This document shows positions 1 to 64,000 of a stretch of 64,000 bases of DNA, piece by piece. The notes beneath the pieces were generated by a model. The model had not been told where the DNA came from. It made no database searches and was given only the letters and a program-made list of their open reading frames with translations. This DNA comes from PVC group bacterium (GTDB taxonomy: Bacteria > Omnitrophota > Gorgyraeia > B26-G9): positions 22,660 through 86,659 of the forward strand of contig JAAEQR010000003.1 in assembly GCA_024231215.1 (NCBI GenBank), given 5' to 3'. Positions within the stretch are counted from its first letter, which is position 1; every line of letters begins with the position of its first letter. Position numbers and translations under genes: made by a program.

Positions 1-1
1 A

Positions 2-481
2 TTGATTGGGTTTAGAAGCGATTTCCTTGTAATGACTAGGGGTAGCGGGATTATGTACCAAAACTTTCTTGAATATCAGACCTATAAAGGCGATCTTCCT
101 ACCCGTCAAAGTGGGGTTCTTGTTTCACATGGAGCAGGTGATGCGGTGGCATACTCGCTTTTTAATTTGCAGCCGCGTGGTGAGATTTTTGTTAAGCCGG
201 GAGTGAAATTATATGAGGGAATGATTGTTGGTGTAAACAACAAGGGAGTTGACCTTGTGGTAAATGCTTTAAAGGGAAAGAAATTAACTAATATGCGTGC
301 TTCAGGAAGTGATGACACGATTTCACTTATTCCTCCTCGGCAAATGACCCTTGAGTTTGCGCTTGAGTTTATTGAGGATGATGAATTGGTTGAGATAACC
401 CCCAAACATATAAGGCTTCGGAAATTGAAATTAACAGAAGTAGATCGTAAAAGGGTGAGCCGCAGCGCTAAATCAAAATAA
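2..481 (+). CDS. typA: GTP-binding protein TypA/BipA, C-terminal part (5' truncated by the window edge)
   Basis: The translation (…GDLPTRQSGVLVSHGAGDAVAYSLFNLQPRGEIFVKPGVKLYEGMIVG…ITPKHIRLRK) matches the conserved TypA/BipA C-terminal domain. The ORF is open to the window start. Confidence 0.75.
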   Translation: MIGFRSDFLVMTRGSGIMYQNFLEYQTYKGDLPTRQSGVLVSHGAGDAVAYSLFNLQPRGEIFVKPGVKLYEGMIVGVNNKGVDLVVNALKGKKLTNMRASGSDDTISLIPPRQMTLEFALEFIEDDELVEITPKHIRLRKLKLTEVDRKRVSRSAKSK

Positions 482-511
482 TAGCATATTTAATATATTA
501 TTATATTTTAG

Positions 512-540
512 TTGACAAGTATTAGAAGTTAGAGTATACT
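512..540 (+). promoter_or_regulatory. sigma70-type promoter: TTGACA (512-517), 17-nt spacer, TATACT (535-540). It sits upstream of the csp gene and is followed by a ~125-nt 5'UTR.
   Basis: Consensus -35 and -10 hexamers with 17-bp spacing are read directly. A long leader is typical of cold-shock genes. Confidence 0.6.
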
Positions 541-664
541 TAATTTTGGTAGTAAATAAGGGAAGTAATGTCTTAGTCCGCAAGGTAGAAGAATATTTGC
601 CTTGCGTTTTTTTGTTTCTGCAATTATTTACTATTATTTTAATAAGAAGGAGGTGTAGTAAGTA

Positions 665-865
665 ATGGCAAAAGGAACAGTAAAATGGTTTAATAGTGCA
701 AAAGGTTTTGGATTTATTACTCCTGAGTCAGGCGATGATGTATTCGTACATCATAGTGCAATTCAGGGTGATGGTTATAAGTCTTTAGACGAAGGCCAGG
801 CAGTTGAGTTTGAAATTCAACAGGGCCCTAAAGGCGAACAAGCCACCAATGTAGTAAAGATATAA
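665..865 (+). CDS. cold-shock protein, CspA family
   Basis: The 66-aa product [21 protein letters not shown]…VFVHHSAI carries the RNP1/RNP2 motifs of the cold-shock domain. A strong AGGAGG RBS is present. Confidence 0.9.
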
Positions 866-880
866 TTGGTATGCAAATAA

Positions 881-909
881 GGCCCGGCCAGAAATGTCCG
901 GGCCTTATT
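881..909 (+). terminator. rho-independent terminator (GGCCCGG…CCGGGCC followed by TTATTT)
   Basis: A perfect 7-bp GC stem followed by a T-run lies immediately after the csp stop codon. Confidence 0.8.
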
Positions 910-1087
910 TATAAAACCCAGAATTTACATTAGACCACAGCGAATAGCATTAATCTTTTTAGCTTAAACAAGTTCCAAAAAGCCTCGACGTACTTATGAG
1001 TATGTCTGCATTTTTTGTAACTGTTTAAACTTAAAAATTTTAGCACTTTTCGTCAGTGGTTAACGCAAAATCTAGGTTTATTAAATT

Positions 1088-1126
1088 CCACAGAGGTTTA
1101 GAAGCATTTACCTTGTGGTTTTTTTT
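1088..1126 (+). terminator. orphan intrinsic terminator-like hairpin (CCACAGAGGT…ACCTTGTGG followed by TTTTTTTT)
   Basis: A stem-loop plus a U-run sits ~180 nt downstream of the csp terminator, with no ORF in between. Confidence 0.45.
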
Positions 1127-1156
1127 CGGTTTAATTGTAAGGATGGATAATAGGTT

Positions 1157-2773
1157 ATGATTTCAGCTAATGGTGTGTCGCTGCAGTATGGTCAGCGGAA
1201 GCTTTTTTCAAATGTAAATATAGTTTTTAATCCGGGGAATTGCTATGGACTGATTGGTGCTAATGGTTCTGGTAAGTCTACGTTTTTAAAAATACTTTCG
1301 GGTGAAATTGATTATACAGCCGGGGAAGTTGTTGTTTCTAAGAACCAGCGGGTATCGATTTTAAAACAGGATCAGTTTGCTTTTGACGAATATACGGTAT
1401 TAAATACGGTGATTAGGGGGCATAGTAAGCTGTATGATATTATGACCGAGAAAGATGCTATCTATGCTAACGAAGATTTTACCGAAGAAGATGGGCTTCG
1501 TGTTTCAGATCTTGAGGCTGAGTTTATTGAACTAGACGGATGGAACGCTGAACCTAATGCAGCTAAATTATTAAGTAATCTGGGAATTCCTGAGAAATTT
1601 CATGCAATGCAGATGAAGCAGCTTGAGGCAGGGCAAAAGGTGCGGGTGCTTTTGTCACAAGCGCTATTTGGCAATCCTGATATCCTATTGCTGGATGAAC
1701 CTACGAACCATCTGGATGTTGAAACATGCATGTGGCTTGAGGAGTTTTTGTGTAATTTTGAAAATACAGCTATTGTTGTTTCGCATGACCGTCATTTTTT
1801 AGATAAAGTTTGTACGCATATTGCTGATATTGATTTTGGTAAGATCCAATTGTATTCTGGCAATTTTAGTTTTTGGTCAGAGTCAAGTCAGCTTGCATTG
1901 AGGCAGCGGACTGAATCTAATAAAAAGATAGGTGAGAAGAGAAAAGAATTACAGGAATTTATAGCTCGTTTTAGTGCTAACGCATCTAAATCCAGGCAGG
2001 CGACCAGCCGCAAAAAAACTTTAGAAAAACTTGCCCTTGAGGATATTAAACCGTCTTCCAGGAAATATCCATATATTAATTTTGAAGCTGAACGTGAAGC
2101 GGGTAATAATCTTTTAAGTATAGATGGCTTGTCAAAATCAGTGGATGGACAAGTTATGTTTAATGATTTGACGATACATATTAATAAGGGAGATAAGATT
2201 GCTTTTGTCGGTCAGTATAATCTTGCCAAGTCAGCGTTGTTTCAAATTTTAATGGGGGAGGAACAAACGGATGAAGGTACTTTCAAATGGGGTGCTTCTA
2301 CTAGCAGGGCATATTATCCTAAGGATAGTGCCGAATATTTTGAAGTAGATCTTAATATTGTTGAGTGGCTTAGTCAGTATACAGATAATACTGATCAGAA
2401 TTTTGTACGTGGATTTTTAGGCCGCATGTTGTTTTCCGGGGATGAATCCTTGAAAAAGGTTAAGGTATTATCAGGAGGTGAAAGGGTCAGATGTATGTTA
2501 GCGCGCATGATGTTAGTGCAGGCTAATGTATTAATCCTGGATGAACCGACTAATCATTTGGATTTAGAATCAATTACAGCTTTAAATAGAGGCCTTGAAA
2601 GATTTCCAGGGACTGTTTTCTTTTCTTCCCAGGATCATCAATTAGTGCAGACTGTGGCTAATCGTATTATTGAGATTACTCCGAATGGGTGTGTCGATAG
2701 AGCAGGGACAACATTCGATGAATATCTGTCTAATAAAAATGTTAAGCAAAAACAGCAGCAGCTCTACTCTTAA
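1157..2773 (+). CDS. ABC-F family ATPase with two nucleotide-binding domains and no transmembrane domain. The second NBD is degenerate.
   Basis: The first Walker A is GANGSGKST, and the signature LSGGERVR and DEPTNHLD motifs are present. The second Walker A position reads GQYNLAKS and the H-loop reads SSQDHQ. Confidence 0.8.
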   Translation: MISANGVSLQYGQRKLFSNVNIVFNPGNCYGLIGANGSGKSTFLKILSGEIDYTAGEVVVSKNQRVSILKQDQFAFDEYTVLNTVIRGHSKLYDIMTEKDAIYANEDFTEEDGLRVSDLEAEFIELDGWNAEPNAAKLLSNLGIPEKFHAMQMKQLEAGQKVRVLLSQALFGNPDILLLDEPTNHLDVETCMWLEEFLCNFENTAIVVSHDRHFLDKVCTHIADIDFGKIQLYSGNFSFWSESSQLALRQRTESNKKIGEKRKELQEFIARFSANASKSRQATSRKKTLEKLALEDIKPSSRKYPYINFEAEREAGNNLLSIDGLSKSVDGQVMFNDLTIHINKGDKIAFVGQYNLAKSALFQILMGEEQTDEGTFKWGASTSRAYYPKDSAEYFEVDLNIVEWLSQYTDNTDQNFVRGFLGRMLFSGDESLKKVKVLSGGERVRCMLARMMLVQANVLILDEPTNHLDLESITALNRGLERFPGTVFFSSQDHQLVQTVANRIIEITPNGCVDRAGTTFDEYLSNKNVKQKQQQLYS

Positions 2774-2797
2774 AAGAGCTGTAAATCTCATGATTTT

Positions 2798-2835
2798 AAC
2801 CCCTTGTAATGATATGTTTTGCAGGGGGTTTTTAT
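2798..2835 (+). terminator. putative intrinsic terminator (AACCCCTTG…CAGGGGGTT followed by TTTATTT)
   Basis: An imperfect stem plus a T-run lies downstream of the ABC-F stop codon. Confidence 0.45.
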
Positions 2836-2940
2836 TTGCTTGATATAAGATAAAAAAATGTTGTATGATTGGGGGTTTTGAAGGATAATAACGTGGTTAT
2901 TAAAAATAGGGGATTTGATTCATTGAATAGGAATAAAGCC

Positions 2941-3612
2941 ATGAGAATTTTATTAGTAGAGGATGAAAAGAAAATTGCCAGGTTCATCGAGCGCGGGTTA
3001 AGAGCAAATCGATATGTGGTAGATATTGCTTATACCGGAGAGAATGGGATGGAACTGGCAGAGATTAATCCGTATGATTTGATAATATTGGATATAATGC
3101 TGCCGGGAAAAGATGGGATAACTATTTGCCAGGAATTAAGGGAGTATAAGGTTGATGCTCCGATACTTATGCTTACTGCCAAAAGTGCAGTTGCCGAAAA
3201 AGTACTTGCTTTACAATCAGGAGCGGATGATTATCTGGTTAAGCCTTTTTCTTTTGAAGAGTTTTTGGCCAGGGTCGCGGCTTTATTGAGGCGTCAAAGA
3301 AGAGAGAAGACATCTTTTTTACAGATCGGTGATCTTGTGCTGGATCAGGTGTCGCATAAGGTTTTTAAGGCGGACAAAGAGATTGTTTTGACTCCCAAGG
3401 AGTATAGTCTTCTTGAATATATGATGCTTAATGTTGATCAGGTTGTGACCAGGGTCATGATTTCAGAGCATGTATGGAATGAGGATTTTGACAGCATTTC
3501 AAATCTAATCGATGTCTTTATCAAACATCTACGAAATAAAATTGATCCGACACGCGATAAGCAACTGATTCAAACAATTCGCGGAGTAGGATATGTCTTG
3601 AAAAGCAAGTAA
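2941..3612 (+). CDS. OmpR/PhoB-family response regulator (receiver domain plus winged-helix DNA-binding domain)
   Basis: The start MRILLVEDE… matches the receiver domain. The conserved phospho-acceptor Asp lies in LIILDIMLPGKDG and the C-terminus carries the …IQTIRGVGY motif. The ATG at 2941 is preferred over the upstream in-frame extension listed in the ORF track. Confidence 0.85.
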   Translation: MRILLVEDEKKIARFIERGLRANRYVVDIAYTGENGMELAEINPYDLIILDIMLPGKDGITICQELREYKVDAPILMLTAKSAVAEKVLALQSGADDYLVKPFSFEEFLARVAALLRRQRREKTSFLQIGDLVLDQVSHKVFKADKEIVLTPKEYSLLEYMMLNVDQVVTRVMISEHVWNEDFDSISNLIDVFIKHLRNKIDPTRDKQLIQTIRGVGYVLKSK

Positions 3613-3614
3613 TC

Positions 3615-5096
3615 ATGAAAATCAATTCTATAAAATTTAAAATCTGCGTGCTTTATGTTGGCATATTAGGGCTGATATTGATTTCCTACCGGGGGTTGCT
3701 GTATTACAATTTATACCAAACATTATATCGAGACTCCGATAAACAGTTGATTGCAAAAGTCCGGGAAGTTCATAAAACTCTACGAATTTTTACGGTTCCA
3801 TTCGCAGAATCTAAAAGAGCTGTGATTTTTGGGGCACGAAAAATAATGGGTGTGAACGTAAACTTTCCCGATGAAGAAAAAATGAAAAAATCAGTTGCCG
3901 GATGGGAAAATAGAAGGATGCTGCTGGGGCTGAATCGGGATTATATTAATTTTTTAGATGAAAATGGGAAAACAGTAGTTAGTTCTCCGAATGTTGACCG
4001 AGGCTTAGCTAAGTTTTTGGAAGGATATGTAAGTAAAAAACCCGGCAAGAAGTCATTTTACAATATTGTTTATAAAGAAAGTTTAAATTTAAGAATTATT
4101 GTTCTGCCGGTGAATTTTGGAAAACTGGGCCGCTATACCATCCAGGTAGGAATATCTACCGATCCTATAATCTATATCTTACGCGAGCGCATTAATAAAA
4201 GTGCGATGAGTATCCCCCTGATTCTACTTCTTGCGGTTATTATCAGCTATTTTTTTGTCGGGCAGATTTTAAAGCCGGTAAAGCAACTTACAAAAATTGC
4301 GAATGATATTTCTCGCGGTAATTTAACAGCAAGAGTAAAAGTAGAGAATGTCGACGCAGAAATGAAATATCTTGCTGAATCTTTTAATGATATGTTGTCA
4401 CGTTTAGAGAAGGCTTTTACTTATGCGGGAGAATTTAGTTCATATATAGCACATGAATTAAGAACCCCTCTGACTATAATTAAAGGAGAGACAGAAGTTG
4501 CTTTAAAAACTGTCAGAAGTTTTGAAGAATGTACTAGTGTAATGGAATCGAATTTACAGGAAGTTGATAAGATTCTTGAAATCATTGACCATTTGTTATT
4601 ACTCTCAGATATTAATTTTCGCAAAGAGGCGGTAGGAGTTGAGCCATTAGATATATTAGAATTCATCAATGATATCAAAGAAAAAGCAGTACTGCTTGCC
4701 GTGCAAAAAGATATTAGTATGAAGTTTGATGTGCCGCAGGATAAAATTATGATCATGGCAAATGAAATGGAATTAAGACGATTGTTGCTTAATCTTATAG
4801 ATAATGCAATTAAGTTTACCCCCTTAAAAGGGACCATTGACCTGAGTGTTAAATGTGAGAATAAAAAAGTGTTTATTGCTATTCGTGATTCAGGTGTTGG
4901 TATTAACTCAGAAGAAATTTCCAAGATATTCAATAAATCATACCGTTCTGCTCAAGCTGAAGGAAATGCTAAGACAGGCAGCGGCTTGGGGCTGGCTATT
5001 GCACAATCTATTGCTAGAATGCACCAGGGGCATATTGAAGTGAAAAGTGTGCCTATGCAAGGCGCTGTATTCACTGTAATATTACCTATCCTCTAA
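3615..5096 (+). CDS. sensor histidine kinase (two transmembrane segments, HAMP, HisKA, HATPase_c)
   Basis: The H-box is HELRTPLT, the N-box is LIDNAIKFT, and the G-boxes are DSGVGI and GSGLGLAI. It starts 3 nt after the regulator's stop codon. Confidence 0.85.
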   Translation: MKINSIKFKICVLYVGILGLILISYRGLLYYNLYQTLYRDSDKQLIAKVREVHKTLRIFTVPFAESKRAVIFGARKIMGVNVNFPDEEKMKKSVAGWENRRMLLGLNRDYINFLDENGKTVVSSPNVDRGLAKFLEGYVSKKPGKKSFYNIVYKESLNLRIIVLPVNFGKLGRYTIQVGISTDPIIYILRERINKSAMSIPLILLLAVIISYFFVGQILKPVKQLTKIANDISRGNLTARVKVENVDAEMKYLAESFNDMLSRLEKAFTYAGEFSSYIAHELRTPLTIIKGETEVALKTVRSFEECTSVMESNLQEVDKILEIIDHLLLLSDINFRKEAVGVEPLDILEFINDIKEKAVLLAVQKDISMKFDVPQDKIMIMANEMELRRLLLNLIDNAIKFTPLKGTIDLSVKCENKKVFIAIRDSGVGINSEEISKIFNKSYRSAQAEGNAKTGSGLGLAIAQSIARMHQGHIEVKSVPMQGAVFTVILPIL

Positions 5097-5230
5097 ATCT
5101 CATCGCTTTATTTTTCCAAAGATTAAAAAAAATTCATCTTATTTTCACCTTCTCTTAATGATTGTTTAGATATAATTAATTATGAAAGAGATAAGGTATT
5201 ATTTGTGATTTCCAGGTTCAAGGAAGAAAA

Positions 5231-7768
5231 ATGGAAATAAGATATATTAAACAAGTTATTTTAGTTTTAGGAATGATAATGTGTGTGTGCGGTATCGTAA
5301 GAGATTGTACTGTTTTTGCTGCTAATCTAATGCTACCTGATAACTATTCATTTGAGATCATTATTAACCAATTTGATGACGAGGCTCCTATAGTGCAAGG
5401 GTGTGTTCCGGAAGTAAATGCCGCAGATGTTCCTCGTTCTACAAATATTCAAATGAATATTATCGATGGCAGCTCCGCAGTAGATATCAATTCCATAGAC
5501 CTTGAGGTGAACGGGGTTACAATTATTAATAATGGGATTACACAGATGTATCAGGATATTAACGGTGATATGCTTGCGTATGCGGCGGAGATCATCGAGA
5601 AAACTCCTAATGAATATATACTGATGTATGATCCAGAGGAATATCTTAATTATGAAGAAGATATTATAGTTAGTATAAGTGCAACTGATTTCGAGGGGAA
5701 TGTTCTTAATGGATACAGCTATGCTTTTAGAACGCAAAATTTCATGACCGGTTCATTTACTTCATTTGGCAGTGGCGGGACATTTGATTTTTCGATTGAA
5801 GGAGTGGAAGTGCAGACTGCGTTAACGCAATCTCTACAGGGGAATTCGTTTGTGAAAACTTCAAAGGACGGAAAATGTGTTTTTATTTGCTGGGAGCAGT
5901 TTTCTGTGAACGGGGTCTGGAATATTTACTGTGCGCGGTCAACTGATTTTGGTAAGAGTTTTGAAATGCCAGTTATGGTAAATCCTGCAGCAGTAGAATC
6001 AGAACAACGTTTTCCTGCGCTAGCGATTGATAGTGCAGATAATGTGTATATTTCCTGGCAGCAGAGATCATTGCTAGGAGATTGGGATATTTATATCTCG
6101 AAGATGGATAGTAGTGAAAGTGTGTTTGGTGATAGCTATTGTGTTTATGAAGATTTTGGGGGATCGGATCAAATCCATCCGTCAATTGCAGTTGGTCCGG
6201 CATTAACGGGGGATGGCAATCCTGCGACTTTAGAACCAGCTACTGTATATGTAGTATGGGTAGAAGATAATGGAACTGTTACGCAGATTTTTTATAACCG
6301 GACGACTGCAAATTATGGTGATCTTTGGTATGAGTTTGTACCTGTTAGCATCCGGGTGGATGATTATCGAGGGACGCAAATGCCGGCTGATCCGGAAATA
6401 AAAATAGATGACAGCGGTAGGACTTTTGTGGCTTGGAGAGGTGCAAATACCAATGATACATCGAGTCTATATTTCGATTATGCGAGTGCGATTCCCATAG
6501 ATGGCGGGGAGAGTTTTGGGTATGATGTGAGAGTTACTAGTGAGACTGCCGAAAATATTGGGGTGGATATAGCAGTATCATCTGATGGCAATAATGTTTA
6601 TCTGGTTTGGAAAGAATTAAAACAAGGGCTGAGCCGGCTTAAATTTTCTTATTACCGCTATAGTGGTTGGCGGTATGTGTTAACAGCGGATAGATATGTT
6701 AATGCTAATGCTTTAAATAATGAGGACTTGGGAGATTATGCGTTATCTATAGATAATGGTCGAGATGTATCGGTGGTATGGAGCGAGGTACGCTCAGGTA
6801 ACCGGAAGATTTGTATGGCCGGGGCATCATACAATAGTTATCAATTTTCTGAATATACCGCGCTTAGCACTCCCGGAGAACAGAAAAATCCTTCTGTGTC
6901 CATGGATGAAAATGGCGGACATTATTATGTTAGTTGGACGGATAATAGTAATGGCTATGATGCGATTTATTTTTGTCGGAATACATTTATAGTAACTGAT
7001 GAGATTACTTCTCAAAAAATAGAAAATGATATTGGTGGAACAATTACGGTTGATAGCGGAGCAATTGCCGGAACTATCCTTGATGTCCCAGCAGACGCAA
7101 TTGAAGCACCGATTACGATTACAATAACCGAAGTGGTGGGAGCCCCGGATGCTACGGCTGGTCTTATAAGGGTGGGTAGTGTCATTGATGTTGGGCCAGG
7201 GCAAACATTTTTTAATCTCCCGGCAAAAATAGAGATTCCTTATAAAGAAAATGATTTTATTGTCTCCGGCGTAAGTGATGAATTTTCTTTGCAGATTTAT
7301 TATTATAATATTGGTAAACTCTCTTGGGAAATCTTGCCTGGGAATTTGGTAGATATAGATAATAATAGTATTGCGGGTAATATATCTAATCTGTCGATGT
7401 ATATGATCGCCGGAGCCGATGCAGAGCAAATTCCGGATCCGAGTCCTCCTCCGTTACCGGATGATGGGCCTCCTCAGGGTGGAGAAGATAGTGAGAATAA
7501 CGGCAACGGCAATGGCGGAGGCGGTGGAGGAGGTTGTTTTATTGCGACCGCAGCGTTTGGAACAAAAATGGAGAATGAAGTGATCATCCTGTGCGAGTTT
7601 AGAGACCGCTATTTACTGACTAATGTACAGGGGAAGAAGTTTGTTAGAGAGTATTACCGATATAGTCCTCCGATGGCTGATTATATTGCGCAGCATGACG
7701 GATTAAGAGCAGTGAGTAGAGTTTACTTGACCCCTTTAGTGTTTTTAGCTAGAATGGTTTGTCAGTAG
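5231..7768 (+). CDS. large secreted BNR/Asp-box repeat protein with a Gly-rich linker and a C-terminal Cys-containing 'CFIATAAFG…FRDRYLL' module
   Basis: It has a signal peptide and repeated SxDxGxT/S-W/F motifs ([26 protein letters not shown]). A poly-G/N linker (GNGNGGGGGGG) precedes a conserved C-terminal module that I recognise as a recurrent C-terminal domain on diverse secreted proteins. Confidence 0.6.
7495..7545 (+). repeat. simple GGC/AAC-rich repeat encoding the Gly/Asn linker
   Basis: GGCAACGGCAACGGCAATGGCGGAGGCGGTGGAGGAGG lies inside the BNR-repeat protein CDS. Confidence 0.7.
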
Positions 7769-7804
7769 CATGTTGGCGTGAACCTACACATAAAGGTTAA
7801 TTAT

Positions 7805-8275
7805 ATGAAAAACTCTCAGAAAATAATGATATGGTTTCTTCCTGTAATTGTTATTGGTGGGCTATTTAATCCTTTGCTTGGTTATTTAGTCTTGGCAATG
7901 ATGGTGTTTTTATTAATCATGTCTTTTTTTAAAGGGCGATACTGGTGTTGGAATCTATGTCCCAGAGGTGCTTTTTTAGATATTGTATTATCGAAAGTTA
8001 GTGCTAAAAAGCCTTTGCCTAGGCTTGTCACAAAGCAATGGTTTCGCTGGATAATATTTGTTTTATTTATGAGTTTTTTGACGGTTCGAATTATTAGTAC
8101 CGGTGGAAATTACATTGCCATAGGTTTAGTTTTTGTGGTGATGTGCACAATAACAACTGTTATCTCAATTGTTATCGGTGTTGCCACAAAGCATAGGGGA
8201 TGGTGTATGATATGTCCCATGGGAACTCTTCAGGAGAAAATTCATAAAATAAATCAATCTTCCAAAAAACAATAA
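7805..8275 (+). CDS. small polytopic membrane protein with two CxxxCP motifs (Fer4_5-like 4Fe-4S-binding membrane protein)
   Basis: The motifs CWNLCPRG and CMICPMG lie between hydrophobic helices. The ATG at 7805, with an AAAGG RBS, is preferred over the GTG at 7778. Confidence 0.45.
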   Translation: MKNSQKIMIWFLPVIVIGGLFNPLLGYLVLAMMVFLLIMSFFKGRYWCWNLCPRGAFLDIVLSKVSAKKPLPRLVTKQWFRWIIFVLFMSFLTVRIISTGGNYIAIGLVFVVMCTITTVISIVIGVATKHRGWCMICPMGTLQEKIHKINQSSKKQ

Positions 8276-8291
8276 TCGTTAGATTTATAAG

Positions 8292-8328
8292 GGAGGGGAG
8301 CTCAGAAAGAGTTCCCCCTTTTCTTTTG
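8292..8328 (+). terminator. intrinsic terminator (GGGGAGCTC…GAGTTCCCCC followed by TTTTCTTTT)
   Basis: A GC-rich stem with one mismatch plus a T-run lies after the 7805-8275 gene. Confidence 0.6.
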
Positions 8329-8382
8329 ACTTTTCCCCCGGAACATGATACAAGAATAATATCATTTTAAATAGAAGGGATT

Positions 8383-9204
8383 TTGAAATTGGATATAATG
8401 TTAGAAGAAAAATTTGAAAAATTGAAGTCAATGCTAGCTTCGATGCAAAGCATCTTGATTGCATACTCCGGAGGGGTGGATAGTGCATTTTTGCTTAAAG
8501 CTGCGTCTTTAGTTGTTCCTGATAGTATTATGGCGGTAACTGCGGAATCTCCAACATATCCTTCCGGGGAAAAAGATAATGCGAAAGAAATTGCAAATAA
8601 TCTGGGTATCAGGCATATTTTAGTGAAGATTGATGAACTGGCTAATCCGGATTTTGTGAAAAATAATAAGGATCGGTGTTATTGGTGCAAAAAAGAGCTT
8701 TTTACAAAGTTCCTCGATATTGCTAAAGAGGAAAATTTAAAATATGTAGTCGAGGCAAGTAATTATGACGATACATTTGATTATCGTCCGGGGCTTAAGG
8801 CAGTAAAAGAGTTAGAGATAAGAAGCCCATTGATTGATCTGAAATTTACCAAGGATGAAATCAGGGAGGTGTCTAAATCGCTAGGGCTTTCAACGTGGAG
8901 TAAGCCTTCCATGGCTTGCCTATCTTCTCGATTTCCTTACGGAACGAAAATAACAGAAGAAGCTCTTAATCGTATAGACAAAGCGGAGATGTTTTTAAGG
9001 CAGGAAGGGTTTTCTCAGGTCAGGGTCCGACATTATGATGATCTGGCGCGAATTGAAGTTCCGGAAGAAGAATTGCCTAAATTACTGCAGGAACAGACAA
9101 GAAAGAAGATAATAGCTGAATTTAAAAAATTCGGATATGTTTATGTGACGATTGATATAGAAGGATATAGAAGTGGTAGTATGAATTTGGTGGATATGGG
9201 ATGA
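8383..9204 (+). CDS. PP-loop ATP pyrophosphatase, LarE/TIGR00268-like sulfur transferase family
   Basis: The PP-loop SGGVDS is present, with conserved Cys in CYWCKK and MACLSSRFPYG. The start codon appears to be TTG. Confidence 0.6.
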   Translation: MKLDIMLEEKFEKLKSMLASMQSILIAYSGGVDSAFLLKAASLVVPDSIMAVTAESPTYPSGEKDNAKEIANNLGIRHILVKIDELANPDFVKNNKDRCYWCKKELFTKFLDIAKEENLKYVVEASNYDDTFDYRPGLKAVKELEIRSPLIDLKFTKDEIREVSKSLGLSTWSKPSMACLSSRFPYGTKITEEALNRIDKAEMFLRQEGFSQVRVRHYDDLARIEVPEEELPKLLQEQTRKKIIAEFKKFGYVYVTIDIEGYRSGSMNLVDMG

Positions 9205-9252
9205 TGTCCTAAGACGCGATATGTCGCGTCTCTACGTATTGGATGATTGGGT

Positions 9253-10302
9253 ATGAAGAAAAAGGTTTTAGTAGCTATGAGCGGAGGAGTTGATTCTTCG
9301 GTAGCTGCTTTTTTATTAAAAGAGCAGGGATATGATATTGCCGGAGTAACCATGTGTCTTGGCATCTCTGATTCCGGCGATAGTTCCAGAGCCCAGTGCT
9401 GTGGAGTAGAAGCTATTGAGGATTCAAAGACTGTGTGTCGGAAGCTTGATATGCCTCATTATGTATTAAATTTTGCAAATGAATTAGAAGAATTTGTAAT
9501 TAAAAATTTTATTGATAATTACAAAAAAGGATATACTCCCAATCCATGTATTCGATGCAATCAATTTCTTAAATTTGAGAAGCTTTTTAACTATGCTAAA
9601 ACGCTGGGTTTTGATTATCTGGCCACAGGGCATTACGCAAAAATCATAAATTTAAATGAGCAGTATTATTTAAAACGTTCTAAAGACAAAAAGAAGGACC
9701 AGACGTATTTCCTATATTGCATAAAAAAAGATCAATTACAATCGATTCTTTTTCCGTTAGCCGATTATATGAAAGACCAAGTGCGCACCATTGCCAAAGA
9801 TGCTAACTTACCGGTTGCCGAAAAACCGGAAAGTCAGGATATTTGTTTTGTTAATGAAACAAATTATAAGGATTTCATTAAAAAACGTATTGGATTGCAG
9901 GAAGAAGGAGATATTGTCGATAAAAACGGGACGGTTTTAGGGAAACATAAGGGGATCATTAATTATACAAAAGGACAGCGTAAAGGCCTGGGAATAGCAA
10001 CCGGAAAACCATCGTATGTTATTGGAATTGATGCGGCGAAAAATCAGATTATTCTTGGAGACCGAGATGATCTCCTTCAAAAAAATCTTATTGCTTCAGA
10101 TATTAATCTTTTACTTGATGCTTTCCCGCAAAAAGGGAGCGCGCAGATAAGATATGCTCATCAGGAAGCGGATTGCAGTCTTGAATATAAGGATAATATA
10201 TTAAATGTTTCTTTTGATAACGCGCAAGACGCGGTAACTCCCGGGCAGGCAGTCGTGGTATATGATCATGAAACAGTTGTCGGTGGTGGTGTTATACAAT
10301 GA
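9253..10302 (+). CDS. mnmA: tRNA-specific 2-thiouridylase MnmA
   Basis: The N-terminus MKKKVLVAMSGGVDSSVAA, the catalytic Cys motifs (NPCIRCN, DICF) and the overall length all match MnmA. Confidence 0.85.
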   Translation: MKKKVLVAMSGGVDSSVAAFLLKEQGYDIAGVTMCLGISDSGDSSRAQCCGVEAIEDSKTVCRKLDMPHYVLNFANELEEFVIKNFIDNYKKGYTPNPCIRCNQFLKFEKLFNYAKTLGFDYLATGHYAKIINLNEQYYLKRSKDKKKDQTYFLYCIKKDQLQSILFPLADYMKDQVRTIAKDANLPVAEKPESQDICFVNETNYKDFIKKRIGLQEEGDIVDKNGTVLGKHKGIINYTKGQRKGLGIATGKPSYVIGIDAAKNQIILGDRDDLLQKNLIASDINLLLDAFPQKGSAQIRYAHQEADCSLEYKDNILNVSFDNAQDAVTPGQAVVVYDHETVVGGGVIQ

Positions 10303-11069
10303 GTTCTGGAGATGATGTGATGAATTTTAATGAAGGACAATTGAAGCGGTATAGCCGGCATATTCTACTTCCGGAAATTGGAACTGAAGGACAGAGTAAA
10401 ATTAGCGCGGGCAAGGTCTTAGTAATTGGAACCGGGGGACTGGGCTCACCGGGATTGATTTATTTAGCGGCAGCTGGCGTGGGAACGATTGGGATTGCTG
10501 ATGCGGATAAAGTTGACCTTTCTAATCTGCAGCGTCAGGTTATTCATTTCACAGCTGATATAGGAAGATCAAAAGTTCTCTCGGCTAAAGAGAAGATAGA
10601 ACAGATTAATCCGGATGTTAATGTTATTGTTTATGAAGAGAGAGTAGTGGCTGATAATATCGCAGATATTATAAAAGACTATGATTTTGTTATTGATGCT
10701 ACTGATAATTTTTCAGGTAAGTTTTTAATCAATGATGCTTGTGTTATCGGGCAGAAACCGTTTTCTCATGCAGGGGTTTTGCGTTTTGAAGCTCAGACAA
10801 TGACTTATTTGCCGGGTAAAACCTGTTATCGATGTATTTTTAATAGTTCTCCGCCGGAAAATACTGTTCCTTCCGGAGCACAGGCCGGTATCTTTGGCAC
10901 AGTTCCAGGGGTAATCGGAACAATACAGGCAGCAGAGGCTTTAAAATTTCTTACTGGTGCCGGAGATCTGTTGACAGATCAGCTGTTGATTTTTAACGCA
11001 AAGACAATGGATTTTAGAAAAGTAAAATTTAATCAGAACAAAAACTGTCCGGTTTGTGGATATGATTGA
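10299..11069 (+). CDS. ThiF/MoeB/HesA-family E1-like adenylyltransferase
   Basis: It has the Rossmann motif VIGTGGLGS, the RYSRHILL motif and a C-terminal CxxC…CPVC. Its start overlaps the mnmA stop codon (ATGA). Confidence 0.75.
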   Translation: MSSGDDVMNFNEGQLKRYSRHILLPEIGTEGQSKISAGKVLVIGTGGLGSPGLIYLAAAGVGTIGIADADKVDLSNLQRQVIHFTADIGRSKVLSAKEKIEQINPDVNVIVYEERVVADNIADIIKDYDFVIDATDNFSGKFLINDACVIGQKPFSHAGVLRFEAQTMTYLPGKTCYRCIFNSSPPENTVPSGAQAGIFGTVPGVIGTIQAAEALKFLTGAGDLLTDQLLIFNAKTMDFRKVKFNQNKNCPVCGYD

Positions 11070-12930
11070 AATACGTGATATATCCAAATCATTTGGCGGT
11101 CAGGATCTTTTTGACGAGGGCTGTTTTGCTGTCGGGGCAAATGAAAAAATCGGCTTGGTTGGCCGTAACGGCCATGGCAAGACAACCTTGTTTAGTCTAA
11201 TCAACGGGACGTTAGAGCCTGATGCCGGAACCATAGTCATTCCTAAAAACTACCGCATTGGCTGTCTGGAACAAAATATTTGTTTTTCTCAAGATACGGT
11301 ACTTGCTGAAGCATGCCTGGAAATGCCGGCTAGCGAGAGTGAGGACTCCTGGAAAGCGGAAAAGGTTTTGCATGGGCTTGGTTTTTCTGTTTCAGATATG
11401 CAGAGATCTCCTTTGGATTTTTCCGGGGGATTTCAAGTACGCATTAATCTGGCAAAGATTCTGGTTTCTCAGGCAAACCTGTTGCTACTTGATGAACCGA
11501 ATAATTATTTAGATGTTGTAGCGATTCGCTGGCTGATTCGATTTTTGCGTGAGTGGAAAGGTGAATTAATGCTGATTACGCATGACCGTTGTTTTATGGA
11601 TGCGGTTGTTACGCATATAGTGGGAATTCATCGTAAAAAGATGCGTAAGATGTCCGGGACTACGAGCAGGTTTTATCAGCAGATTACGCAGGAAGAAGAT
11701 ATATATGAAAAAACCCGTAAACGTGACGAACGCAAACGTAAACATACAGAAATATTCATTAGTAAATTCCGCGCGAAGGCGCGACAGGCAGGGTTAGCGC
11801 AATCCCGATTGAAAAGTATTGCGAAATTAGAACAAAAAGATAAACTGGAAGAGATAAAGACATTTGATGTTTCATTTAATGCTGCATCATTTAGCGCGGC
11901 AACAATGATGGGTGTTAATAATATAAGCTTTTCTTATGGGGAGAAATATCCGCTATTATTTGAAAAGATCTTTTTTCAGGTTGGCCGGCGGGAACGCTTG
12001 TGTGTGATCGGGAAAAATGGTAAGGGGAAATCAACATTACTTAAGGTCCTTGCCGGAGAACTGAATTCGTTAAGCGGTACGATTAAATCACATCCTCGTT
12101 TGGAAACTGGATATTATGCGCAAAGTAATGCGGCAGAATTAAATTCAGAGCGTTCTGTACTTGCGGAAATCCTAAGTGCTGATCCGGCTGGGTTGCCGCA
12201 AAAAGCGCGTACTATTTGCGGATCACTTTTGTTTAGCCAGGATTTGGCTCTAAAACCTATCTCTGTGCTTTCTGGGGGAGAAAAAAGCCGGGTGTTGCTG
12301 GGGAAAGTTTTGATGCAGCCAAGCCATCTATTGCTTCTTGACGAACCGACAAATCATCTGGATATGGAATCAAGTGAAGCTTTATGCGAAGCGATTGATG
12401 AATTTGAAGGCTCGGTGATCATGGTTACACATAACGAATTATTTTTAGATCGGATTGCGGAGAAGTTACTTATATTTGAAGGAGATGGGGTTCGGTATTT
12501 TGACGGGACTTATCAGGATTTCTTGAGTCGAGTTGGTTGGCAGGATGAAGAAGGGGATTTGAAAGCATCTCCGGAATGCAAAACCCGGGAAAATCCTAAA
12601 ATGGATCGGCGTACGCACAGGCGGCTGGTTGCAGAATTGCGTCATGAGAAATCCAGAGTGCTAAAGCCGCTGGAAGAAAAAATAAAGAAACTGGAAACAA
12701 CGATAAATAATCAGGAAGCAGAATTGAAAAAGATCAATGAAGATCTTGTGACTGCTTCATATGAGTCTGACAGCCAGGCTATTGCTAAGCTTTCACGCAG
12801 GATTAAAGAACTGCCGTTGCAAATTGATGAGCATTATGTAATACTCGATCAGGTGTTTCAGGAATATGAATCACAGAGTGATAAATTCAGTCACAGACTG
12901 GCGGAGCTGAAAGCTCAGGAAAGTGAATGA
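11056..12930 (+). CDS. ABC-F family ATPase (Uup/YheS-like) with a C-terminal coiled coil
   Basis: It has two NBDs (GRNGHGKTT and GKNGKGKST, LSGGEK, DEPTNHLD) and a K/E-rich C-terminal helix. The true start may be the ATG at 11062. Confidence 0.8.
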   Translation: MDMIEIRDISKSFGGQDLFDEGCFAVGANEKIGLVGRNGHGKTTLFSLINGTLEPDAGTIVIPKNYRIGCLEQNICFSQDTVLAEACLEMPASESEDSWKAEKVLHGLGFSVSDMQRSPLDFSGGFQVRINLAKILVSQANLLLLDEPNNYLDVVAIRWLIRFLREWKGELMLITHDRCFMDAVVTHIVGIHRKKMRKMSGTTSRFYQQITQEEDIYEKTRKRDERKRKHTEIFISKFRAKARQAGLAQSRLKSIAKLEQKDKLEEIKTFDVSFNAASFSAATMMGVNNISFSYGEKYPLLFEKIFFQVGRRERLCVIGKNGKGKSTLLKVLAGELNSLSGTIKSHPRLETGYYAQSNAAELNSERSVLAEILSADPAGLPQKARTICGSLLFSQDLALKPISVLSGGEKSRVLLGKVLMQPSHLLLLDEPTNHLDMESSEALCEAIDEFEGSVIMVTHNELFLDRIAEKLLIFEGDGVRYFDGTYQDFLSRVGWQDEEGDLKASPECKTRENPKMDRRTHRRLVAELRHEKSRVLKPLEEKIKKLETTINNQEAELKKINEDLVTASYESDSQAIAKLSRRIKELPLQIDEHYVILDQVFQEYESQSDKFSHRLAELKAQESE

Positions 12931-12950
12931 TGAAAGGGTGTTTAAATTAA

Positions 12951-14114
12951 ATGATTGATTACGATAAAAAGAAAAGTGTTTTGATTACTTGTGCGCGGGG
13001 AAATGTTCCTTATCTAACCCAGGAAATAGAACAATTAGGATATGCAGTTGAGTCTTCACATGAGACTGGGATAGAAATGTTTGCATCTTTACGCGATACG
13101 GAAAAACTTAATCTTTGTTTGCGTACGGCATTTAATGTTTTATATCTTTTAAAAAAATTCGCCTGTCGCAGTCCAAATGAACTTTATCGAGAGGTCAAAT
13201 CGATTGATTGGGAGAACATAATATCTCCAGAGGAGTATTTAAGCATTGTAACTTCTGCGAATACAAAAAATGTTAAAAATTCTGTTTTTGCCAGTCAGAA
13301 AACAAAAGACGCCGTTGTCGACCGGATTACGGAGAAATGTGGGAGCCGGCCGGATTCAGGTCCGGATCGGGATAATATCGTAATTAATCTTTATTGGAAA
13401 GATGACCGGTGTTGGATATATTTTAATACTTCCGGAAAAAAACTTGCAGATCGCAGCTATCGCAAACTTCCGCATAAAGCCCCTATGCAGGAGACTTTGG
13501 CGGCTGCAGTACTGAGCGCTTCCGGTTATGATGGGTCAATGTCTTTTATAAATCCGATGTGTGGCAGTGGTACTCTGGCGATTGAAGCGGCATTAATTGC
13601 TTCCCGCCGAGCTCCCGGGTTATTGCGTAGTAATTTTGGTATTATGCATCTGAAGAATTTTGATAAGGAAAGTTGGTATGCGACACGAAAAGAAGTGGCT
13701 CTTAACACTCGCAAACAATTGCCGAGCCGGATCATTGCCTCAGATATAGACAAAAAGGCGATCATTGCGGCAAAAAAGAACGCACAGACAGCTGGAGTGG
13801 ACCATTTGATTGAATTTCATGTCTGTGATTTTAGCGAGACTCCATTGCCGCACGAGAAGGGCATTATCATTATGAACCCGGAATACGGGATGAGGCTGGG
13901 CGAAGAAAAAAAACTTGGCGAGATTTATAAGCGTATCGGAGATTTTTTTAAACAGAAATGCCCTGGGTTTACCGGATATATTTTTACGGGGAATAAGGAG
14001 TTGTCAAAGCAGGTTGGTTTAAAAACTAGCCTGCGGCTGATATTCTTTAATGCTAAGATAGAATGCCGGCTTTTAGAGTATAAGATTTACGAAGGTAGTA
14101 AGGATGATAAATAG
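12951..14114 (+). CDS. THUMP-domain class I SAM-dependent RNA methyltransferase (RlmL/RlmKL N-terminal-type)
   Basis: It has a THUMP region followed by a methyltransferase fold with INPMCGSGT and the DPPYG-like IIMNPEYG motif. Confidence 0.65.
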   Translation: MIDYDKKKSVLITCARGNVPYLTQEIEQLGYAVESSHETGIEMFASLRDTEKLNLCLRTAFNVLYLLKKFACRSPNELYREVKSIDWENIISPEEYLSIVTSANTKNVKNSVFASQKTKDAVVDRITEKCGSRPDSGPDRDNIVINLYWKDDRCWIYFNTSGKKLADRSYRKLPHKAPMQETLAAAVLSASGYDGSMSFINPMCGSGTLAIEAALIASRRAPGLLRSNFGIMHLKNFDKESWYATRKEVALNTRKQLPSRIIASDIDKKAIIAAKKNAQTAGVDHLIEFHVCDFSETPLPHEKGIIIMNPEYGMRLGEEKKLGEIYKRIGDFFKQKCPGFTGYIFTGNKELSKQVGLKTSLRLIFFNAKIECRLLEYKIYEGSKDDK

Positions 14115-14123
14115 ATGTGATTG

Positions 14124-14486
14124 CTAATCACTGGTGACGATATCGATGGTGTTGGTTATTACTTTGCCGGCAGAATCTACTCCTTCTACCATTCCGTCGA
14201 TTACGCCTCTGGTTTCTCCTGCCGGCGCGCTCCAGACAGCGAACAATTTTTTTATCAGCCAGCCGTTTTTTTCCGGTTTTTCATTTCCGTAAACTTCGTA
14301 TCTATATATTTCTTTTATATTGTGCGGGCCTTTTATGAAAATGCCTTTTAGCGGTGCAAGGGGTATATTAATGAGGTTTTTTCCTATGTTTATGAGATGA
14401 TGCCGCGTTGAAAAAGCATATACCGGCTGTCCGGCTGTTGTGATTAATAAGATTAACATAATCCAGATACTAATTATTTTGCGCAT
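14124..14486 (-). CDS. small exported hypothetical protein
   Basis: It has an N-terminal signal peptide, MRKIISIWIMLILLITTAGQPVYA. It overlaps the upstream minus-strand gene by 17 nt, which suggests an operon. Confidence 0.4.
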   Translation of the reverse strand: MRKIISIWIMLILLITTAGQPVYAFSTRHHLINIGKNLINIPLAPLKGIFIKGPHNIKEIYRYEVYGNEKPEKNGWLIKKLFAVWSAPAGETRGVIDGMVEGVDSAGKVITNTIDIVTSD

Positions 14487-15078
14487 TGATTAATTCCCTG
14501 GCTTTTTCAAAGTAAATAGTTTTATCTTTAAGTTGGTGAATGAAATTTTTCAGTTCAGGCGTTTCTCCGTAATAAGGCCAGAAACCGTATTTCTTTGCTT
14601 CTTGATAGCCCTGTTGTATGGTCATGCCGCAGGCAACCACACGGTACATTGCGATCATGACGCCGGTGCGGTCTTTACCTCCCGGGCAATATACGAAGAT
14701 TGGCTGATTGTTTTTAGTTAAAACTAATTCCAAGAACTTAAGTACTGTCCGGTCGTCCGGCCGCTGGTATAAAGTCATCGGAAGATGGTAAAATTTTATA
14801 CCTAAAGCCTTGGCTGTTTTTTGCTCTTGCAATGAATTTTCCTTATTATTTTTCAGGCTTATAACTGTTTTTATGCCAATTGTTTGTAATTTTTCCCAAC
14901 CCTGTTCATTGGGCACACTTCCTCGATAGAATTTTTCGTCAACCTGATGGAAGTTCGGAATATCGCCGCTTTGTTTAATAAAAGGCGCTAATTCAGCACA
15001 GCCCAAGAGCAAAAATAGGCTTATAATTAATAATGCGATATATTTTTTCATAATCCCCTCTAATATAAAGTATATCAT
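14470..15078 (-). CDS. exported protein-tyrosine/dual-specificity phosphatase-like protein (CX5R active site)
   Basis: It has a signal peptide, and the P-loop VYCPGGKDRTG matches the HCxxGxxR(S/T) signature. Confidence 0.6.
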   Translation of the reverse strand: MIYFILEGIMKKYIALLIISLFLLLGCAELAPFIKQSGDIPNFHQVDEKFYRGSVPNEQGWEKLQTIGIKTVISLKNNKENSLQEQKTAKALGIKFYHLPMTLYQRPDDRTVLKFLELVLTKNNQPIFVYCPGGKDRTGVMIAMYRVVACGMTIQQGYQEAKKYGFWPYYGETPELKNFIHQLKDKTIYFEKARELINAQNN

Positions 15079-15175
15079 ATTTTTGGAAAAACAGCAGGGA
15101 TTGGTATAGTTTTGTTATAATATATCTGAGAACATAAAGCATTGTAGTATATGAAGTTGCAATAAAACATAAAAG

Positions 15176-15204
15176 TTGCAAATAAATAAAAACTAGTGTA
15201 TACT
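15176..15204 (+). promoter_or_regulatory. sigma70-type promoter: TTGCAA, 17-nt spacer, TATACT (within TGTATACTTTA)
   Basis: The hexamers and spacing are read directly. It lies upstream of the 15252 gene. Confidence 0.5.
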
Positions 15205-15251
15205 TTAAAGTCTTTTTAGAATAGAAGCCAATATCTAGTGGGAGGAAAATA

Positions 15252-16244
15252 ATGATTTTACAAAAAAACATAAGATTGATTAGTTATTGTACATTATTTT
15301 TGCTTTATTTAGTTTTTCTAAGTCCGGTTTATGCTTTTGAAAATAGTATTTCTAGAGGAAGTGCTGATAACATGCTAAGTCCACAGATACAGATCAGCCA
15401 TAAGGCGGTAAGATCTGAGATTATTGATATGGTTGCATTTGCTAAGAGTAATAATGTTTTCAATAAGTTTACTCCAATATTGTTTTGGCAAGTTAAGATT
15501 CTTAAAAAATTCGGAATGCAATCAGAGCAAAGCAGAACAGCCTCGTTGATAAGAAAGATAAATAAAGCATATGCAATTAAGGGTAACGTAGGAGGACGTA
15601 AAAGAAAGCACATGGATTTGACCTACTCTGATTTCAACTGGATATTTTCTCAAGCATTACTAAATGATCAGGTTACTAATGAGAAGCTGGAAGCAATTAT
15701 TAATTTGGGGCTTAATATTAAGCATAACTGGAATTGCCTGAGATATAATGTTCAGCTTTGTGATGCTTTTGATCCAGGGCCATCGACATTTGCTATAAGT
15801 GATACCAGAGAGCTTTTACTTGCTTGTGTCAAGTTTGCAAGCGATTTTTCTGATGAAGATTTTTTTGCTGTGATGAATTTTTTTGAGACGGTTGTGTCTG
15901 AGGGGTATGAGATGCATTATGCCCTAAGCATGGCCAAAGAGATTGATGCTCAGAAAGGATTGAATTCTGCTGGGTTTAGTGCTTATGCGGTTGAGGTATC
16001 TAAAGTTCTAAAGATAATGAAAGACGAGCAATATAACCGAGAGACAATAGAGGTTCGCTCAATAGTAAGCAGCCTGATTGAAGCTGTAAGTAAAGGGAGA
16101 ACATTGCGTATAGTAGAAAGTAAAAAAATACCAAAGAGAAGCTTTCTCAGCTCAGAAATTAATATGCTAGACACTTCTTCGTTTTATCGTCAGGGAATAT
16201 CTATTGAAAGTGTGGATACTAGTCTAGTAGAATATGCTATTTAA
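15252..16244 (+). CDS. hypothetical exported protein
   Basis: It has a signal peptide and no recognisable motifs. Confidence 0.5.
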   Translation: MILQKNIRLISYCTLFLLYLVFLSPVYAFENSISRGSADNMLSPQIQISHKAVRSEIIDMVAFAKSNNVFNKFTPILFWQVKILKKFGMQSEQSRTASLIRKINKAYAIKGNVGGRKRKHMDLTYSDFNWIFSQALLNDQVTNEKLEAIINLGLNIKHNWNCLRYNVQLCDAFDPGPSTFAISDTRELLLACVKFASDFSDEDFFAVMNFFETVVSEGYEMHYALSMAKEIDAQKGLNSAGFSAYAVEVSKVLKIMKDEQYNRETIEVRSIVSSLIEAVSKGRTLRIVESKKIPKRSFLSSEINMLDTSSFYRQGISIESVDTSLVEYAI

Positions 16245-16282
16245 GGTTAAATTCAGGAATTAATATATTGTAATTAAAGTGT

Positions 16283-16311
16283 TTGCAATAGGATACGATT
16301 TGGTGTAATAT
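16283..16311 (+). promoter_or_regulatory. sigma70-type promoter: TTGCAA, 17-nt spacer, extended -10 TGGTGTAATAT
   Basis: The hexamers and spacing are read directly. It lies upstream of the 16320 gene. Confidence 0.5.
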
Positions 16312-16319
16312 ATTGATCG

Positions 16320-17795
16320 ATGAAAGCAATATCTTTTTGGAAGAAACTTTTATTTACTTTGTTCGGGTGTTTAATATTTCTGGCTATTCTCGAATTTGGA
16401 TTGAGGATTGGAGGCCAGATTTTTTTGTCTTTGCAGGAACATCGTAATGAAATTTCTTTAAAACAAAAGGATTCATGTCGGATCCTTTGTTTGGGGGAAT
16501 CTACTACAGCTTTAGGGGGAAATTATTCTTATCCACGTCAGCTGGAAAAAATTCTAAATCAAAGTAAAGATATAAATAAAAAATTTACAGTGATTAATAA
16601 GGGAATCCCGGCAATTAATACAGGATTGTTATTGTTGCAGCTTCAGGACAACTTAGATAAATATAAGCCGGATATTGTTATTACCATGATTGGAATAAAT
16701 GATAAATTGGGGGAAATAAGAAACAAAGAAGATAATTATTTTACTTCATTTAGAGTATATAAGTTGGCAAAATTTATTTATTCCAGCTTAAGCAATAAAG
16801 GACATAAGCCTAAGGATGTTCAGGATATAGCTGTTGCTTTGAGCGATGCACAGTTAGAATCTTTGCAGGTTATGGAAAAAGATTTGAAAAAGAAAATAGA
16901 ATCCAACCCGCAAGAGTATGAATTATATACTGATTTGGGAATATGCTATCTGGATCAAGGGAAATATTTTGAGAGTGAAAAGAGTTTAAAGCAGGCTGTG
17001 GCAATGAACCCGAAAAGTATGCGGGCATATTTTGAATTGGGAGTATGTTTACAAAAACAGGGAAAATATCAAGAGAGTGAAAAAGTTTTTGTTCGAGCAA
17101 TAGAAATTTCCGAGGATAATTGGATGCCGTATGTCCAGTTATCAGCTTGCTATAGAAGTCAAAGAAAATATGAACAGAGCCGGCAGATACTGGAAGAGGC
17201 TATTGAAAAACATCCAGAGGTACATTGGCTTTTTTCTGAGCTGGGTATGGTTTGCAAAGAACAGGGGAAAACTGAGCAAGCCAAGTTGTTTTTGCAGAAA
17301 GCAATAGAGTTAAATCAGAAAAAAGATCATGTTTGGCCATATATAGAATTGGGGCGATTGTATCGAAGTGAGGGCCGAAATGATGAAGCTAAAGAAATGA
17401 TCAAACAGGCAATTTTAATTGATCCGAAAAATAAGTGGGCTAAATTCGAAACAGATGGTTTTAATAGTAATCAGGTAAGATTGGAATCAAATAGTCCGGT
17501 TACAGCTTATAATTATCAAAAAATAGCAAAAATGATTGCAGATAGGGGGATCAGGCATTTGTGCGTGCAGTATCCCATGCGTAAAGTTAGTGATTTAGAA
17601 AGAATATTAAAATCTTATCGGAAAAACATTGTTTTTATCGATAATAAATTAGTATTAAAAGAAGCAGTTGAGAAAGACGGATATAAAGAGTATTTTACGG
17701 ATAGATTTGCCGGAGATTTTGGGCATTGTACCGCTAAAGGGAATCGGCTCTTGGCGGAAAATATTGCAAAATTCATTATTGACATAATGGATTAA
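16320..17795 (+). CDS. membrane-anchored SGNH/GDSL-type hydrolase with a large TPR-repeat insertion
   Basis: It has an N-terminal transmembrane segment, the block I motif LCLGESTT and the block V motif DFGH. There are about six TPR-like helical repeats between them. Confidence 0.5.
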   Translation: MKAISFWKKLLFTLFGCLIFLAILEFGLRIGGQIFLSLQEHRNEISLKQKDSCRILCLGESTTALGGNYSYPRQLEKILNQSKDINKKFTVINKGIPAINTGLLLLQLQDNLDKYKPDIVITMIGINDKLGEIRNKEDNYFTSFRVYKLAKFIYSSLSNKGHKPKDVQDIAVALSDAQLESLQVMEKDLKKKIESNPQEYELYTDLGICYLDQGKYFESEKSLKQAVAMNPKSMRAYFELGVCLQKQGKYQESEKVFVRAIEISEDNWMPYVQLSACYRSQRKYEQSRQILEEAIEKHPEVHWLFSELGMVCKEQGKTEQAKLFLQKAIELNQKKDHVWPYIELGRLYRSEGRNDEAKEMIKQAILIDPKNKWAKFETDGFNSNQVRLESNSPVTAYNYQKIAKMIADRGIRHLCVQYPMRKVSDLERILKSYRKNIVFIDNKLVLKEAVEKDGYKEYFTDRFAGDFGHCTAKGNRLLAENIAKFIIDIMD

Positions 17796-17878
17796 TAAAT
17801 ATTGTTATCCAGGATGATGCTGTGGTAAAATATTATTTAATTGTTATATAATGTGGTAGAAAGGATGTAAGTTGTGTT

Positions 17879-19588
17879 ATGAAATTGTTTAAAGATTTGG
17901 GATTATCTCCAGAGATATTGGAAGTACTTAAGAGAAAAGGGTTTGAAGTGCCTACTCCTATCCAGGAACAGACGATTCCGGCTGTGCTGAGTGGAGATAA
18001 AGATATTGTTGGACAGGCTCAGACGGGTACCGGGAAAACAGCGGCTTTTGGTCTTCCAATAATCGAGTTGTTAGAGGAAAATTCAAGTGTAGTTCAAGCG
18101 CTTGTATTGACTCCGACACGTGAGTTGGCGATTCAGGTAGCAGAGGAGATATTATCATTAAAGGGTAAAAAAAAGCTGAGTGTTGTGCCGATATATGGAG
18201 GGCAATCAATTTCTTTACAGTTGAGAAGCTTGAAAAAAGGGGTAGATGTGGTTGTTGGTACTCCAGGCAGAATATTAGATCATCTTAAAAGAGGCACATT
18301 AAAGGTGAATAATATTTCTTATCTTGTCCTGGATGAGGCGGATGAGATGTTAAATATGGGGTTTCAGGAAGATGTAGAGAAAATAATGAAGAAAACATCA
18401 GAGGATAAGCGGACATTGCTGTTTTCCGCGACCATGCCTGCGGCAATAATGAAGATTGCAAAACAGTACATGGGTGAATATGATGTTTTCAAAGTAGCGC
18501 ATGGCCAGCTTACGGTAAATTCAACCGACCAGATATATTTTGAAGTTAGAATGTCGGATAAATTTGAGGCTTTGTGCCGAATTATTGATATTGAGGAAGA
18601 GTTTTATGGGCTTGTTTTCTGCCGGACGAAAATAGATGTTGATACAGTTGCCAGGCATCTTAGTGAACGAGGTTATGATGCTGAAGCTTTGCATGGTGAT
18701 ATTACTCAGAACTTAAGAGAGAAAATACTTAATAAACTTAAAAAGCGTTTGATCAATATCCTTGTTGCGACAGATGTAGCGGCCAGGGGAATCGATGTGC
18801 AGGATCTGACGCATGTTATCAACTATGCTATTCCACAGGATCCGGAGTCATATGTTCACAGGATCGGGCGGACCGGCCGGGCCGGGAAAAAAGGAATTGC
18901 TATAACTTTTGTTACTCCTTCGGAGTACAGAAAACTTCAGTTTATAAAGCAAAAAGCTAAGACAGATATACGCAAGGTGAAACTGCCGAAGGTCAAAGAT
19001 GTTATTAACGCAAAAAAACTTCGAGTTAAGACCCAGATTGAAGAAATAATGCAGACAAACCTTCAACCGGATTATCTTGCTATGTCTGAAGACCTTTTGA
19101 ATAATCATGCTCCCGAACAAGTTCTTGCGGCACTTTTACAGTATTCTTTTCGCGGAGAGTTAAGTGAAAAGAATTATGCTCCAATAGAAGAGAGAGGTGG
19201 TGGAGACGGCGGTGGGGTAGACCGGCAGGGTAAGACGCGTCTTTTTGTTCAACAGGGAAAGAATAACGGGCTGACAGCTAGAAGTCTAGTAGAGATCATT
19301 ACGGATAAATGCAATATCCGGGCAGATAAAATCAGAGATATCCAAATACTTGATGCTTTTTCTTTTGTAACTCTTCCGTTTAATGAGGCAGAAAAGGTAT
19401 TGTCTTATTTTCAGAAAAGACGGAAAGAGTCAGATTTGTTAATTGTGAAAGCTAAGACTGAAAGAACAGGGAGAAGTGATCGAAAAGGCAGAGACAGGGG
19501 AAGAGGCAGAAGTAGTAGGCCGGGCAGAAGTGGTGGTAAAGGTCGTAAAGATAGACAAAGTAAAAGTAGGAGTAGGGGAAGAAAATAA
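17879..19588 (+). CDS. DEAD-box ATP-dependent RNA helicase (DeaD/CsdA-like) with a DbpA-type RNA-binding domain and an Arg/Ser-rich tail
   Basis: It has the Q-motif, AQTGTGKT, DEAD, SAT and HRIGRTGR motifs. The tail reads GRDRGRGRSSRPGRSGGKGRKDRQSKSRSRGRK. Confidence 0.9.
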   Translation: MKLFKDLGLSPEILEVLKRKGFEVPTPIQEQTIPAVLSGDKDIVGQAQTGTGKTAAFGLPIIELLEENSSVVQALVLTPTRELAIQVAEEILSLKGKKKLSVVPIYGGQSISLQLRSLKKGVDVVVGTPGRILDHLKRGTLKVNNISYLVLDEADEMLNMGFQEDVEKIMKKTSEDKRTLLFSATMPAAIMKIAKQYMGEYDVFKVAHGQLTVNSTDQIYFEVRMSDKFEALCRIIDIEEEFYGLVFCRTKIDVDTVARHLSERGYDAEALHGDITQNLREKILNKLKKRLINILVATDVAARGIDVQDLTHVINYAIPQDPESYVHRIGRTGRAGKKGIAITFVTPSEYRKLQFIKQKAKTDIRKVKLPKVKDVINAKKLRVKTQIEEIMQTNLQPDYLAMSEDLLNNHAPEQVLAALLQYSFRGELSEKNYAPIEERGGGDGGGVDRQGKTRLFVQQGKNNGLTARSLVEIITDKCNIRADKIRDIQILDAFSFVTLPFNEAEKVLSYFQKRRKESDLLIVKAKTERTGRSDRKGRDRGRGRSSRPGRSGGKGRKDRQSKSRSRGRK

Positions 19589-19622
19589 AGCAGGACAATC
19601 AGAGATAATATGAGTTTATAGC

Positions 19623-19663
19623 AAGCCCTTACTGGTAAAAACCCGGTAAGGGCTTTATTATTT
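19623..19663 (+). terminator. intrinsic terminator (AAGCCCTTAC…GTAAGGGCTT followed by TATTATTT)
   Basis: A 10-bp perfect stem plus a T-run lies after the helicase gene. Confidence 0.8.
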
Positions 19664-19771
19664 AGTTATAAATAAATGGTTCTAAATATTAGAGAGATAT
19701 AATATAATATAAAATACCGAATAATATTCGGGATTTTAAAATGCAAGATTAAAAAACAGAGGGGAATATTT

Positions 19772-21073
19772 ATGTTAAAGAAAATTACAATTTTAGTTTT
19801 GTTGTCTTTATTATTTTTTTCGATCAATGGGGACGGTTTGGCCGAAGAAAATAAAAACGTGTGGGTGGGAGTCGGCAGCTCGGTAAATACGGATTTAAAA
19901 GAAGCAGTAAAGGAAGCAGGAGCTCAGATAGAAGAACGGCTGGGGAAATATAAGCCAGATTATGTAATCTTATTTTCGACAATAGGATATAATCCGGTAG
20001 AGTTGTTAAAAGAAGTAAAAAATGAATTAGGTAAGAATGTCAAAATATACGGGGGGACTTCTTGTTTGGCTGTTTTTGATCAGAATGGGTTTCATCAGGG
20101 GGAGATTGCTTCTCTTTCGATGTTAGCGGTTTCGTCTGATGAAATAAAATTCGGAGTAGGCGGGGCTGATTTAGATGCAACCAGTCCTTTTGAAGCAGGG
20201 AAAACAGCGATTATAAAAGCCATGGAAAATTCAGGAAGTAAAGAGGAAAAACCTGATTTAATTCTAATTACCGCTGCTCCCGGTGCGGAAGAATTTATTA
20301 TCGAAGGGATTCAAAGTGTTGTAGGAGATGTCCCGATTACCGGGGGGTCTTCCGCGGATAATTCGATCGAAGGTCAATGGCTGCAGTATGCGAATGGTGA
20401 TTTTTTTAGCAATGGAGTTGTCTTAACAGCTATCTATACAAAATTAAAAATTGGCATTTCTTTTGAAGGAGGATATGGCCGGACGGTTAATACTGGTATT
20501 GTTACTAAAGCTGAAGGCAGGGTTATATATGAGATAAATAACAGGCCTGCGGCAGTTGTATATAATGAATGGGTTAACGGTGAATTTAAAGATGTCTTAA
20601 CGGACGGAGGAAATATTTTATCCCGGGCTACTTTTTATCCTTTGGCTAAAAGCATTAGAGGGAGCGGGGATGTCTGGTATTCTTTGACTGTGCATCCGAG
20701 TACTATAAATGCTCCGGAACAGTCATTATCCACATTTGTTAAGGTAGAAGAAGGGGACAATCTAACTCTTATGAGGGGGGATTGGGAGATACTTCTTAAT
20801 AGAGGAATGTCAACACCAAAGCTGGCTTTAAAAAACGGAGGGTTAGATAGGGATAATATTGTTTTTGGTATTTATACTTTTTGCGGGGGATCTATGCTGG
20901 CTATACCGGAAAGCGAGAGACCCAAACTGTCTTTGTTAGCAAATAGGGTATTAAAAGATATTCCTTATGTTGGAACATTTACGTTTGGAGAGCAGGGCTA
21001 TGTTTCCGGGATAGGTAACATGCATGGTAATTTAGTAAGTACAATGGTGTTGTTTAGCGATAGCGAGGAATAA
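19772..21073 (+). CDS. hypothetical exported protein (possibly a FIST-like fold)
   Basis: It has a signal peptide and a Gly-rich ~430-aa body. The domain assignment is weak. Confidence 0.35.
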   Translation: MLKKITILVLLSLLFFSINGDGLAEENKNVWVGVGSSVNTDLKEAVKEAGAQIEERLGKYKPDYVILFSTIGYNPVELLKEVKNELGKNVKIYGGTSCLAVFDQNGFHQGEIASLSMLAVSSDEIKFGVGGADLDATSPFEAGKTAIIKAMENSGSKEEKPDLILITAAPGAEEFIIEGIQSVVGDVPITGGSSADNSIEGQWLQYANGDFFSNGVVLTAIYTKLKIGISFEGGYGRTVNTGIVTKAEGRVIYEINNRPAAVVYNEWVNGEFKDVLTDGGNILSRATFYPLAKSIRGSGDVWYSLTVHPSTINAPEQSLSTFVKVEEGDNLTLMRGDWEILLNRGMSTPKLALKNGGLDRDNIVFGIYTFCGGSMLAIPESERPKLSLLANRVLKDIPYVGTFTFGEQGYVSGIGNMHGNLVSTMVLFSDSEE

Positions 21074-21271
21074 AGGCTTCTATGTTAATGAGAAAAAGAG
21101 TTTATCCGCTTTGACGATTGTAAAGAAGATCGTACAATTCTAGCAAAAAAAGCAGCTTGACCTTACCACGGGTGAAAAAAATCACTAAAAACCAATGTTA
21201 TGTAACATGTTGAAAACAAATAAATTGATTCAGACTTCCAGCCACAATTCAAAATAAATTCAAAAAACAAG

Positions 21272-21316
21272 TTGACAAAGTAATTTTTTATGGTATATTA
21301 GTGAATAAATTCACAG
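21272..21316 (+). promoter_or_regulatory. rex promoter: TTGACA, 17-nt spacer, TATATT. It overlaps a Rex-operator-like inverted repeat, TAGTGAATAAATTCACAG.
   Basis: The -35 is at 21272-21277 and the -10 at 21295-21300. The palindrome GTGAA-TAAA-TTCAC at 21299-21316 matches the Rex box consensus TTGTGAA-N4-TTCACAA at 14 of 16 positions, counting the TAAA spacer as the consensus N4. Confidence 0.6.
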
Positions 21317-21334
21317 ATATACTTGGAGGGGTTG

Positions 21335-21958
21335 ATGGATTTTTCGAATAACACAATTGATCGGATTTGCCGGATATTTGGATATCTTACAGTATTAGAG
21401 AAAAAAGGTATTGATTTTATTTCGTCAAAAGAGTTAGCCGAAGCTATCGGAGCTACAGAATATACAATCCGCAAGGATTTTAGTACTTTAAATTTTAAGG
21501 GATATACAAGAAGAGGGTATGCGGTTAAATCATTAAAGAATAAAATCGGCGATAAGTTTCTTTTAAATCAAAAACGAAGAGCGTGTATTGTCGGGTTGGG
21601 ACGGTTGGGAACGGCATTACTTGATTATGAAAAATTTCAGGAAGACGGATTTGAAATTATTGCCGGGTTTGATATAAGCATTAATAAAATAGAGCGTATT
21701 CAGACAGATATTGATGTATTTGCGATAAGCCGTTTGCCGGATATTGTGAAAAGTAAAAATATAGAGTTAGGCATTATTACTGTGCCAGGGGAAGCAGCTC
21801 AAAAGGTTGCGGATATTTTAATTAAGGCGGGAGTTAAAGGTATTTTAAATTTCTCTCCGGCCAAGATAAATGTGCCGCAATCTATTGTTCATCTGGATAA
21901 AGATTTTACAAGTGCTTTGCGGTTTATTGCCGCAAGGTTTATGGTGGAGAGGAAGTAA
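21335..21958 (+). CDS. rex: redox-sensing transcriptional repressor Rex
   Basis: It has a winged helix (YTIRKDFS), the Rossmann NADH-binding motif IVGLGRLGTALL, and is ~205 aa long. The ATG at 21335 follows a GGAGGGG RBS. Confidence 0.85.
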   Translation: MDFSNNTIDRICRIFGYLTVLEKKGIDFISSKELAEAIGATEYTIRKDFSTLNFKGYTRRGYAVKSLKNKIGDKFLLNQKRRACIVGLGRLGTALLDYEKFQEDGFEIIAGFDISINKIERIQTDIDVFAISRLPDIVKSKNIELGIITVPGEAAQKVADILIKAGVKGILNFSPAKINVPQSIVHLDKDFTSALRFIAARFMVERK

Positions 21959-21965
21959 TGATTCC

Positions 21966-22054
21966 GGGCACTAAGAGAGTAGGGGGTACCCTACAGTGCC
22001 ACGGACATAATTCACGCATATAAATTACATCACTTTGTTCTGTAATTTATGCGT
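21966..22054 (+). promoter_or_regulatory. structured serC leader containing two stem-loops
   Basis: The first stem-loop is the compound hairpin GGGCACT…GTAGGG-GGTA-CCCTAC-AGTGCC (21966-22000). The second is the imperfect inverted repeat ACGCATATAAATTACA / TGTAATTTATGCGT (22015-22054), which ends 5 nt before the serC RBS. Confidence 0.45.
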
Positions 22055-22071
22055 TCATTGAGGAGGTAGTT

Positions 22072-23160
22072 ATGACAGAGATTTATAATTTTAGTGCAGG
22101 TCCGGCAGTATTGCCGAAAGAGGTATTACAAAAAGCAGCTGATGAATTATTGAATTATAATGGATCAGGTATGTCTGTGATGGAGATGTCCCATAGAAGC
22201 GCTGATTTTAAAAACATTATTGATTCTGCGGAATCTAATTTAAGGCAGATAATGGGGATTCCGGAAAATTATAAGGTGTTATTTTTACAGGGAGGTGCGA
22301 GTTTACAGTTTGCAATGATCCCGCTTAATTTAATGAATAAAAATAAAAAAGCTGATTATGTGCATACAGGACAGTGGTCGAAAAAAGCAATAGCTGAAGC
22401 TAAAAAATTTGGAGATGTAAATATCGTTGCTAGTTCGGAAGGGGATAATTATACTAATATTCCAAAGCTTGATCCTGCTATATTTTCTGAGGATGCTGAT
22501 TACTTTTATATTGTAAGCAATAACACTATTTATGGTACTACTTATAATGATTTGCCGGATACGGGCAATGTCCCTTTGGTAGCAGATATGTCCTCGAATA
22601 TTTTATCTGAGCCAATTGATGTTTCAAAATTTGGCGTGATTTTCGCCGGAGCTCAAAAAAATATAGGCCCAGCCGGAGTAACGATTGTGATTATTCGTGA
22701 AGATTTAGTTGGTAATGCTGTGGATAATATCCCAACGATGTTGAACTATAAAACACATGCTGATGCCGGATCCATGTTTAATACGCCGCCGTGTTATTCA
22801 ATTTATATGGCTGGATTGGTATTTGCCTGGATTAAGCAAAAAGGCGGCTTGGCCCAGGTGAAAAAGATCAACGAAGTAAAAGCGAATATGTTATATGATT
22901 ATCTGGATAATTCTAAACTTTTTAGTAGTCCGGTGCAGAAAGAAAATAGATCCTTGATGAATATTCCTTTTGTTACTGGTAATGAAGAGATTGATGCTAA
23001 GTTTATTAAAGAAGCTTCGGCGCGTGGATTAAAAACACTTAAAGGTCATCGTACAGTTGGAGGGATGAGGGCAAGTATTTATAATGCGATGCCGATTGAG
23101 GGAGTTAAGGCTTTGGTTGAATTTATGAAGGAGTTTGAGAAGGAGGTTGGAAATGCATAA
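22072..23160 (+). CDS. serC: phosphoserine aminotransferase SerC
   Basis: It has the full-length class V aminotransferase fold (…FLQGGASLQF…, PLP-lysine region IFAGAQKNIGPAG). Confidence 0.85.
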   Translation: MTEIYNFSAGPAVLPKEVLQKAADELLNYNGSGMSVMEMSHRSADFKNIIDSAESNLRQIMGIPENYKVLFLQGGASLQFAMIPLNLMNKNKKADYVHTGQWSKKAIAEAKKFGDVNIVASSEGDNYTNIPKLDPAIFSEDADYFYIVSNNTIYGTTYNDLPDTGNVPLVADMSSNILSEPIDVSKFGVIFAGAQKNIGPAGVTIVIIREDLVGNAVDNIPTMLNYKTHADAGSMFNTPPCYSIYMAGLVFAWIKQKGGLAQVKKINEVKANMLYDYLDNSKLFSSPVQKENRSLMNIPFVTGNEEIDAKFIKEASARGLKTLKGHRTVGGMRASIYNAMPIEGVKALVEFMKEFEKEVGNA

Positions 23161-24325
23161 AGTTTTAAAACTTAATAAGATTGCGGTTGAAGGTTTGAGC
23201 ATGTTTCCGTTAGATCAGTATGAGATTGGAACAGAGACTAAAGATCCTGATGTGATATTGTTACGTAGCTATAAGATGCATGACATGACGTTGGGAGACA
23301 ACTTATTGGCAGTTGGCAGAGCCGGAGCTGGTGTAAATAATATTCCGGTTGAAGAATGTTCGAAAAAGGGAATTGTTGTGTTTAATACTCCCGGGGCAAA
23401 TGCTAACGCGGTAAAGGAAATGACTATAGCTAGTCTTCTTTTGTCTTCGCGGGATATTGTGGGCGGGGTTAATTTTACCCAAACTTTGAAAGATAAGGGA
23501 GCTGAGGTTCCGGCACTTGTCGAAGCGAATAAAAAGAATTATGCTGGGCAGGAGATAATGGGTAAGAAATTGGCTGTTATTGGTCTGGGCAAAATAGGTG
23601 TAATGGTTGCTAATAGCGCGGTTGATTTGGGCATGGAAGTTATGGGGTATGATCCGTTTATTTCGGTTGAATCTGCTTGGGGATTATCCAGAGCGGTAAA
23701 GAGAGCCGAAGGGTTGGAAGCGTTAATTGCCGAAGCTGATTATATTTCAGTACATACGCCGTTAACAGACAAAACGCGCGGCATAATCAATGTGGATAAA
23801 TTTAACTGCATGAAAAAAGGCGTGCGTATTCTGAATTTCTCCCGCGGTGGGATTGTGAATAATGATGATTTAAAAGCGGCAATTGAAAAGGATATTGTAG
23901 CACGTTATGTAACTGACTTTCCGGATGATGAGCTTTTAAACATGAAGAATATATTAACCATCCCTCATCTAGGTGCTTCAACCCAGGAATCAGAGCGCAA
24001 CTGTGCGGTAATGATTGCTAAAGAGATGCGGGATTTTGTGGAGACAGGAAAGATCAAGAATTCGGTTAATTATCCGGATTGCAAATTAGATCAGAGTACG
24101 GATTTTCGGGTTATTGTTATGCATGAGAATATTCCGAATATGGTACGTCAGGCAACGGAAATCCTGGCAGATGCAAAGATCAATATCAACGAGATGTTGA
24201 ATAAGAGTAAAGGAAACTATTCCTGTACGATTATTGACGCTTCTGATGAGCCGAGTGAGAAGCTGATAAAGGCTATATGCGCGGTAGAGGGAGTTTCTAA
24301 GGTCAGGATGTTGTGTTTTAAGTGA
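23153..24325 (+). CDS. serA: D-3-phosphoglycerate dehydrogenase SerA-like (2-hydroxyacid dehydrogenase with a C-terminal ACT domain)
   Basis: It has the NAD-binding motif VIGLGKIGV and a catalytic His/Glu region. It is adjacent to serC. The ATG at 23153 follows an AGGAGG RBS. Confidence 0.75.
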   Translation: MHKVLKLNKIAVEGLSMFPLDQYEIGTETKDPDVILLRSYKMHDMTLGDNLLAVGRAGAGVNNIPVEECSKKGIVVFNTPGANANAVKEMTIASLLLSSRDIVGGVNFTQTLKDKGAEVPALVEANKKNYAGQEIMGKKLAVIGLGKIGVMVANSAVDLGMEVMGYDPFISVESAWGLSRAVKRAEGLEALIAEADYISVHTPLTDKTRGIINVDKFNCMKKGVRILNFSRGGIVNNDDLKAAIEKDIVARYVTDFPDDELLNMKNILTIPHLGASTQESERNCAVMIAKEMRDFVETGKIKNSVNYPDCKLDQSTDFRVIVMHENIPNMVRQATEILADAKININEMLNKSKGNYSCTIIDASDEPSEKLIKAICAVEGVSKVRMLCFK

Positions 24326-24341
24326 TAAAGGGAGGGAAGAG

Positions 24342-25091
24342 ATGAAGAATGTTATTAGAAATACAATAGGATTATTGTTGGCCAGCCAGACTGCGGCTTA
24401 TGCATATACAAGTAAGCGTGAGATTAACTGGAATGATCAGGTTTTGCAGCCGCTTAAAAACGCATTGGTGGATGCTGTAAGTTTTATCCCGGATATTGTC
24501 TTTGCTGTGTTGATTTTGGTTTCGGGGTGGTTAATAGCTAAAATTGTGCAGTTTGTGATATCCCGTTTTCTTCTATCTATAAAATTTGATAACTTTGCCC
24601 AAAAAATGGGAATTACTGAATTATTAGGTGAAGGAAAAGAACCAATTGCGCCGCATCGCTGGATAGGTAATTTGTCGTTCTGGGTGGTTATTGTAATAAG
24701 TATTATTTCAAGTCTAAATCAGCTTCAGCTTAGGCTTGCTTCAGCCAGGTTAGATGGGTTGCTGCATTTTCTGTCTACTATTTTCAGCACTGTGGTTATT
24801 TTTATTATTGGTATGTTTTTGAGTTTTATCGCGGCAAAATTAATACGAGTAATTGCTCAAAATCTTAAGATGCAGAAACCGGAATTGTTTGCAAATTTAA
24901 CGAAGTGGACGGTTCTTGTGTTTACGGCTATGGTGTGTTTAATGGAAATCGGCTTACCTCCGCAGATAGTGCTTATTGCTATTACTATTGTTTTTGTGAC
25001 TTTGTGTATTACTTTTGTTATCGCCTTTGGTACGGGGGGCATTGGTTGGGCATCAAAAGTACTGGATAGGACTTTAGAGAAAAAAAATTAA
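24342..25091 (+). CDS. hypothetical polytopic membrane protein
   Basis: It has five or six predicted transmembrane helices and no catalytic motifs. Confidence 0.5.
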   Translation: MKNVIRNTIGLLLASQTAAYAYTSKREINWNDQVLQPLKNALVDAVSFIPDIVFAVLILVSGWLIAKIVQFVISRFLLSIKFDNFAQKMGITELLGEGKEPIAPHRWIGNLSFWVVIVISIISSLNQLQLRLASARLDGLLHFLSTIFSTVVIFIIGMFLSFIAAKLIRVIAQNLKMQKPELFANLTKWTVLVFTAMVCLMEIGLPPQIVLIAITIVFVTLCITFVIAFGTGGIGWASKVLDRTLEKKN

Positions 25092-25115
25092 TCTAAAACG
25101 ATAATAATTTTAGAA

Positions 25116-25149
25116 CAGCCGGCAAGATATTAGCCGGCTGTTTTTATTT
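25116..25149 (+). terminator. intrinsic terminator (CAGCCGGC…GCCGGCTG followed by TTTTTATTT)
   Basis: A perfect 8-bp GC stem plus a T-run. Confidence 0.85.
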
Positions 25150-25175
25150 ATGGGGATATGGTAAAATAGCACATT

Positions 25176-25919
25176 ATGGGAAAGAAACTATTAGGGATAG
25201 TAAAAACAAAAGATAATATTAAAATATCGTATGAGCACCGGCAGAATGGATTTCCTTCGGTGGTGATCGTGTGTCCTGGTTTTTTTAACAGTAAAAAGAA
25301 CCGATGGATACGTCGGACTGTGGATATTGTCAGTGAAGAGCATGATGCGATTGTGCTTGATTTTCGCGGGCATGGAGATAGCGGAGGATTATTTACCTGG
25401 TCTGCTAAAGATTATTATGATGTTCAGGCAATAGTTGAATACGCGCGGTCTTGCGGTTATGAATCGATTGGGATTTTGGGATATTCTCTAGGTGCCGCCG
25501 CCGCAGTAAATGCGGTAAGTTATACGAAGGATATAAGGAGTATGATCCTGATTAGTGGACCGTATGATTTCTGGCAGATAAATTATCATTTCTGGGAGCC
25601 GGAGGTGATTTCGGATTTAAAGGATAATATTGATTGTGCCTGGGAGGGAAAAGGTGCGCGGGTTGATAGTTTGTTTATTCCTAAGCCAAAACCAATTACA
25701 CAGATAAAACGTATTACAGAAACACCGATACTGCTTATTCATGGTACACGAGATTGGATCATAAAAGATTATCATTCTCAGAAGTTATTTGATGCAGCGC
25801 CGGGAGAGAAAAAAATAGAACTAATAAAAGGTGGTTTGCACGCGGAACGGCTGATTCAGCAGTACCCGGAGCGGATGAAGCGGTTAATACTAGGCTGGCT
25901 GAAGAAAACAATGGGTTAG
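25176..25919 (+). CDS. alpha/beta-fold hydrolase
   Basis: It has the nucleophile elbow GYSLGAAAA and a length and catalytic-triad spacing typical of the fold. Confidence 0.65.
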   Translation: MGKKLLGIVKTKDNIKISYEHRQNGFPSVVIVCPGFFNSKKNRWIRRTVDIVSEEHDAIVLDFRGHGDSGGLFTWSAKDYYDVQAIVEYARSCGYESIGILGYSLGAAAAVNAVSYTKDIRSMILISGPYDFWQINYHFWEPEVISDLKDNIDCAWEGKGARVDSLFIPKPKPITQIKRITETPILLIHGTRDWIIKDYHSQKLFDAAPGEKKIELIKGGLHAERLIQQYPERMKRLILGWLKKTMG

Positions 25920-25924
25920 TACAA

Positions 25925-28153
25925 ATGATTATTTTCCGAAGTTTATTTAAATTAAAATGTGTTTGTTGTTTCATTTGCCTGGTATTGGCTGTCCCGGTCT
26001 TTGCGCAGGAATATGTGGTAACTCGACCGAAGATTGCCTTGGTGTTGGGAGGAGGGGGAGCACGCGGAGCGGCTCATGTAGGAGTTCTAAAAGTTCTCGA
26101 AGAGCAGCGTGTTCCGGTTGATTATATTGTGGGGACAAGCATGGGGGCACTTGTGGCCGGATTGTATGTGTCTGGAATTTCCCCAGAAGAGATGGAAACA
26201 TTATTTAACGAAATTGATTGGGATAGTCTTTTTAAGGATAAACCGACCGATGATTACTTGCCGTTCCGGCTAAAAGGTGATGAACAGCGCTTTATGGTAC
26301 TTGAGACAGGTATCAAGCAAGGTAAGATTGTTTTGCCGCGCGGATTTATTGCCGGGCAAAAACTCAGTTTTTTTCTTAAAAAAATGACTCTACCGGTTTC
26401 GGATATAGAAAACTTTGATCAATTGCCGATTCCTTATCGTGCGGTAGCTGCTGATATCGGCACAGGAGATGCTTTTATATTTGATCATGGTAATATTGCG
26501 GAAGCTATGCGGGCAAGCATGACTATCCCTGGGGTATTTTCACCAGTGGAGATTGATGGGCATGTACTGGTTGATGGTGGGGTAGTAAATAATGTGCCGA
26601 TTGATGTTGCCCGAGATATGGGTGCGGATATTATTATTGTGGTTGAAGTTGGGCCGGTGCTTGAAAATACCGAAAAATTAAAATCTGCCGTAGCGATTAT
26701 GATGCAATCTCTTGATATTTTGGGCAAGGGGGATGTACAGCGTAAGCTTGCTTTACTTTCAGAGGATGATATTTTAATTCAGCCGGATGTGGGCAGTATT
26801 GAAACCGGAAGTTTTTATCAGGCCCCGGAAGCGGTTATTACCGGAGAAAAAGCTGCACGAAAGGCTGAGAATAGCTTTAGTAAGTTTGGTGTTTCGGCAA
26901 AAGAGTATGAGGCATATTTAACTAGGTTGCGTCCAGAAAAAAAAGATCCGATAACTATAGATTTTATTGAAGTGGCAAATCCTGAAAAATTAAGACCGGA
27001 AATAATTAAAGGCAGGCTTTCTGTTAAGACCGGAGAAGAACTTGATTTGAAGCGGTTACAAAAAGATCTTACGCGTGTGTATGCTATGGGTGATTTTGAA
27101 AAAGTAGAGTTTGATGTTGTTCGTCGGGATAGTCAACGGGGGTTGTATATTAAAACCAAAGAAAAAGAATGGGGACCGGATTATTTGCGTTTTGGCCTTA
27201 ATCTGAATAGTGATTCTACGGGTGATAGTGAATATACCGCACTTGCAGATTATCGCATGACCCAGATTAACTCATTGGGAGGAGAATGGCGGAATATCTT
27301 TCAGTTTGGAGCGACTACCGGACTTTTTTCTGAATTTCATCAGCCCCTGGACGTATACAATCGTTTTTTTATCGCGCCTAATTTTAGAATTGAACGGTAT
27401 TTGTCAGATGTATATGAGAATGATGATCGAGTTGCGGAATACCGGGTTGATTATCACGGAGCCGGAGTTAATTTGGGAGTGAATGTTAGTTCATATACAC
27501 AGTTTAAAATGGGATTAACACGCGGTAGTATAGAGGCAAATTCGGGCATAGGAGGGGTGGCTCTTCCTGAATTTAATAGTATTCAGGAAGGAGCTTTTAC
27601 GGCGAAATTAATATATGATCAGCTGGATAGTCATATCTTTCCGTCCCGCGGAATTCAATCGCAGTTAGCTTTATATCTTTCCGATAAAAAACTCGGAGCT
27701 GATTTTAATTATGAAAAATTGAAATTCGATCTGATGAAAGCCAGAACATATTATAGAAAGCATACTTTTGTGGCTGGTTGCGAGGCCGGGATGAGTGTGG
27801 ACGAGGATACTCCGTTTTATGATCAGTTTACATTGGGTGGTTTCTTGTCTCTTTCTGGCTATGAAGAAAACCAGTTGCGAGCTCAGCACAGCGGATTGGG
27901 AAGATTGATTTATTTTTACACGCTGGGTGACGATGCGTCCGGGGTAGCTCGCAATATTCATTTAGGTGCGGCGCTTGAGTATGGTAATGTCTGGGATGAC
28001 TTTGATGATATTGCGTTTAATGACTCGCGTTTAAGCGGCACGGTTTTTGTCGGAATGAAAACTATGCTCGGTCCATTGTATTTTGGTTATGGGCTGGCTG
28101 AGGGGTATTCTGACGGCAGGCTGTATCTTTTCTTAGGGCAGACATTCTATTGA
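25925..28153 (+). CDS. PlpD-like type Vd autotransporter: patatin-like phospholipase fused to a POTRA domain and an Omp85-type β-barrel
   Basis: It has a signal peptide, the patatin motifs GGGGARGAAHVG and GTSMGAL, and DGGVVNN. The C-terminal ~300 aa form a β-barrel ending in an aromatic residue (…LGQTFY). Confidence 0.7.
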   Translation: MIIFRSLFKLKCVCCFICLVLAVPVFAQEYVVTRPKIALVLGGGGARGAAHVGVLKVLEEQRVPVDYIVGTSMGALVAGLYVSGISPEEMETLFNEIDWDSLFKDKPTDDYLPFRLKGDEQRFMVLETGIKQGKIVLPRGFIAGQKLSFFLKKMTLPVSDIENFDQLPIPYRAVAADIGTGDAFIFDHGNIAEAMRASMTIPGVFSPVEIDGHVLVDGGVVNNVPIDVARDMGADIIIVVEVGPVLENTEKLKSAVAIMMQSLDILGKGDVQRKLALLSEDDILIQPDVGSIETGSFYQAPEAVITGEKAARKAENSFSKFGVSAKEYEAYLTRLRPEKKDPITIDFIEVANPEKLRPEIIKGRLSVKTGEELDLKRLQKDLTRVYAMGDFEKVEFDVVRRDSQRGLYIKTKEKEWGPDYLRFGLNLNSDSTGDSEYTALADYRMTQINSLGGEWRNIFQFGATTGLFSEFHQPLDVYNRFFIAPNFRIERYLSDVYENDDRVAEYRVDYHGAGVNLGVNVSSYTQFKMGLTRGSIEANSGIGGVALPEFNSIQEGAFTAKLIYDQLDSHIFPSRGIQSQLALYLSDKKLGADFNYEKLKFDLMKARTYYRKHTFVAGCEAGMSVDEDTPFYDQFTLGGFLSLSGYEENQLRAQHSGLGRLIYFYTLGDDASGVARNIHLGAALEYGNVWDDFDDIAFNDSRLSGTVFVGMKTMLGPLYFGYGLAEGYSDGRLYLFLGQTFY

Positions 28154-28216
28154 AAATTATGGTTTAAAGCGCCACGAAAAGAGTATTTTTGCTTTAGCTA
28201 ATTTAAAGTGAAATAT

Positions 28217-29371
28217 ATGAAAACTTATAAAACAAAAATATATGATTTATCATTTGGCGGTGCCGGAGTTGGCAAGGTTGACGGTAAGGTGTGTTTTGTC
28301 CGCGGGGCTTTGCCGGAAGAAGAAGTTGTTTTTAACGTCGAGAAAGAGACCTCGAGCTATATTAAAGGTTTGGTTATTGAATTGCTTAATACTTCTTCTG
28401 ATCGCATCGAACCAAAATGTAAATATTATAATGTTTGCGGGGGATGTCAATACCAGCATCTTACCTATGAAAAAGAAATTTTCTATAAAAAACTGCAAGT
28501 TGAAGATTTAGTTCGAAGGTTTGGCGGCATCAATGATTTTAAAACCGAAATTATAGCTTCAAAAGATCCTTATGAGTATCGTAGTAGTATTACCTTGCAT
28601 AAGGCGGATAAAGGGTATGGGTTTTGTCGGTATAATTCAAATGAAATTATAGGAATAGATCAGTGTTCAATAGCATCTAAGAGTATAAATAAGTTATTGC
28701 CCATAGCCGGCGAAGGAGCGCAGAAAGATAGATTGACATTGAAGGAAGATTGTAGCGGAAGGGTTTGGCGTTCTGATAGAAAAGAAGATAAGTTTTTCAC
28801 GGATACATATGCAGATAAGGATATGGTTTTTTCTCCTCGCATATTTTCACAGTGCAATCGCTATATTGCCTTAAAAATAGCCGAAGAGTTGAAGGGATGG
28901 ATTCAGGAGACAGATAATGATTCAGCATTTTTTGATATGTATTGCGGTGCGGGATTTTTTTCGTTTCTTCTGCCGGATTTTGTTTTAAAAGTGGGAATGG
29001 ATTATGAAGGTATTGCTATTGACTGCGCAAAAAAAACATTGAAAAATGTTGGGTTTAAAAACCACAGGTTTTATAAAGGTGATGTGGATAGATTGTTCAA
29101 ATCTGTTTTCAATCGCAATAAAAAAGCTAAAAACATTTTACTTTTAGACCCGCCGCGTAAAGGATTGAGCAAAAATCTCATCAAAATATTAACAGCTATG
29201 AATGATATCGATGCGTTCTATTATGTGTCCTGCGATCCTTCTACATTAGCTAGGGATATAAAACTGTTATGTTCTGGTAGTTGTTGGCAGCTTGAAAGGT
29301 TTAAGGTTTTTGATATGTTTCCCCGTACATATCATGTGGAGTGCTTGGCAGAGTTTAAGCGTGGTGAATAG
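28217..29371 (+). CDS. TRAM-domain 23S rRNA/tRNA (uracil-5)-methyltransferase, RlmD/RumA family
   Basis: It has an N-terminal TRAM domain, the Fe-S cluster motif CKYYNVCGGCQYQH and a C-terminal Rossmann methyltransferase with the catalytic Cys in VSCDP. Confidence 0.7.
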   Translation: MKTYKTKIYDLSFGGAGVGKVDGKVCFVRGALPEEEVVFNVEKETSSYIKGLVIELLNTSSDRIEPKCKYYNVCGGCQYQHLTYEKEIFYKKLQVEDLVRRFGGINDFKTEIIASKDPYEYRSSITLHKADKGYGFCRYNSNEIIGIDQCSIASKSINKLLPIAGEGAQKDRLTLKEDCSGRVWRSDRKEDKFFTDTYADKDMVFSPRIFSQCNRYIALKIAEELKGWIQETDNDSAFFDMYCGAGFFSFLLPDFVLKVGMDYEGIAIDCAKKTLKNVGFKNHRFYKGDVDRLFKSVFNRNKKAKNILLLDPPRKGLSKNLIKILTAMNDIDAFYYVSCDPSTLARDIKLLCSGSCWQLERFKVFDMFPRTYHVECLAEFKRGE

Positions 29372-29568
29372 GGGAGTGTTTTTTTAGGTATTGTAAAATA
29401 AAATGTTGTATTTTCGCCCAGTATTGATTCTACCCAAATTGTTCCTTTGTGCATTTGCACGATTTTTTTTACGATGGCAAGGCCTGCTCCGGTGCCTTCA
29501 GAATTCTTACGTTTTTCAAGCCTTTGGAAAATCTCAAATATTTTTGCAATTCTCGGATCATTTTGCAT
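29332..29568 (-). pseudogene. remnant of a sensor histidine kinase (only the HATPase_c C-terminal ~75 aa remain)
   Basis: The fragment reads …IFEIFQRLEKRKNSEGTGAGLAIVKKIVQMHKGTIWVESILGENTTFYFTIP, which covers only the G2 box. There is no HisKA or sensor module upstream on the - strand. The 29570-29850 region is non-coding. Confidence 0.55.
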
Positions 29569-29892
29569 TTCATGTATCGCATTTTTTCTGGAAAGTTTTT
29601 AGCCAATTCAATGCTTCTTCTTCTGCAGTAAACATTAAATCAGACCAATATATCAAGATGTAACTTAGTATATACTGATGATTGTATCATAAGATATAAT
29701 TGGGTGCAATATTATTTCATATAGAGTTAAATATTAATATAATCTTAAAAAATCTTATAAACTTAGTAAAATTGAATTGGGCGTTACGATCAACAAAAGA
29801 AAGGTTGAAAGTTTTCAGTAAATGAAGTAACATATAAAAATAACTCTTATTTGTTCTTAGTTGCCGGGAAAAAAGGAAAATCTGACGATATA

Positions 29893-30852
29893 ATGGAGAG
29901 ATTAGTAAATACCCAAAGTGGAAAGCATAGCTTGGTTGGTCGAAGTAATTCGATGCTGACTGTCTATGAACTAATAGAAAAAATTTCTCCGGTTGATGTC
30001 GGGGTCTTATTGATCGGGGAGAGTGGAACGGGTAAAGAGTTGGCAGCACATGCAATACATGGTAAAAGCGCACGAAAAGATATGCCGTTTGTTGCTGTAA
30101 ACTGTGCTGCGATTCCGGATACTTTAGCGGAAAGTGAATTGTTTGGACATGAAAAAGGGGCGTTTACCGGTGCGCAGGCAAAACGCAAGGGGAAGTTTGA
30201 ACTTGCGGATAAGGGTACTTTGTTTTTAGATGAGATCGGGGATATGAGCCTTGAAGCACAGTCCAAGATGCTTAGGATACTTGAAGAAAAGAAGTTGGAG
30301 ACGGTTGGGGGAGAGCAGAGTATTTTAGTAGATATCCGAATTATTGCCGCTTCAAACAAAGATCTTCTTCAAAAAGTAAAAGAGAGAACATTTCGGTCGG
30401 ATCTCTATTACCGACTGAATGAAATGAGAATAGACCTGCCTCCGCTAAGAGAAAGAAAAGAAGATATCTCGTTGCTGGTAAAGCATTTCATTGAGTTGTT
30501 TAATCAAGATTTTAACAAAAAAGTAAAAGGGGTTTCTGATACTGCTTTAAGTTATCTTATTAAACATAGTTGGCCTGGTAATGTTCGGGAATTGAAAAAC
30601 GTGATTAAAAGGGCAATTGCTTTAATGGAATCAGAAGTCATTTGGCTGGAGCATCTGCCGTTTGAGGTAAGGTTGCAGGCAAAAGATTATCTTAAAGACG
30701 ATTTCTCCTTGAAACAGATAGAAAGGTGTCATATTGCCGCGATATTAAATAAAACGAAATGGAACAAGAAAATGGCGGCAATGATTCTTGAAATTTCGAG
30801 GCCAAGATTAGATCGTAAAATAAAAGAGTATAATTTGACGGAGGGTAAGTAA
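29893..30852 (+). CDS. sigma-54-dependent transcriptional activator with no receiver domain (PspF-like: AAA+ sigma54-interaction domain plus C-terminal Fis-type HTH)
   Basis: It has Walker A GESGTGKE, the GAFTGA motif (EKGAFTGAQ), an Arg finger, and the C-terminal HTH ISRPRLDRKIKEY. The ATG at 29893 is preferred over the TTG at 29851. Confidence 0.75.
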   Translation: MERLVNTQSGKHSLVGRSNSMLTVYELIEKISPVDVGVLLIGESGTGKELAAHAIHGKSARKDMPFVAVNCAAIPDTLAESELFGHEKGAFTGAQAKRKGKFELADKGTLFLDEIGDMSLEAQSKMLRILEEKKLETVGGEQSILVDIRIIAASNKDLLQKVKERTFRSDLYYRLNEMRIDLPPLRERKEDISLLVKHFIELFNQDFNKKVKGVSDTALSYLIKHSWPGNVRELKNVIKRAIALMESEVIWLEHLPFEVRLQAKDYLKDDFSLKQIERCHIAAILNKTKWNKKMAAMILEISRPRLDRKIKEYNLTEGK

Positions 30853-31266
30853 GTGATTAAAAAAATAAGTATAGGTAGAGAGATTTGTGTGAGTGTTTTA
30901 AATGAAGTTGGCGTATTATCCCGGACAACTTCATTTTTAGTAAATAATGGTATAAATTTAGAGGCGGTTACCGGTTACGCGAGGAATATAGGAGAACCAG
31001 CTGAACTTATGTTTGTAACTAATGATAACCTGGCGGCAATTGATATATTGACTGAAGCTGGATATGATTCTGTGGAGGAAAACGATGTGCTTGTCGTGGA
31101 ACTTGAAAATACTCCGGGAGCATTAAAGAATATTTCTGTGCTTTTATCTCAGAACGGACTAAATATTATATATATATATGGAACTACTTGTAACAAAGGA
31201 TGTCCGGCCAAGATTATTTTAGCAACATCGGATAATCGTCGGGCTCTGGCGTTGCTGAAGAGTTAG
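30853..31266 (+). CDS. tandem ACT-domain small protein
   Basis: It has two βαββαβ-like halves. The start codon appears to be GTG, immediately after the activator gene. Confidence 0.45.
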   Translation: MIKKISIGREICVSVLNEVGVLSRTTSFLVNNGINLEAVTGYARNIGEPAELMFVTNDNLAAIDILTEAGYDSVEENDVLVVELENTPGALKNISVLLSQNGLNIIYIYGTTCNKGCPAKIILATSDNRRALALLKS

Positions 31267-31352
31267 AATCGGCTTGAAAATAAAAGATTGTAGTAGTATT
31301 ATAAATATTGTTAATAGATAATGTTTTTTTATAACAAGAAAGGGGGCAGTAC

Positions 31353-32825
31353 ATGAGGAAGGGACGGTATGTTGTTGTCGTTGCGGTAGCGGTTGCTTTG
31401 TTGTTGGCAGGGACTCAGTCAGCTTGGGCGCTGGACAGATTTTTAATTGGAGCACGCGGCGCAGGGATGGCTGGAGCTAATGTAGCGTGTGTAAATGATA
31501 CAACCGCGCAGTATTATAATCCGGCGGCGTTTGGTTTTATGGTTGAAGAAAGAAAAAAAGATACTGATCCGGGTAATTTTGCATGGGATACTAATATGGG
31601 GCTTGGATATCGTGTCCATGAAAATCTGGGAAAACTTTTGGATGATTTATCTAAAATAGATATTACGGAATTGGGTGCAAATGATATTCAGAACGAAACA
31701 GATTTGCAGAACTTGACTAAGGCGGCTGAGTTTATTAGCCGGCTTGATGATAAGGGAAACGCGATTAGTGTGGATGGCAATGCCGGCACAGGTGTTCGGA
31801 TAAATAATTTCGCGATCGGGGTGCGTGCTATGTATCAGGCTAGCGCAAGAGTTGCCACTGTTGATATAGCCAATCTGGGAATTGGAGTTAATATTGCTGG
31901 ACTAAATACTGATATTAATGCTGTTACATTAACGGGCGATGATGGACTGACATCTCTTTTCACCGGAGCGCAGGTAACACAGCTGACAACCGCAGGTTTA
32001 AATGCGGCTTCGATTCAACAGCTTGATTTCGCGGCAAGGCAAGCAGGGGTTAGTAGCGGGTCTACTGAATTACAACAGGCAGTTGACATGCTTGGTAGCG
32101 TTGCTACGGCAACAGCCAGTGCAACTGGTGGAGAAATTGAAAATAACACCACCAGCGCTGTATTAGAAGGATTTGGAGTGTATGAGATCCCGATTTCTTA
32201 CGGACGTGCCTTGAATGAGCATGTATCTATTGGTGGAAATCTGAAAATAATGAAGGGTAAAGTCTACGGGACCGAGATGATTGTTTTTAAAAATGATTCC
32301 GGCGATATTATGAAGGAAGCGGATGAAAATTATAAAGAGACTACGACTTTTGGTTTAGACCTGGGTGTAATGGCTAAATACGGAAAATTTAGCTACGGGC
32401 TTGTTGGCCGCAATTTAAATTCTCCAAAATTTGACGGGCCTACGGTTAATGCCAGAGTGTTCAATGATGTCACTATTGATCCTCAGGTTACTGCGGGTGT
32501 GGCATATCTTCCGTGGAACGGGTTGGTCTTAGAGTGTGATTATGATCTGACCAAGAGTGAAACAGGGTTGCCGGGATATGATACAAAGAACCTGTCTTTA
32601 GGTGTGGAATGGATGCTTATGCGGATTCTTTCTTTACGTGGTGGTATGTATGATAACATGGAAGAAAGCGATATCGGTTGGGTATATACAGCTGGTGTTG
32701 GTATAAATCTGCCATGGGTAAGCCTGGAAGTAGCCGGGGCGATGTCTTCTGATAAAAGTGATTATGACGGAGATAGTATTCCAGAAGAAAGTCGTGTTAC
32801 TGCACAGCTGAGCATTGGGTTTTAA
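31353..32825 (+). CDS. outer-membrane β-barrel protein (FadL/TodX/TraF-like)
   Basis: It has a signal peptide and an N-terminal Gly/Ala-rich block, GARGAGMAGANVA…YYNPAA. The sequence shows alternating amphipathic strands and a C-terminal aromatic residue (…LSIGF). Confidence 0.45.
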   Translation: MRKGRYVVVVAVAVALLLAGTQSAWALDRFLIGARGAGMAGANVACVNDTTAQYYNPAAFGFMVEERKKDTDPGNFAWDTNMGLGYRVHENLGKLLDDLSKIDITELGANDIQNETDLQNLTKAAEFISRLDDKGNAISVDGNAGTGVRINNFAIGVRAMYQASARVATVDIANLGIGVNIAGLNTDINAVTLTGDDGLTSLFTGAQVTQLTTAGLNAASIQQLDFAARQAGVSSGSTELQQAVDMLGSVATATASATGGEIENNTTSAVLEGFGVYEIPISYGRALNEHVSIGGNLKIMKGKVYGTEMIVFKNDSGDIMKEADENYKETTTFGLDLGVMAKYGKFSYGLVGRNLNSPKFDGPTVNARVFNDVTIDPQVTAGVAYLPWNGLVLECDYDLTKSETGLPGYDTKNLSLGVEWMLMRILSLRGGMYDNMEESDIGWVYTAGVGINLPWVSLEVAGAMSSDKSDYDGDSIPEESRVTAQLSIGF

Positions 32826-32860
32826 GAATAAATTGTAAGTGTTTTAAAGTAGTAGATAGA

Positions 32861-32896
32861 AGAGGAATTCCCTTTATGGGGATTCCTCTTTTTTTG
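32861..32896 (+). terminator. intrinsic terminator (AGAGGAAT…GGATTCCTCT followed by TTTTTTTG)
   Basis: A 9-bp stem plus a T-run. Confidence 0.85.
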
Positions 32897-33020
32897 AGCC
32901 TTCCTTTAGATGTATTAATACATATTTTCTTTATTTGTAATAAGATAGGATTATTGATTTGCTGAGAATAGAAAAATATGGTATACTTCACTACTTTTTT
33001 TAGATCTATGTAAATTAAAA

Positions 33021-34271
33021 ATGACTGGATATGAAATGCGAAAAATATTAAAAATAACCGGATGTATTTTCCTGTTAGCGGGAGTTTTATGTAATGCGCA
33101 AATTGGGGTTTCTCAAGAAGCGTGTTCTAATAATTTACTATCTCCGCGGCTTTCATTACAGCAGGAACATTTTCTTAGGATTTTTTCTGCAGATAAAATT
33201 CCGGCTATTAGACGGACTACGGATAGTAAAACTACTTATTTACCTGCGGATTATAGTTTGGAGGTAAAGGAAATACTTGTCCAGGTGAATTATTGGGGAA
33301 CTATGGAATATGTGATAGACGAAATACATCAAAAACTTCCGCAAGATATTGCGATGGTTATCATTTTTAATGAACGCATTAAGCCGTATTTAGATTATGC
33401 TAAAAACAAGTTATCTTCTCGAAAAGTAAGATTTATAATGTCTGAAAAAATCAGCGTTTGGGCAAGAGATAATTATATCTATTCTTTTTCTAAAAACAAA
33501 CCGATAATGGTGTTTCCAGACGGAGAGTTGCTGCGTAATATGATAGAATTGACGACAGATAAAAGAGCTATCTATAAACTCGCGAAGAAGTTGAAAATAA
33601 AAATAAAACAGGCAAAGTTTCATTTTACCGCGGGTGATATTATGACGGATGAAGAAAATATATTTGTCGGTGCGGCTACTATGCAGGATAACTTTAATAG
33701 ATATAAAATGTCTTGGAAGGAAACGTCTAAAAAAATGCAGGCTTTATTTGGAAATCCGATAGAAGTTCTGCAATTAGATGTAAATGATATTGATAATGTG
33801 CTTACTCTTTTACCGGGCAAGCGGGCAGTATTGGGTAATAATGAGCAGTTTGATAGTTTTTTAAAGGGCCATTATCATGAAAAAGTTGGTGACATTAAAA
33901 AACGTTTACTGGAGTTAGGATATGCGGTTATTGATATCCCCTGGCGGCCGCATGAAATTGATCATGGCCATGCTGATACGACTACGCTGATCTCTTATAA
34001 TAATGTTGTCTTTTTAGACCGTGATAGAATACTTTTGCCTCAGTATGGAATACCGGCAGATAAGGAAGCCATAATGACTTGGGAGCAATTAGGCTATAAG
34101 GTTATCCCGGTTCAGGCATTTTGTAACGGGGAGCATGGCGGAAGTATTCGTTGTTTTACGAATATTATCAACGCTGATTTTATTAATTATGATTCCGAAG
34201 ATTCTTCTAGAATATTCTGTCCCTCAGTTTCTCTTCAGCCGTTAGAACAATTGATTGAAATGGCTATATAA
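33021..34271 (+). CDS. exported amidinotransferase-superfamily enzyme, agmatine deiminase / Porphyromonas-type peptidylarginine deiminase-like
   Basis: It has a signal peptide, and the C-terminal catalytic motif GEHGGSIRCFTN matches the GGG-x-(H/R)-C-x-T Cys-nucleophile signature of the family. Confidence 0.5.
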   Translation: MTGYEMRKILKITGCIFLLAGVLCNAQIGVSQEACSNNLLSPRLSLQQEHFLRIFSADKIPAIRRTTDSKTTYLPADYSLEVKEILVQVNYWGTMEYVIDEIHQKLPQDIAMVIIFNERIKPYLDYAKNKLSSRKVRFIMSEKISVWARDNYIYSFSKNKPIMVFPDGELLRNMIELTTDKRAIYKLAKKLKIKIKQAKFHFTAGDIMTDEENIFVGAATMQDNFNRYKMSWKETSKKMQALFGNPIEVLQLDVNDIDNVLTLLPGKRAVLGNNEQFDSFLKGHYHEKVGDIKKRLLELGYAVIDIPWRPHEIDHGHADTTTLISYNNVVFLDRDRILLPQYGIPADKEAIMTWEQLGYKVIPVQAFCNGEHGGSIRCFTNIINADFINYDSEDSSRIFCPSVSLQPLEQLIEMAI

Positions 34272-34370
34272 AGTTCAGAATCCACCCCATTTTTACAAGC
34301 TACTTAAAAAATTGTCAAATCTAAGCCGTAACTAGCTGCGAGTAAAAGGGATATGTAAAACATGTCCTTA

Positions 34371-34406
34371 CCTTGACAGAAGTATATACCTATGGTATAC
34401 TTTTGA
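34371..34406 (+). promoter_or_regulatory. family promoter cassette, copy A: CCTTGACA, 13-nt spacer, ATGGTATACTTT
   Basis: The -35 TTGACA is at 34373-34378 and the extended -10 TGGTATACT at 34394-34402. This is the same cassette as copies B-E. Confidence 0.7.
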
Positions 34407-34457
34407 GTCTTTTTATTTTACCTAATAAAAATATATAAAAAAACAAGGAGATTTGTT

Positions 34458-37400
34458 ATGATTTCAGTATTAAGTCGTAATTTTTTCTTTAGAACAACCG
34501 CAATTATTTTAATTCAAGCATTTTTATTAATAGACATATCGTGGGCCTGTGGTGGGAGGCTTAATGATATTGATGACAGTAAGGTTTTTGAAGATAACTA
34601 CCTTGCTCCTTCCTTAATTATTAATCACTCTGACTTTTCAAGTTATTTTTCTAGTCCAGAAGATATTACTGCGAATCAATTCAGTAGTTTAAGTTCTGCA
34701 GAAATCGAAACCTTAACATATAAACTTGGCCTAACTCTTACCAATGAAAAGCAAGCAGCAAGAGAGATTGAAGAGATTAAGAAAGAACAATTTAAAATAA
34801 TGGATCAGTTTAGTGAAGGGTTAGAGAACAAGGAGCAACGTGAAAAAGCTTTGAATCAGGTAGTAAGAGATACCAATAAAGCGATTGATACTTTAAGGGC
34901 TGATTTTGTTGTGCAGGAGAGGGCAAAAGCTGAGTTAAAAATTAAAGCAGAAGAGTTGAAAATAGAAGCAGAAATTGCAAAGCTAAAATTAGGCAAAGAG
35001 AGAAGAGAAAACTTTGCGAAAGAAGCTCAGCAGGCATATGATCAGGAAATCGCCAAGCTTATTAAAGAAATCAAAGATGCCGCGAAATCAAAAAAAAGAA
35101 AGGCAGAGGAAGAGTATAAGGAACGTGTTAGCAAAATTGAGGAATGTGTTAGCAAAATTAAGGAGGGACTGCTTGAAGGAATATACATATCTGATTCGCT
35201 GGCTCAGGATATTGAAAAAATCAAGCAGGATACAAATGCCAGGATCCAAAAGATAGCTGCGGATATGCGTACTGAGAAGGGCTTTTTAAGCGATACAGTC
35301 AGGGGTATTATTATTGGCGTGTTTAAAATCGCCTGGTATTGGCCAAAAGGTAAGATAGCTGTTTTAAAGATTGAATTGAGCACTCATGAAGGTTATGATC
35401 TTAGCAAGTCTCGTAGTAGATTTAAGGCAGAAGTTAAGGAAATTAATAAATCTGCCAAGGCAGAGATAGAAGCGGTTAGGGACGGAAAAGATAAAAGGAC
35501 ACATAAACTTAAAGAAGAGCTTGATCAGGCTGGTTTAAATATTGAAAAAGATAAAACGAGGCTGGAACAGCTGGAATCAGATAAGAAAAAACAGCCGGAA
35601 ACAATTAGACAAGAAGTAGAAAACGCAATAAAAGAAGCTCAGAAAGATGCAGCTTTAAAAATCCTTAGCGGTCTTCAAGGTGATGAATATGTAGAACTCA
35701 GGCTGAAGGCTTTAGAAACTGTTTTGCCGCTGGTTAAATTATACGAAGACCGCCAGTCAGAAGGCCAGATGGACATGAGAATTGAAAGTAGGGAGGAGTC
35801 CATTGCCGCTTTATTTTTACGCGCGTATCGGGAAGGGCTTAGCGCTATTTCGATTACCGATGCTAAGCAATTACCTTCTCCTGAGGCGGCTAAGGCACAG
35901 CAGATTGTGAACAGACATATCAAGCGTTCTCGAAAGAAAAATGAAGATAAAAGAAAACCGCTGAAATATATTCCGGGAATCGAATTAGTCGTGTCTCTGG
36001 ACGGAGAGAAAGTTCCGGTAATTATCTATCTGCCGGAAAATTCACGTAACTTGGCGAACGATAAGACTGTTCAGGATTTGCTGGCGCGTAGAAGACCGTT
36101 TATGTTACAGGAACTCGCCCATATTTTATACGTATATAACGGAAAGATTGCTTTAGCCGATGCTCATAAATCTCTAAAAGCAGCGCAGATATTTTTTGAA
36201 CGCATGGCGGAATTTGTAATTAAAGGCAGGATCCCGTTGCGGTCCGTATTAGGGGTCGTATATTATGAAGGAACAAAGCAAAAATCTGATGAGCCGGACA
36301 GTCCGGAGAAACAGAAGCTGATGGAGTATATCGCCCGGCTTTGCGTACACCATCCGGTTTATAAACAGAGTGAGCTTTTCTTTCTGCCGGGAACTAATTT
36401 CAGCGGTAGTGTAGATCTGGAAAAGGAAAATATGCTCGGCAGCGGAGCGGATCGTCATCCGCATGAAACGAGTTATCGAGATAGGATTTTAAAGGCAGTA
36501 AATTATAAATCGGGATTATGGGAGAAGATTGTTTATGAATATGAGGGGTTTTTAAAAAACGTTTATATTTGGGGTTTAATGATTACGGCAGGTGTAACGA
36601 TTGTTGGGACACATTCACTTATTTTGGCCGGACTTTTTGCGGTGATGTTCTATTATTTGATTGCGACATATCCTGGATCTAAAAAAAGTGCATTAAAACA
36701 ACAGGTGCAAGTAATTCCCCAGGCAGATATTGCGTCAGAGGAAATGATGAAATACAAAGATTGGAAATTTGATCCGGCTAAAATTCCTCAACCCAAACCA
36801 GAAAGCGAAAAGAGTGCTTCTAAATGGGGAAAAGTGATGGAAACCGCAGGAAATATTTTTGATAAACTGGATATATTAGAAAATCTTTTTTATAGAGCGA
36901 CAGCCGGGACTAAGTATTTTGCCGGCAGTTTGAGAGAGCATTTAAATAAAAATAAGATCACAAATAACTTTTTCAGAAACGATTTGAAGCCCTGGCAAAA
37001 ATGGACTTTCTTTATTTCCAGTTTGACAATAAGCGGAGTATTGGCCGGTTGGTTGGCCGGCAGTGCATGGCTCGGAATTAAAATAGGGGCATTAGTCTGG
37101 GGTATTGCAATAGCGTTAAAGATTTTTGTGTACATAACCGATTGGGATATGGTGCTTTTACTTTTTGGATTTGCTGGTAGTGGGATAGCCGGATGGTTCT
37201 TGGGAAAAGACTACCCGTGGCAAGGAGCTTTTATTGGTCTTACCGGGTGGACGGGTTTTTTAAATAGGAAAGGAATAATATCCTTTTTTAGAGACAGAAT
37301 AAGAAAAGAGATTGATTTTTATAAACGTTTTAGGATGCTTGGGCCCAAGGCTGTTTTTATCCGAAAGACTCTGAAATTACAGCAGGATATGGCTAAGGGA

Positions 37401-38723
37401 ATTGTATATGTGAATATGGTGGGAAAATCGTTTGGCCTGAGAAAAATAGAGGTTGTGAATGTTTTGGCTAAACATGGTTTTGAATATGTAAAGATACAAG
37501 ATGCCAGCACATTGGTATTTGCCAAAAAGGACGTGATGAGAAGGATCGGAGCGGAATTTTTGAAAACAGCTTTAGAAAAATCCGGCACTTCCTGGGAGAA
37601 GATGACCGAGACTTTAAATAAGATCACAGAACATTTTGAAAAAATGCTGGTCGAGGTAACGCTGAGCACAGGGAACGGCAGGACACGTAAAATGTTTATC
37701 CCGGATCCGAGAGAAATTGCCGATGATCAGGTTATGTATAAGCTTTACCGGATTATCGCCATGTACAAGGCACAGGGATTAGTTTTGGAAAATCCCCAAA
37801 CCCGTCTGGTGGTTGATGTAAAAGGAGCGGACGGACAAGTCAGACCAGTTACAGCAAACGAATTGGCCTTAGTTATGAATAAATATTTTGACATTGTAGT
37901 ACCCATGCCGGAGGAGGGAAGTACGCCGGTGAAATCCAGGATTAGTCAGGGGGAGGTAAGGATACTGGAAGCTACCGGACAGCTTAATGAACTTTGGGAA
38001 CAAGGGGTTAAATCTTTAGTTTCGATCAACCTTGGTTCGCAGATCAGAGTGATTGTTGCGGAATTGCTCAAAGATGAAAAAATCGGAACAATTCGGGTAA
38101 CCTCTTATCCGACAGAATTAGGGCGTGACCTGATTGATTTTAGCTCCGAGGCCGGGAAATCGGTAGAAAGTTTGATCAGTGATCAGGCAATATTGGAGGC
38201 GGCGGAAGAGATGGGCTTACTGGAAACGATTGCGCGAGAGTTTAATATGGATAAGGAGAGCGTAACCCCTGAGCATATCGGACTGATCGCTGCCGGGCGA
38301 AATCCTTTTAATCAGGAGCAAGAGTTATACCAGCCTGTAGAGGTTAAAAAGTCGACGATGCATATGGGCAGTAAATATTTTGGCGGAGACACCGGGTCTA
38401 AGCTTGAGCGATTAGAGGCTGTGGCCCAGGAGTTATGGAAAAAGATAGATCGCAAAATAGCGGATTTTATCATCAAGCTGGATGCGGATAGAGCTGCGGA
38501 ACCGGGAAAGACCTCTTATCATCTTAGCGGAGAAACAATGACTTTGGATATCGCTAAGTTAAGAACGGAAAATTTGCGCCGGTTTCTTGAAGAGAAAAAG
38601 GCTGAGCATATCGAATTTTCCTGCGGGGAAGACCCCCTATCGGGAAACGCAATAATCGACCATGATTTAGAGCGGTCTTCTGAGATTACCGAACCTGCTT
38701 TGTTGGTTGAAATGGCGATTTAG
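34458..38723 (+). CDS. leader-family protein 1 (1421 aa): signal peptide, K/E-rich coiled-coil region, internal block of transmembrane helices, C-terminal globular region
   Basis: The leader reads …IILIQAFLLIDISWA|CGG…NYLAPSLIINH. The coiled coil spans aa ~90-420, and 6-8 hydrophobic helices lie at aa ~690-950. Confidence 0.7.
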   Translation: MISVLSRNFFFRTTAIILIQAFLLIDISWACGGRLNDIDDSKVFEDNYLAPSLIINHSDFSSYFSSPEDITANQFSSLSSAEIETLTYKLGLTLTNEKQAAREIEEIKKEQFKIMDQFSEGLENKEQREKALNQVVRDTNKAIDTLRADFVVQERAKAELKIKAEELKIEAEIAKLKLGKERRENFAKEAQQAYDQEIAKLIKEIKDAAKSKKRKAEEEYKERVSKIEECVSKIKEGLLEGIYISDSLAQDIEKIKQDTNARIQKIAADMRTEKGFLSDTVRGIIIGVFKIAWYWPKGKIAVLKIELSTHEGYDLSKSRSRFKAEVKEINKSAKAEIEAVRDGKDKRTHKLKEELDQAGLNIEKDKTRLEQLESDKKKQPETIRQEVENAIKEAQKDAALKILSGLQGDEYVELRLKALETVLPLVKLYEDRQSEGQMDMRIESREESIAALFLRAYREGLSAISITDAKQLPSPEAAKAQQIVNRHIKRSRKKNEDKRKPLKYIPGIELVVSLDGEKVPVIIYLPENSRNLANDKTVQDLLARRRPFMLQELAHILYVYNGKIALADAHKSLKAAQIFFERMAEFVIKGRIPLRSVLGVVYYEGTKQKSDEPDSPEKQKLMEYIARLCVHHPVYKQSELFFLPGTNFSGSVDLEKENMLGSGADRHPHETSYRDRILKAVNYKSGLWEKIVYEYEGFLKNVYIWGLMITAGVTIVGTHSLILAGLFAVMFYYLIATYPGSKKSALKQQVQVIPQADIASEEMMKYKDWKFDPAKIPQPKPESEKSASKWGKVMETAGNIFDKLDILENLFYRATAGTKYFAGSLREHLNKNKITNNFFRNDLKPWQKWTFFISSLTISGVLAGWLAGSAWLGIKIGALVWGIAIALKIFVYITDWDMVLLLFGFAGSGIAGWFLGKDYPWQGAFIGLTGWTGFLNRKGIISFFRDRIRKEIDFYKRFRMLGPKAVFIRKTLKLQQDMAKGIVYVNMVGKSFGLRKIEVVNVLAKHGFEYVKIQDASTLVFAKKDVMRRIGAEFLKTALEKSGTSWEKMTETLNKITEHFEKMLVEVTLSTGNGRTRKMFIPDPREIADDQVMYKLYRIIAMYKAQGLVLENPQTRLVVDVKGADGQVRPVTANELALVMNKYFDIVVPMPEEGSTPVKSRISQGEVRILEATGQLNELWEQGVKSLVSINLGSQIRVIVAELLKDEKIGTIRVTSYPTELGRDLIDFSSEAGKSVESLISDQAILEAAEEMGLLETIAREFNMDKESVTPEHIGLIAAGRNPFNQEQELYQPVEVKKSTMHMGSKYFGGDTGSKLERLEAVAQELWKKIDRKIADFIIKLDADRAAEPGKTSYHLSGETMTLDIAKLRTENLRRFLEEKKAEHIEFSCGEDPLSGNAIIDHDLERSSEITEPALLVEMAI

Positions 38724-38770
38724 CGATAATAGTTTATAACTATCTTAAAATAAATAAGTTACATTCTATC

Positions 38771-38806
38771 CCTTGACGAAGTATGCCTTATATGGTATAC
38801 TTTACT
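38771..38806 (+). promoter_or_regulatory. family promoter cassette, copy B: CCTTGACG, 13-nt spacer, ATATGGTATACTTTAC
   Basis: The -35 is at 38773-38778 and the -10 TATACT at 38797-38802. Confidence 0.7.
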
Positions 38807-38861
38807 ACCTATTTTTAAATAATCCAAACTATAATAATAACCTATTGGGAGAAAACAAGTT

Positions 38862-41800
38862 ATGGGTATCAATAAGAAATACCTATATCTAAGAATTATT
38901 GCATGTATTCTAATACAGGCGGTTTTGTTTGGTAACAGCGGCTTGATCGGAGTAGTGCGCGCAGAAAACTTCCTGTCGCCGGTTTTAGAAATAAATAATA
39001 AGCTGGTTAAGACTTCGTTTGAAACTCCTCAGGTAAAAAGTCGTCGTTTTGTTCATAATCTGGATGATTTATCAAAACTTTCCCGCCGCAAAAGAGATGA
39101 TCTCGAAATAAATGTTCTTAAAAGAATTAGAAATATTAATCTCAAAGGTTTTAATTTTTTATCAAGGGAGGAGCAGGAGAATTTCATTTTTGTTGATTTG
39201 GACTTTGCGGAGTATGTGTTAAAGACTATCTTTACCGATAAGATTAAAGAGGACATGTCTCAGAAGAACGTATCTTATGAAATCATAACAAGGATTATAG
39301 TAGACATGTTTATTCTTTTAAACAAGGTGTTAGAACAACAAGAAGGACAGGATAATACCTATATCGCATGCACTAATTATACTTTTTCTAAAGATAGAAA
39401 AGGACAGACATATGTACTCACGGTTAATTTTGAGAAAAAAGGAGTGGAAGCTAAAATATCAAAATTTATAGCCGAAGAAATTGATGCAGAAATGCCGAAT
39501 ATTGTCTCAGTGTCCGGGCCGATAGAAAAAATCACTGGAAATAAAAGTATAGATGTTAGTTTTTACGGGGTTTCAAAAAATAACAAAGTGCTTACCCCAT
39601 CGGAAATAACCCGAGCAGTGAAGAAGCTGCCGCCGAACGCAGAGAATATAGATATTTCGGAATTAAGAATTGCGCATAAAAGATTACTTAATTTGGCCAG
39701 AGATCGTTACGAAAAACAGGATATTTTAAAAGAAATAACCCCAGCCATAGAGAGGAAAATAAAAACAGGTATTGTTGCGGAAGGGACATCTTCTTTTACC
39801 CCGATTACTGAGAAGGCTTTTGTGGGAAAGATTATTTGCGCGGAAGTGGTAGAAAAAGAGAAAAAGCCGACATATCCTTTAGTTTCATATTATTCGGAAA
39901 CATTGAGGAAAGATCTGAGATTATTAGATAATGCTATAAATACGGCTATGTATAAGTATGAAGGTATAGATATTAATACGGTTCATCATTTTTTGCAGGA
40001 TGCCTTTGCGTTTGCAAGACATGATTCTCGGGAAACACGCAAGGCTCCGACAGCTCAATTTTTATCGCATCTTATGGATGAGCGGAAGGCAGTGCGGGTT
40101 AGAATTCGAAAGGAATTATTGGAGATTATTACATATACGCCGATGTTAAATAAAGACAATGAGCCAAGAGAGATTTCGGAAATCATGGAGGAAGAGCTAG
40201 CTGAGTTAGCGGAACTGCAAGATTACGAAGACAATATGTATATCTGGGGAGAACTGAACAGGCTTAATCAAGAGGATTTGCTATGGGATAACATCATGTC
40301 TCAAGCAAATGAAATTGTGGGTAATATATATCAATATATAGAAGGAGTGGACCCTGAACCTAAAAATGAAAAAGAGCAGATGGCTTTAGATGCGATTGAA
40401 AATGCGAGGAAGGCAGTCCCAACAGATACTCAAATTGGGTCTATGGTCGATACTGTATTACAAGATCTGCCGCGGCAGTTATTTGCCTGGTTAAGAAAAT
40501 ATGATTGTTCTTTACATGAGGCGTTTTTTCGGTCTATGCAACCTATTGTAGACCAGTTAGTTCAAGCTCAAGAACATACGTCGCAAATGAAAGGAGGGCT
40601 TTCTTTAAATCTCCATACCGAACTTTGTACTTTTGTGGATACTGTATTGTTGGAACTGGGAGAGTATGAATCGCGGCATGTAGTGGTACATAATGACTCG
40701 GAGAAGGAGCCATTTATATTATATGTGCCGGGAGACCTAGGAGGGCCGGAGGAATATTTGCGTTTTCGGCGTCTTTATCCGAATATGGTAGGGATTGTAG
40801 TTAAAGAAGGAGCTAAACATTATGCGGTAATGGCCGGAGATCACGGATTCCCGGTGATTAATAAAATTGATTTAATTGAAATGAGCGAAGGAAAATTGCC
40901 GTTAGAGCTGGTGTTAAAAAAGAAAACTAATGGAATTATGCGTATTAGCAGGGGAGGGAAAGCGTTTTTATATATAAACCCTTCATTGAGGGATACCCTT
41001 GAGGCGGAAACTATTATAAAAACAGCGCAGGCAATTAAAATATTGTGTGAAGCTAATATAGATTTAGAAGGAGAAGATGGGAAATTAAAGACGTATGATG
41101 GAGTAGAAGCGCCTGAGATAATGATGAATTTGGATATTGCCGAAGATGCGGAAGACTTGCCGAGCCGGGTAATACGGAAAATAGGTCTTTATCGTACAGA
41201 ATATGAGTATGAACGTCATGGAGAGTTAACAGAAGAAGCATGGTATAAAATTTTTAAGAAAATTGTTAAAGATTCAGAGGGCGATTTTATCGCTGTACGT
41301 TTACCGGATAGAAAAGTATCCGGAGAAGGTGGGGATATAAAAAATCCTAAAGCTTTTGGAAAAAGTAATCTTGAAGGACTTGATTTTTTGCTTGATGAAA
41401 GAGCTAAGGGCAGGCGAATCTCAACGATAATATTAAGGGCCCTTATGAGAGTATATGCAGAAGACGGAGTCGTAGGTGCTCTTTTTCCCATGGTTTCGCA
41501 AGAAAGAGCCGAAGGAATAATCGACTTTGTCGAAGAAATAAAAGAGAATTTAATCTTTGAACAAAAAAATAAAAATAAGCGGGAAGCTTTGGAAGAGGCG
41601 TTAGACAGCTTTTCCGTGGGAGCGATGTTTGAAACTCCTCAGGCTTTTGAATTTAAAAAAGAGCTTATGGAGATTTTTGATTTTGTAAGTTGGGGGAGTA
41701 ATGACTGGAAGATGGCTTCTTCCGGGAAGTCAAGAGGTGCTCAGGGAACGACCAAAGAATTGATTTCATTTACGCCTGAGGTTGTAAAAACCGCATTAGC

Positions 41801-42191
41801 GGCAGGTAAGATGAGCAGGAAGAAGGAAGTACCTTTTTCTATCTGTGGTAAGCTTGCGTCTACCCCTGAATTCATTCTATTTTCACTATATGCAAAGTCG
41901 TTGTCGCTTTTTGATATCCGACTAAGCGTTGGTAAAGATTCTATAGCGTACGTCAAAGAATTTATTCGCCATGTCGATACTAGACGCATTAAAGATATCT
42001 TTAATGATTATCGAAAAGGTTATGATCAGAATAAATTTGATGAGAAAATAGCAGATGAAATAGAAAACATAGTGCTTTCTATGGGAGAATTAGCCAAGCC
42101 TTTTCTACAGGGACAAGTTAAGATGTCGTTACAGAAGAAAAGGGGGCAGGCATCGAAGGCTCCTGTGTTAGTGCATGAGTATGCAATATAA
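38862..42191 (+). CDS. leader-family protein 2 (1109 aa): signal peptide plus a C-terminal divergent PEP-utilizing-enzyme module (phosphohistidine swivel domain and PEP-binding TIM barrel)
   Basis: The leader reads …ILIQAVLF…VVRA|ENFLSPVLEINN. The His-domain reads MVGIVVKEGAKHYAVMAGDHGFPVI. The TIM barrel carries GLYRTEYEY, FPMVSQ, FETPQA and DFVSWGSNDW… and CGKLASTPEF. Confidence 0.65.
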   Translation: MGINKKYLYLRIIACILIQAVLFGNSGLIGVVRAENFLSPVLEINNKLVKTSFETPQVKSRRFVHNLDDLSKLSRRKRDDLEINVLKRIRNINLKGFNFLSREEQENFIFVDLDFAEYVLKTIFTDKIKEDMSQKNVSYEIITRIIVDMFILLNKVLEQQEGQDNTYIACTNYTFSKDRKGQTYVLTVNFEKKGVEAKISKFIAEEIDAEMPNIVSVSGPIEKITGNKSIDVSFYGVSKNNKVLTPSEITRAVKKLPPNAENIDISELRIAHKRLLNLARDRYEKQDILKEITPAIERKIKTGIVAEGTSSFTPITEKAFVGKIICAEVVEKEKKPTYPLVSYYSETLRKDLRLLDNAINTAMYKYEGIDINTVHHFLQDAFAFARHDSRETRKAPTAQFLSHLMDERKAVRVRIRKELLEIITYTPMLNKDNEPREISEIMEEELAELAELQDYEDNMYIWGELNRLNQEDLLWDNIMSQANEIVGNIYQYIEGVDPEPKNEKEQMALDAIENARKAVPTDTQIGSMVDTVLQDLPRQLFAWLRKYDCSLHEAFFRSMQPIVDQLVQAQEHTSQMKGGLSLNLHTELCTFVDTVLLELGEYESRHVVVHNDSEKEPFILYVPGDLGGPEEYLRFRRLYPNMVGIVVKEGAKHYAVMAGDHGFPVINKIDLIEMSEGKLPLELVLKKKTNGIMRISRGGKAFLYINPSLRDTLEAETIIKTAQAIKILCEANIDLEGEDGKLKTYDGVEAPEIMMNLDIAEDAEDLPSRVIRKIGLYRTEYEYERHGELTEEAWYKIFKKIVKDSEGDFIAVRLPDRKVSGEGGDIKNPKAFGKSNLEGLDFLLDERAKGRRISTIILRALMRVYAEDGVVGALFPMVSQERAEGIIDFVEEIKENLIFEQKNKNKREALEEALDSFSVGAMFETPQAFEFKKELMEIFDFVSWGSNDWKMASSGKSRGAQGTTKELISFTPEVVKTALAAGKMSRKKEVPFSICGKLASTPEFILFSLYAKSLSLFDIRLSVGKDSIAYVKEFIRHVDTRRIKDIFNDYRKGYDQNKFDEKIADEIENIVLSMGELAKPFLQGQVKMSLQKKRGQASKAPVLVHEYAI

Positions 42192-42202
42192 AAGAGGATA
42201 TT

Positions 42203-44296
42203 ATGGGATTTTCTGGTAAAAAAAGATCGGGCAAATCAATATCTTCACGAATTATCACCCTGATAATTCTACAGATCTTTTTTGTCTCAGGATTGTTGTC
42301 CCTAGGCAATAGCTTTGCTGCGGATACTCACCAAACCTGCCTTTCTCCCCGTGTAAATATATCTAATGCGCTAGTCAAAAATTCTTTTAGTACCTTTAAA
42401 AAGCTTAATTTAAATGATTTGTTTGAAGGATTTGCAGAGGGTATTCTAGACATCGATAAGGTAGATCACTGGTTAGTTGGTCGCAATGAATCTATCGCTT
42501 ATGAGTTTAAAACAGATTTAGTTCCTAAAATTGTACAACAACCCAATGCAAAATGGTTTTTAGAACAAATACTTGCAGAAGATAAACTTAAGCCATTACA
42601 TTTTGAAGCCCAAGCTGTTCTTTTGCAGATACGTTTTAAAGAGCTTGGATATCCTAACCATAACCCAGCCTGGAGACATTTTATATCTTCGATGAAAGAA
42701 GGGCTTCAATTCCTGGAAAACCCTGAAAACTTAGAGAATAAGGATGTAGTTATCGGCACTTGTCATGTGGCTGCGGATTCGGATTCTGTGGCTGCGGCAA
42801 TTACGTGGTATGAACGGGAAAGAATGTTAGCAGAGAATCGAGGAAAGGTTTTTATTCCTTTGATCTCTAATGAGGACAGGGATATAAATCTTGAAACAGA
42901 GAGACAATTGCATATTTGTGGGATAATAGCAGAGGATCTGATATACGCTTTTCCTAGTAAAGAGATGGAGAAAAGAGGCGAGGTTAAAAGCCTGATACAG
43001 CAGAAACTTGAGGCTATTGCTAAAACAAAATATAAGAGTAGAATAAAAATTGATTTGCTCGATCATAATGCGGTACAGGTTGACTGGTTAAAACCTTTTA
43101 AAGTACGTAAGATATATGATCATCATAACCCGGAAGTGGATATGCCGGAATTGGCCCCGGGAAATGATTATGTCCGCATTGAAGCCTCCACGACAACCAT
43201 AATTGCTCAGGAAAACATGAAAGATCGTATTTTCCATAGATCATTTCCACAGATAAAGTTTTTGACTATGGCTACCTTGCTTTCAGATACAGACTGTTTA
43301 AATTCAGATATTACACAGCAAGAAACTCTCGGGATTTTATCTCGGATGGCAAAGGATATGGGTTTTTTAAAAAAAGTGCAGTTAAATGGCGGCATAGGCT
43401 CTAGTGGTAAGATTGATTTTGAAAAAATGGAACGCTATTTTGAAATCATAGTTGATAGGGTTTATCTGAACCGGCATTCTTATGTAGAGGAATGGCTGAG
43501 GGATTGTAAGACATATAATGGGTTTGAATTCGGCCAGTCAAAAGTTATATCTTGGGAAGAGTTGTCTGAGAAAAAAGAAATGGAATTAATCGAAGGCATG
43601 AGAAATAAACTTAATGAAAACGATGACAATGAAGCTATTGTTTGGATGGTATCTTCAATGAATCCGTCTGAGTATGGCAGTAAATTTTATGCAATATGTA
43701 AAGATGACCCAGATGGGGCTAAGGCAGAACAGATTATTAGCCAGGTGATGTATCAAAGTCCGGTAAGGATCGGGCTGGTGCGGTCGATATATGTGAATCC
43801 GGCAATACATGCGTACCAGAAAGACTCTCCGGTGAATCCAGTGAGAGTTTTGAATAGAGCTTATAGACAATTTGATCTTAATCTGGATAGATCAACCAAG
43901 AAACAGATGATGGAAAAGATAAGCAATTTGATACAAGATTATGGAAGTAGATTGAAAAGGGATTTGGTTTATAGATATTATTCGTATGAAATAACCAGTG
44001 ATATAATTGAATTTCTGGAGTCAAAAGGCATATCCTGGATACATGCGGAAGTAATGAAGCCGGAAAAAATATATATCGAGGAAATAGGATTAAAAAACGA
44101 AAGAACGCGCAGGGTTCAAATGCCTGGATTTGCTTCCCGGAAGAATATAAAAAATGAGGTTGAAGGCGCAGTCGCGGAAATCATCAGAATAAATAAAGCT
44201 GAGAGGACATTGCGTTTGAACCTCCGCAATGAAATTATGGGCGCTGATGCTGCTTTTGGAATTCAAGCAAAAGAGTTAGTCTTACAGGCTATTTGA
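42203..44296 (+). CDS. leader-family protein 3 (697 aa): signal peptide plus a DHH-family phosphoesterase-like domain
   Basis: The leader reads …LILQIFFVSGLLSLGNSFA|ADTHQTCLSPRVNISN. DHH motif I is GTCHVAADSDSVAAA and motif III is IYDHHNP. It sits 11 nt after protein 2 and is likely co-transcribed with it. Confidence 0.55.
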   Translation: MGFSGKKRSGKSISSRIITLIILQIFFVSGLLSLGNSFAADTHQTCLSPRVNISNALVKNSFSTFKKLNLNDLFEGFAEGILDIDKVDHWLVGRNESIAYEFKTDLVPKIVQQPNAKWFLEQILAEDKLKPLHFEAQAVLLQIRFKELGYPNHNPAWRHFISSMKEGLQFLENPENLENKDVVIGTCHVAADSDSVAAAITWYERERMLAENRGKVFIPLISNEDRDINLETERQLHICGIIAEDLIYAFPSKEMEKRGEVKSLIQQKLEAIAKTKYKSRIKIDLLDHNAVQVDWLKPFKVRKIYDHHNPEVDMPELAPGNDYVRIEASTTTIIAQENMKDRIFHRSFPQIKFLTMATLLSDTDCLNSDITQQETLGILSRMAKDMGFLKKVQLNGGIGSSGKIDFEKMERYFEIIVDRVYLNRHSYVEEWLRDCKTYNGFEFGQSKVISWEELSEKKEMELIEGMRNKLNENDDNEAIVWMVSSMNPSEYGSKFYAICKDDPDGAKAEQIISQVMYQSPVRIGLVRSIYVNPAIHAYQKDSPVNPVRVLNRAYRQFDLNLDRSTKKQMMEKISNLIQDYGSRLKRDLVYRYYSYEITSDIIEFLESKGISWIHAEVMKPEKIYIEEIGLKNERTRRVQMPGFASRKNIKNEVEGAVAEIIRINKAERTLRLNLRNEIMGADAAFGIQAKELVLQAI

Positions 44297-44377
44297 TCAA
44301 TTTGTACCCAGTCGTAAACCCGCCGCAAAATTTATTTCTAACCATCTGAAAATAAAAGACTTAAAAATCTCGCCAGA

Positions 44378-44413
44378 CCTTGACAGGTTGTATTTCATAT
44401 GGTATACTTTACC
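44378..44413 (+). promoter_or_regulatory. family promoter cassette, copy C: CCTTGACA, 13-nt spacer, ATATGGTATACTTTAC
   Basis: The -35 is at 44380-44385 and the -10 TATACT at 44403-44408. A GC-rich hairpin, GGGCCG…CGGCCC, at 44437-44456 lies in the 5'UTR. Confidence 0.7.
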
Positions 44414-44480
44414 GCTTTTATAATAATTAATGTAGGGGCCGCGCTCGGCTCGGCCCGAATAGTCTATAGAAGAGGTAAAT

Positions 44481-46349
44481 ATGCTATCCAAACGAATAAT
44501 AAAAGTTGTTGCAGTTGTTATTATCCAGATGTTTTTATTTATGGATTTTGCCTGGGCAGCGGATTGTCTAAGTCCTTCTTTGAATTTTAGCGGAACTCAA
44601 TTTTCCTCTCATTACAATATTATTTCTGAGGCAATTAAGATTTTTGAAGAATTAGAAGGAGCTCAGGAACAATTTGTTATCAAATCAGGTGATAATTATT
44701 TTTACGTTTATAATCCTAATAATGCTTCAAAAACATTATTAACAAATGCAGAAGTTATTATTAATAATGAAGACGTAGCAGTTGCTTTATTGGGTGATTT
44801 TAAATACCAGAAGACAGAAAAGAAGCTAGTAGAGCCGGTGAAAAATGTAAATATTATTACGGATTTATATTCAGTTCAGCAATGGCGTTCAATATTTGAA
44901 ATGATTATTCACGGGGTTGGTCCGAATAAACCAGGATATTCTCGGGACTATATCCCGCATGTCAAACGATGGTTTAGGCTTCTTTTTAAACAGATAACTG
45001 GGGTAGAGCCTCCAGCTGAAGCTGTTTATTTTTTCGAGGCAGTATATGCGGATGTTGTTACTAGCCGGGTTAATCCTATGGTAAAAAAATACAATAAAGA
45101 AGAAGAGCGTTATGGGGTGCGTGAAATAGAATTAACTCAAAAGGCGATAGGTAATTTTGCGGCAACGCCCTACGCATACATGGATGCAGGTGTTAGAGAA
45201 GAGATGTATAAAAAATTAGATGCGGTTTTAGCAGAGATAGTAGAGATAGCTCTAGCTCAAGGAGCGACTGGCGATTGGCCGACAGCATTAAATGCAATAA
45301 TGCACAGCCAGGGAACGGTCACCGGAACTGAATGGATCCAGGACCGATTAGAAAAAGGAATGTGGCCGGATGTATTGCAGACAGATAAAATAATATTAAT
45401 TGGTGGGGTGTTATGGCTCAAATCAATTCTTAGAAGCAGACCTTTAAGTGATCCTTTAAGAGTTCAAAAATTTGGAGGAATGATTGTAAATATTAAAGAC
45501 CCGCAAGATGCAATTGGAAGATTTTTAAGGCTATTGAGCCCTGAATTTGCGGATGCGATATTTGCTGATGGGTATCTTAATGTGGGAAGTTTTTTAAACC
45601 CATTATCACATACAATTGCTTCTCATACTAAGTATTGGAATAGTCGTAGAATCGCTAAAATCAAGGCAATGATGCTTGTATTTAGCGCATTAAGGCAGAA
45701 TCCCGCGTGGTTAACCAAATACGGACGCAAGTCTTTAGATATTAATGCAGCAGAAACTGAATTCAGAAGAGATCTTCTAAAATTACTTAGAAGTGACTTA
45801 TCCTCCTTGCCCCAGCATGATCCGGAACTTATTGGGCCGGGGTATAAATTTGTGTCTAATGATGAGAATGAGGCTACGGGAGGTATCTTTGTTTTAAATG
45901 AAGCGGCTGAAAAAATTGGATTTTATGCGGACAATAAAACAGTTGCTGCAAATAATGATATCATTGAGCCGATCAAAGCAAAAGTTAAATTTACAAAAAA
46001 TCTTACAGCTAAAGTAGAAGAGTTAAATAAAATCACTCCGGATAGAGCAAATAACCAGGGGTATATGATGATTAATTCTTTGAATCAGGAAGCGGCGAAT
46101 CAAATTAGAGACAAAATTAAAGAAATCAGTTTATTTGTAGAACAGTTTCAGGGTGCAGATACACGGGAGCTTGCTGTACGGATTAAGGAAGTGCAGGATT
46201 TAGCTAGACAGAATATGGACATTTCTAAATTAGATGAAATTAAAGTAAAAATGCAGAATTTGCTTAGTACTACTATAAAGTCAATTGAAGTTTGTAAGCC
46301 TGCTTCAGGGCAGAGTTCAATTATTGCTGCAATCAGTATATCAATATAA
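44481..46349 (+). CDS. leader-family protein 4 (622 aa), function unknown
   Basis: The leader reads …VVIIQMFLFMDFAWA|ADCLSPSLNFSG. The 5' end has a nucleotide-level resemblance to the neighbouring gene at 46364. Confidence 0.65.
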   Translation: MLSKRIIKVVAVVIIQMFLFMDFAWAADCLSPSLNFSGTQFSSHYNIISEAIKIFEELEGAQEQFVIKSGDNYFYVYNPNNASKTLLTNAEVIINNEDVAVALLGDFKYQKTEKKLVEPVKNVNIITDLYSVQQWRSIFEMIIHGVGPNKPGYSRDYIPHVKRWFRLLFKQITGVEPPAEAVYFFEAVYADVVTSRVNPMVKKYNKEEERYGVREIELTQKAIGNFAATPYAYMDAGVREEMYKKLDAVLAEIVEIALAQGATGDWPTALNAIMHSQGTVTGTEWIQDRLEKGMWPDVLQTDKIILIGGVLWLKSILRSRPLSDPLRVQKFGGMIVNIKDPQDAIGRFLRLLSPEFADAIFADGYLNVGSFLNPLSHTIASHTKYWNSRRIAKIKAMMLVFSALRQNPAWLTKYGRKSLDINAAETEFRRDLLKLLRSDLSSLPQHDPELIGPGYKFVSNDENEATGGIFVLNEAAEKIGFYADNKTVAANNDIIEPIKAKVKFTKNLTAKVEELNKITPDRANNQGYMMINSLNQEAANQIRDKIKEISLFVEQFQGADTRELAVRIKEVQDLARQNMDISKLDEIKVKMQNLLSTTIKSIEVCKPASGQSSIIAAISISI

Positions 46350-46363
46350 AGGAAGGTAAAAAT

Positions 46364-49183
46364 ATGTTATCTAAGAGATTCGTAAAAATTATTTCAATTG
46401 TAATCATTCAGGCATTTTTGGTTTTGGACTTTGCCTGGGCCATGGGGCCTGATGCCAGATTTTTTGATGCCGGAGCACAGGAATATCTTGCTCCGACATT
46501 AACTATTAACAGCGCGCCGATTCAGGCAACTTTGCAAAATATGATGGCGCGTGAGAAATCACTTCAGGATGTTATTGATTTTGGCAAAGAAGAAAAAACA
46601 GAATTCTTTGCCGGGTTATCTAAAGAAGAAAAAATAAAACAGCTTGAACAATGGATGGCTGCGTCTTTTGAAGGCGGCGGACCCAAAGGCGCTTATGAAG
46701 CAGGGATTGGACAACTGTTTATGGAGTCATGGATGCATTTGAAAAACCAGGGCAAGGAAGATGTTACCGGGTTTGATGTTATCGGGGGTAACTCCGCAGG
46801 TGCAATTAATGCTTTGTTTTTTAGTTTAGCAATAATGTATGATCCGACTTTTGTTAAATATAATGAAATTACCTGGGTAAAACATTTAAATTTAAAGAAT
46901 TTATTAGAACCGGGCCAAAATTATAATCCTAAGAACGCAGTTTTTTCCAGCCAAATAATAGATCGCGCAATAAAAGCCATAGAGCAAAAGTTGGAAGAGT
47001 GTAAGAATAACGACAAGACTCTTTCTTATGCTCCGGAAGAGATAAGAGTTGTTTTTTCAGTAACCAATCTTAGTGGAACTCCTTATTGGGATGAAGTGAA
47101 GAATCTTCTGGATGGTAAAAAAGGTATTAGATATGACCACCAGGGGAAAATCCATTTTACAATTAAAAAGAAAGACCGCTACAGTCCTGAGACTATGGAA
47201 ATGCTTACATTGATGATGAAAGTTGCGGTAGCTTCAGCATCAATTCCAATTGTTTTTGAAGCGCGAAAAATAGCTCAGTCAGTTAGAGCTTATCCTGGCA
47301 GCATTTTGGCAAACATGGCTGTGAAAGCCGGGAAATGGCTTACCGAAAAAATCACATCAATTTTTGTCGATGGAATGCTTGTAGACAACAAGGCGATAAA
47401 AACAGTAGCAAAGCTAGCTAGGAAGAAGGATATTGAAGAGGGAATGCTGAACAGCAATTTGCGCAATAGATTGCAAGTGGCTATTTCACCGAATGTAATA
47501 GATGATACCGAAGGAGAAAGATTTGATAAACAGGATATCCCTTCTGTTGCTATGAAGAGCCTTAGTGCGGTTATGGCGCAAGTTCTTTATCAGAATGAAA
47601 AGATTGATGAGATAAATAAGAAAAACACGCTGATTACGCATTTCATACAGGATATACAGAAACAGGCTGAAAAAGTAAAGCGTTATAAATGGAGTAAGAA
47701 GCGACTAAAGCAGGAGATTGATGAGTTATTATTCGGATCAAGTTACAGTCTTATTAAACGCAAAAGTGAAAATAGAGCCAAAAGACACATTCTAAAGGAA
47801 ACAGGAAAAGAAGTGGAATATGAAGCGACCAAGGATGAAGTAGCCTGGTATATAAAAAGAAATAAAGAACGTGTAATCAGGCAGCGTTTGCTGGCCAACG
47901 GAATTATTACCGAAGCACAGCTTAACAGTCAGGATGAACGGGATAAATTGTTTATTGATTACTTGGCACTTTTTACGTTTGTCGAGGAATGCGGTCGTGA
48001 TTTAAGAGGCAGGGAAGAAGTATACGTACATCAGATTGCGCCAACTAAGCATCCTTTGGCATCTGATCTCTTGCTCGGGTTTTTGAGTGAGGATGTCAGG
48101 CAGGCTGATTTTAATCAGGGATATGAAGATGCACGATTGGCATTGGAGGCGCTTTTAGGTGTGGATCTTTCTGGTTTGCGCCGGCAGGAATCGGTTCAGC
48201 AGACGGAAGGTTATCAGTTTGCTTATAGCAATGTTTCTTTGACAGAAAGAAAAGAAATAGTAAATATGCTTATTGCCAGAGCAAAACTTATTGTTAAAAC
48301 TATCTTAAGCAAAAAACATTCGTCCTTGGTGGGTAAAATATTCGCTCAGCCGGGGATTGTGGGAAGAAATATTCTGCTTAGTGGTGCTTTAATATTTGTT
48401 AAAAAAATGCTGGCAAAACAATTTCATATTCCTCAGGATGAAAAAAATGCTAAAGCAAGAAGAGTCGAGTCTTTAAAGCTAAATATGCGTAATAATATTT
48501 TATATAAAGAGAATGAACTTTATAATTTAAAGGAAACAAAAGCAAGGCTGGAGCAAATAGCTAATTCTAAGAAGCCGGTTGCAGTTATTGTAGGTAGTGA
48601 TTTAGAAACTTCATTTGAGGCAATGTCTGTGATTAGTAGGTATAGAAAAGATATTACTATTCTTAAAGCACCACATGGAGAGACCCCTGGACAAGCTTTG
48701 CGAACAAGTTATACAAAAGGAAAAGAGACTATTGATTTACATAAATCTACCCAATATAACAGAGATGTTATTTTAAAAACTTTTATTTTAAATTCAGGAA
48801 TTTTAATTAGTACTAAAAAGATGCTGGATAAATATTCTCGAATTGGAGGTAATTACAAAATTACAGAATTGGGGGAAAAAGCAGAAGCCGAGTGGGCAAC
48901 AATTATTAATAATAAAGAACATATAATTATATTGGGAGAGACCCCGGAACAATTAAAACCGATATTAAAGGATAAGGATGTATTAGAAATAGAGACAGCA
49001 AAGCATAGGAAGGCTTTGAATAGAAAAATCCCCTTTGTCGGCAGGAATGTTTGGGAGAAATATTTTGGCAAAGATAAGCAAGCTAAAACACGTAATTTAC
49101 TGGACCTTCGTTATGTACCTAGTTTTGGTGGATATAAACAACCATTGATGATGCATAATAATCTGGTGAATATAGCAATTTAA
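46364..49183 (+). CDS. leader-family protein 5 (939 aa): signal peptide plus a patatin-like phospholipase domain (ExoU/VipD-type)
   Basis: The leader reads …IVIIQAFLVLDFAWA|MGP…EYLAPTLTINS. The patatin blocks are GGGPKGAYEAG (oxyanion hole), GGNSAGA (GxSxG) and FVDGMLVDN (catalytic Asp). Confidence 0.65.
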   Translation: MLSKRFVKIISIVIIQAFLVLDFAWAMGPDARFFDAGAQEYLAPTLTINSAPIQATLQNMMAREKSLQDVIDFGKEEKTEFFAGLSKEEKIKQLEQWMAASFEGGGPKGAYEAGIGQLFMESWMHLKNQGKEDVTGFDVIGGNSAGAINALFFSLAIMYDPTFVKYNEITWVKHLNLKNLLEPGQNYNPKNAVFSSQIIDRAIKAIEQKLEECKNNDKTLSYAPEEIRVVFSVTNLSGTPYWDEVKNLLDGKKGIRYDHQGKIHFTIKKKDRYSPETMEMLTLMMKVAVASASIPIVFEARKIAQSVRAYPGSILANMAVKAGKWLTEKITSIFVDGMLVDNKAIKTVAKLARKKDIEEGMLNSNLRNRLQVAISPNVIDDTEGERFDKQDIPSVAMKSLSAVMAQVLYQNEKIDEINKKNTLITHFIQDIQKQAEKVKRYKWSKKRLKQEIDELLFGSSYSLIKRKSENRAKRHILKETGKEVEYEATKDEVAWYIKRNKERVIRQRLLANGIITEAQLNSQDERDKLFIDYLALFTFVEECGRDLRGREEVYVHQIAPTKHPLASDLLLGFLSEDVRQADFNQGYEDARLALEALLGVDLSGLRRQESVQQTEGYQFAYSNVSLTERKEIVNMLIARAKLIVKTILSKKHSSLVGKIFAQPGIVGRNILLSGALIFVKKMLAKQFHIPQDEKNAKARRVESLKLNMRNNILYKENELYNLKETKARLEQIANSKKPVAVIVGSDLETSFEAMSVISRYRKDITILKAPHGETPGQALRTSYTKGKETIDLHKSTQYNRDVILKTFILNSGILISTKKMLDKYSRIGGNYKITELGEKAEAEWATIINNKEHIIILGETPEQLKPILKDKDVLEIETAKHRKALNRKIPFVGRNVWEKYFGKDKQAKTRNLLDLRYVPSFGGYKQPLMMHNNLVNIAI

Positions 49184-49218
49184 GTGACAAGTTACGAGTG
49201 ACAGGTGAGAAGTTAATG

Positions 49219-49258
49219 CCCCCCTTCCGGGAATATCCGGGAGGGGGTTTTTGTTTTG
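49219..49258 (+). terminator. intrinsic terminator (CCCCCTTCCGGG…CCGGGAGGGGG followed by TTTTTGTTTTG)
   Basis: An 11-12 bp GC stem plus a T-run lies after protein 5. Confidence 0.9.
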
Positions 49259-49380
49259 TACTCGTATAGTTTGGCAATCATCCATCGCTATGTGGCGCTT
49301 AAGCCGCAGCGCATCTTTAACTCTCTGCGAATAAAACACTTAAATCTTCCATTTTTTTATAATAAAATCCCTTCTAGCTA

Positions 49381-49413
49381 TTGAAAAAAGCCAAATCATA
49401 TGGTATACTTTAC
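49381..49413 (+). promoter_or_regulatory. family promoter cassette, copy D: TTGAAA, 17-nt spacer, ATATGGTATACTTTAC
   Basis: The -10 TATACT is at 49404-49409. The -35 is a weaker TTGAAA. Confidence 0.6.
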
Positions 49414-49475
49414 CGATTTTATTTATCATTTTTTAGCAACTTTTTAAAGTGTATTTAAGAAAGAAGGAGTTTTTT

Positions 49476-52400
49476 ATGTTATCGACGAAAAATAATCAAA
49501 AAATTGGTTTCAAATTAATATCTTTTGTTCTTATCCAGGCTTTTCTTTTAATGAATGTTTCCGGTGCCTTTGCCGGACTGGCTGTGGCTCAAAACAGCGT
49601 GGAAAATCAAACTACACTCGCTCCGAATATTGCGATCAGCCATAATGCTTTGCAAGGCATGTTTATGGTTGAACAAGCTCCGGTGATCAAAGTGCCGGAA
49701 AGTTTAATCGACGTAGATTATTTTATGAAGACAGTACGTCGGGCATACTTGACTCGCAAGGTTAATGCTGTGAAAAAAGCTGAAGATTTAGAAACTGCGA
49801 TGCTGGGGATCGTGGAAAAGTATACATCTGCGGATACTGATAAAGTGCGTAGTGCGATCATTACTAAAGTTCGCAAGGCTGGTAAAGAACTTCCTATATA
49901 TAAAGAAGTGGAAAAAATGCTGACTAAAAAGTCTCTGCATATGGAAATGATAAAACATGTGCTTAAGAAAAAACAACTTGGTGAAAAGGTATTTACGGCT
50001 AATAGTGCTGGTGAGTTGTTGAAAACTTTTGGCGTGGATGAAGAGACGCAGCAGCAGGCAATAAATGATGCTAAGCAGACAATAGGTCTTGGTGTAAAAC
50101 TTACCCGTAAAGAACTCAAAAACATTTTAACCCAGATTCCAAGTAAAGAAAAAATTCCCTCTTTGGCTATAGAATATCTGGATAATAAATACAAAATTAA
50201 AGAATGGTGGGGGGTGCAGCTATTTAAAGGAATATGGATGTGTAAGATCGGACAAATGTCTTGGCCGGTGTTAGGGGTGAAAATAGTTCGCTTTGTAAAA
50301 GAGAATGATTTGCTTTCTAAATTCTGGGGAAAGTTTGTGGCTTGGTGGGAAGGCTCATTTAAAAGTTTTATTATTAACTATATAAAAGGAATAAAATTCC
50401 AGTATTCCCAGGGCTCAGGGTATAATTTCGAAACAGCGCGTAACTGGCTTGATACTTTACTTCGTCTTTATATAGATAAATCTGATCGTGAGGATGCTGA
50501 GATTGACCAGGCGCAGACAAGAGAATATATATTTGACCAAATGCGAAAAAAAGGGATTGTTCCGGAAGAGTATAAGCTTTTATTTGCGTCAATGGTTTCA
50601 AAACAGCCTGTGCCTGAAAACATCGAAGGCTTTGCTAAGACAGCAAGTGAAAAGAGATTAACAAATGAAGATATAAAAAAATTGACAATTATGCTTGATA
50701 AGGTAATTGACCGGGCAGAAATCGCGATTTCTCAATACGAATTATCAGGAAATTCCCGGACAGATGAAAAAGCCTGGGATATGCTGGATAAGCGTTTTGA
50801 AGTATATTTAAGCGTGGTTGAGAAACCGTTAATTACGGTGTTTGATATGTGTTCTAAATATCGCATTATCAGTGATATGGTATTTATGATGTTTAAAAAT
50901 TCAGGACTGCTGCTAGAGAATGACAAATATTTATTTAGCCGGATAGGCGATAAAAATATATTTGAAGATGTAAAAATACAGATCAGAGAAAGAATAGAGG
51001 ATAACCGGAAAATATTATCCGGGAAATTAGACAAAAACGATTACACCATAACTACAGCTGGCAACAACCTTAAAATAATTCTCCAGTATATTCTAATGAT
51101 AAAGCAGACAGCTTTTGCAGATGGAAAAGTTGATTTATATGAAGCTAAAAACTGGTTTGGTAAGTTATTTGATTTTTATAAGCAAAGTACTCCTGAATCT
51201 CGCAGGGATATTATTAAAAGACTGAAACGCGCGGAATTGATCCTCAGCGATAAAGATGAAGCATTGTTTAGTGAGTTGCTGAAATCAAAGCCGGGAGTTA
51301 CTGAAAAAATTATTATTGCCATGACTAAAAATGTAAAGACAAAGAGAGCCGGGGAGTCGAAAAGACAGAAATTGATAAAACAGATTCTAAGCGATAAATA
51401 TAGATATGTCTCCAAAATAAACGCACAGGTATCTGATGAGACTGTATTAAAATCAGTAGATAAAAAAGAATTAATCGGAGTTATCGATAGGTTTGTGCGG
51501 GCGCAAAACCTGATTATGGAAGCGGATAAGGTATACCTGGCCGCGGCAACCCCAGAAGAATATGCAGTCGCAGGGGAGATATTAGAAGATGTCCTAAGTA
51601 TTTATAAACTGACGAAATATCGTATGGAACGAAATATTATTTTTAAAATGCTGATAGAGGCAAGATTAGTAACGCGTGAACATAAAGGATTATTTGATTT
51701 GCTATATGCAGGTTCTGCAACCGCAGTCGAAGATATTAAAGATGCAGTTACGGCTCAAGTACAACAGCGCAAAAAAGATTTGGAAGAGTCTTTTATTGAA
51801 ATTCGTGAAGCTGTGAATAAGTCAGTAGAGCTTTATGAGAAAGCTGCGGAGTTATCTAAGGAGCAGATTGATGAATTTCTTAATGAAAAAATGGCTAAAG
51901 TTATAAGTGATTTTACCCAGGAGTATTCGTTTGAACAGGTATTAGAGAGTATCCGAAGGATGGAGACAGGAGAAAAAATAGATTTCTTAGTTGATTTATA
52001 TGAAGACGATAAAGCTAGGCCTGATCAAAAGAAAAGAATATTTGAGATATTAAAAGAAGTGGGATTGCTGGATGGTTTTTGGGTAAATGTTCACAATTTT
52101 TTCAGTAAGCTTGGGCTTACTAAGCGTTTTGCTGCAATTAAGGAACGTTTAAAAGAAACGATCCTGGGTAAAGTTTACTCTGTGCTAGGTGAAAAGAAGC
52201 TGAAGCTCGGGGGGCAGGCTATAGTTTATGCGAAGGCAGCTCAGGCTTTGGATCCGGCGTTAAAGATATATGTCAAAGAACCTTTAGCCAGGCAATTTAT
52301 AACTGAGAGACTGGAAGCGGCAAATTTAATTGATAATTCGATTCAGATGAAGGCAATGTTCTGGTTCTTAGCCGGAGCTAAGCCGTTTGAACCAACTAAT

Positions 52401-55019
52401 ATTATTATCCGGTTAATAAATATTCCGATAAGTGCAATCGGATTACTTATACAGTATCCGGCAAAATTGTTGATTAAATTCATGGTAAAAATAGTCATCA
52501 CTCATCGTCAGATACAAGAATCAGCACGGATTGAGCAGCTGATTATTGCCGCAAGGAAAAATATCGAAGAGGCTGTTAGTTTGTATTCTAAGGGTGATAA
52601 ACCAACCGCGGAAGTAAAAATAGATGCAGCTTTAGATACTTTTGGAGATGCAAAACAGACGCAGGCTAAAATTTTGCAGGCTTTTAAAGATAATGGTTTT
52701 CTTACGGAAGATGACACAGAGTTGAATAGCTTGTTTGATCAGTTGGCACAAAGCACAGATTATGCGCAAAAAGAATCTGTGAAGGCGGAGATTGTACAAA
52801 AGATAAGCATGAATCAGCCGGATCCTCTTCCGAGCGTAGACGTAATACTTGAAACAATAATTCCGGCGGCAGAGCAAGCATATATTGATAAGAATTGGGC
52901 TAGTTTGGAAGCTGCCCTGGATGTCTTTTTGAATTTTTATGAAAAGGTAAAAGAGCCTAGGGAGGAAGAGATTGTATTAAATGGTTTTGCGGGTGCTTTT
53001 CGTGAACATGATATATGGAGCGATACCCTGGATGTATTATTTGAAAAATTAAGAAGTCCGGGGCAGAATTATGAGCAGATTAGAAATGATATCAAAAGTT
53101 ACATTCAGAAAAAAATGAGTGGCACAACTCCGGAAGTGCCTGATTTAGATCAGGCACTTACTGCAATAGCAGAAGCGACGGGGTTATATGCGGATAAAAA
53201 ATATGAAGAAGCCGAAGCTGAATTACTTAAAGTATTGCAGTTTTATGCATTAAATACAGTAAGCGAACGAGAGCGTACAATTGTCATGGATAATATTAAG
53301 CCTTTGTTGCCTACAGAGGATAAGCAGTTAGAAGCGTTTTTTAGATCAATTGCCGATCAAAATACTCCGGATGAAGATAAACAAAGTTTGATAGCTGCGA
53401 TTATAGAAAAAATAACTATTTATCAGAAGTCCCAAGTTGATCCGACTCCGGAAATGCCGGATTTGAATAAAATACAGAGGGATGTGAATAAGGTCGTTAA
53501 TTTATATAAAGAAAAGCAAGATAATACTGCGGAAGAAATATTAGGATCGATACTGAATCTGGCAATAACTCACAAAGATAATGCAGAGGTTATAACTCCA
53601 ATATCCAATATGCTGGTGACTGCGGGATTATGGAATGATGCGGATAAGCAGTTGTTTTCGGAATTATTGCAGAAAAATGACTTGCAGGGGATAAAAGATA
53701 AGATTTCTGCAATCGTATTAAAACATAGAAATGAAATAAGATCAGCAACCGAATATATTAATACTGTAAAAGTTTTTTGTTACGAAAGAAAGTTTAATTG
53801 GGAAGTTGCGTCACAGTCGATTGATTCAGCCTTAACTCTTTATGAGGAAAATGCATGGGTGAGAGATTCAATAGCAGTAGCTTTAACCATGGAAAAAGCA
53901 TTGCTGGATAATGTTACCCGAAATGAATTAATTGGGAAGTTTAATAATGCGATAAAAAATAATGAAAATACAACCGGGATAAAGGGTGAGATAAAAGCGG
54001 CTATAAAAACTTATGCAACAGCGCAGTTAGAGAAAGTAGAGAAGGTAAAGCAAGTTGCGGCGAAAGATAAAGTTAGCAGTTTGACAATAATTATGCGTAA
54101 CAGCTATTACGCGAATGATCTGGATCTTCCGATACAGGCACGGGATGATTTGTTAGCAACATATGTTAAGGTTATGCCATTGCGGAGCTTAATAAAAGAA
54201 CAAATTATAGAAGCTGATTTAATGACAGAAGAGGATGTGAATAGATTATTCGGAGCTTTGGATAGGGTTTCTTCTGATGATGAAATAAAGGATGCACTAG
54301 ACGCTATCGAGAATAATATGTTAACCCATGTGTTGGAGCAACGGCTTGATAAGGCGCAGACCACTATTATACTTATAGCTGATCGTTATGAGGTGGCGGT
54401 AAAAGATGAAGACTATAAGAAAGCAGAGGATCTTTTGAATTATCCTTTGGCTGTGGCGTTAGATTGTAATGAGCATGCAGAGGCTATCTTGACGGAACTG
54501 GAAAAACAGAAATTAGTAACTACTAATGAAGTTAAAGGACACTTCCGGGACTATGTGAATTCCAGGGATGCCGGGTATCTCGATCTTTTAAAACGTAAAA
54601 TAACCGAAGCACAAAAAGCTCTTAAACAGATAGAAGAGCCGAAACAGCCGGATGATGGACAGCAGAATGATATTATTCAGTTGAAAATGAAAGTGGTAAA
54701 CTTTATTGCTGAGGCATGTGGTAATTATTATGTAACTGAAGATTTTGACGCGGCAGGAAAATCTCTTAATGAAATATTGAATGCATATATGGAACATCCT
54801 GAAATACGTGATTTTATCACTGAAATCATGGAGAAGAATGACTTGATGAACGATACTATTAAGGGGTTATTTAAAGACTTAGGAGTCTTGTCCGATAATA
54901 ATATTTCCGAACAACAGATTGATAGTATAAGAGGAAAGATACAGGATGCTGTAAAAGCAAATGTAAAAGCAGTAAAAAGAAATAAAAAGATGCTGGAATT
55001 AATTGGCATGGCGATTTAA
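49476..55019 (+). CDS. leader-family protein 6 (~1847 aa): signal peptide plus a giant K/E-rich α-helical protein built of ~105-aa degenerate repeat modules
   Basis: The leader reads …FVLIQAFLLMNVSGAFA|GLA…TTLAPNIAISH. The ATG at 49476 follows an AAGAAGGAG RBS; the ORF track's GTG at 49449 is less likely. A recurring (D/E)-x-x-LF-x-x-L signature occurs roughly every 100 aa, and P-(E/D)-x-P-D-L module boundaries fall near nt 52818, 53130 and 53448. Confidence 0.7.
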   Translation: MLSTKNNQKIGFKLISFVLIQAFLLMNVSGAFAGLAVAQNSVENQTTLAPNIAISHNALQGMFMVEQAPVIKVPESLIDVDYFMKTVRRAYLTRKVNAVKKAEDLETAMLGIVEKYTSADTDKVRSAIITKVRKAGKELPIYKEVEKMLTKKSLHMEMIKHVLKKKQLGEKVFTANSAGELLKTFGVDEETQQQAINDAKQTIGLGVKLTRKELKNILTQIPSKEKIPSLAIEYLDNKYKIKEWWGVQLFKGIWMCKIGQMSWPVLGVKIVRFVKENDLLSKFWGKFVAWWEGSFKSFIINYIKGIKFQYSQGSGYNFETARNWLDTLLRLYIDKSDREDAEIDQAQTREYIFDQMRKKGIVPEEYKLLFASMVSKQPVPENIEGFAKTASEKRLTNEDIKKLTIMLDKVIDRAEIAISQYELSGNSRTDEKAWDMLDKRFEVYLSVVEKPLITVFDMCSKYRIISDMVFMMFKNSGLLLENDKYLFSRIGDKNIFEDVKIQIRERIEDNRKILSGKLDKNDYTITTAGNNLKIILQYILMIKQTAFADGKVDLYEAKNWFGKLFDFYKQSTPESRRDIIKRLKRAELILSDKDEALFSELLKSKPGVTEKIIIAMTKNVKTKRAGESKRQKLIKQILSDKYRYVSKINAQVSDETVLKSVDKKELIGVIDRFVRAQNLIMEADKVYLAAATPEEYAVAGEILEDVLSIYKLTKYRMERNIIFKMLIEARLVTREHKGLFDLLYAGSATAVEDIKDAVTAQVQQRKKDLEESFIEIREAVNKSVELYEKAAELSKEQIDEFLNEKMAKVISDFTQEYSFEQVLESIRRMETGEKIDFLVDLYEDDKARPDQKKRIFEILKEVGLLDGFWVNVHNFFSKLGLTKRFAAIKERLKETILGKVYSVLGEKKLKLGGQAIVYAKAAQALDPALKIYVKEPLARQFITERLEAANLIDNSIQMKAMFWFLAGAKPFEPTNIIIRLINIPISAIGLLIQYPAKLLIKFMVKIVITHRQIQESARIEQLIIAARKNIEEAVSLYSKGDKPTAEVKIDAALDTFGDAKQTQAKILQAFKDNGFLTEDDTELNSLFDQLAQSTDYAQKESVKAEIVQKISMNQPDPLPSVDVILETIIPAAEQAYIDKNWASLEAALDVFLNFYEKVKEPREEEIVLNGFAGAFREHDIWSDTLDVLFEKLRSPGQNYEQIRNDIKSYIQKKMSGTTPEVPDLDQALTAIAEATGLYADKKYEEAEAELLKVLQFYALNTVSERERTIVMDNIKPLLPTEDKQLEAFFRSIADQNTPDEDKQSLIAAIIEKITIYQKSQVDPTPEMPDLNKIQRDVNKVVNLYKEKQDNTAEEILGSILNLAITHKDNAEVITPISNMLVTAGLWNDADKQLFSELLQKNDLQGIKDKISAIVLKHRNEIRSATEYINTVKVFCYERKFNWEVASQSIDSALTLYEENAWVRDSIAVALTMEKALLDNVTRNELIGKFNNAIKNNENTTGIKGEIKAAIKTYATAQLEKVEKVKQVAAKDKVSSLTIIMRNSYYANDLDLPIQARDDLLATYVKVMPLRSLIKEQIIEADLMTEEDVNRLFGALDRVSSDDEIKDALDAIENNMLTHVLEQRLDKAQTTIILIADRYEVAVKDEDYKKAEDLLNYPLAVALDCNEHAEAILTELEKQKLVTTNEVKGHFRDYVNSRDAGYLDLLKRKITEAQKALKQIEEPKQPDDGQQNDIIQLKMKVVNFIAEACGNYYVTEDFDAAGKSLNEILNAYMEHPEIRDFITEIMEKNDLMNDTIKGLFKDLGVLSDNNISEQQIDSIRGKIQDAVKANVKAVKRNKKMLELIGMAI
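52500..54900 (+). repeat. in-frame degenerate tandem repeats of ~312-318 nt (104-106 codons) inside the protein 6 gene
   Basis: Three modules are aligned, starting with QPDPLPSVDVILETI, TPEVPDLDQALTAI and TPEMPDLNKIQRDV. Further diverged copies carry the …ExxLFxxL… motif. Confidence 0.5.
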
Positions 55020-55049
55020 TTGGTGAATGGTTGATCGTGAATAGTTTTT

Positions 55050-55072
55050 GGGCCGGTTGAGACCGGCCCAAA
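55050..55072. other. GC-rich hairpin (GGGCCGGT-TGAG-ACCGGCCC) between protein 6 and protein 7
   Basis: A perfect 8-bp stem with a 4-nt loop. The T-run is upstream (TTTTTG), not downstream, so it is ambiguous as a terminator. Confidence 0.4.
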
Positions 55073-55088
55073 CTGATATATAATTAAT

Positions 55089-56639
55089 ATGAAAATAATT
55101 ACAAGTATAATCATACAGATATTTTTATTTACTACCTTGTGCTTTGGCGCGGGAGCGAATAGCTATCTTTCCCCTGAGATATCCATGGCTAGTGAAGGAG
55201 TAAAGGACAGGATATCTCAGGTATCCGAGCAAGATAATACTGCGTCTATTTTTCCTACCTATGATGTGATTAAAGAACTCAAGAAAGAAAATTATATTTC
55301 AGGTAAAATTGGCCAGCATGATTTTGCCGGAACAGTAAGACGACGGAAAGGTTTTTTATTTATCCATAATGTATATAAGCCTCAGAGCAAGAAAGATATC
55401 CGATGCTGGGGCGGTGTTTTATTTAAGGTTCCGTATGAAATAATACCTTCTGAAGACGAGGATAAAGGTGTGTTTTTGAAAATGCGTATAAAAGATGTAT
55501 CTAAAAACGGAAAGTTTTCTCTTACCTTGCAATGGCCGGAATTAAAGAATGATAGTTATGTGCGGCTTGTCTATGATACGGATAAAACAGGGGAGATCAC
55601 TATAAACTTATCTAAACTGGTTAAGGACAGAGGATTGCCGGCTGGGGATCAGTTTTATGTACAGGTATTGCCGGTTGGTCATAATGCTAAAGTAGAAATA
55701 GATGAATTTGTTTTAGAAAATATTCCGGTGCGGCAGGAAGAAAATGCTGTGTATAACCGGCATATATACCCTATATATAAAGAAGGGGAATATCCAATTA
55801 ACTTAACTTCGTATCAGGCGGAACAAATTCGCGTGTTTTTGTCTGCAATTTACTCGATTTCAGAAGAGAGCAAAAGGAAAGATGTTTCCAAAGTAGAAAT
55901 AGGTGGTGAGTTGTTTGATTTGCTTAATCAGATAATGGAAGAGCAGGAGAGTTTATGTCTTTTAATGGAATTGGGATATGAAGAGCCGCTGTTGAAAATA
56001 TTAACAGTATTAAAAAAGAAGTTTTTGCGTATGTCTAACATAGCAGTAAAGGTTGAAAAGCTAAAAATAGAAATGCAGAGTAATTCTCGAATGTTAAGAG
56101 TAAGAAGACTGGAAAAAGAGTGGTCTTATATTAATAATCAGTTCGAAGAAAAAAATGCGCAGTACACTGAGACTTTACGCCAGCATCGGGTATTTGGTTC
56201 ACCTCATCCGGGAAGCTATGATGAGATTATGTCCTTGTTTGAAATAAAGAATCATTTGTTTGGAGAATTGAATCGGACAAAAGATGAGTTATTTCGTAAG
56301 GTGGTTGAATACTATAATCATTGTCGTAACTTTTGTAAATTTAAAAGGACCTTAAAGCAGAAGATGGAAGAGATAAATACCATATTAAACAGCAAAGAGG
56401 AGGCTAATATATATTCGAATCCGGAATTATTAGCAAAAGAATTTAAAAAATATTCGTCTTTGATGGGCTCTCCTTCGAAGGCGAGCCGCCTGACTGCCGA
56501 AGATAAAAAATCTGTTATAAAGATGGTTATGTCTTATATTTCTTCGCAATCCGATAGACGCGAGGAAAATATCACTTCGGTGAAATCAATTAAAGAGATT
56601 TCTCGTCCTGCTTTATCTTTCGTGGAATCAGCAATATAG
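55089..56639 (+). CDS. leader-family protein 7 (516 aa), function unknown
   Basis: The leader reads MKIITSIIIQIFLFTTLCFGAGA|NSYLSPEISMAS. Confidence 0.65.
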   Translation: MKIITSIIIQIFLFTTLCFGAGANSYLSPEISMASEGVKDRISQVSEQDNTASIFPTYDVIKELKKENYISGKIGQHDFAGTVRRRKGFLFIHNVYKPQSKKDIRCWGGVLFKVPYEIIPSEDEDKGVFLKMRIKDVSKNGKFSLTLQWPELKNDSYVRLVYDTDKTGEITINLSKLVKDRGLPAGDQFYVQVLPVGHNAKVEIDEFVLENIPVRQEENAVYNRHIYPIYKEGEYPINLTSYQAEQIRVFLSAIYSISEESKRKDVSKVEIGGELFDLLNQIMEEQESLCLLMELGYEEPLLKILTVLKKKFLRMSNIAVKVEKLKIEMQSNSRMLRVRRLEKEWSYINNQFEEKNAQYTETLRQHRVFGSPHPGSYDEIMSLFEIKNHLFGELNRTKDELFRKVVEYYNHCRNFCKFKRTLKQKMEEINTILNSKEEANIYSNPELLAKEFKKYSSLMGSPSKASRLTAEDKKSVIKMVMSYISSQSDRREENITSVKSIKEISRPALSFVESAI

Positions 56640-56667
56640 TTAATATTTATAGGAAAAAAATTAAATT

Positions 56668-57936
56668 ATGAGTAGTAGATTTGGAGTAATATTTAAAATC
56701 ATTGTAATAGTACTTGTGCAGGCATTTTTGACGTTAGATCTTGCTTGGGCTGCGCAGGGGAATCTGCGTTCGTTTCAAGCGGATGATACTATTTCTCCTT
56801 ATATCCAGGTCGAAAATATTTCTTTGCAGGCCGGATTTTCTGTTTTATTTACTAAGGTTGCTGTGAAAGATATTGCTCAGATTGAAACTATTGAGAGTAT
56901 AGAGCAAAACACTACTAACTCATCCATCCTATCTCAAATCAGAAATTGGATGGAAAGATTTTTTCTAAAAATCACATTTTCTTTAGGACAGATATTGTTA
57001 GGGTGGACTGGACTTGTTTGGGCGCAGGAGCATATAGAAGAATATAACGGCCCTTATTTTGATAACGTATGGTCGTATTGGTGGTATCGGACATGTAATT
57101 TTTTTACAAATCCAGTTGTTTTTAAGACTGTATTGGTTATCTCAGGTGTAGCAATGGTTTTTTTAGTCGCGAGTTTTGTTGTAGCTAACCTGATGACAAG
57201 TAAAAAAGATAGAAGCAATCTGGGAATGGTGATATTGATTGGTTTGATTGGTTATTTGGTTCTAAGCAGTGATATAGGCAATAAAGTACAAGACTTTTTC
57301 TTTCCCGATGTTATGCCTGATATGAAGACTTCGACACAAAAGAGTATTATGGAGCACAAATTAGGACTCCCTGGAGTAGGCATACAGACAAATGCGGTGC
57401 ATTCGGAAGTAATACAAGAATTCACCTCAAAAGGAAAAACAAGGAAAAATGTAATTATAAACGGAAAGATAGTAGGAGATAATATTCCTCAGAAGAGTTT
57501 TACACTTGATCAGAATGAGATTGTCTTGGCTGTATTGTTCATGCTTGCAGGGATTTTTTTAATTGATCATGCAATAAACAAAAATAAAAGAGGTCAGAAA
57601 ACATTAATAGATATATCTTTTGCTTTCTGGGGCCCGATAATAGAGGAGATAATTGAGATATTGAAAGCGTCATCTCAATCTGCAGGCCAGCTGGTAACGA
57701 TTAATGAATCAGACATAGCTGATTTACCATCAGAGACTGAGACTGTGTTGGATCAGTCAGGGGTGTTTTTCTCGGATAAGAATTCTGCCCAGGGAGAGCT
57801 TCAGCTTTATATGGAACAATTCGGGGCGCTTCTTTATCCTACAAACTGGGATGATTTTCGAAAAGCAGAACAGGTGCATCGTAACCGGCTGAATAATTGT
57901 AGTACATCATATGTTTTGCTGGAACAGGCTGTTTAG
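56668..57936 (+). CDS. leader-family protein 8 (422 aa): signal peptide plus an internal transmembrane-helix block
   Basis: The leader reads …IVIVLVQAFLTLDLAWA|AQG…ISPYIQVENIS. Hydrophobic helices lie at aa ~150-200 and ~285-305. Confidence 0.65.
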   Translation: MSSRFGVIFKIIVIVLVQAFLTLDLAWAAQGNLRSFQADDTISPYIQVENISLQAGFSVLFTKVAVKDIAQIETIESIEQNTTNSSILSQIRNWMERFFLKITFSLGQILLGWTGLVWAQEHIEEYNGPYFDNVWSYWWYRTCNFFTNPVVFKTVLVISGVAMVFLVASFVVANLMTSKKDRSNLGMVILIGLIGYLVLSSDIGNKVQDFFFPDVMPDMKTSTQKSIMEHKLGLPGVGIQTNAVHSEVIQEFTSKGKTRKNVIINGKIVGDNIPQKSFTLDQNEIVLAVLFMLAGIFLIDHAINKNKRGQKTLIDISFAFWGPIIEEIIEILKASSQSAGQLVTINESDIADLPSETETVLDQSGVFFSDKNSAQGELQLYMEQFGALLYPTNWDDFRKAEQVHRNRLNNCSTSYVLLEQAV

Positions 57937-58011
57937 CTCCATAACTTTACGCCTTCCAATAAATATCAATTGCAACCAATTGTAAATAAATAGCTTACAG
58001 AAATAGACCTG

Positions 58012-58046
58012 CCTTGACAAGCCTGCCTATATATGGTATACTTTAA
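58012..58046 (+). promoter_or_regulatory. family promoter cassette, copy E: CCTTGACA, 13-nt spacer, ATATGGTATACTTTAA
   Basis: The -35 is at 58014-58019 and the -10 TATACT at 58037-58042. Confidence 0.7.
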
Positions 58047-58096
58047 AACCATTTTTAATGTGTAATTTATTGGGATAATTTGAGTTATGAATTTTA

Positions 58097-60730
58097 GTGA
58101 AAAACGGGGTGCAGGTTTTGTTAGTAAAACATTCTAAAATATTGATTCTTACTAAGCTTTTTGTATTGCTTCTGGTGCAGGCGATGTTGATGACAAATAT
58201 TGTCTGGGCTGGAGGGTGGGAAGTCTTATGTCCAGATACCAGAGAAATGCTTGCTCCTACTCTTCAAATCAATAGCACTGTGATACAGGATAGTCTTGCT
58301 GCATTTAACCCTGAACATCCAACTAATCTGAAATATCTTTCCACAGAAGATGAAGTCTTTAAACTGTCCGAATATGTAAAACAACGTGTTCGGGAACTTG
58401 GATACCAGAATAGGGAGATAGATAAAATATCTAATAATTTGCTTGATCTTTTTCTATCTCAAAAAGATAACGGAGGAAGTGCAAGTTTATTGAAATTAAA
58501 GCAGCAGTTGGCAGTTTTGAAAGAATCAAAAGATAGTTTTCCGGCAGAAAGATTTGAAAATCAGGAGATGCAAATTATAATCCAGGTGATGGATATGATT
58601 ACTGCGGTTATCAAGCCTACTTATGATGAATTTGAGGGAATGTTTTTAGAAGATGTATTGAAAAATAAAAAGGCGCAGGGACTAGGCTATACGCAGTTGT
58701 TTTGTATTTTAGCCGGAGCCATCGGCTTGGAAGCATTTCCCGCATCGACAATGTATAATGTGGAAAATCTGGATAAGAAGTTTAATATGTTGAATTATGT
58801 CCGACTTATCACAGGAAAATTTGTTCGGGTCGATCTGATTAATACTCGATTACTGATAAAGGGGCCTTTTCTTTTAACGGAGGAATATTATATTAGAGAC
58901 AATTACTTTATCCCTTTGGAAAGTTCTGCAGATAAATCTTTGTACTCGTGTATTCGTATAGAGTCTTTTTCTAAACTACCAGCGTATATTTGGGATGTCA
59001 AAGGAGCTTTGGCCTATAGGAAGTTTAGCAAAGAAAAATATAAAGATGAGGAGAGTGTTTTAAGAAAGTTGGAACTTGCTAAAATAATCAAGATTTTTCT
59101 AAGAGCTAAAGCAATAGACCATGATGATTTATTAGTGCATTTACACTTAGCTAATATTTATGCTTTGACTGGAATTTATCAAAAGTCGGTTGAATACATA
59201 AGCACGGCAATTCAATTGACCAAACATATTTTTCCCCGAAAATTTGTGGCTGATTTATATCAATTTCGTGGGGAACTATATTTAGAAATGAAACGGAATC
59301 AAGAGGCAAGAAAAGACTTTGTTCAGGCGATTGAGTTAAATCCATTGTTAGAAAAGGAGATTTTAGAATGCTGGAAGGCTGAAACAAAGAAGCCATTTGC
59401 TTCGGCATTGAATAAAAACAGTAAGCCGGTAGTTAATATTGATGATTTAGTGCCGGCAATTGAACTGCCTGGCGCAAAGGGGAGGATTCTAAGCCACAAA
59501 GACAATGTACTATTGTTAGCAAAAGGTAAGATCCCAAAGGTAGGTTCCGGAAAATTTCGGGATAATGCCCTCAAACTTAAAAGGGCAAGCAGTTTTTTAA
59601 GAGAATATTATAAAAAAGAAGATAAATTTGGTGCTAAAGCTGAAATGCTTAAGAAAATCAGTATATCCGGAGTAGATATGAAAACCAATTTATTATATTA
59701 CGATCCTGTGTATAATTTATGTGTGCCGGCTCATATAGTCAGAAGAGCCCAACTGATTGAATTCTCCATGAAGTTTCTTGAACAGTGTGATGTAAAAACA
59801 GATAATGGTATTCGTCTCTTAGCTAAATATATTGACCAGGCAATTAAATTTTTTGTTAAATATGAACAACTTAAAAAAGAGGTCAGGAATAATCCGACAG
59901 ATTCAGATGCTATGTATGAAGCTTTGTTGCCCTTGACTAGGCTATATGAGAACAGGAAGCAGGGAAATATTTTTTCCAAAAAGGCGATGAGAAAAGTGCT
60001 GGCCGGCCTAATAGAAAAAGATAATATTATCGAACAGAAATTGAGCAAGAAAGTTGAGACGGCTGAACGAAAAGTAAAGAAAATGATAATGAATTTGGAA
60101 AAACAAATGCCGAACTTGCTGGGGTATCAAATCCGGGATAAGATTTTAAAAATTACTCCGTTATGTGAAAATATTGGCGAGGACCTGGACCAGGCTGGGA
60201 AGTTTGATGAAGCAAGAAAATATTATTTGGAGGTTGTACGACTGCTTAAATTATCCGAGTTGGATTTGGGTGCCTGGCCGGTAATGTGCCAGAAGAGAAT
60301 TACTTACTTTTTACTGGAACATGGGTTGTTTATTGAACTTATTGAATTGCTTGGTATATTTTGGGATCCGGATGAATTTATCCGGGACATTTCTCAGTTG
60401 CATGAAACAGAATCCGGATATTTGAAAAATATAGAGGGGAAAGAGAGAGCAGAATATTTGTTAGATCAACAGGGGCTGTGGAAAAATATTATAGAAGGAG
60501 ATCATTCTATTTTATGGAATGAGCTTTATTATCAAATGTCGGTACGGAAATCTCAAGCTAGTTTTGCTTTCGCTTTGGAAATTGAGTATCTTCAGAAAAA
60601 GGCAGAAGGATTATATGAAAAGTTATGCCGAAAATTAAGAGAATTGGATGCTCAGCATGAAAGAGGTAACGCGTGGAGAGAGAACGAGTTAGATTTATCG
60701 AATGATATCTTAGTGGAACAGGGAGTATGA
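58097..60730 (+). CDS. leader-family protein 9 (877 aa): signal peptide plus an α-helical/TPR-like body
   Basis: The leader reads …LFVLLLVQAMLMTNIVWA|GGW…MLAPTLQINS. The start codon appears to be GTG. There are TPR-like helices around aa 340-420. Confidence 0.65.
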   Translation: MKNGVQVLLVKHSKILILTKLFVLLLVQAMLMTNIVWAGGWEVLCPDTREMLAPTLQINSTVIQDSLAAFNPEHPTNLKYLSTEDEVFKLSEYVKQRVRELGYQNREIDKISNNLLDLFLSQKDNGGSASLLKLKQQLAVLKESKDSFPAERFENQEMQIIIQVMDMITAVIKPTYDEFEGMFLEDVLKNKKAQGLGYTQLFCILAGAIGLEAFPASTMYNVENLDKKFNMLNYVRLITGKFVRVDLINTRLLIKGPFLLTEEYYIRDNYFIPLESSADKSLYSCIRIESFSKLPAYIWDVKGALAYRKFSKEKYKDEESVLRKLELAKIIKIFLRAKAIDHDDLLVHLHLANIYALTGIYQKSVEYISTAIQLTKHIFPRKFVADLYQFRGELYLEMKRNQEARKDFVQAIELNPLLEKEILECWKAETKKPFASALNKNSKPVVNIDDLVPAIELPGAKGRILSHKDNVLLLAKGKIPKVGSGKFRDNALKLKRASSFLREYYKKEDKFGAKAEMLKKISISGVDMKTNLLYYDPVYNLCVPAHIVRRAQLIEFSMKFLEQCDVKTDNGIRLLAKYIDQAIKFFVKYEQLKKEVRNNPTDSDAMYEALLPLTRLYENRKQGNIFSKKAMRKVLAGLIEKDNIIEQKLSKKVETAERKVKKMIMNLEKQMPNLLGYQIRDKILKITPLCENIGEDLDQAGKFDEARKYYLEVVRLLKLSELDLGAWPVMCQKRITYFLLEHGLFIELIELLGIFWDPDEFIRDISQLHETESGYLKNIEGKERAEYLLDQQGLWKNIIEGDHSILWNELYYQMSVRKSQASFAFALEIEYLQKKAEGLYEKLCRKLRELDAQHERGNAWRENELDLSNDILVEQGV

Positions 60731-60937
60731 GGGAAGTTACAGGTAAAGAGTGGCAAGTAAAGGGTGACAAATTACAAGATTCAGCATATTTTTACTTATC
60801 CCATTGTAAATAATTTGGTTATGTAATAAAGATAGTGTTTGGTATTATAGTTAAATAAGTCCTTGATTTTGTATTTTTAATTAGTTATAATATTTTTTTA
60901 AGTAGGTGGCTTTTTGTCTCTAATCAAAACATAAAGA

Positions 60938-60968
60938 GGTCCGTAGGGACCTGTTATTTTTTTATAAG
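60938..60968 (+). terminator. intrinsic terminator (AGGTCC-GTAG-GGACCT followed by GTTATTTTTTT)
   Basis: A 6-bp stem plus a T-run. It closes the nine-gene block. Confidence 0.6.
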
Positions 60969-60979
60969 GAGGGAAATAG

Positions 60980-63900
60980 ATGGCACGAAGAAAAATTGCA
61001 ATGGATGGAAATACCGCGGCGGCATATGTCGGCCACGCGACTAATGAGGTAATTGCTATTTACCCAATTACTCCTTCTTCTGGTATTGGTGAAATGGCTG
61101 ATGCTAAATCAGCTAAAGGTGAAAAGAATATATGGGGACAAATTCCGGTTGTATCCGAATTACAGTCCGAAGGCGGGGCTTCTGGAGCAGTGCACGGGGC
61201 TTTAAGTGCGGGTAGTTTGACGACTACATTTACTGCGTCTCAGGGGCTTTTACTTATGCTTCCGAATATGTTTAAGATTTCCGGAGAGCTTACTCCGGCA
61301 GTGTTTTATGTTACCGCACGTACAGTAGCATCGCATGCGTTATCTATTTTTTGTGATCATTCGGATATTATGGCTGCACGTTCTACGGGGTTTGGTGTTT
61401 TGTTTGGAGGTAGTGTGCAGGAAGTCATGGATATGGGTTTGATTGCTCAAGCGGCAACCTTAGAAGCTCGCGTTCCTTTACTTATGTCTTTTGACGGGTT
61501 CCGGACTTCGCATGAAATTCAGAAAATTGAAGAGCTTACATTTGATGATATGCGTCAGGTGATAAAAGATGAGTATGTGCAGGCACATCGCAGCCGTGCG
61601 CTTAATCCTGATTGTCCGACGATAAAAGGAACTTCTCAGAACCCGGATGTATTTTTTCAGGAAAGAGAGACGGTTAATCCGTATTATGATAAAGCAGCTT
61701 CTGTTATTCAGGGCGTAATGGATCGTTTTGCTAAAGTTGTTGGTCGTCAATATAAGTTATTTGATTATTTCGGAGCGCCGGATGCAGAGCGTGTGATTGT
61801 AATTATGGGATCCGGAAGCGGTGCAGTGCTTGAGACAGTAGAAGAGATGAATAAAAACGGAGAGAAGGTCGGGATGGTTAAAGTTAATGTATATCGTCCT
61901 TTTTGCGTAGAAAGCTTTGCCAAAGCATTACCGGAAAGTGTAAAAAAGATTTCTGTATTAGATAGAACTAAAGAACCGGGTGCAATAGGAGAGCCTTTAT
62001 ATATTGATGTTCGTTCTGCAATTGGAGAGGCTTTAGAAATTGGTATTGCTACATTTAAAGAATGGCCGGTGATTGTCGGAGGTAGATACGGTTTAGGTTC
62101 TAAGGAATTCAATCCTTGTATGGCAAAAGCAGTGTTTGACAGTCTAAAAGGTGAAAAGGCTAAAAATCATTTTACTGTTGGGATTAATGATGATGTGACT
62201 AAAACAAGTATTGAATTTGATACTTGTTTTTCAGCTGAAGATGTAGATACGTTCCGCGGGGTGTTTTACGGGTTAGGGTCTGATGGTACTGTTGGTGCAA
62301 ACAAAAATTCGATAAAAATAATCGGTGAGTTGACTGATAATTACGTGCAGGGATTTTTTGTCTATGATTCTAAAAAAGCTGGTTCACGAACGGTATCCCA
62401 TCTGAGATTTGGCAAGAAACCAATCAACAGTACTTATTTGATTCAGCAGGCTAATTTCGTTGCTTGTCATAACTTTAGCTTTTTGGAAAAGTACGATATG
62501 CTTTCCGGGGCTGATGAAGGAGCTACTTTCTTGCTGGCAAGCCCGTATGGCAAAGATGAAGTTTGGGATAAGATGCCAAAAGAAGTGCAAAAACAGATCA
62601 TTGATAAAAAGATAAAATTTTATGTTATTGCGGCATATGACCTGGCGAAAAAGATAGGGTTAGGGGCTAGAATAAATGTGATAATGCAGACTGCGTTTTT
62701 TAAGATTAGTAATATTATTCCGACAGATGACGCAGTAAAGGCGATCAAAGATGCGATTAAGAAAACCTATGGGAAAAAAGGTGATAAGATTGTAGAGATG
62801 AATAATAAGGCGGTTGATGTGGGCTTAAACGCGATGGAAGAGGTGAAAGTTCCGGCAGAGGCTACCAGTAAGATAACTATTCCAGATATAGTTCCGAATG
62901 ATGCGCCTGAATTTGTGAAGAATGTAACTTCTCAGATCATCTCTTGTCGTGGAGATGATTTGCCGGTATCCGCGTTTCCAGTAGACGGAACTTGGCCGAC
63001 TGCTACTTCTAAGTTTGAAAAGCGTAATATTGCGGTGCAAATACCGGAGTGGATCCCGGATTTGTGTATTCAGTGTGGACAATGCAGTTTTGTGTGTCCA
63101 CATGGTGTTATCCGAATGAAAATATATGATTCAGATCTGGTCAAAAGTGCTCCGGAAAAATTCAAGAGTTCTAAAGCTACAGGAAAAGGATTGGATAATA
63201 AATCGTTTACTTTACAGGTGGCCCCGGAAGATTGTACGGGTTGCGGAGTTTGTGTGAATAAATGTCCGGCTTTGGAAAAAGATGCAGATAAACAACCTAC
63301 CGGGAAAAAGGCGATCAATATGGTCTCTCAGGTTGAATTGAGAGATCAGGAAAAGAAGAATTTTGAATTTTTCTTGTCTATCCCGGATATGAAGGTAAAA
63401 GATTTACCGATTGGTATTGATACAGTAAAAGGGGCACAGCTTATGCGTCCTTTGTTTGAGTTCTCCGGTGCTTGTGCAGGTTGCGGAGAGACTCCTTATG
63501 TTAAGCTGATGACCCAATTGTTTGGAGACCGGGCGATTATTGCTAATGCAACAGGATGCTCTTCTATTTATGGGGGAAATCTACCGACTACACCTTATTG
63601 TGTGACAGAAGATGGTAGAGGTCCTACCTGGTCAAATTCTTTATTTGAAGATAACGCTGAATTCGGGTTTGGTATGAAGCTGGCAGTTGAGCAGCTTACC
63701 GAACGCGCACGTGCACTGTTGAAGGAGGTGAATTCAGATAGTTTAACTGAGGATGTTCTATCAGCTGAGCAAAAAACTCATCAGCAGATAGAAGAACAGC
63801 GTGAACGCATTGCGAAGTTGAAAGAAATACTGGCTAAGAAGTCTAATGATCCTAAAGTAAAAGAATTACTTGGCATCATAGATTATTTAGCCCAAAAGAG

Positions 63901-64000
63901 CGTTTGGATACTTGGCGGTGACGGATGGGCTTATGATATTGGTTATGGTGGACTTGATCATGTATTGGCATCTGGAAAAAATGTAAATGTTCTGGTGCTT
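60980..64000 (+). CDS. nifJ: pyruvate:ferredoxin (flavodoxin) oxidoreductase, single-chain NifJ/PFOR type (3' truncated by the window edge)
   Basis: The start is MARRKIAMDGNTAAAYVGHA…IYPITPSS, followed by a TPP domain, ferredoxin-like CxxCxxCxxxCP clusters (CIQCGQCSFVCPH, CTGCGVCVNKCP) and …GDGWAYDIG near the end. A GGAGGG RBS is present. The ORF is open to the window end. Confidence 0.9.
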   Translation, partial: MARRKIAMDGNTAAAYVGHATNEVIAIYPITPSSGIGEMADAKSAKGEKNIWGQIPVVSELQSEGGASGAVHGALSAGSLTTTFTASQGLLLMLPNMFKISGELTPAVFYVTARTVASHALSIFCDHSDIMAARSTGFGVLFGGSVQEVMDMGLIAQAATLEARVPLLMSFDGFRTSHEIQKIEELTFDDMRQVIKDEYVQAHRSRALNPDCPTIKGTSQNPDVFFQERETVNPYYDKAASVIQGVMDRFAKVVGRQYKLFDYFGAPDAERVIVIMGSGSGAVLETVEEMNKNGEKVGMVKVNVYRPFCVESFAKALPESVKKISVLDRTKEPGAIGEPLYIDVRSAIGEALEIGIATFKEWPVIVGGRYGLGSKEFNPCMAKAVFDSLKGEKAKNHFTVGINDDVTKTSIEFDTCFSAEDVDTFRGVFYGLGSDGTVGANKNSIKIIGELTDNYVQGFFVYDSKKAGSRTVSHLRFGKKPINSTYLIQQANFVACHNFSFLEKYDMLSGADEGATFLLASPYGKDEVWDKMPKEVQKQIIDKKIKFYVIAAYDLAKKIGLGARINVIMQTAFFKISNIIPTDDAVKAIKDAIKKTYGKKGDKIVEMNNKAVDVGLNAMEEVKVPAEATSKITIPDIVPNDAPEFVKNVTSQIISCRGDDLPVSAFPVDGTWPTATSKFEKRNIAVQIPEWIPDLCIQCGQCSFVCPHGVIRMKIYDSDLVKSAPEKFKSSKATGKGLDNKSFTLQVAPEDCTGCGVCVNKCPALEKDADKQPTGKKAINMVSQVELRDQEKKNFEFFLSIPDMKVKDLPIGIDTVKGAQLMRPLFEFSGACAGCGETPYVKLMTQLFGDRAIIANATGCSSIYGGNLPTTPYCVTEDGRGPTWSNSLFEDNAEFGFGMKLAVEQLTERARALLKEVNSDSLTEDVLSAEQKTHQQIEEQRERIAKLKEILAKKSNDPKVKELLGIIDYLAQKSVWILGGDGWAYDIGYGGLDHVLASGKNVNVLVL

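Follow-up and report, generated by a model that had tools for sequence, protein, structure and literature searches.

Otherwise unrelated proteins of an Omnitrophota bacterium (PVC group) were found to share three short elements, namely a nearly fixed N-terminal leader helix, a motif that follows it and a C-terminal tail, and we put the probability that these form a modular protein-targeting signature read by dedicated machinery at about 0.5. The DNA analysed, referred to here as the window, is a stretch of 64,000 nt (assembly GCA_024231215.1, contig JAAEQR010000003.1, positions 22,660 to 86,659, forward strand).

Genes carrying the signature

A sequence-only reading of the window had described nine + strand genes, and open reading frames (ORFs) encoding proteins of 1421, 1109, 697, 622, 939, 1847, 516, 422 and 877 aa were present at all nine starts. 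Alignments in an all-against-all BLASTP comparison were confined to the first ~100 residues or fewer, which agrees with the description of these proteins as lacking global similarity and of the leader as a module shared by unrelated cargo. With the genes at 15252–16244 and 33021–34271, the number of members in the window is 11. The latter two lie outside the interval covered by the sequence-only reading, which had overlooked both. The members, all on the + strand, are as follows (Q-core, the Gln-containing core of the leader):

15252..16244, +, outlying member, 330 aa; ordinary signal peptide without Q-core; no Pfam/NCBIfam match; N-motif NMLSPQIQISHKAVRSEI nt 15369-15422; C-tail LVEYAI nt 16224-16241
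33021..34271, +, 416 aa, agmatine/peptidyl-arginine deiminase-like (PAD) cargo (PF04371, E 4.6e-9); ordinary signal peptide; N-motif NLLSPRLSLQQEHFLRIF nt 33132-33185; C-tail LIEMAI nt 34251-34268
34458..38723, +, 1421 aa, internal TM blocks at ~aa 706-740 and 869-916; Q-core leader (Q20, ISWA); N-motif nt 34596-34649; C-tail LVEMAI nt 38703-38720
38862..42191, +, 1109 aa, PEP-utilizers_C cargo (PF02896, E 2.2e-23); Q-core leader (Q19); N-motif nt 38967-39020; C-tail VHEYAI nt 42171-42188
42203..44296, +, 697 aa, weak DHH/pyrophosphatase-like cargo; Q-core leader (Q24); N-motif nt 42335-42388; C-tail LVLQAI nt 44276-44293
44481..46349, +, 622 aa, orphan cargo; Q-core leader (Q16, FAWA); N-motif nt 44562-44615; C-tail AISISI nt 46329-46346
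46364..49183, +, 939 aa, patatin-like phospholipase cargo (PF01734, E 2e-15; NCBI MCP4648507.1); Q-core leader (Q16, FAWA); N-motif nt 46481-46534; C-tail LVNIAI nt 49163-49180
49476..55019, +, 1847 aa, long cargo with no Pfam domain; Q-core leader (Q21); N-motif nt 49611-49664; C-tail LIGMAI nt 54999-55016
55089..56639, +, 516 aa, orphan cargo; short Q-core leader (Q10); N-motif nt 55161-55214; C-tail FVESAI nt 56619-56636
56668..57936, +, 422 aa, 3-4 further TM segments; Q-core leader (Q18, LAWA); N-motif nt 56785-56838; C-tail LLEQAV nt 57916-57933
58097..60730, +, 877 aa from GTG at 58097, TPR cargo (TPR_2, E 8e-14); Q-core leader (Q28, VWA); N-motif nt 58244-58297; C-tail LVEQGV nt 60710-60727

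The ATG at 49476 is preceded by a ribosome-binding-site-like sequence, AAGAAGGAG; use of the upstream GTG at 49449 would give a protein of 1856 aa. The database version of the 58097 gene begins 7 codons downstream (870 aa). Members are labelled in databases as hypothetical or by cargo domain only, and one is even labelled signal peptidase II.

Two of the cargo assignments of the sequence-only reading, PEP-utilizers_C (E 2e-23) and patatin (2e-15), are solid, and TPR repeats are encoded by the last gene (58097). The DHH assignment is weak (1.2e-4, below the Pfam cut-off, with an NCBIfam Mn-pyrophosphatase match at 2.6e-7). GGGPKG, G-N-S-A-G and D-G-M motifs were read by eye in the patatin-like protein. 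No homologue of the 622-aa orphan was found beyond the leader, Rfam and tRNA scans of the window gave no matches, and exact look-ups of window proteins in the contig index gave none.

The N-terminal leader helix

In the nine genes the leader has the nearly fixed consensus (K/R)-I-I-A-x-x-L-I-Q-A-F-L-x-x-(D/N)-x-(A/S)-W-A followed by G/A-G, an arrangement like that of Sec signal peptides that end in a signal-peptidase-I site. In a minority of members it is replaced by an ordinary signal peptide. A positive n-region, a hydrophobic core and the A/S-W-A site lead us to infer export by Sec. The signal-peptidase site proposed for all nine leaders is clear (A/S-W-A) in five and weaker in the other four. 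In a logo of the helix (n=143), K/R was found in 140/143, Q in 122/143, F in 133/143, D/N in 137/143 and W in 106/143, and in each of the three positions that follow W-A, Gly was the most frequent residue (71, 69 and 56 of 143). The n-region consensus is K/N-x-x-F-K/R, with one basic residue at -8. The helix is thus far more fixed than signal peptide function requires.

Five matches to a degenerate DNA pattern encoding h-h-[IV]-Q-x-[FM]-L-x-x-[DN]-h-x-W-A occurred in the window, against 0.00 expected (100 shuffles), and a six-frame regex scan found the Q-core only in the nine genes and in a few matches in non-coding frames. The nine leader copies differ in synonymous codons, indicating conservation at the protein level and not recent DNA copying. 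Leader, motif and tail are all missing from four other window proteins, a TraF_2 barrel, a patatin-Omp85 protein, a FIST protein and an 845-aa protein, with signal-peptide-like N-termini (judged by eye, with no predictor run), and the leader is therefore not simply the generic signal peptide of the organism.

The post-leader motif

The motif strings reported for the nine genes (YLAPSLIINH, FLSPVLEINN, CLSPRVNISN, CLSPSLNFSG, YLAPTLTINS, TLAPNIAISH, YLSPEISMAS, ISPYIQVENIS and MLAPTLQINS) were correct, and the L-[AS]-P motif was also found behind the plain signal peptides of 15252–16244 (MLSPQIQISH) and 33021–34271 (LLSPRLSLQQ). The motif extends further than first described: behind its strand-like part comes a helix-like one, h-x3-F. 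Its form is [SD][TC]-L-[SA]-P-x-h-x-I-x4-h-x3-F in the nine genes and [SD][TC]-L-[SA]-P-x-[LIV]-[QN]-I-[NSD]-x3-[LF]-[QK]-x2-F across the family, with a near-invariant Pro (138/143) and a narrow spacing from the leader Gln (mostly 22–28 residues, modes 24 and 27). Its residues suggest an extended segment that leads into an amphipathic helix. A β-strand for docking or donor-strand exchange, as proposed earlier, was not recovered by AlphaFold2, which on the leader alignment gave a confident helix over residues 3–35, coil over the motif and then a short helix.

The C-terminal tail

A tail with the consensus L-[IV]-[EG]-Q-[AS]-I-COOH is common to all 11 window members, and was found in 11/11 motif proteins versus 0/24 of the window's other + strand ORFs with 100 aa or more (Fisher p = 2.4e-9). 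The sequence-only reading had not noticed it. Among 84 tails the terminal residue was Ile in 78 and Val in 6, conservation was confined to the last ~6 residues, and in the examples read the tail followed a Pro/Ser-rich, linker-like stretch. Tail codons and stop codons vary among members and the DNA downstream is unrelated, which places selection on the protein and led us to reject the idea that the tail stems from a conserved DNA element.

Of 116 complete ORFs in the loci found with the DNA pattern, 19 carried both leader and tail, 3 the leader only, 5 the tail only and 89 neither (p = 1.9e-14). Tail and motif go together more strictly than either does with the Gln-containing helix. For the PAD-like member (33021–34271), an orthologue with 69% identity keeps motif and tail and one with 53% identity keeps the tail; the latter is a fragment without its N-terminus. 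Across 84 proteins, motif and tail showed no covariation signal (108 column pairs, best z = 3.15), and an AlphaFold2 model of the full PAD-like member from a 4-sequence alignment was too poor to use (mean pLDDT 48.6, both termini <50).

Distribution and cargo across the phylum

A profile built from the nine leaders and searched against 1.84 billion proteins matched 299 clusters at E <= 1e-3, almost always at residues ~5–65 of proteins 55–6383 aa long. The tail, which is not part of the profile, ends 81/120 of the matches that are 300 aa or longer. When 185,579 species-representative genomes were scanned with a DNA pattern restricted to the helix, 46 loci were identified, of which ~33 are real gene starts. 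Nearly all of these genes are in Candidatus Omnitrophota MAGs, at least 15 in number, and motif and tail recur in them though absent from the pattern. The signature is almost restricted to Omnitrophota in the collections searched. Viral contigs gave 6 pattern matches, all spurious, and a word-indexed search of 5.8 billion proteins with the leader alignment gave none, a limitation of the index given the 299 clusters found by exhaustive profile search. The sequence-only reading was to be abandoned if the leader proved generic or the motif peculiar to the cluster; as the leader is not generic in the window and is conserved far beyond the cluster, neither is the case.

Cargo is unrelated between members, often of cytoplasmic type, and belongs to independent families: patatin, PEP-utilizers_C, PAD, TPR, methyltransferases, GGDEF, NDK, AAA+, radical SAM, HD, PHP and PGM/PMM plus PGI. 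Further TM segments, the first often at aa ~90–150, were predicted in ~60% of family members. A second hydrophobic segment is lacking in ~40% of members and in most window members, and also in some of the proteins with cargo from the families just named. By a crude hydropathy count, even and odd numbers of extra TM segments were equally frequent (24 vs 24), so the count cannot assign the C-tail to a side of the membrane.

Signature genes are often in tandem (the window and loci L019, L025, L035, L038, L040 and L041). The suggestion that conserved neighbouring genes encode the machinery found no support in 33 other loci, where the neighbours are mostly housekeeping genes. The TraF_2/PorP-like barrel gene just upstream of the window block was rejected as machinery, as it has no homologue near leader genes in those 33 loci. 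Outside the window, 6 loci have small PilZ genes beside leader genes; the window itself has none in that position. Neither the window nor the other loci showed a second SecA or SecY, and T2SS genes were observed neither in the window nor in the 8-kb loci. Control of the window genes by sigma-54 and an adjacent activator was dismissed because promoter matches did not exceed chance.

Comparison with known signals

No prior description of the signature was found in Pfam, NCBIfam, PDB or the literature searched, and the earlier statement that it corresponds to no known sorting signal was upheld, as no Pfam/NCBIfam sorting-signal model matched and a PDB profile search gave nothing. A signal-peptidase-II lipobox, [LVI][ASTVI][GAS]-C closing the h-region with Cys as mature residue +1, does not fit a leader ending in W-A then G/A-G, where Cys replaces that Ala in 14/143 but after Trp. 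The Cys of the C-L-S-P motifs lies well downstream of the h-region. A Tat signal, S/T-R-R-x-F-L-K in the n-region, was rejected on the single basic residue at -8, with no RR consensus in the n-region and no Tat model matched, and a type IV pilin (class III) signal because G-|-F/M-T-L-I-E, with Glu at +5 and a cut ahead of the hydrophobic stretch, occurs in no leader and N_methyl was not matched. A double-glycine leader (C39 peptidase / PCAT substrates), which follows L-x3-E-L-x2-I-x-G-G, is cleaved after GG and has no hydrophobic Sec core, was also rejected. Read that way, with G-G at +11/+12, the sequence would have h(+5) at -7 and h(+4) at -8, hence no Glu at -8, and it has a full hydrophobic core; with G-G at +12/+13, the polar Asp/Asn would occupy -7, where Leu is needed. 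No match to the two-partner secretion TPS domain, ESPR, YSIRK or KxYKxGKxW was found in the window proteins at E <= 0.01 (Pfam) or E <= 1 (NCBIfam). At the C-terminus, no model of the T9SS CTD, a β-sandwich of about 70–100 aa, matched 10 window proteins and 60 further members, the absence of a terminal TM helix or basic cluster excludes PEP-CTERM, LPXTG and GlyGly-CTERM, and an outer-membrane β-signal is excluded by tails that end in Ile/Val and not in an aromatic residue. The barrel proteins of the window end in F (TraF_2) and Y (patatin-Omp85), unlike the tail.

Several described systems share part of this anatomy. The accessory Sec system (SecA2/SecY2; substrate GspB) needs special signal-peptide residues and the first ~20 mature residues (AST domain). 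It is a Gram-positive system for glycosylated serine-rich adhesins with a KxYKxGKxW n-region and h-region Gly, and its machinery is encoded beside the cargo. Its non-default route is selected by unusual h-region residues together with a short early-mature segment, two features that the Omnitrophota signature also has. However, it has no C-terminal tail, its machinery genes adjoin the cargo genes and it has no Pfam/NCBIfam similarity to the signature; the members were rejected as accessory Sec substrates by sequence, having no KxYKxGKxW, Gln and not Gly in the h-region, and no secA2/secY2 in the window or loci. PEXEL (RxLxE/Q/D) of Plasmodium and RXLR (RxLR) of oomycetes act in the eukaryotic secretory pathway and lead to delivery beyond the producer cell. 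Here too, a Sec-type signal peptide is followed at constrained distance by a short motif on hundreds of unrelated parasite proteins, but the motifs are different, the signal-peptide sequence is not conserved and there is no C-terminal tail. The TonB box of TonB-dependent receptors and colicins is an extended segment near the mature N-terminus that pairs as a strand with its partner. It resembles the signature only in an acidic/polar residue, a Thr and a hydrophobic residue near the mature N-terminus, whereas the signature motif has the near-invariant Pro and a following helix, and its cargo are soluble enzymes.

The T9SS CTD, PEP-CTERM/exosortase, GlyGly-CTERM/rhombosortase and LPXTG/sortase systems likewise place a lineage-restricted tag on unrelated Sec-exported proteins, and their dedicated reader machine need not be encoded nearby. 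Their tags are a ~80-aa β-sandwich or a TM helix with a basic cluster, missing in the Omnitrophota members, whereas the tail described here is ~6 residues with a free carboxylate and is accompanied by a second, N-terminal element. In having few residues, a hydrophobic end and a free carboxylate, the tail resembles PTS1 -SKL (PEX5), OMP -YxF (DegS) and the non-polar C-termini bound by Prc/Ctp, and its apparent placement on a flexible linker is the format read by PDZ and TPR peptide-binding domains. L-[IV]-E-Q-[AS]-I, however, matches no PTS1, DegS or Prc/Ctp ligand consensus.

Passages of two preprints (bioRxiv 10.1101/2023.11.21.568195; 10.64898/2026.06.07.730766) describe Omnitrophota giant genes that encode cytoplasmic-type domains behind signal peptides or TM segments, with a repertoire of methyltransferase, GGDEF, PEP/PPDK, AAA, radical SAM, PGM and HEAT/TPR domains, and the first reports SecA-like domains inside giant proteins (bioRxiv 10.1101/2023.11.21.568195). 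In the passages of the West-Roberts et al. preprint, giant-gene loci comprise genes of at least 25 kb preceded by a T2SS-like locus and followed by small PilZ genes. On these accounts, such 'archaeovorin'-type genes resemble the signature genes in phylum, domain repertoire and, in several loci, adjoining small PilZ genes, and the largest leader-bearing proteins found have 6278 and 6383 aa. They differ in size from the window proteins, which are 330–1847 aa against at least 10,000 aa for the giants. The passages of the giant-gene papers retrieved by term search mention no conserved leader, post-leader motif or C-tail.

Interpretation of the signature

As the signature is present on hundreds of proteins and no described sorting signal was matched, it probably marks cargo for an undescribed export or targeting route, and we infer its recognition by dedicated, predicted machinery. 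In such a route, the helix would take the protein into or through the inner membrane via Sec, and the two short end motifs would be read by a dedicated envelope component encoded away from the cargo genes. This component would hand the cargo to the cell surface, the outside or an attached prey or host cell rather than leave it in the periplasm. A partner protein in the membrane may also recognise the fixed helix itself, with its mid-membrane Gln and outer Asp/Asn, either ahead of cleavage or in its place. It is possible, though doubtful, that the signature is the address code of an undescribed export pathway in which both ends are read, shared with the giant proteins, and by which cytoplasmic-type enzymes (PGM/PGI, NDK, radical SAM, GGDEF, AAA+, methyltransferases and phospholipases) are sent to attached prey or host cells or to a metabolically active compartment outside the cytoplasm. 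Cytoplasmic-type enzymes such as radical SAM, NDK and PGI would have no periplasmic substrates, so these enzymes either act elsewhere or the topology prediction is wrong.

The distance from K/R(-8) to A(+10), 18 residues, is a membrane-spanning length with a specific sequence, the motif lies at a fixed distance from the helix and ~60% of members have more TM segments. These features would also suit retention, in which the helix stays uncleaved as an anchor and binds a partner through Gln and Asp while motif and tail dock the ends on a common periplasmic or envelope scaffold, the family and the giant membrane proteins being parts of one large envelope-bound assembly. The match of the domain repertoire to that reported for giant membrane proteins in passages of the two preprints (bioRxiv 10.1101/2023.11.21.568195; 10.64898/2026.06.07.730766) and the small PilZ genes in 6 loci, as described there for giant genes, point the same way. 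However, the conserved A/S-W-A with G/A-G is a textbook signal-peptidase-I site, ~40% of members, and most of the window members, lack another hydrophobic segment, and members with ordinary signal peptides still carry motif and tail, making retention rather unlikely. The last observation also weighs against a role limited to the inner membrane, in which helix and motif would divert long or hard-to-export proteins to a dedicated Sec-type translocase like SecA2/SecY2, with no later step. The anatomy is similar, with an unusual h-region residue and a required-looking segment at fixed distance after the cleavage site, and SecA-like domains are reported inside giant proteins (bioRxiv 10.1101/2023.11.21.568195), but the free C-terminal tail, the element most tightly coupled to the motif, would be left unexplained and no second SecA/SecY was present in the window or loci. 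We regard this as distinctly unlikely.

Frequent tandem genes fit expansion by duplication, and no machinery was found, as would be expected if the ends had no dedicated function and were simply inherited and spread by duplication or domain shuffling, persisting either as the lineage's house-style signal peptide or as a tag for degradation or quality control. Yet the three elements are conserved despite complete divergence of synonymous sites and of all cargo sequence. They persist in many MAGs of the phylum, occur on Pfam families of independent origin and are lacking in other secreted proteins of the same genome. That explanation is very improbable.

Omnitrophota are widespread, ultra-small and uncultivated bacteria that are thought to be predators or parasites. 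If the three elements are a targeting signature, one HMM together with a C-terminal pattern selects hundreds of candidate exported proteins, and thus provides a testable list, a predicted secretome or effectorome for the whole phylum. The signature would correct the annotation of proteins now labelled hypothetical or by their cargo domain, and could be used in phylogenetic profiling or peptide–receptor structure prediction to find the machinery. If both protein ends are indeed read, this would be a sorting principle new to described bacterial secretion systems.

Genomic setting of the leader genes

The window is a chromosomal stretch with a G+C content of ~38%, one-directional genes and a strong GC skew; the skew is constant and very strong throughout (0.13–0.32 per 2 kb). 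Essentially all genes lie on the plus strand, apart from two at 14124–15078, and Rfam and tRNA scans across the whole 64 kb returned no Rfam family and no tRNA. Housekeeping genes (MnmA, ThiF, ABC-F ATPases, DEAD-box helicase, Rex and serC/serA-like) are accompanied by diderm envelope genes encoding a patatin-Omp85 protein and a TraF_2/PorP-like barrel. The NCBI records of the window proteins (MCP46485xx; locus tags GY853_003xx) derive from a 103,999-bp MAG contig of a 'PVC group bacterium', and nearly all relatives found are labelled Candidatus Omnitrophota.

Features of the window outside the block of nine leader genes
14124–15078, minus strand, two genes, the sole convincing minus-strand genes, adjacent to and divergent from the outlying member at 15252
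15252–16244, plus strand, extra motif-bearing member, 18 kb away
25925–28153, plus strand, patatin domain with Omp85-type barrel, ordinary signal peptide, C-terminus ...GQTFY
29851–30852, plus strand, sigma-54 activator, preceding the TraF_2 barrel
30853–31266, plus strand, ACT-domain protein, preceding the TraF_2 barrel
31353–32825, plus strand, TraF_2/PorP-SprF-like outer-membrane beta-barrel (PF13729, E 1.4e-31), directly upstream of the block
33021–34271, plus strand, extra motif-bearing member, agmatine/peptidyl-arginine-deiminase-like, directly upstream of the block
60980 to beyond the window end, plus strand, PFOR, housekeeping

The patatin-Omp85 fusion has a layout like that of a PlpD-like type Vd autotransporter, and the window thus holds two differently exported patatins, this one and the leader-tagged one at 46364. 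One of the minus-strand genes encodes a dual-specificity/tyrosine phosphatase (PF22741, PF22785), a type that polymorphic toxin systems also include.

In the gaps just before leader genes, sigma-70-like promoters with an extended −10 (TTGACA/TTGACG/TTGAAA, 17 nt, TG, TATACT) were found at 34373–34401, 38773–38801, 44380–44408 and 49381–49409, and a terminator (strong hairpin and T) is located at 49220–49247, 3′ of the patatin gene. These elements suggest that the block comprises several transcription units and not a single operon, the total promoter count being not above chance. Matches to sigma-54 promoters did not exceed chance. Two starts are ambiguous: the ATG at 49476 of the 1847-aa protein is preceded by a good RBS-like sequence and agrees with the database protein; a GTG at 49449 would add nine residues, and the database version of the TPR protein begins seven codons past GTG 58097, at 58118.

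A leader, a motif and a C-terminal tail

The nine plus-strand ORFs described in the sequence-only reading (starts at 34458, 38862, 42203, 44481, 46364, 49476, 55089, 56668 and 58097) were all confirmed, and each begins with a basic n-region followed by a Gln-containing hydrophobic stretch (LIQAFL, IIQMFL, LVQAML and similar), with the quoted L-[AS]-P string 12–27 residues behind the Gln. A signal-peptidase site had been claimed for all leaders; a clear A/S-W-A is present in five of the nine, but not in the other four. The proposed absence of global similarity among members was borne out by BLASTP, as no alignment extended past the first ~100 residues. In the window, five matches to a degenerate DNA pattern of the Gln-containing helix were found against 0.00 expected, and codon choice differs between the leader copies, indicating conservation at the protein level and not recent copying. 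Of the cargo assignments made earlier, PEP-utilizers_C and patatin were supported by Pfam and DHH was weak. Pfam also supported TPR, and four of the window cargos had no Pfam match.

A six-frame scan located the L-[AS]-P motif in two further genes (15252–16244 and 33021–34271), both with plain signal peptides. All 11 window proteins with the motif share one type of C-terminal tail (LVEYAI, LIEMAI, LVEMAI, VHEYAI, LVLQAI, AISISI, LVNIAI, LIGMAI, FVESAI, LLEQAV and LVEQGV), which is found on 0 of 24 other plus-strand ORFs of at least 100 aa in the window (Fisher p = 2.4e-9). The tail codons are synonymously variable, each of the three stop codons occurs and sequences beyond the stops are unrelated, indicating that the tail is selected as protein sequence. 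Helix, motif and tail are all missing from the TraF_2 barrel, the patatin-Omp85 protein, a FIST protein and an 845-aa protein, whose N-termini look signal-peptide-like by eye; the leader is therefore not the generic signal peptide of the organism. The two barrel-type proteins of the window end in F and Y.

Distribution of the signature

A word-indexed protein search with a short leader alignment gave no match, and no homologues were found for the 622-aa orphan cargo. Conservation beyond this cluster, on which the sequence-only reading depended, was seen in two other searches. A DNA pattern that encodes the helix and no other element (h-h-h-[IV]-Q-x-[FM]-L-x-x-[DN]-h-x-W-A) was used to scan 185,579 species, each represented by one genome, and identified 46 loci, ~33 of them true gene starts, with 29 labelled Candidatus Omnitrophota (~15 different MAGs) and three from Planctomycetia MAGs; the remaining ~13, from unrelated taxa, are short reading frames judged to be junk, and viral contigs, which served as a negative control, gave junk matches only. 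The true gene starts show both motif and tail, neither of which was in the pattern. Among 116 complete ORFs in these loci, 19 have leader and tail, three leader only, five tail only and 89 neither (p = 1.9e-14). Two of the three 'leader only' ORFs actually end in ...IQTAI and ...IEQAI, and among the five 'tail only' ORFs, the motif follows a signal peptide without the Gln in two and is present in degenerate form in a third. When all locus proteins were compared with the window proteins using BLASTP, the leaders alone aligned.

An exhaustive search of 1.84 billion representative proteins with a profile of the nine leaders found 299 clusters at E ≤ 1e-3 (14 at E ≤ 1e-10), almost always matching at residues ~5–65 of proteins of 55 to 6383 aa. 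Ten matches that were looked up are Omnitrophota/PVC MAG proteins or nameless in their sources, the named ones being called 'hypothetical' or after their cargo. In logos of the best 150 matches, the helix reads K/R at −8 (140/143), I-I-(A/S)-h-(I/V)-L-I, Q (122/143), A, F (133/143), L (126/143), h, h, D/N (137/143), h, A/S, W (106/143), A (117/143), then G/A-G. The motif, from 142 of 143 motif-bearing matches, reads [SD][TC]-L-[SA]-P-x-[LIV]-[QN]-I-[NSD]-x3-[LF]-[QK]-x2-F (L in 139, P in 138 and the final F in 103), at a narrow distance from the Gln of mostly 22–28 residues. As the profile held helix and motif, the frequency of the tail L-[IV]-[EG]-Q-[AS]-I is the only independent confirmation from this search; it occurs on 81 of 120 matches of at least 300 aa, and many of the others were probably cut by contig ends.

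The tail is conserved in orthologues of the deiminase-like member (33021–34271), as is the motif in the full-length orthologue (69% identity); the 53% one is a fragment that lacks the N-terminus. Neither element is present in a 23%-identical homologue. One leader-and-tail protein (locus L038, 1137–2474), with three to four TM segments, is named 'signal peptidase II' at NCBI. Another member (locus L039, 3633–6882) is apparently split in two, with the leader on a part of 210 aa and the tail on one of 876 aa, perhaps through a frameshift or an assembly error. The signature is real and statistically solid, and occurs in many Omnitrophota MAGs.

Cargo and neighbouring genes

Sixty full-length members include 34 Pfam families, most in one to four members each, among them SAM methyltransferases, GGDEF, HEAT, trehalose-synthase-type glycosyltransferase, NDK, AAA+, PEP-utilizers_C, radical SAM, HD, PGM/PMM and PGI. 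PHP, HD or a PGM/PMM and PGI fusion is found in members with no further hydrophobic segment. As read by eye, the window patatin has GGGPKG, G-N-S-A-G and D-G-M motifs and the deiminase a GGSIRC segment, so both look catalytically competent. Small PilZ genes (~120–145 aa, PF07238) lie immediately before or after leader genes in six Omnitrophota loci (L006, L019, L028, L034, L040 and L044, with two copies in L019 and L044), and none is present in the window's block. Two preprints report the same unusual domain repertoire in Omnitrophota giant membrane proteins, and PilZ genes adjoining the giant genes (bioRxiv 10.1101/2023.11.21.568195; 10.64898/2026.06.07.730766).

The conserved neighbouring export or sorting apparatus that had been envisaged was not found, the neighbours in other genomes being mostly housekeeping genes, and the TraF_2 barrel was rejected as a partner, as 33 other loci have no homologue of it in the vicinity of leader genes. 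A conserved ~560-aa protein with a signal peptide or TM segment, a C-terminal GGFHT(D/E)GI and no Pfam family is encoded 5′ of leader genes in four loci, each from a different MAG (L025, 752–2446; L015; L040; L042), a recurrence that may be mere orthologous synteny.

Possible role of the signature

The view that the signature matches no described sorting signal held for every specific family considered, each having at least one defining feature that it lacks: lipobox, Tat and pilin signals; the T9SS CTD, PEP-CTERM/LPXTG/GlyGly-CTERM and the beta-signal; and TPS/ESPR/YSIRK, double-glycine leaders and accessory-Sec substrates. No related sequence was found in the PDB, and full-text literature searches and passages of two Omnitrophota genome papers gave no description of it. 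As far as the libraries searched show, the signature is undescribed, and its function is what we infer from its sequence.

The layout of the leader (positive n-region, 13-residue core, Asp/Asn, A/S-W-A) predicts a Sec signal peptide with a site for signal peptidase I. In the AlphaFold2 model, a single, confidently predicted helix spans residues 3–35, the motif is coil and a short helix covers the next h-x3-F stretch. A β-strand had been suggested earlier for the motif; its hydrophobic spacing (i, i+2, i+4, i+6, then i, i+4, i+7/8) would fit an extended segment followed by an amphipathic helix. The tail is a free C-terminal peptide, preceded by a stretch that looks Pro/Ser-rich in the examples read, a format that PDZ- or TPR-type receptors could read.

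The helix sequence is fixed far beyond the need of Sec, which suggests that a specific membrane partner recognises it. An uncleaved anchor retaining the proteins on an envelope scaffold is unlikely, an inner-membrane route of accessory-Sec type is more doubtful still, and it is improbable that the signature is an inherited feature with no dedicated function. The three nearest analogues in working principle are accessory-Sec signal peptides with their AST domain; PEXEL and RXLR, the host-targeting motifs that follow signal peptides; and sorting tags restricted to one lineage, of which the T9SS CTD is an example. Unlike the signature, none combines an N-terminal with a C-terminal element. The preferred reading, to which we give a probability of about one half, is a modular address code for a dedicated step, at or following Sec export, that would deliver a heterogeneous set of cargo to the cell surface, into the medium or into a prey cell. 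The signature is directly usable as a predictor of a special class of proteins in a phylum with largely unknown biology.

What the first reader, a model, noticed from the sequence alone, without database searches (positions are those of the whole stretch)
34371..58046. Five near-identical copies of a 35-nt promoter cassette, one at the head of each transcription unit in the block
The five copies are at 34371-34406, 38771-38806, 44378-44413, 49381-49413 and 58012-58046. They read CCTTGAC(A/G)-13 nt-ATATGGTATACTTTAC; copy D has TTGAAA as its -35 hexamer. The conserved stretch, about 16 nt including the TG-extended -10 and +1 region, is longer than promoter function alone requires. GGTATACC and GTATAC are palindromic. 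The family therefore probably expanded by duplicating promoter plus leader together, and may be co-regulated through a shared operator overlapping the -10. Members with no copy of their own (42203, 46364, 55089, 56668) sit 11-50 nt after the previous stop codon, which gives operons P2-P3, P4-P5 and P6-P7-P8.
Basis: seen in the sequence. Interest (0 to 1): 0.6.

Follow-up and report, generated by a model that had tools for sequence, protein, structure and literature searches.

The report
Shared promoter of an Omnitrophota gene family
The repeated 35-nt element is a real, strongly conserved promoter module that heads the transcription units of tandem arrays encoding a large, undescribed family of signal-bearing proteins in Omnitrophota-like bacteria. 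It is found with the same family in other genomes, so it probably marks a co-regulated gene set rather than being chance or a recent copy.

Summary
The 12-mer TATGGTATACTT occurs six times exactly in the window (about 0.5 expected). A sixth lies at 32957-33001 and a degenerate seventh at 15174-15217.

Each copy is a sigma-70-type promoter: TTGnnA, 17 nt, TRTG-type extended -10, TATACT. Each lies 33-72 nt upstream of a gene of one family. The conserved block is longer than reported. TTA and a T4-7 tract follow at about +2 to +10.

The 11 downstream genes share an N-terminal signal-like helix (ILIQAFL..AWA), an LSPxLxI motif and a C-terminal ..EQAI end, around unrelated enzyme cores. The family has at least 368 representatives, annotated PVC/Omnitrophota where named, and always sits in tandem arrays.

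In 10 other metagenomic contigs the same module heads family units (23 sites in all). The spacer is not conserved. Non-family extended -10 promoters in the same DNA differ: TATACT 19/23 versus 1/24; T-tract 21/23 versus 1/24.

The motif is not exclusive. It also precedes csp, a lipoprotein phosphatase gene and toxin-antitoxin genes.

My reading is a family-linked promoter under purifying selection. How it is controlled (operator, T-tract-dependent initiation, or neither) is not resolved.

The parts
34371..34414 (+). Cassette A: CC TTGACA, 17 nt, (CTATGG) TATACT TTT, then T5 at 34410-34414. Lies 56 nt upstream of the ATG at 34458. The spacer holds the inverted repeat TATACC-tat-GGTATA.
   Evidence: The orthologous promoter in metagenome contig L121 keeps -38 to about +20, while the sequence further upstream has diverged.
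38771..38816 (+). Cassette B: CC TTGACG, 17 nt, (ATATGG) TATACT TTAC, then T5 at 38812-38816. Heads the two-gene unit 38862-42191 and 42203-44296.
44378..44419 (+). Cassette C: CC TTGACA, 17 nt, (ATATGG) TATACT TTAC, then T4 at 44416-44419. Heads 44481-46349 and 46364-49183. The leader contains the GC hairpin GGGCCG..CGGCCC.
49379..49420 (+). Cassette D: TTGAAA, 17 nt, (ATATGG) TATACT TTAC, then T4 at 49417-49420. Heads 49476-55019, 55089-56639 and 56668-57936.
   Evidence: The likely start codon is the ATG at 49476 (the representative protein P0005 is 1847 aa).
58012..58056 (+). Cassette E: CC TTGACA, 17 nt, (ATATGG) TATACT TTAA, then T5 at 58052-58056. Heads the TPR protein gene that ends at 60730.
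32957..33001 (+). Lies 33 nt upstream of 33021-34271.
15174..15217 (+). Degenerate cassette G: TTGCAA, 17 nt, (CTAGTG) TATACT TTAA, then T5. Lies 47 nt upstream of the 11th family gene.
33021..34271 (+). Family gene 1. The core is PAD_porph-like (agmatine/peptidyl-arginine deiminase fold). Has LLSPRLSL near the N-terminus and ends in LIEMAI.
34458..38723 (+). Family gene 2, 1421 aa, no Pfam domain. N-terminus AIILIQAFLLIDISWA..YLAPSLIIN; C-terminus LVEMAI.
38862..44296 (+). Family genes 3 and 4: 38862-42191 (PEP-utilizers_C core) and 42203-44296 (DHH-like core). They are 11 nt apart and have no promoter of their own between them.
44481..49183 (+). Family genes 5 and 6: 44481-46349 (no domain) and 46364-49183 (patatin core), 14 nt apart. 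Their first 81 nt are 74% identical.
49476..57936 (+). Family genes 7-9: 49476-55019, 55089-56639 and 56668-57936. The gaps are 69 nt (with the hairpin 55050-55071) and 28 nt.
58097..60730 (+). Family gene 10, TPR-containing. The start codon is uncertain: GTG at 58097 or TTG at 58118. Ends in LVEQGV.
15252..16244 (+). Has a weak N-terminal match with MLSPQIQIS and ends in LVEYAI.
49220..49247 (+). The only clear intrinsic terminator inside the block: a 12-bp stem followed by a T-run, after gene 6.

Best explanation
Each copy is a sigma-70-type promoter of the TRTG/extended -10 class. Its layout is: an A-rich stretch near -50, TTGnnA at -35, a 17-nt spacer of free sequence, TATGG, TATACT, TTA, and a T4-7 tract at about +2 to +10. 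It is kept by purifying selection at the head of the transcription units of one gene family.

That family is a large, PVC/Omnitrophota-restricted set of proteins. Its members have a conserved N-terminal signal-like helix plus an LSPxLxI motif and a C-terminal ..EQAI end, around unrelated enzyme cores. The genes are arranged in tandem arrays.

The module gives these units a common, probably strong and coordinated, transcription signal, in other words a regulon signature.

What is shown: sequence anatomy, position, over-representation, association with the family, and conservation across genomes while the spacer varies.

What is inferred:
- The housekeeping sigma factor reads the module, because the -35, the spacing and the TG are ordinary and are shared with non-family promoters.
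- Transcription starts at the purine 6-7 nt after TATACT.
- The family-specific positions (C at -8, TTA at -6 to -4, the T-tract) carry an extra control step at or just after initiation.

For that extra step my rough split is:
- about 40%: a DNA-binding regulator on the -17 to +12 block, which contains the quasi-palindrome TAtgGTATACttTA;
- about 30%: an intrinsic effect of the T-tract, as in UTP-sensitive reiterative transcription or promoter escape;
- about 30%: a special sigma factor or an RNA-level role of the 5' U-tract.
For: - Over-representation: six exact TATGGTATACTT against about 0.5 expected.
- Location: all copies are intergenic, on the + strand, 33-72 nt from starts of family genes. 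Genes without a copy follow the previous stop by 11-69 nt.
- Family: shared N-termini; shared C-termini; 368 representatives at E<=1e-3; 101 of the top 148 end in [ASG][IV]. The source is annotated 'PVC group bacterium' and relatives 'Candidatus Omnitrophota'.
- Other genomes: the ortholog L121 keeps -38 to +20. Ten metagenome loci hold tandem family arrays whose head genes carry the same module. The 23-site profile reads TTG..aA, N11, TATGG TATACT TTa, then tTTTtt.
- Specificity: 19 of 30 family unit heads have TATACT, against 2 of 34 non-family heads, and none of the 34 has TGGTATACT. Among extended -10 promoters in non-coding DNA: TATACT 19/23 vs 1/24 (p=2e-8); T-tract 21/23 vs 1/24 (p=4e-10); TTA 15/23 vs 3/24 (p=3e-4). 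Spacer identity is 0.35 against 0.83 for the core.
- Quasi-palindrome: TANNGTATACNNTA matches 5 times against 0.03 expected, all at family promoters.
- TRTG is a known strength element of sigma-A promoters (PMC6570832).
- T-tracts at +2 to +3 define the reiterative-transcription promoters pyrBI (AATTTG), codBA (ATTTTTTG) and upp-uraA (GATTTTTTTTG) (PMC7039003).
Against: - There are no transcript data, so start sites, strength and co-expression are all inferred.
- The module is not exclusive to the family. In the window, csp has TTGACA-17-TATACT at about 512-546, and a lipoprotein phosphatase gene has ATATGATATACTTTAT on the minus strand at about 15065-15079.
- In L131 a PilZ gene and a 1118-aa non-family gene have TATACT boxes.
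- In the scan of 185,579 genomes, TTGAC-N15-TGGTATACTTTA hit eight loci from seven Omnitrophota genomes (plus one locus from the related phylum Auribacterota). All were upstream of non-family genes, mostly toxin-antitoxin genes, and there were many Clostridia hits.
- The non-family control set is small (24-34 promoters). It was picked by a simple consensus score and contains no ribosomal or other classic high-expression operons.
- About a third of family units with gaps of 70 nt or more lack the module.
- No regulator, sigma factor or conserved neighbour was linked to the arrays.
- The palindrome is only 10 of 14, and its mismatches are exactly the bases a promoter needs.
Confidence: 0.7

Rival explanations
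1. This is the generic strong promoter of the lineage. The full motif is simply the optimal sigma-70 site in Omnitrophota-like bacteria. The family genes carry it because they are highly expressed, and there is no family-specific control.
For: - The same motif is found upstream of csp and a lipoprotein phosphatase gene in the window.
- It is found upstream of toxin-antitoxin and other genes in eight loci from seven Omnitrophota genomes (plus one Auribacterota locus), and in very many Clostridia.
- TGG-extended -10 boxes occur at non-family promoters: 15083, 17802 and 21272 in the window, and in L127, L098 and L105.
- TRTG plus a consensus -35 and -10 is a recognised recipe for strength.
Against: - In the same contigs, non-family extended -10 promoters use TAAAAT, TATATT or TATAAT rather than TATACT (1/24 vs 19/23), and they lack the T-tract (1/24 vs 21/23).
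- C at -8 is not a position where sigma-70 consensus gains strength (my own knowledge of sigma-70/-10 contacts).
- The genome-contig hits were selected by the motif itself, so they say nothing about its frequency.
Confidence: 0.2
2. This is an operator of a dedicated repressor or activator. A dimeric DNA-binding protein recognises TAnnGTATACnnTA overlapping the -10 and switches the whole family on or off together, as BpaB, BpuR and EbfC do at the Borrelia erp promoter/operator.
For: - The quasi-palindrome is present at 5 window sites against 0.03 expected, and only at family promoters.
- Two of the family-specific bases, C-8 (mirror of G-13) and TA at -5/-4 (mirror of TA at -17/-16), are exactly those that make the box symmetric.
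- There is a precedent of conserved promoter plus operator plus leader peptide on diverse paralogs (PMC10016077).
Against: - No candidate regulator is conserved next to the arrays.
- The symmetry is 10 of 14.
- The T-tract has no upstream mirror image, because the spacer is unconserved, so an operator alone does not explain the whole block.
Confidence: 0.3
3. Control lies in the initially transcribed region. The conserved R-C-U(4-7) start makes RNA polymerase slip (reiterative transcription) or stall in a UTP-dependent way, tying expression of the family to the pyrimidine nucleotide supply.
For: - A T4-7 run begins 8-10 nt after the hexamer, at about +2 to +4, in 17 of 21 sites that have a run (sequences, counted by eye). 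A purine lies at the expected start.
- Examples: ACTTTTTT (L122), GATTTT (window D), GTTTTTT (L130).
- The layout matches codBA and upp-uraA (PMC7039003).
Against: - Known cases control pyrimidine genes, whereas the function of these genes is unknown.
- Two or three non-U bases, often G:C pairs, precede the run, which should hinder slippage.
- T-runs are common in AT-rich leaders. There is no direct evidence.
Confidence: 0.2
4. The copies are relics of recent duplication or gene conversion and have no function of their own.
For: - Flank similarity within one genome: CCTTGAC in the window; TTTTTATTTGCRA in three SDBU01-contig sites plus L130.
- The 5' coding ends of neighbouring genes are alike at 74% over 81 nt.
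Against: - The same core is kept in at least 7 independent sequence sources while the spacer is at background identity.
- The proteins themselves are only about 30% identical even in the shared N-terminus.
Confidence: 0.03

Closest known systems
Borrelia burgdorferi erp (OspE/F-related, 'upstream homology box') genes
   Same: Many paralogs with diverse mature parts share a conserved promoter/operator and a conserved leader peptide. They are thought to derive from one promoter/leader/localization unit and are co-expressed (PMC10016077).
   Different: - The erp genes sit one per cp32 prophage plasmid, not in chromosomal tandem arrays.
- Their operators lie upstream of the promoter and have known binders (BpaB, BpuR, EbfC).
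- They encode lipoproteins with no shared C-terminal tag.
- Here the conserved block is the -10 to +12 region itself, and no binder is known.
TRTG ('-16 region') / extended -10 sigma-A promoters of Firmicutes
   Same: T-R-T-G immediately upstream of the -10, together with a 17-nt spacer and a TTGACA-like -35 (PMC6570832). This accounts for the invariant TATGG.
   Different: - The organism is a PVC/Omnitrophota-type bacterium with outer-membrane proteins.
- TRTG does not explain the fixed C at -8, the TTA or the T-tract, nor the link to one gene family.
hrp-box promoters of the HrpL regulon (Pseudomonas syringae, Dickeya)
   Same: One promoter box at the head of every transcription unit of a set of otherwise unrelated exported proteins. 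The box can be used to list the regulon (PMC2957411, PMC3879358).
   Different: The hrp box is an ECF-sigma site (GGAACC / CCACNNA, from my own knowledge) and bears no resemblance to TTGACA / TATACT. Here the box looks like a housekeeping promoter.
UTP-sensitive reiterative-transcription promoters (E. coli pyrBI, codBA, upp-uraA)
   Same: A homopolymeric T-tract starting 2-3 nt after a purine start site (PMC7039003).
   Different: Those promoters drive pyrimidine synthesis or salvage genes and are single cases, not a family-wide module. Slippage at these cassettes is untested.

Membership tests
Sigma-70-type promoter with extended -10 (TGn) / TRTG | -35 hexamer close to TTGACA, 16-18 nt upstream of the -10 | tested here: met
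   TTGACA (three copies), TTGACG, TTGAAA, TTGCTG and TTGCAA, always with a 17-nt spacer. In the 23-site profile, TTG and the sixth-position A are conserved.
Sigma-70-type promoter with extended -10 (TGn) / TRTG | -10 hexamer TAnnnT, preceded by TG at -15/-14 and T-R at -17/-16 | tested here: met
   TATGG TATACT in six window copies. 22 of 23 family sites have TG at -15/-14; the exception is cassette G, where the TG is displaced by one position. Most have T-R before the TG.
Sigma-70-type promoter with extended -10 (TGn) / TRTG | Transcription starts 5-9 nt downstream of the -10 | not testable with these tools
   No transcript data are available. A purine lies 6-7 nt after TATACT in most sites.
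Regulon-specific promoter/operator shared by paralogs (erp/UHB type) | The same upstream element is found on paralogs that share a leader peptide but differ in the mature part | tested here: met
   7 window sites and 16 sites in other contigs. The proteins share only the N-terminal 60-70 aa and the C-terminal 6-10 aa.
Regulon-specific promoter/operator shared by paralogs (erp/UHB type) | The element is specific to the family and not the general promoter | tested here: inconclusive
   It is strongly enriched (19/23 vs 1/24; T-tract 21/23 vs 1/24). It also occurs at csp, a phosphatase gene, PilZ and toxin-antitoxin genes. No whole genome was available.
Regulon-specific promoter/operator shared by paralogs (erp/UHB type) | A DNA-binding regulator that recognises the element, and co-expression of the genes | not testable with these tools
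   No conserved regulator was found next to the arrays. There are no expression data.
Palindromic operator | Dyad symmetry across the conserved block | tested here: inconclusive
   TAtgGTATACttTA is symmetric at 10 of 14 positions. The T-tract has no mirror image.
Reiterative-transcription (UTP-sensing) promoter | A homopolymeric tract of 3 or more T beginning within a few nt of the start site | tested here: met
   A run of TTTT or longer lies within nt 6-16 after the hexamer in 21 of 23 sites. It starts at nt 8-10 in 17 of those 21 (sequences, counted by eye).
Reiterative-transcription (UTP-sensing) promoter | Non-templated U addition, and UTP-dependent output | not testable with these tools
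   This needs in vitro transcription or 5'-end sequencing.
Sigma-54 promoter (a sigma-54 activator gene lies at 29851-30852) | TGGCAC-N5-TTGCW at -24/-12 upstream of the genes | tested here: not met
   18 matches with up to 2 mismatches against 23.5 expected, and none lies in the cassette regions.
ECF/hrp-box type alternative-sigma promoter | GGAACC-N15/16-CCACNNA or another non-sigma-70 pair of boxes | tested here: not met
   The boxes are TTGnnA and TATACT at 17 nt, like the non-family promoters of the same contigs.
Structured 5' leader RNA (riboswitch, thermometer, known Rfam family) | A match to a known family, or a stable conserved fold | tested here: not met
   There are no Rfam matches in the window at gathering score. 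Of 18 leaders folded, 17 have z between -1.8 and +1.8 and one has -5.3. The leaders cannot be aligned beyond the T-tract.

The most novel reading that the evidence does not exclude
The cassette is the cis-signature of a dedicated, switchable regulon. That regulon would control a previously unrecognised Omnitrophota export or effector family, defined by a conserved signal-like N-terminus (ILIQAFL..AWA, LSPxLxI) and a C-terminal ..EQAI tag. The family carries cytoplasm-type enzyme cores: patatin, DHH, PEP-utilising, methyltransferase, GGDEF, AAA, radical SAM.

The fixed C-8/TTA/T-tract block would be read either by a family-specific regulator or through UTP-dependent initiation. That would link deployment of the arsenal to contact with, or nucleotide supply from, a host or prey cell. 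The motif could then be used to list the regulon in any Omnitrophota genome.
Probability: 0.2. Interest if true: 0.8.

Novelty: new variant of a known kind. Interest (0 to 1): 0.55.

Why it matters
Omnitrophota are uncultivated, mostly ultra-small and probably host-dependent or predatory bacteria, and almost nothing is known about how they regulate genes.

- A promoter module that travels with one large, unannotated protein family across genomes gives a sequence handle on a probable regulon. It can be scanned for, mapped in metatranscriptomes, and tested in vitro with heterologous RNA polymerase.
- It also draws attention to the family itself. The family has hundreds of representatives, reaches over 6000 aa, and has conserved N- and C-terminal tags around enzyme cores similar to those reported in Omnitrophota giant proteins. 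Pfam and NCBIfam have no model for the tags. The two Omnitrophota giant-protein papers I checked do not mention the tags or the promoter.
- If instead the module proves to be the generic strong promoter, it is still a first description of the promoter consensus (TRTGG-TATACT) for this phylum.

Tried and rejected
- Exact look-ups of window proteins found nothing, although the proteins are in NCBI. I therefore could not fetch the rest of the 104-kb contig or the genome.
- The three word-indexed homology searches found almost nothing: gene 5, then two N-terminal alignments. Their one hit, P0008, gave the orthologous promoter L121. The index-free HMMER search was what revealed the family.
It returned neither the source genome nor any family gene. 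A more specific pattern that included the T-tract would have been better.
- No family member was found in viral contigs.
- No Rfam family matched and there were no sigma-54 sites.
- Leader folding gave no significant shared structure. The U-tract pairs with the SD or Lys-codon A-runs in some predictions, but z-scores are near zero. I do not claim a fourU-type thermometer.
- The search for a conserved regulator next to the arrays gave little. One recurrent 551-aa secreted protein without Pfam domains appears in L122, L125 and L127 but not in the window. PilZ genes flank the arrays in L129 and L131. One sigma-70 gene in L131 is probably the housekeeping sigma.
- I rejected invertible-promoter, shufflon and mobile-element readings. 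The copies are direct, have no flanking inverted repeats, and only about 45 nt are shared.
- A literature search for the motif string returned only unrelated primers.
- I did not attempt structure prediction. Only window sequences may be submitted, and the paralogs are not homologous outside their termini, so no useful alignment could be built.

Full report
**1. The observation**

Each has a -35 hexamer (TTGACA three times, TTGACG, TTGAAA), a 17-nt spacer ending in TATGG, the hexamer TATACT, and then TTA(C/A) or TTT.

The motif is far above chance:
- ATGGTATACTTTAC with up to 2 mismatches gives 8 matches against 0.58 expected.
- TATGGTATACTT is exact six times, against 0.46 expected even with one mismatch allowed.

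A degenerate seventh copy lies at 15174-15217, upstream of 15252-16244.

Three small corrections apply:
- GGTATACC does not occur in the cassette.
- The gap before 55089 is 69 nt and holds a hairpin.
- The real start of the 49.4-kb gene is the ATG at 49476.

**2. What lies downstream**

All ten ORFs from 33021 to 60730, plus 15252-16244, belong to one family. The family is recognisable only at its ends.
- The N-terminus has basic residues, then a hydrophobic helix with a conserved glutamine (K-I-I-x-x-I-L-I-Q-A-F-L), usually D-x-A-W-A, and 10-25 residues later (T/Y)-L-(S/A)-P-x-L-x-I.
- The last residues are L-(V/I)-E-(M/Q)-A-(I/V)-stop. Neighbouring genes lack this ending.
- The cores are unrelated: PAD_porph-like, PEP-utilizers_C, DHH, patatin, TPR, or nothing recognisable.

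A profile of the N-termini finds 368 representatives at E<=1e-3 among 1.84 billion cluster representatives. Almost all match at residue 1. Lengths reach 6383 aa. 101 of the top 148 end in [ASG][IV], and those that do not are mostly short fragments.

The window's proteins are annotated 'PVC group bacterium' (MCP46485xx, a 104-kb contig). A 3711-aa relative is annotated 'Candidatus Omnitrophota'.

Cores of 59 further members include methyltransferases, GGDEF, AAA, GT1/GT4, radical SAM, HD and PGM domains. A 2026 preprint lists much the same set for Omnitrophota giant proteins. Pfam and NCBIfam have no model for the termini. The two Omnitrophota giant-protein papers I checked mention neither the tags nor a promoter motif.

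**3. The promoter in other genomes**

- A 622-bp ENA scaffold carries the ortholog of gene 2. Its upstream region aligns with cassette A from -38 to about +20 (CCTTGACA..GAGT.TATACCTATGGTAT.CTTTTG.GT.TTTT). Further upstream the two sequences have diverged.
- A metagenome scan with the peptide LIQAFL[VL][LM]D returned ten loci from five projects. All contain tandem arrays of 2-6 family genes, 47 family ORFs in total including the window's.
- The first gene of most units carries the same module. Examples are TTGAAA-17-..GTATGG TATACT TTACTACCTTTTTT (L126) and TTGCGA-17-..TCATGG TATACT TTAATACCTTTT (L131).
- The profile of 23 sites reads: a few A near -50, TTG..aA, eleven unconserved bases, TATGG TATACT TTa, three to five variable bases, then T4-7.
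- Mean pairwise identity is 0.83 in the 15-nt core and 0.35 in the spacer.
- Within one genome the surroundings of the -35 are alike: CCTTGAC in the window; TTTTTATTTGCRA in three SDBU01-contig sites plus L130; AAAATGTTGGCA in L122 and L123.

So promoters have been copied along with genes. Only the functional core survives between genomes.

**4. Is it merely the general promoter?**

Evidence that it is not:
- In the 228 kb at hand, 19 of 30 family unit heads (gap of at least 70 nt) have TATACT. Only 2 of 34 non-family heads do, and none of the 34 has TGGTATACT.
- I also listed every TGn-extended -10 box with a TT-start -35 in non-coding DNA, including seven Omnitrophota loci from the genome scan. 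I excluded the five sites by which those loci had been selected. The counts are TATACT 19/23 vs 1/24 (p=2e-8), a T-tract 21/23 vs 1/24 (p=4e-10), and TTA 15/23 vs 3/24 (p=3e-4).
- Non-family promoters do share the TGG extension: TGGTATAGT at 15083, TGGTAAAAT at 17802, TGGTATATT at 21272, TGGTATAAT in L127 and L098. TRTGG therefore looks lineage-wide, in line with the known TRTG -16 element (PMC6570832). TATACT, TTA and the T-tract are the family-linked parts.

Evidence against exclusivity:
- The csp gene has TTGACA-17-TATACT.
- A lipoprotein phosphatase gene has ATATGATATACTTTAT.
- A PilZ gene and a large non-family gene in L131 have TATACT boxes.
- The scan of 185,579 genomes for TTGAC-N15-TGGTATACTTTA hit eight loci from seven Omnitrophota genomes (plus one from the related phylum Auribacterota). 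All were upstream of non-family genes, mostly toxin-antitoxin genes, alongside a flood of Clostridia promoters.

The module is therefore strongly associated with the family but is not private to it. I could not scan a whole genome.

**5. How it most likely works**

The ordinary -35, the 17-nt spacing and the TG extension are shared with other promoters of the same contigs. This makes the housekeeping sigma factor the simplest reader. There are no sigma-54 or ECF-like boxes.

What generic promoter function does not explain is the fixed C at -8, TTA at -6 to -4, and the T-tract at about +2 to +10. Two readings fit different parts of this.

- **Operator.** C-8 mirrors G-13 and T-5/A-4 mirror T-17/A-16. 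This gives TAtgGTATACttTA, symmetric at 10 of 14 positions and found only at family promoters in the window (5 matches against 0.03 expected). That suits a dimeric regulator overlapping the -10, as at the Borrelia erp promoter/operator shared by paralogs with a common leader peptide (PMC10016077).
- **T-tract-dependent initiation.** The T-tract has no mirror image, but it is tightly placed. It starts 8-10 nt after the hexamer in 17 of 21 sites (sequences, counted by eye), after a purine and usually a C. The predicted 5' ends are ACUUUUUU, GAUUUU and GUUUUUU. This is the layout of the UTP-sensitive reiterative-transcription promoters codBA and upp-uraA (PMC7039003).

An RNA-level role is not supported. 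There is no Rfam hit, the leaders cannot be aligned, and their predicted folds are no more stable than shuffled sequence, apart from one case. No conserved regulator gene accompanies the arrays.

I therefore commit to this: a family-linked sigma-70-type promoter under purifying selection that coordinates transcription of the arrays. An extra control step at -8 to +12 is likely, and its nature is unresolved.

**6. Comparison and novelty**

- In how it works, the closest known thing is the erp/'upstream homology box' arrangement of Borrelia. The concept also resembles box-defined effector regulons such as the HrpL/hrp-box regulon.
- In its anatomy, the closest is the TRTG extended -10 promoter of Firmicutes.
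- It is not a member of the hrp-box or sigma-54 classes, since their defining boxes are absent.
- The kind of thing (a shared promoter signature on paralogs with a common signal sequence) is known. This particular module, its T-tract, its phylum and the protein family it marks are, as far as I could check, undescribed.
- I rate it a new variant of a known kind, with interest 0.55. Most of the upside lies in the family and in the chance to define a regulon in an uncultivated phylum.

Noticed in passing
window 33021-60730 and 15252-16244; loci L121-L131: The genes behind the promoters form an unannotated protein family. It is defined only by an N-terminal signal-like helix with a conserved Gln (ILIQAFL..D.AWA), an LSPxLxI motif, and a C-terminal L(I/V)EQ(A/S)I end, around unrelated, mostly cytoplasm-type enzyme cores. 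There are 368 representatives, lengths reach 6383 aa, and the genes always sit in tandem arrays. Pfam and NCBIfam have no model for the termini.
   Followed up: partly
window 49184-49216, 55020-55045, 60731-60778; L125 12354-12410, L126 17158-17230, L128 12437-12500, 15011-15045 and 16861-16885: Directly after the stop codons of many family genes come C-poor, G/A/T-rich simple repeats. Examples are GTGACAAGTTAC.., (GTAGG)n and (AAAGTTA)n. They recur across genomes and I have no explanation for them.
   Followed up: partly
window 21272-21322: The promoter of the Rex-like gene (21323-21958; CoA_binding plus Put_DNA-bind_N) is TTGACA-16-TGGTATATT. It is followed at once by the inverted repeat GTGAATAAATTCAC, which looks like a Rex operator and so suggests autoregulation.
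   Followed up: no
window 512-664: The cold-shock protein gene (665-865) has TTGACA-17-TATACT and a leader of roughly 115-120 nt. It is the clearest non-family use of the TATACT box in the window.
   Followed up: partly
window 15051-15251: This is a divergent promoter region. On the minus strand, ATATGATATACTTTAT drives a lipoprotein DSP/Tyr-phosphatase gene (ATG at 15050, lipobox LLLGC). On the plus strand lie TTGGAA-16-TGGTATAGT and the degenerate cassette G.
   Followed up: partly
window 29332-29568 (minus strand): A 78-aa ORF matches only the C-terminal end of a histidine-kinase ATPase domain (..GTGAGLAIVKKIVQMHKGTIWVES..). It sits in a 479-nt gap upstream of a sigma-54 activator gene that lacks a receiver domain. 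It is probably a gene remnant.
   Followed up: no
window 44424-44447 and 55050-55071: There are two GC-rich hairpins without T-tails. One (GGGGCCGCGCTCGGCTCGGCCC) is in the leader of gene 5. The other (GGGCCGGTTGAGACCGGCCC) is between genes 7 and 8 and overlaps a TTGAGA-16-TATAAT match that ends 4 nt before the ATG at 55089.
   Followed up: no
window 44477-44557 vs 46360-46440: The 5' ends of the adjacent genes 5 and 6 are 74% identical over 81 nt, including the ribosome-binding region. This suggests a recent tandem duplication of the 5' module without the promoter.
   Followed up: no
L127 7959-9611, L122 2-757, L125 2-277: A secreted 551-aa protein with no Pfam domain lies directly upstream of family arrays in three loci, at about 64% identity between loci. 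In L127 it is preceded by a cassette-like promoter (GAATATGG TATAAT TTTATTAC). There is no homolog in the window.
   Followed up: partly
L129 3564-3926; L131 12384-12761 and 14389-14742: Small PilZ-domain genes flank family arrays in L129 and L131; the two tested (L129 3564-3926, L131 12384-12761) hit Pfam PilZ, and the third (L131 14389-14742) looks PilZ-like by eye only. One of them has TTGACA-17-TATACT. A 2023 preprint reports pilZ genes downstream of Omnitrophota giant genes.
   Followed up: no
window 1-64000: Almost every gene is on the + strand, and GC skew is strongly positive throughout (+0.13 to +0.32 per 2 kb). This is unusually strong strand bias for a 64-kb stretch.
   Followed up: no
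window 25925-28153: A patatin-Omp85 fusion (the PlpD-like, type Vd autotransporter architecture) lies 5 kb upstream of the family block. A TraF_2-type outer-membrane barrel gene (31353-32825) lies directly upstream of the block.
   Followed up: no

What the first reader, a model, noticed from the sequence alone, without database searches (positions are those of the whole stretch)
38862..42191. Leader-family protein 2 carries a divergent PEP-utilizing-enzyme module (PEP synthase / PPDK / Enzyme I type) behind a secretion signal
The C-terminal ~550 aa contain the phosphohistidine swivel-domain signature GIVVKEGAKHYAVMAGDHGFPVI (compare G-x-TSHAAI-AR-E-x-GIP-VVG) and the PEP-binding TIM-barrel signatures GLYRTEYEY, NPKAFGKSNLEGL, FPMVSQ, FETPQA, DFVSWGSNDW (compare DFFSIGTNDL) and CGKLASTPEF. 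PEP-utilizing enzymes are cytoplasmic phosphotransferases. Putting one behind a Sec signal and the family leader suggests it works in another cell's cytoplasm, for example by phosphorylating a host or prey substrate in the way rifampin phosphotransferase acts on a small molecule. Alternatively it could be a periplasmic enzyme, for which I know of no precedent. The N-terminal ~500 aa have no recognisable ATP-grasp motifs.
Basis: partly seen in the sequence, partly recalled or inferred. Interest (0 to 1): 0.75.

Follow-up and report, generated by a model that had tools for sequence, protein, structure and literature searches.

The report
Exported Enzyme I-like PEP phosphotransferase, Omnitrophota
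This gene from an uncultured Omnitrophota-type bacterium encodes a complete but very divergent copy of the sugar-uptake enzyme "Enzyme I", placed behind an export signal and inside a co-regulated set of apparently exported enzymes, so it may move phosphate from PEP outside its own cytoplasm.

Summary
ORF 38862-42191 (1109 aa) has a significant PEP-binding TIM barrel (Pfam PF02896, E=2e-23), and all seven quoted motifs are at the stated positions.

The module is Enzyme I (PtsI)-like, not PPDK, PEP synthase or rifampin phosphotransferase type.
- N-terminal strands.
- A helical insert roughly twice the size of the one in Enzyme I.
- A swivel domain with His653.
- A linker helix and the barrel.

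Residues 60-300 form a family-specific domain of unknown fold. There is no ATP-grasp domain.

The roughly 1000-aa unit is almost confined to Omnitrophota. It occurs either stand-alone or as an internal cassette in giant proteins.

The protein has a Sec-type signal peptide, an LSPxLxI motif and an E-x-A-I tail. It shares these, and a conserved promoter 12-mer, with 10 unrelated neighbours, including patatin, deiminase and DHH proteins.

Export is inferred from sequence only. The acceptor and the site of action are unknown.

The parts
38773..38802 (+). Promoter-like element: TTGACG, 17 nt, TATACT with an extended -10. It contains the 12-mer TATGGTATACTT shared by the leader-family transcription units.
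   Evidence: There are six exact + strand copies in the window, all directly upstream of leader-family genes. Chance expectation is 0.46. The same 12-mer lies upstream of leader-family genes in L001 and L007.
38847..38851 (+). Ribosome-binding site GGGAG, 10 nt before the ATG.
   Evidence: read directly from the sequence.
38862..42191 (+). Whole ORF, 1109 aa plus stop. It is identical to NCBI MAG protein GY853_00295 (PVC group bacterium).
38862..38960 (+). Sec-type signal peptide, aa 1-33. The n-region MGINKKYLYLR carries +3. The h-region is IIACILIQAVLF, with the family-typical Gln. The c-region ends in VRA followed by EN.
   Evidence: All 11 paralogues and orthologues P0002/6/7/10 show the same layout. 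This is inferred from sequence; no signal-peptide predictor was available.
38973..38993 (+). Leader motif LSPVLEI (aa 38-44), family consensus L[SA]PxhxI.
   Evidence: It co-occurs with the C-terminal tail at Fisher p=6e-13.
39039..39761 (+). Family-specific N-domain, about aa 60-300: a helical bundle, a beta-beta-alpha-beta-beta unit, then helices. The fold is unassigned.
   Evidence: The model is confident here (pLDDT mostly 80-95). The domain is conserved in orthologues and in fragments P0022 and P0139. There is no PDB sequence hit at E<=10 and no consistent Pfam hit.
39765..39854 (+). Strands aa 302-331, corresponding to the N-terminal strands of the Enzyme I alpha/beta (swivel) subdomain.
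   Evidence: hhalign to Enzyme I residues 1-60 gives Prob 58.6%, pairwise E=9.5e-5. MAFFT places Enzyme I residue 1 at query aa 306. The model has strands at 304-331. Foldseek aligns 611 columns to the 572-aa full-length Enzyme I.
39894..40655 (+). Expanded helical insert, aa 345-598 (about 10 helices), at the topological position of Enzyme I's HPr-binding alpha subdomain (about 110 aa in Enzyme I).
40659..40985 (+). Swivel phospho-histidine domain, aa 600-708. The candidate phospho-His is His653 (codon 40818-40820) in the motif G-x-K-H-Y.
   Evidence: In the model, His653 is the first residue of helix 653-660.
40986..41054 (+). Linker helix aa 709-731 between the swivel domain and the barrel, as in Enzyme I.
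41091..41978 (+). PEP/pyruvate-binding TIM barrel, aa 744-1039. Key residues are R778, R813, D816, E924, N947, D948, R958 and C995.
41979..42143 (+). C-terminal helices aa 1040-1094, conserved in the family (VKEFIRHIDT and following).
42162..42188 (+). C-terminal tail ...APVLVHEYAI. Family consensus is h-h-E/Q-x-[AS]-I at the C-terminus.
42203..44296 (+). Downstream gene, 12 nt after the stop, with no promoter 12-mer in between: a leader/tail protein with a weak DHH / family II pyrophosphatase-like region. It is probably co-transcribed.
   Evidence: DHH E=1.2e-4, below the cut-off; PpaC model E=2.6e-7, far below the cut-off. The pairing is not conserved in L001, L007 or L010.

Best explanation
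The gene encodes a Sec-exported, catalytically competent, Enzyme I-like PEP-dependent phosphotransferase.

Proposed mechanism:
- PEP binds with Mg2+ in the C-terminal TIM barrel (R778, R813, E924, N947/D948, R958; C995 as proton donor to the enolate).
- The phosphoryl group passes to His653 on the swivel domain.
- The swivel domain then swings to the enlarged helical insert and/or the family-specific N-domain (aa 60-300), which present an acceptor that is not canonical HPr.

The roughly 1000-aa unit is an Omnitrophota cassette. It is used either as a stand-alone protein or inside giant proteins.

In this genome the enzyme belongs to a co-regulated set of unrelated enzymes (deiminase-like, DHH-like, patatin-like and others). 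They share a specialised signal peptide, an LSPxLxI motif, an E-x-A-I C-terminus and one promoter element. I read that shared signature as a sorting signature for proteins that work outside the producer's cytoplasm. PEP exists only inside cells, so the enzyme most likely acts in or at a host or prey cell.

Status of each step:
- Shown: the domain architecture, the conserved catalytic residues, the family distribution, and the shared leader, tail and promoter.
- Inferred: catalytic activity, export, the identity of the acceptor and the site of action.
For: Identity as an Enzyme I-like enzyme:
- PF02896 E=2.2e-23.
- Enzyme I models outscore PEP synthase and PPDK models: 61 vs 39 vs 13 bits.
- hhalign of the family to the Enzyme I N-terminal domain gives 97.8%, E=7e-13, with His653 on the phospho-His.
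- The AF2 model has pLDDT 84.8 and pTM 0.69.
- The top Foldseek hits are full-length Enzyme I: 2hwg_A E=2.7e-19, 611 columns, TMt 0.65.

Catalytic competence: H653, R778, E780, R813, D816, E924, N947, D948 and C995 are conserved in all close relatives and in the giant-protein cassettes.

Family: a distinct subfamily of 12 proteins at E<=1e-30, well separated from ordinary Enzyme I at about 1e-13. Seven of nine genome loci are Candidatus Omnitrophota MAGs. The whole cassette sits inside ORFs of >4779 and >6933 aa.

Export and regulon:
- All 11 paralogues have a positive n-region, a hydrophobic core and a small-x-small site.
- Orthologues keep both the leader and the tail.
- Leader and tail co-occur in 17 of 19 carriers against 42 ORFs with neither, p=6e-13.
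- The paralogues share only the leader.
- The promoter 12-mer occurs six times, always upstream of leader genes, and also in other MAGs.
- The neighbours are effector-like enzymes.
Against: - No experiment and no dedicated signal-peptide predictor supports export.
- PEP is not known to be available in a periplasm.
- The query's swivel region does not hit PF00391 directly.
- Enzyme I Arg358, the third phosphate ligand, has no clear counterpart. It aligns to L843 or E846 depending on the method.
- R958 is deleted in two orthologues.
- The same cassette in giant proteins lies near a GT1 glycosyltransferase and a SEC-C motif, both typically cytoplasmic.
- Some distant relatives carry a similar tail without an N-terminal signal peptide.
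- No acceptor, HPr-like partner or secretion machine was identified.
Confidence: 0.5

Rival explanations
1. The enzyme is exported but stays with the producer, in the periplasm, on the cell surface or at the contact zone. There it processes metabolites released from lysed or attached prey. It might take the phosphoryl group from scavenged PEP onto a sugar, glycan or other nutrient, or run in reverse. This would parallel the glycolytic-enzyme domains predicted to be extracellular in Archaeovorins.
For: It has the same Sec-type leader as in the best explanation. West-Roberts et al. report glycolytic and 'pyruvate-diphosphate kinase' domains in predicted extracellular parts of giant proteins and suggest extracellular pre-processing. 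The cassette lies near glycosyltransferase domains in a giant protein. The gene is co-transcribed with a DHH phosphoesterase-like protein.
Against: No free PEP pool is known outside cells. No carbohydrate-binding module was detected in the N-domain. The neighbouring patatin and deiminase-type enzymes look more like effectors that act on another cell.
Confidence: 0.2
2. The protein is not exported. The N-terminal hydrophobic segment and the tail would be membrane-anchoring or assembly tags, holding a set of cytoplasmic-face enzymes together. This would be an 'unbundled' version of the membrane-anchored giant proteins. The Enzyme I-like unit would then work in the producer's own cytoplasm with ordinary PEP.
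For: The identical cassette is internal to giant proteins, flanked by cytoplasmic-type domains. In P0004 and P0005 the cassette is followed by transmembrane helices. A 2026 preprint predicts that 46% of long Omnitrophota proteins are TM-only with cytoplasmic bulk. Some relatives have the tail without a signal peptide. PEP is available only in the cytoplasm.
Against: The n-regions carry +1 to +5 charge. The hydrophobic cores are short (about 12-20 aa) with helix-breaking residues and small-x-small sites. This predicts N-in orientation and cleavage, which puts the bulk outside. Genuine outer-membrane proteins in the same window have comparable signal peptides.
Confidence: 0.17
3. The module is a degenerate, non-catalytic relic used as a scaffold or binding domain.
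For: Identity to Enzyme I is low (16-24%). There is no direct PF00391 hit, and scores are far below the NCBIfam equivalog cut-offs. The Arg358 equivalent is unclear.
Against: The phospho-His, the Mg ligands, the PEP-binding arginines and the catalytic Cys are all retained across relatives only 25-40% identical, including the giant-protein cassettes. This indicates selection on catalysis.
Confidence: 0.05

Closest known systems
Enzyme I of the bacterial PEP:sugar phosphotransferase system (PtsI; also PtsP/EI-Ntr)
   Same: The domain order and fold are the same: N-terminal strands, a helical insert, a swivel His domain, a linker helix and the PEP-binding TIM barrel. The phospho-His, two PEP-binding arginines, Mg ligands E/D, N, R and the catalytic Cys are conserved. 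Full-length Enzyme I gives the best sequence, profile and structure matches.
   Different: - Identity is about 16-24%, and scores lie far below the equivalog cut-offs.
- The motif around the His is G-x-K-H-Y instead of G-G-x-T-S-H.
- The helical insert is about 255 aa against about 110 aa.
- There is an extra 240-aa N-domain and an extra C-terminal helical region.
- It carries a Sec signal peptide with leader and tail motifs.
- The Arg358 equivalent is unclear.
- No HPr or PTS context was seen.
Pyruvate phosphate dikinase / PEP synthase
   Different: There is no ATP-grasp nucleotide-binding domain (no PF01326 hit). The N-terminal region is mostly helical in the model. The His domain is split by a helical insert as in Enzyme I, which PPDK and PEP synthase do not have.
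PEP/pyruvate-dikinase-type domains in giant Omnitrophota 'Archaeovorin' proteins (West-Roberts et al., bioRxiv 10.1101/2023.11.21.568195)
   Same: Same phylum and probably the same domain family. The whole roughly 1000-aa cassette of this protein occurs inside ORFs of >4779 and >6933 aa from Omnitrophota MAGs.
   Different: Here the cassette is a stand-alone 1109-aa protein with its own signal peptide, leader motif, tail and promoter. The preprint names the domain only in one sentence. It does not describe the Enzyme I-like architecture or the stand-alone exported form.
Rifampin phosphotransferase
   Same: It uses a swivel phospho-His domain to phosphorylate a non-protein acceptor.
   Different: That enzyme is ATP-grasp driven and lacks the PEP-binding barrel (established knowledge of the family). 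This protein has the barrel and no ATP-grasp domain.

Membership tests
PEP-utilising enzyme superfamily | PEP/pyruvate-binding TIM barrel (Pfam PF02896) above the gathering score | tested here: met
PEP-utilising enzyme superfamily | Mobile (swivel) domain with a conserved phospho-acceptor His (Pfam PF00391) | tested here: inconclusive
   The query gives no direct PF00391 hit even at E<=10. However, hhalign gives 97.8% with His653 on the Enzyme I phospho-His. Aligned regions of relatives P0124 and P0015 pass the cut-off at 29.5 and 33.9 bits. The His is invariant. The feature is therefore met by transitive homology and structure, not by the curated model.
PEP-utilising enzyme superfamily | Catalytic residues of the barrel (Enzyme I numbering R296, R332, R358, E431, N454, D455, R465, C502) | tested here: met
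   R778, R813, E924, N947, D948, R958 and C995 are aligned and conserved. The exception is R358, which has no clear counterpart (L843 or E846). R958 is missing in two orthologues.
Enzyme I (PtsI) of the PTS | NCBIfam equivalog score (TIGR01417, NF008382, NF008283) | tested here: not met
   61.4, 46.7 and 61.5 bits against cut-offs of 341.7, 824 and 583.
Enzyme I (PtsI) of the PTS | N-terminal domain architecture: the alpha/beta subdomain split by a helical HPr-binding subdomain (PF05524) | tested here: inconclusive
Enzyme I (PtsI) of the PTS | Phosphoryl transfer to HPr, with PTS genes (ptsH, EII) in the genome | not testable with these tools
   No HPr-like gene was recognised among the window ORFs scanned. 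The rest of the genome is not available.
Enzyme I (PtsI) of the PTS | Cytoplasmic, with no signal peptide | tested here: not met
   The protein has an N-terminal Sec-type signal peptide, conserved in orthologues.
PPDK / PEP synthase / rifampin phosphotransferase | N-terminal ATP-grasp nucleotide-binding domain (PF01326) | tested here: not met
   No hit at E<=10. The model shows a helical bundle plus a small beta-beta-alpha-beta-beta unit in aa 60-300.
Omnitrophota leader/tail protein set (defined here, not a curated family) | Signal peptide with an hhhQxFL core, an L[SA]PxhxI motif, a C-terminal [E/Q]-x-[AS]-[IV], and the upstream TATGGTATACTT promoter element | tested here: met
   No NCBIfam model matches the leader or the tail.

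The most novel reading that the evidence does not exclude
The leader (a specialised signal peptide plus LSPxLxI), the E-x-A-I C-terminus and the conserved promoter 12-mer together mark an undescribed, phylum-wide Omnitrophota sorting regulon. This regulon would deliver cytoplasmic-type enzymes into or onto host or prey cells. Within it, the Enzyme I-like protein would be a PEP-driven effector that drains the prey's PEP pool or phosphorylates a prey target. That would be the first PEP-utilising enzyme working outside its producer's cytoplasm.
Probability: 0.25. Interest if true: 0.85.

Novelty: new variant of a known kind. Interest (0 to 1): 0.62.

Why it matters
Enzyme I-type PEP phosphotransferases are regarded as strictly cytoplasmic entry points of the sugar phosphotransferase system.

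This is a conserved, catalytically intact Enzyme I-like cassette with several unusual properties:
- It has a new N-domain and an enlarged acceptor-binding region.
- It is placed behind an export signal.
- It is also embedded in the giant proteins of predatory or parasitic Omnitrophota.

If it is active, PEP-driven phosphotransfer has been recruited for a different job. That job could be attack on, or feeding from, another cell.

The finding gives a concrete, testable enzyme: His653, Cys995 and PEP-dependent autophosphorylation. It could be used to probe what the enigmatic giant proteins and the apparent secretome of this uncultured phylum actually do.

The shared leader, tail and promoter signature also gives a simple handle for cataloguing that secretome.

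Tried and rejected
- Single-sequence AlphaFold gave an unusable model (pLDDT 33).
- Word-indexed homologue searches with the full protein or the full family alignment returned essentially only the query. The exhaustive HMMER search was needed.
- The look-up of encoding contigs had no record of the protein.
- The first genome scan failed for lack of conserved columns. It worked with a trimmed alignment.
- The metagenome scan added only two loci, which belong to a known orthologue.
- PPDK, PEP synthase and rifampin phosphotransferase architectures are rejected because there is no ATP-grasp domain.
- The idea that the other leader-family proteins of the window are also cassettes of the fetched giant proteins found no support.
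- The idea that the DHH neighbour is a conserved partner found no support in L001, L007 or L010. It also has no PDB sequence match.
- A class III (prepilin-type) signal was considered and rejected by eye. There is no G/F-x-x-x-E site.
- A literature search for secreted PEP-utilising enzymes returned nothing. The 2026 Omnitrophota preprint does not mention PEP, PTS or Enzyme I.
Full report
**1. Observation**

A GGGAG ribosome-binding site lies 10 nt upstream. All seven quoted motifs are present at aa 644-1004.

- Pfam PEP-utilizers_C (PF02896) matches aa 744-1039 at E=2.2e-23, 83 bits against a cut-off of 22.8.
- NCBIfam Enzyme I/PtsP models align aa 642-1050 at E~5e-17. PEP synthase (1.8e-10) and PPDK (0.019) models score lower, and all are far below the equivalog cut-offs.
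- The best solved-structure sequence matches are Enzyme I and its C-terminal domain, at E=2e-10.
- The protein is identical to NCBI MAG protein GY853_00295 from a 'PVC group bacterium'.

**2. Type of PEP-utilising enzyme**

An exhaustive HMMER search found 1405 relatives. Twelve of them reach E<=1e-30 and are 26-40% identical. They are separated by a wide gap from ordinary 570-600-aa Enzyme I proteins at E~1e-13.

Pfam PF00391 does not detect the query's swivel region, even in isolation. Three results support it anyway:
- A profile of the family (aa 290-745) aligns to a profile of the Enzyme I N-terminal domain at 97.8% probability, E=7e-13. Query 536-744 corresponds to Enzyme I 88-261, and His653 falls on the phospho-His.
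- More distant relatives aligned in the same region pass the PF00391 cut-off at 29.5 and 33.9 bits.
- Further upstream, aa 302-360 align weakly (58.6%, pairwise E=9.5e-5) to the first 60 residues of Enzyme I. MAFFT places Enzyme I residue 1 at query aa 306.

An AlphaFold model built on a 48-sequence alignment is confident (mean pLDDT 84.8, pTM 0.69). It shows, in order:
- strands at 304-331;
- about ten helices at 345-598;
- an alpha/beta domain at 605-705, with His653 as the first residue of a helix;
- a long linker helix at 709-731;
- a TIM barrel at 753-1036.

The module is therefore Enzyme I-like and spans about aa 302-1050. There is no ATP-grasp domain. This excludes the PPDK, PEP synthase and rifampin phosphotransferase architectures.

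**3. Catalytic residues**

Residues were mapped through the PDB alignment, in which Enzyme I numbering can be read directly.

| Enzyme I | This protein |
|---|---|
| R296 | R778 |
| R332 | R813 |
| D335 | D816 |
| E431 | E924 |
| N454 / D455 | N947 / D948 |
| R465 | R958 |
| C502 | C995 |

These residues are conserved in all close relatives and in the cassettes of giant proteins. R958 is the exception; it is deleted in two orthologues.

Enzyme I R358 has no clear counterpart. It aligns to L843 or E846 depending on the method. The family has its own conserved R817, and R851 is conserved in most members shown. Whether either substitutes for R358 could not be checked without the model coordinates.

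Overall the pattern argues for a working PEP/pyruvate site and a working phospho-His.

**4. Parts that are not Enzyme I-like**

- Residues 60-300 form a well-predicted domain: a helical bundle, a beta-beta-alpha-beta-beta unit, then helices. It is conserved across the family and occurs in fragments P0022 and P0139. It has no PDB or Pfam match.
- The helical insert is about 255 aa, compared with about 110 aa in Enzyme I. Only its last part aligns confidently to Enzyme I.
- These two regions are the obvious candidates for binding a non-HPr acceptor. That is an inference.

**5. Distribution**

Seven of nine matching loci in the species-representative genomes are Candidatus Omnitrophota MAGs. The other two are short contigs binned elsewhere.

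Stand-alone orthologues P0002, P0006, P0007, P0010 and the L007 ORF are 1050-1150 aa. They keep both the N-terminal leader and the C-terminal tail.

In L003 and L009 the whole cassette (family HMM positions 6-1043 and 70-1022) is internal to ORFs of >4779 and >6933 aa. In L009 it lies between a GT1 glycosyltransferase and a SEC-C motif.

[quoted passage not shown] This is partial precedent for the domain in this phylum. It does not cover the Enzyme I-like architecture or the stand-alone signal-peptide form.

**6. The leader**

Eleven ORFs in the window (15252, 33021, 34458, 38862, 42203, 44481, 46364, 49449, 55089, 56668, 58097) share the following features:
- a positive n-region (+1 to +5);
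- a short hydrophobic core, usually with the pattern hhhQxFL;
- a small-x-small site, often W-A;
- after 0-18 residues, the motif L[SA]PxhxI;
- at the very C-terminus, h-h-[E/Q]-x-[AS]-[IV].

Genuine outer-membrane proteins in the same window (25925, 31353) have ordinary signal peptides without these extras.

I counted non-shadow ORFs of at least 200 aa in the window and three related loci. Leader and tail co-occur in 17, occur singly in 1 each, and are absent in 42 (Fisher p=6e-13). BLASTP finds nothing shared between paralogues beyond the leader. No NCBIfam model covers the leader or the tail.

Recognisable domains in the set are a PAD_porph deiminase, a weak DHH / family II pyrophosphatase-like region, patatin and TPR repeats.

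An exact 12-mer, TATGGTATACTT, forms an extended -10 and sits 17 nt after a TTGAC(A/G). It occurs six times on the + strand, each time directly upstream of a leader-family gene. Chance expectation is 0.46. The same 12-mer lies upstream of leader-family genes in L001 and L007, whose proteins are only about 30% identical to those here.

The set therefore looks like a regulon with a shared sorting signature. By promoter positions, 38862 is co-transcribed with the DHH-like gene 42203. That pairing is not conserved elsewhere.

**7. Interpretation**

Most likely (about 0.5), this is an exported, active, Enzyme I-like enzyme. It would autophosphorylate His653 from PEP and hand the phosphoryl group to an unknown, non-HPr acceptor. 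PEP exists only inside cells, so the enzyme would act in or at another cell.

The rivals are:
- It works at the producer's surface or periplasm on scavenged metabolites (about 0.2).
- It is not exported, and the leader and tail are membrane or assembly tags for cytoplasmic-face enzymes, as in the TM-anchored giants (about 0.17). Support comes from the cytoplasmic-type neighbours of the cassette in giants and from tails without signal peptides in distant relatives.
- It is a catalytically dead scaffold (about 0.05). The conserved catalytic residues contradict this.

Export, the acceptor and the site of action are all inferred and not shown.

**8. Verdict**

Its interpretation is partly supported.

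The protein is a new variant of a known kind: an Enzyme I-like PEP-utilising enzyme with a new domain context and an export signature. It belongs to a phylum where related domains have been glimpsed inside giant proteins. The broader leader, tail and promoter system is the more novel element and deserves its own follow-up.

Noticed in passing
window 15252-16244, 33021-34271, 34458-38723, 38862-42191, 42203-44296, 44481-46349, 46364-49183, 49449-55019, 55089-56639, 56668-57936, 58097-60730; also L001, L007, L010: Eleven otherwise unrelated ORFs share a specialised signal peptide (hhhQxFL core, often a W-A site), an L[SA]PxhxI motif shortly after it, and a C-terminal h-h-[E/Q]-x-[AS]-[IV]. Leader and tail co-occur at Fisher p=6e-13. 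No NCBIfam model covers either. This looks like an undescribed sorting signature in Omnitrophota.
   Followed up: partly
window 32977, 34391, 38791, 44398, 49399, 58032 (+ strand); L001 7347(-) and 7543(+); L007 2931(+): The exact 12-mer TATGGTATACTT (an extended -10, preceded about 17 nt earlier by TTGAC[A/G]) occurs only upstream of leader-family transcription units. There are six copies against 0.46 expected. It is conserved in other Omnitrophota MAGs whose proteins are about 30% identical, which suggests a dedicated regulon.
   Followed up: partly
window 29851-30852 and 31353-32825: A sigma-54 activator (AAA+ plus HTH_8) and a signal-peptide-bearing outer-membrane beta-barrel (TraF_2, E=1.4e-31, with a weak PorP/SprF match) lie immediately upstream of the main leader-family cluster. 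The barrel is a candidate outer-membrane partner for the set.
   Followed up: no
window 42203-44296: This leader/tail protein has weak DHH / family II pyrophosphatase-like matches. By eye it carries the motifs CHVAADSD, LLDHN and YDHHNPE. It starts 12 nt after the Enzyme I-like gene, with no promoter 12-mer between them, so it is probably co-transcribed. The pairing is not conserved in other loci.
   Followed up: partly
L003 8-14347 and L009 2-20803: Omnitrophota ORFs of >4779 and >6933 aa, truncated by contig or locus ends, contain the entire roughly 1000-aa cassette internally. L009 also has a GT1 glycosyltransferase upstream and a SEC-C motif downstream of the cassette.
   Followed up: partly
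window 25925-28153: A patatin-like phospholipase is fused to an Omp85-type beta-barrel and carries an ordinary signal peptide. This resembles the type Vd (PlpD-like) autotransporter architecture. A second patatin domain sits in leader-family protein 46364-49183.
   Followed up: no
window 1-64000: GC skew is strongly positive (0.12-0.32) in every 2-kb window at about 38% GC. All but one of the non-shadow ORFs of at least 150 aa are on the + strand; the exception is 14470-15078 (-).
   Followed up: no
P0101, P0026, P0015, P0011 (distant relatives): More distant PEP-module proteins end in related tails (FAISA, LSAISA, LSSAA, LSSSI). P0101 also has a leader (…LWALAPETVF). P0015 (7316 aa) shows the tail without an N-terminal signal peptide, so the tail may not be strictly coupled to Sec export.
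   Followed up: no
L006, L007, L010: In one clade the orthologue is the last gene of a run of leader-family genes. It is followed by conserved housekeeping genes: a ~565-580-aa protein with a hydrophobic N-terminal region (domain content not checked), a conserved ~350-aa ORF (hemB-like by eye, not tested), and a conserved ORF that looks radical-SAM-like by eye (not tested). This synteny confirms orthology within that clade.
   Followed up: no
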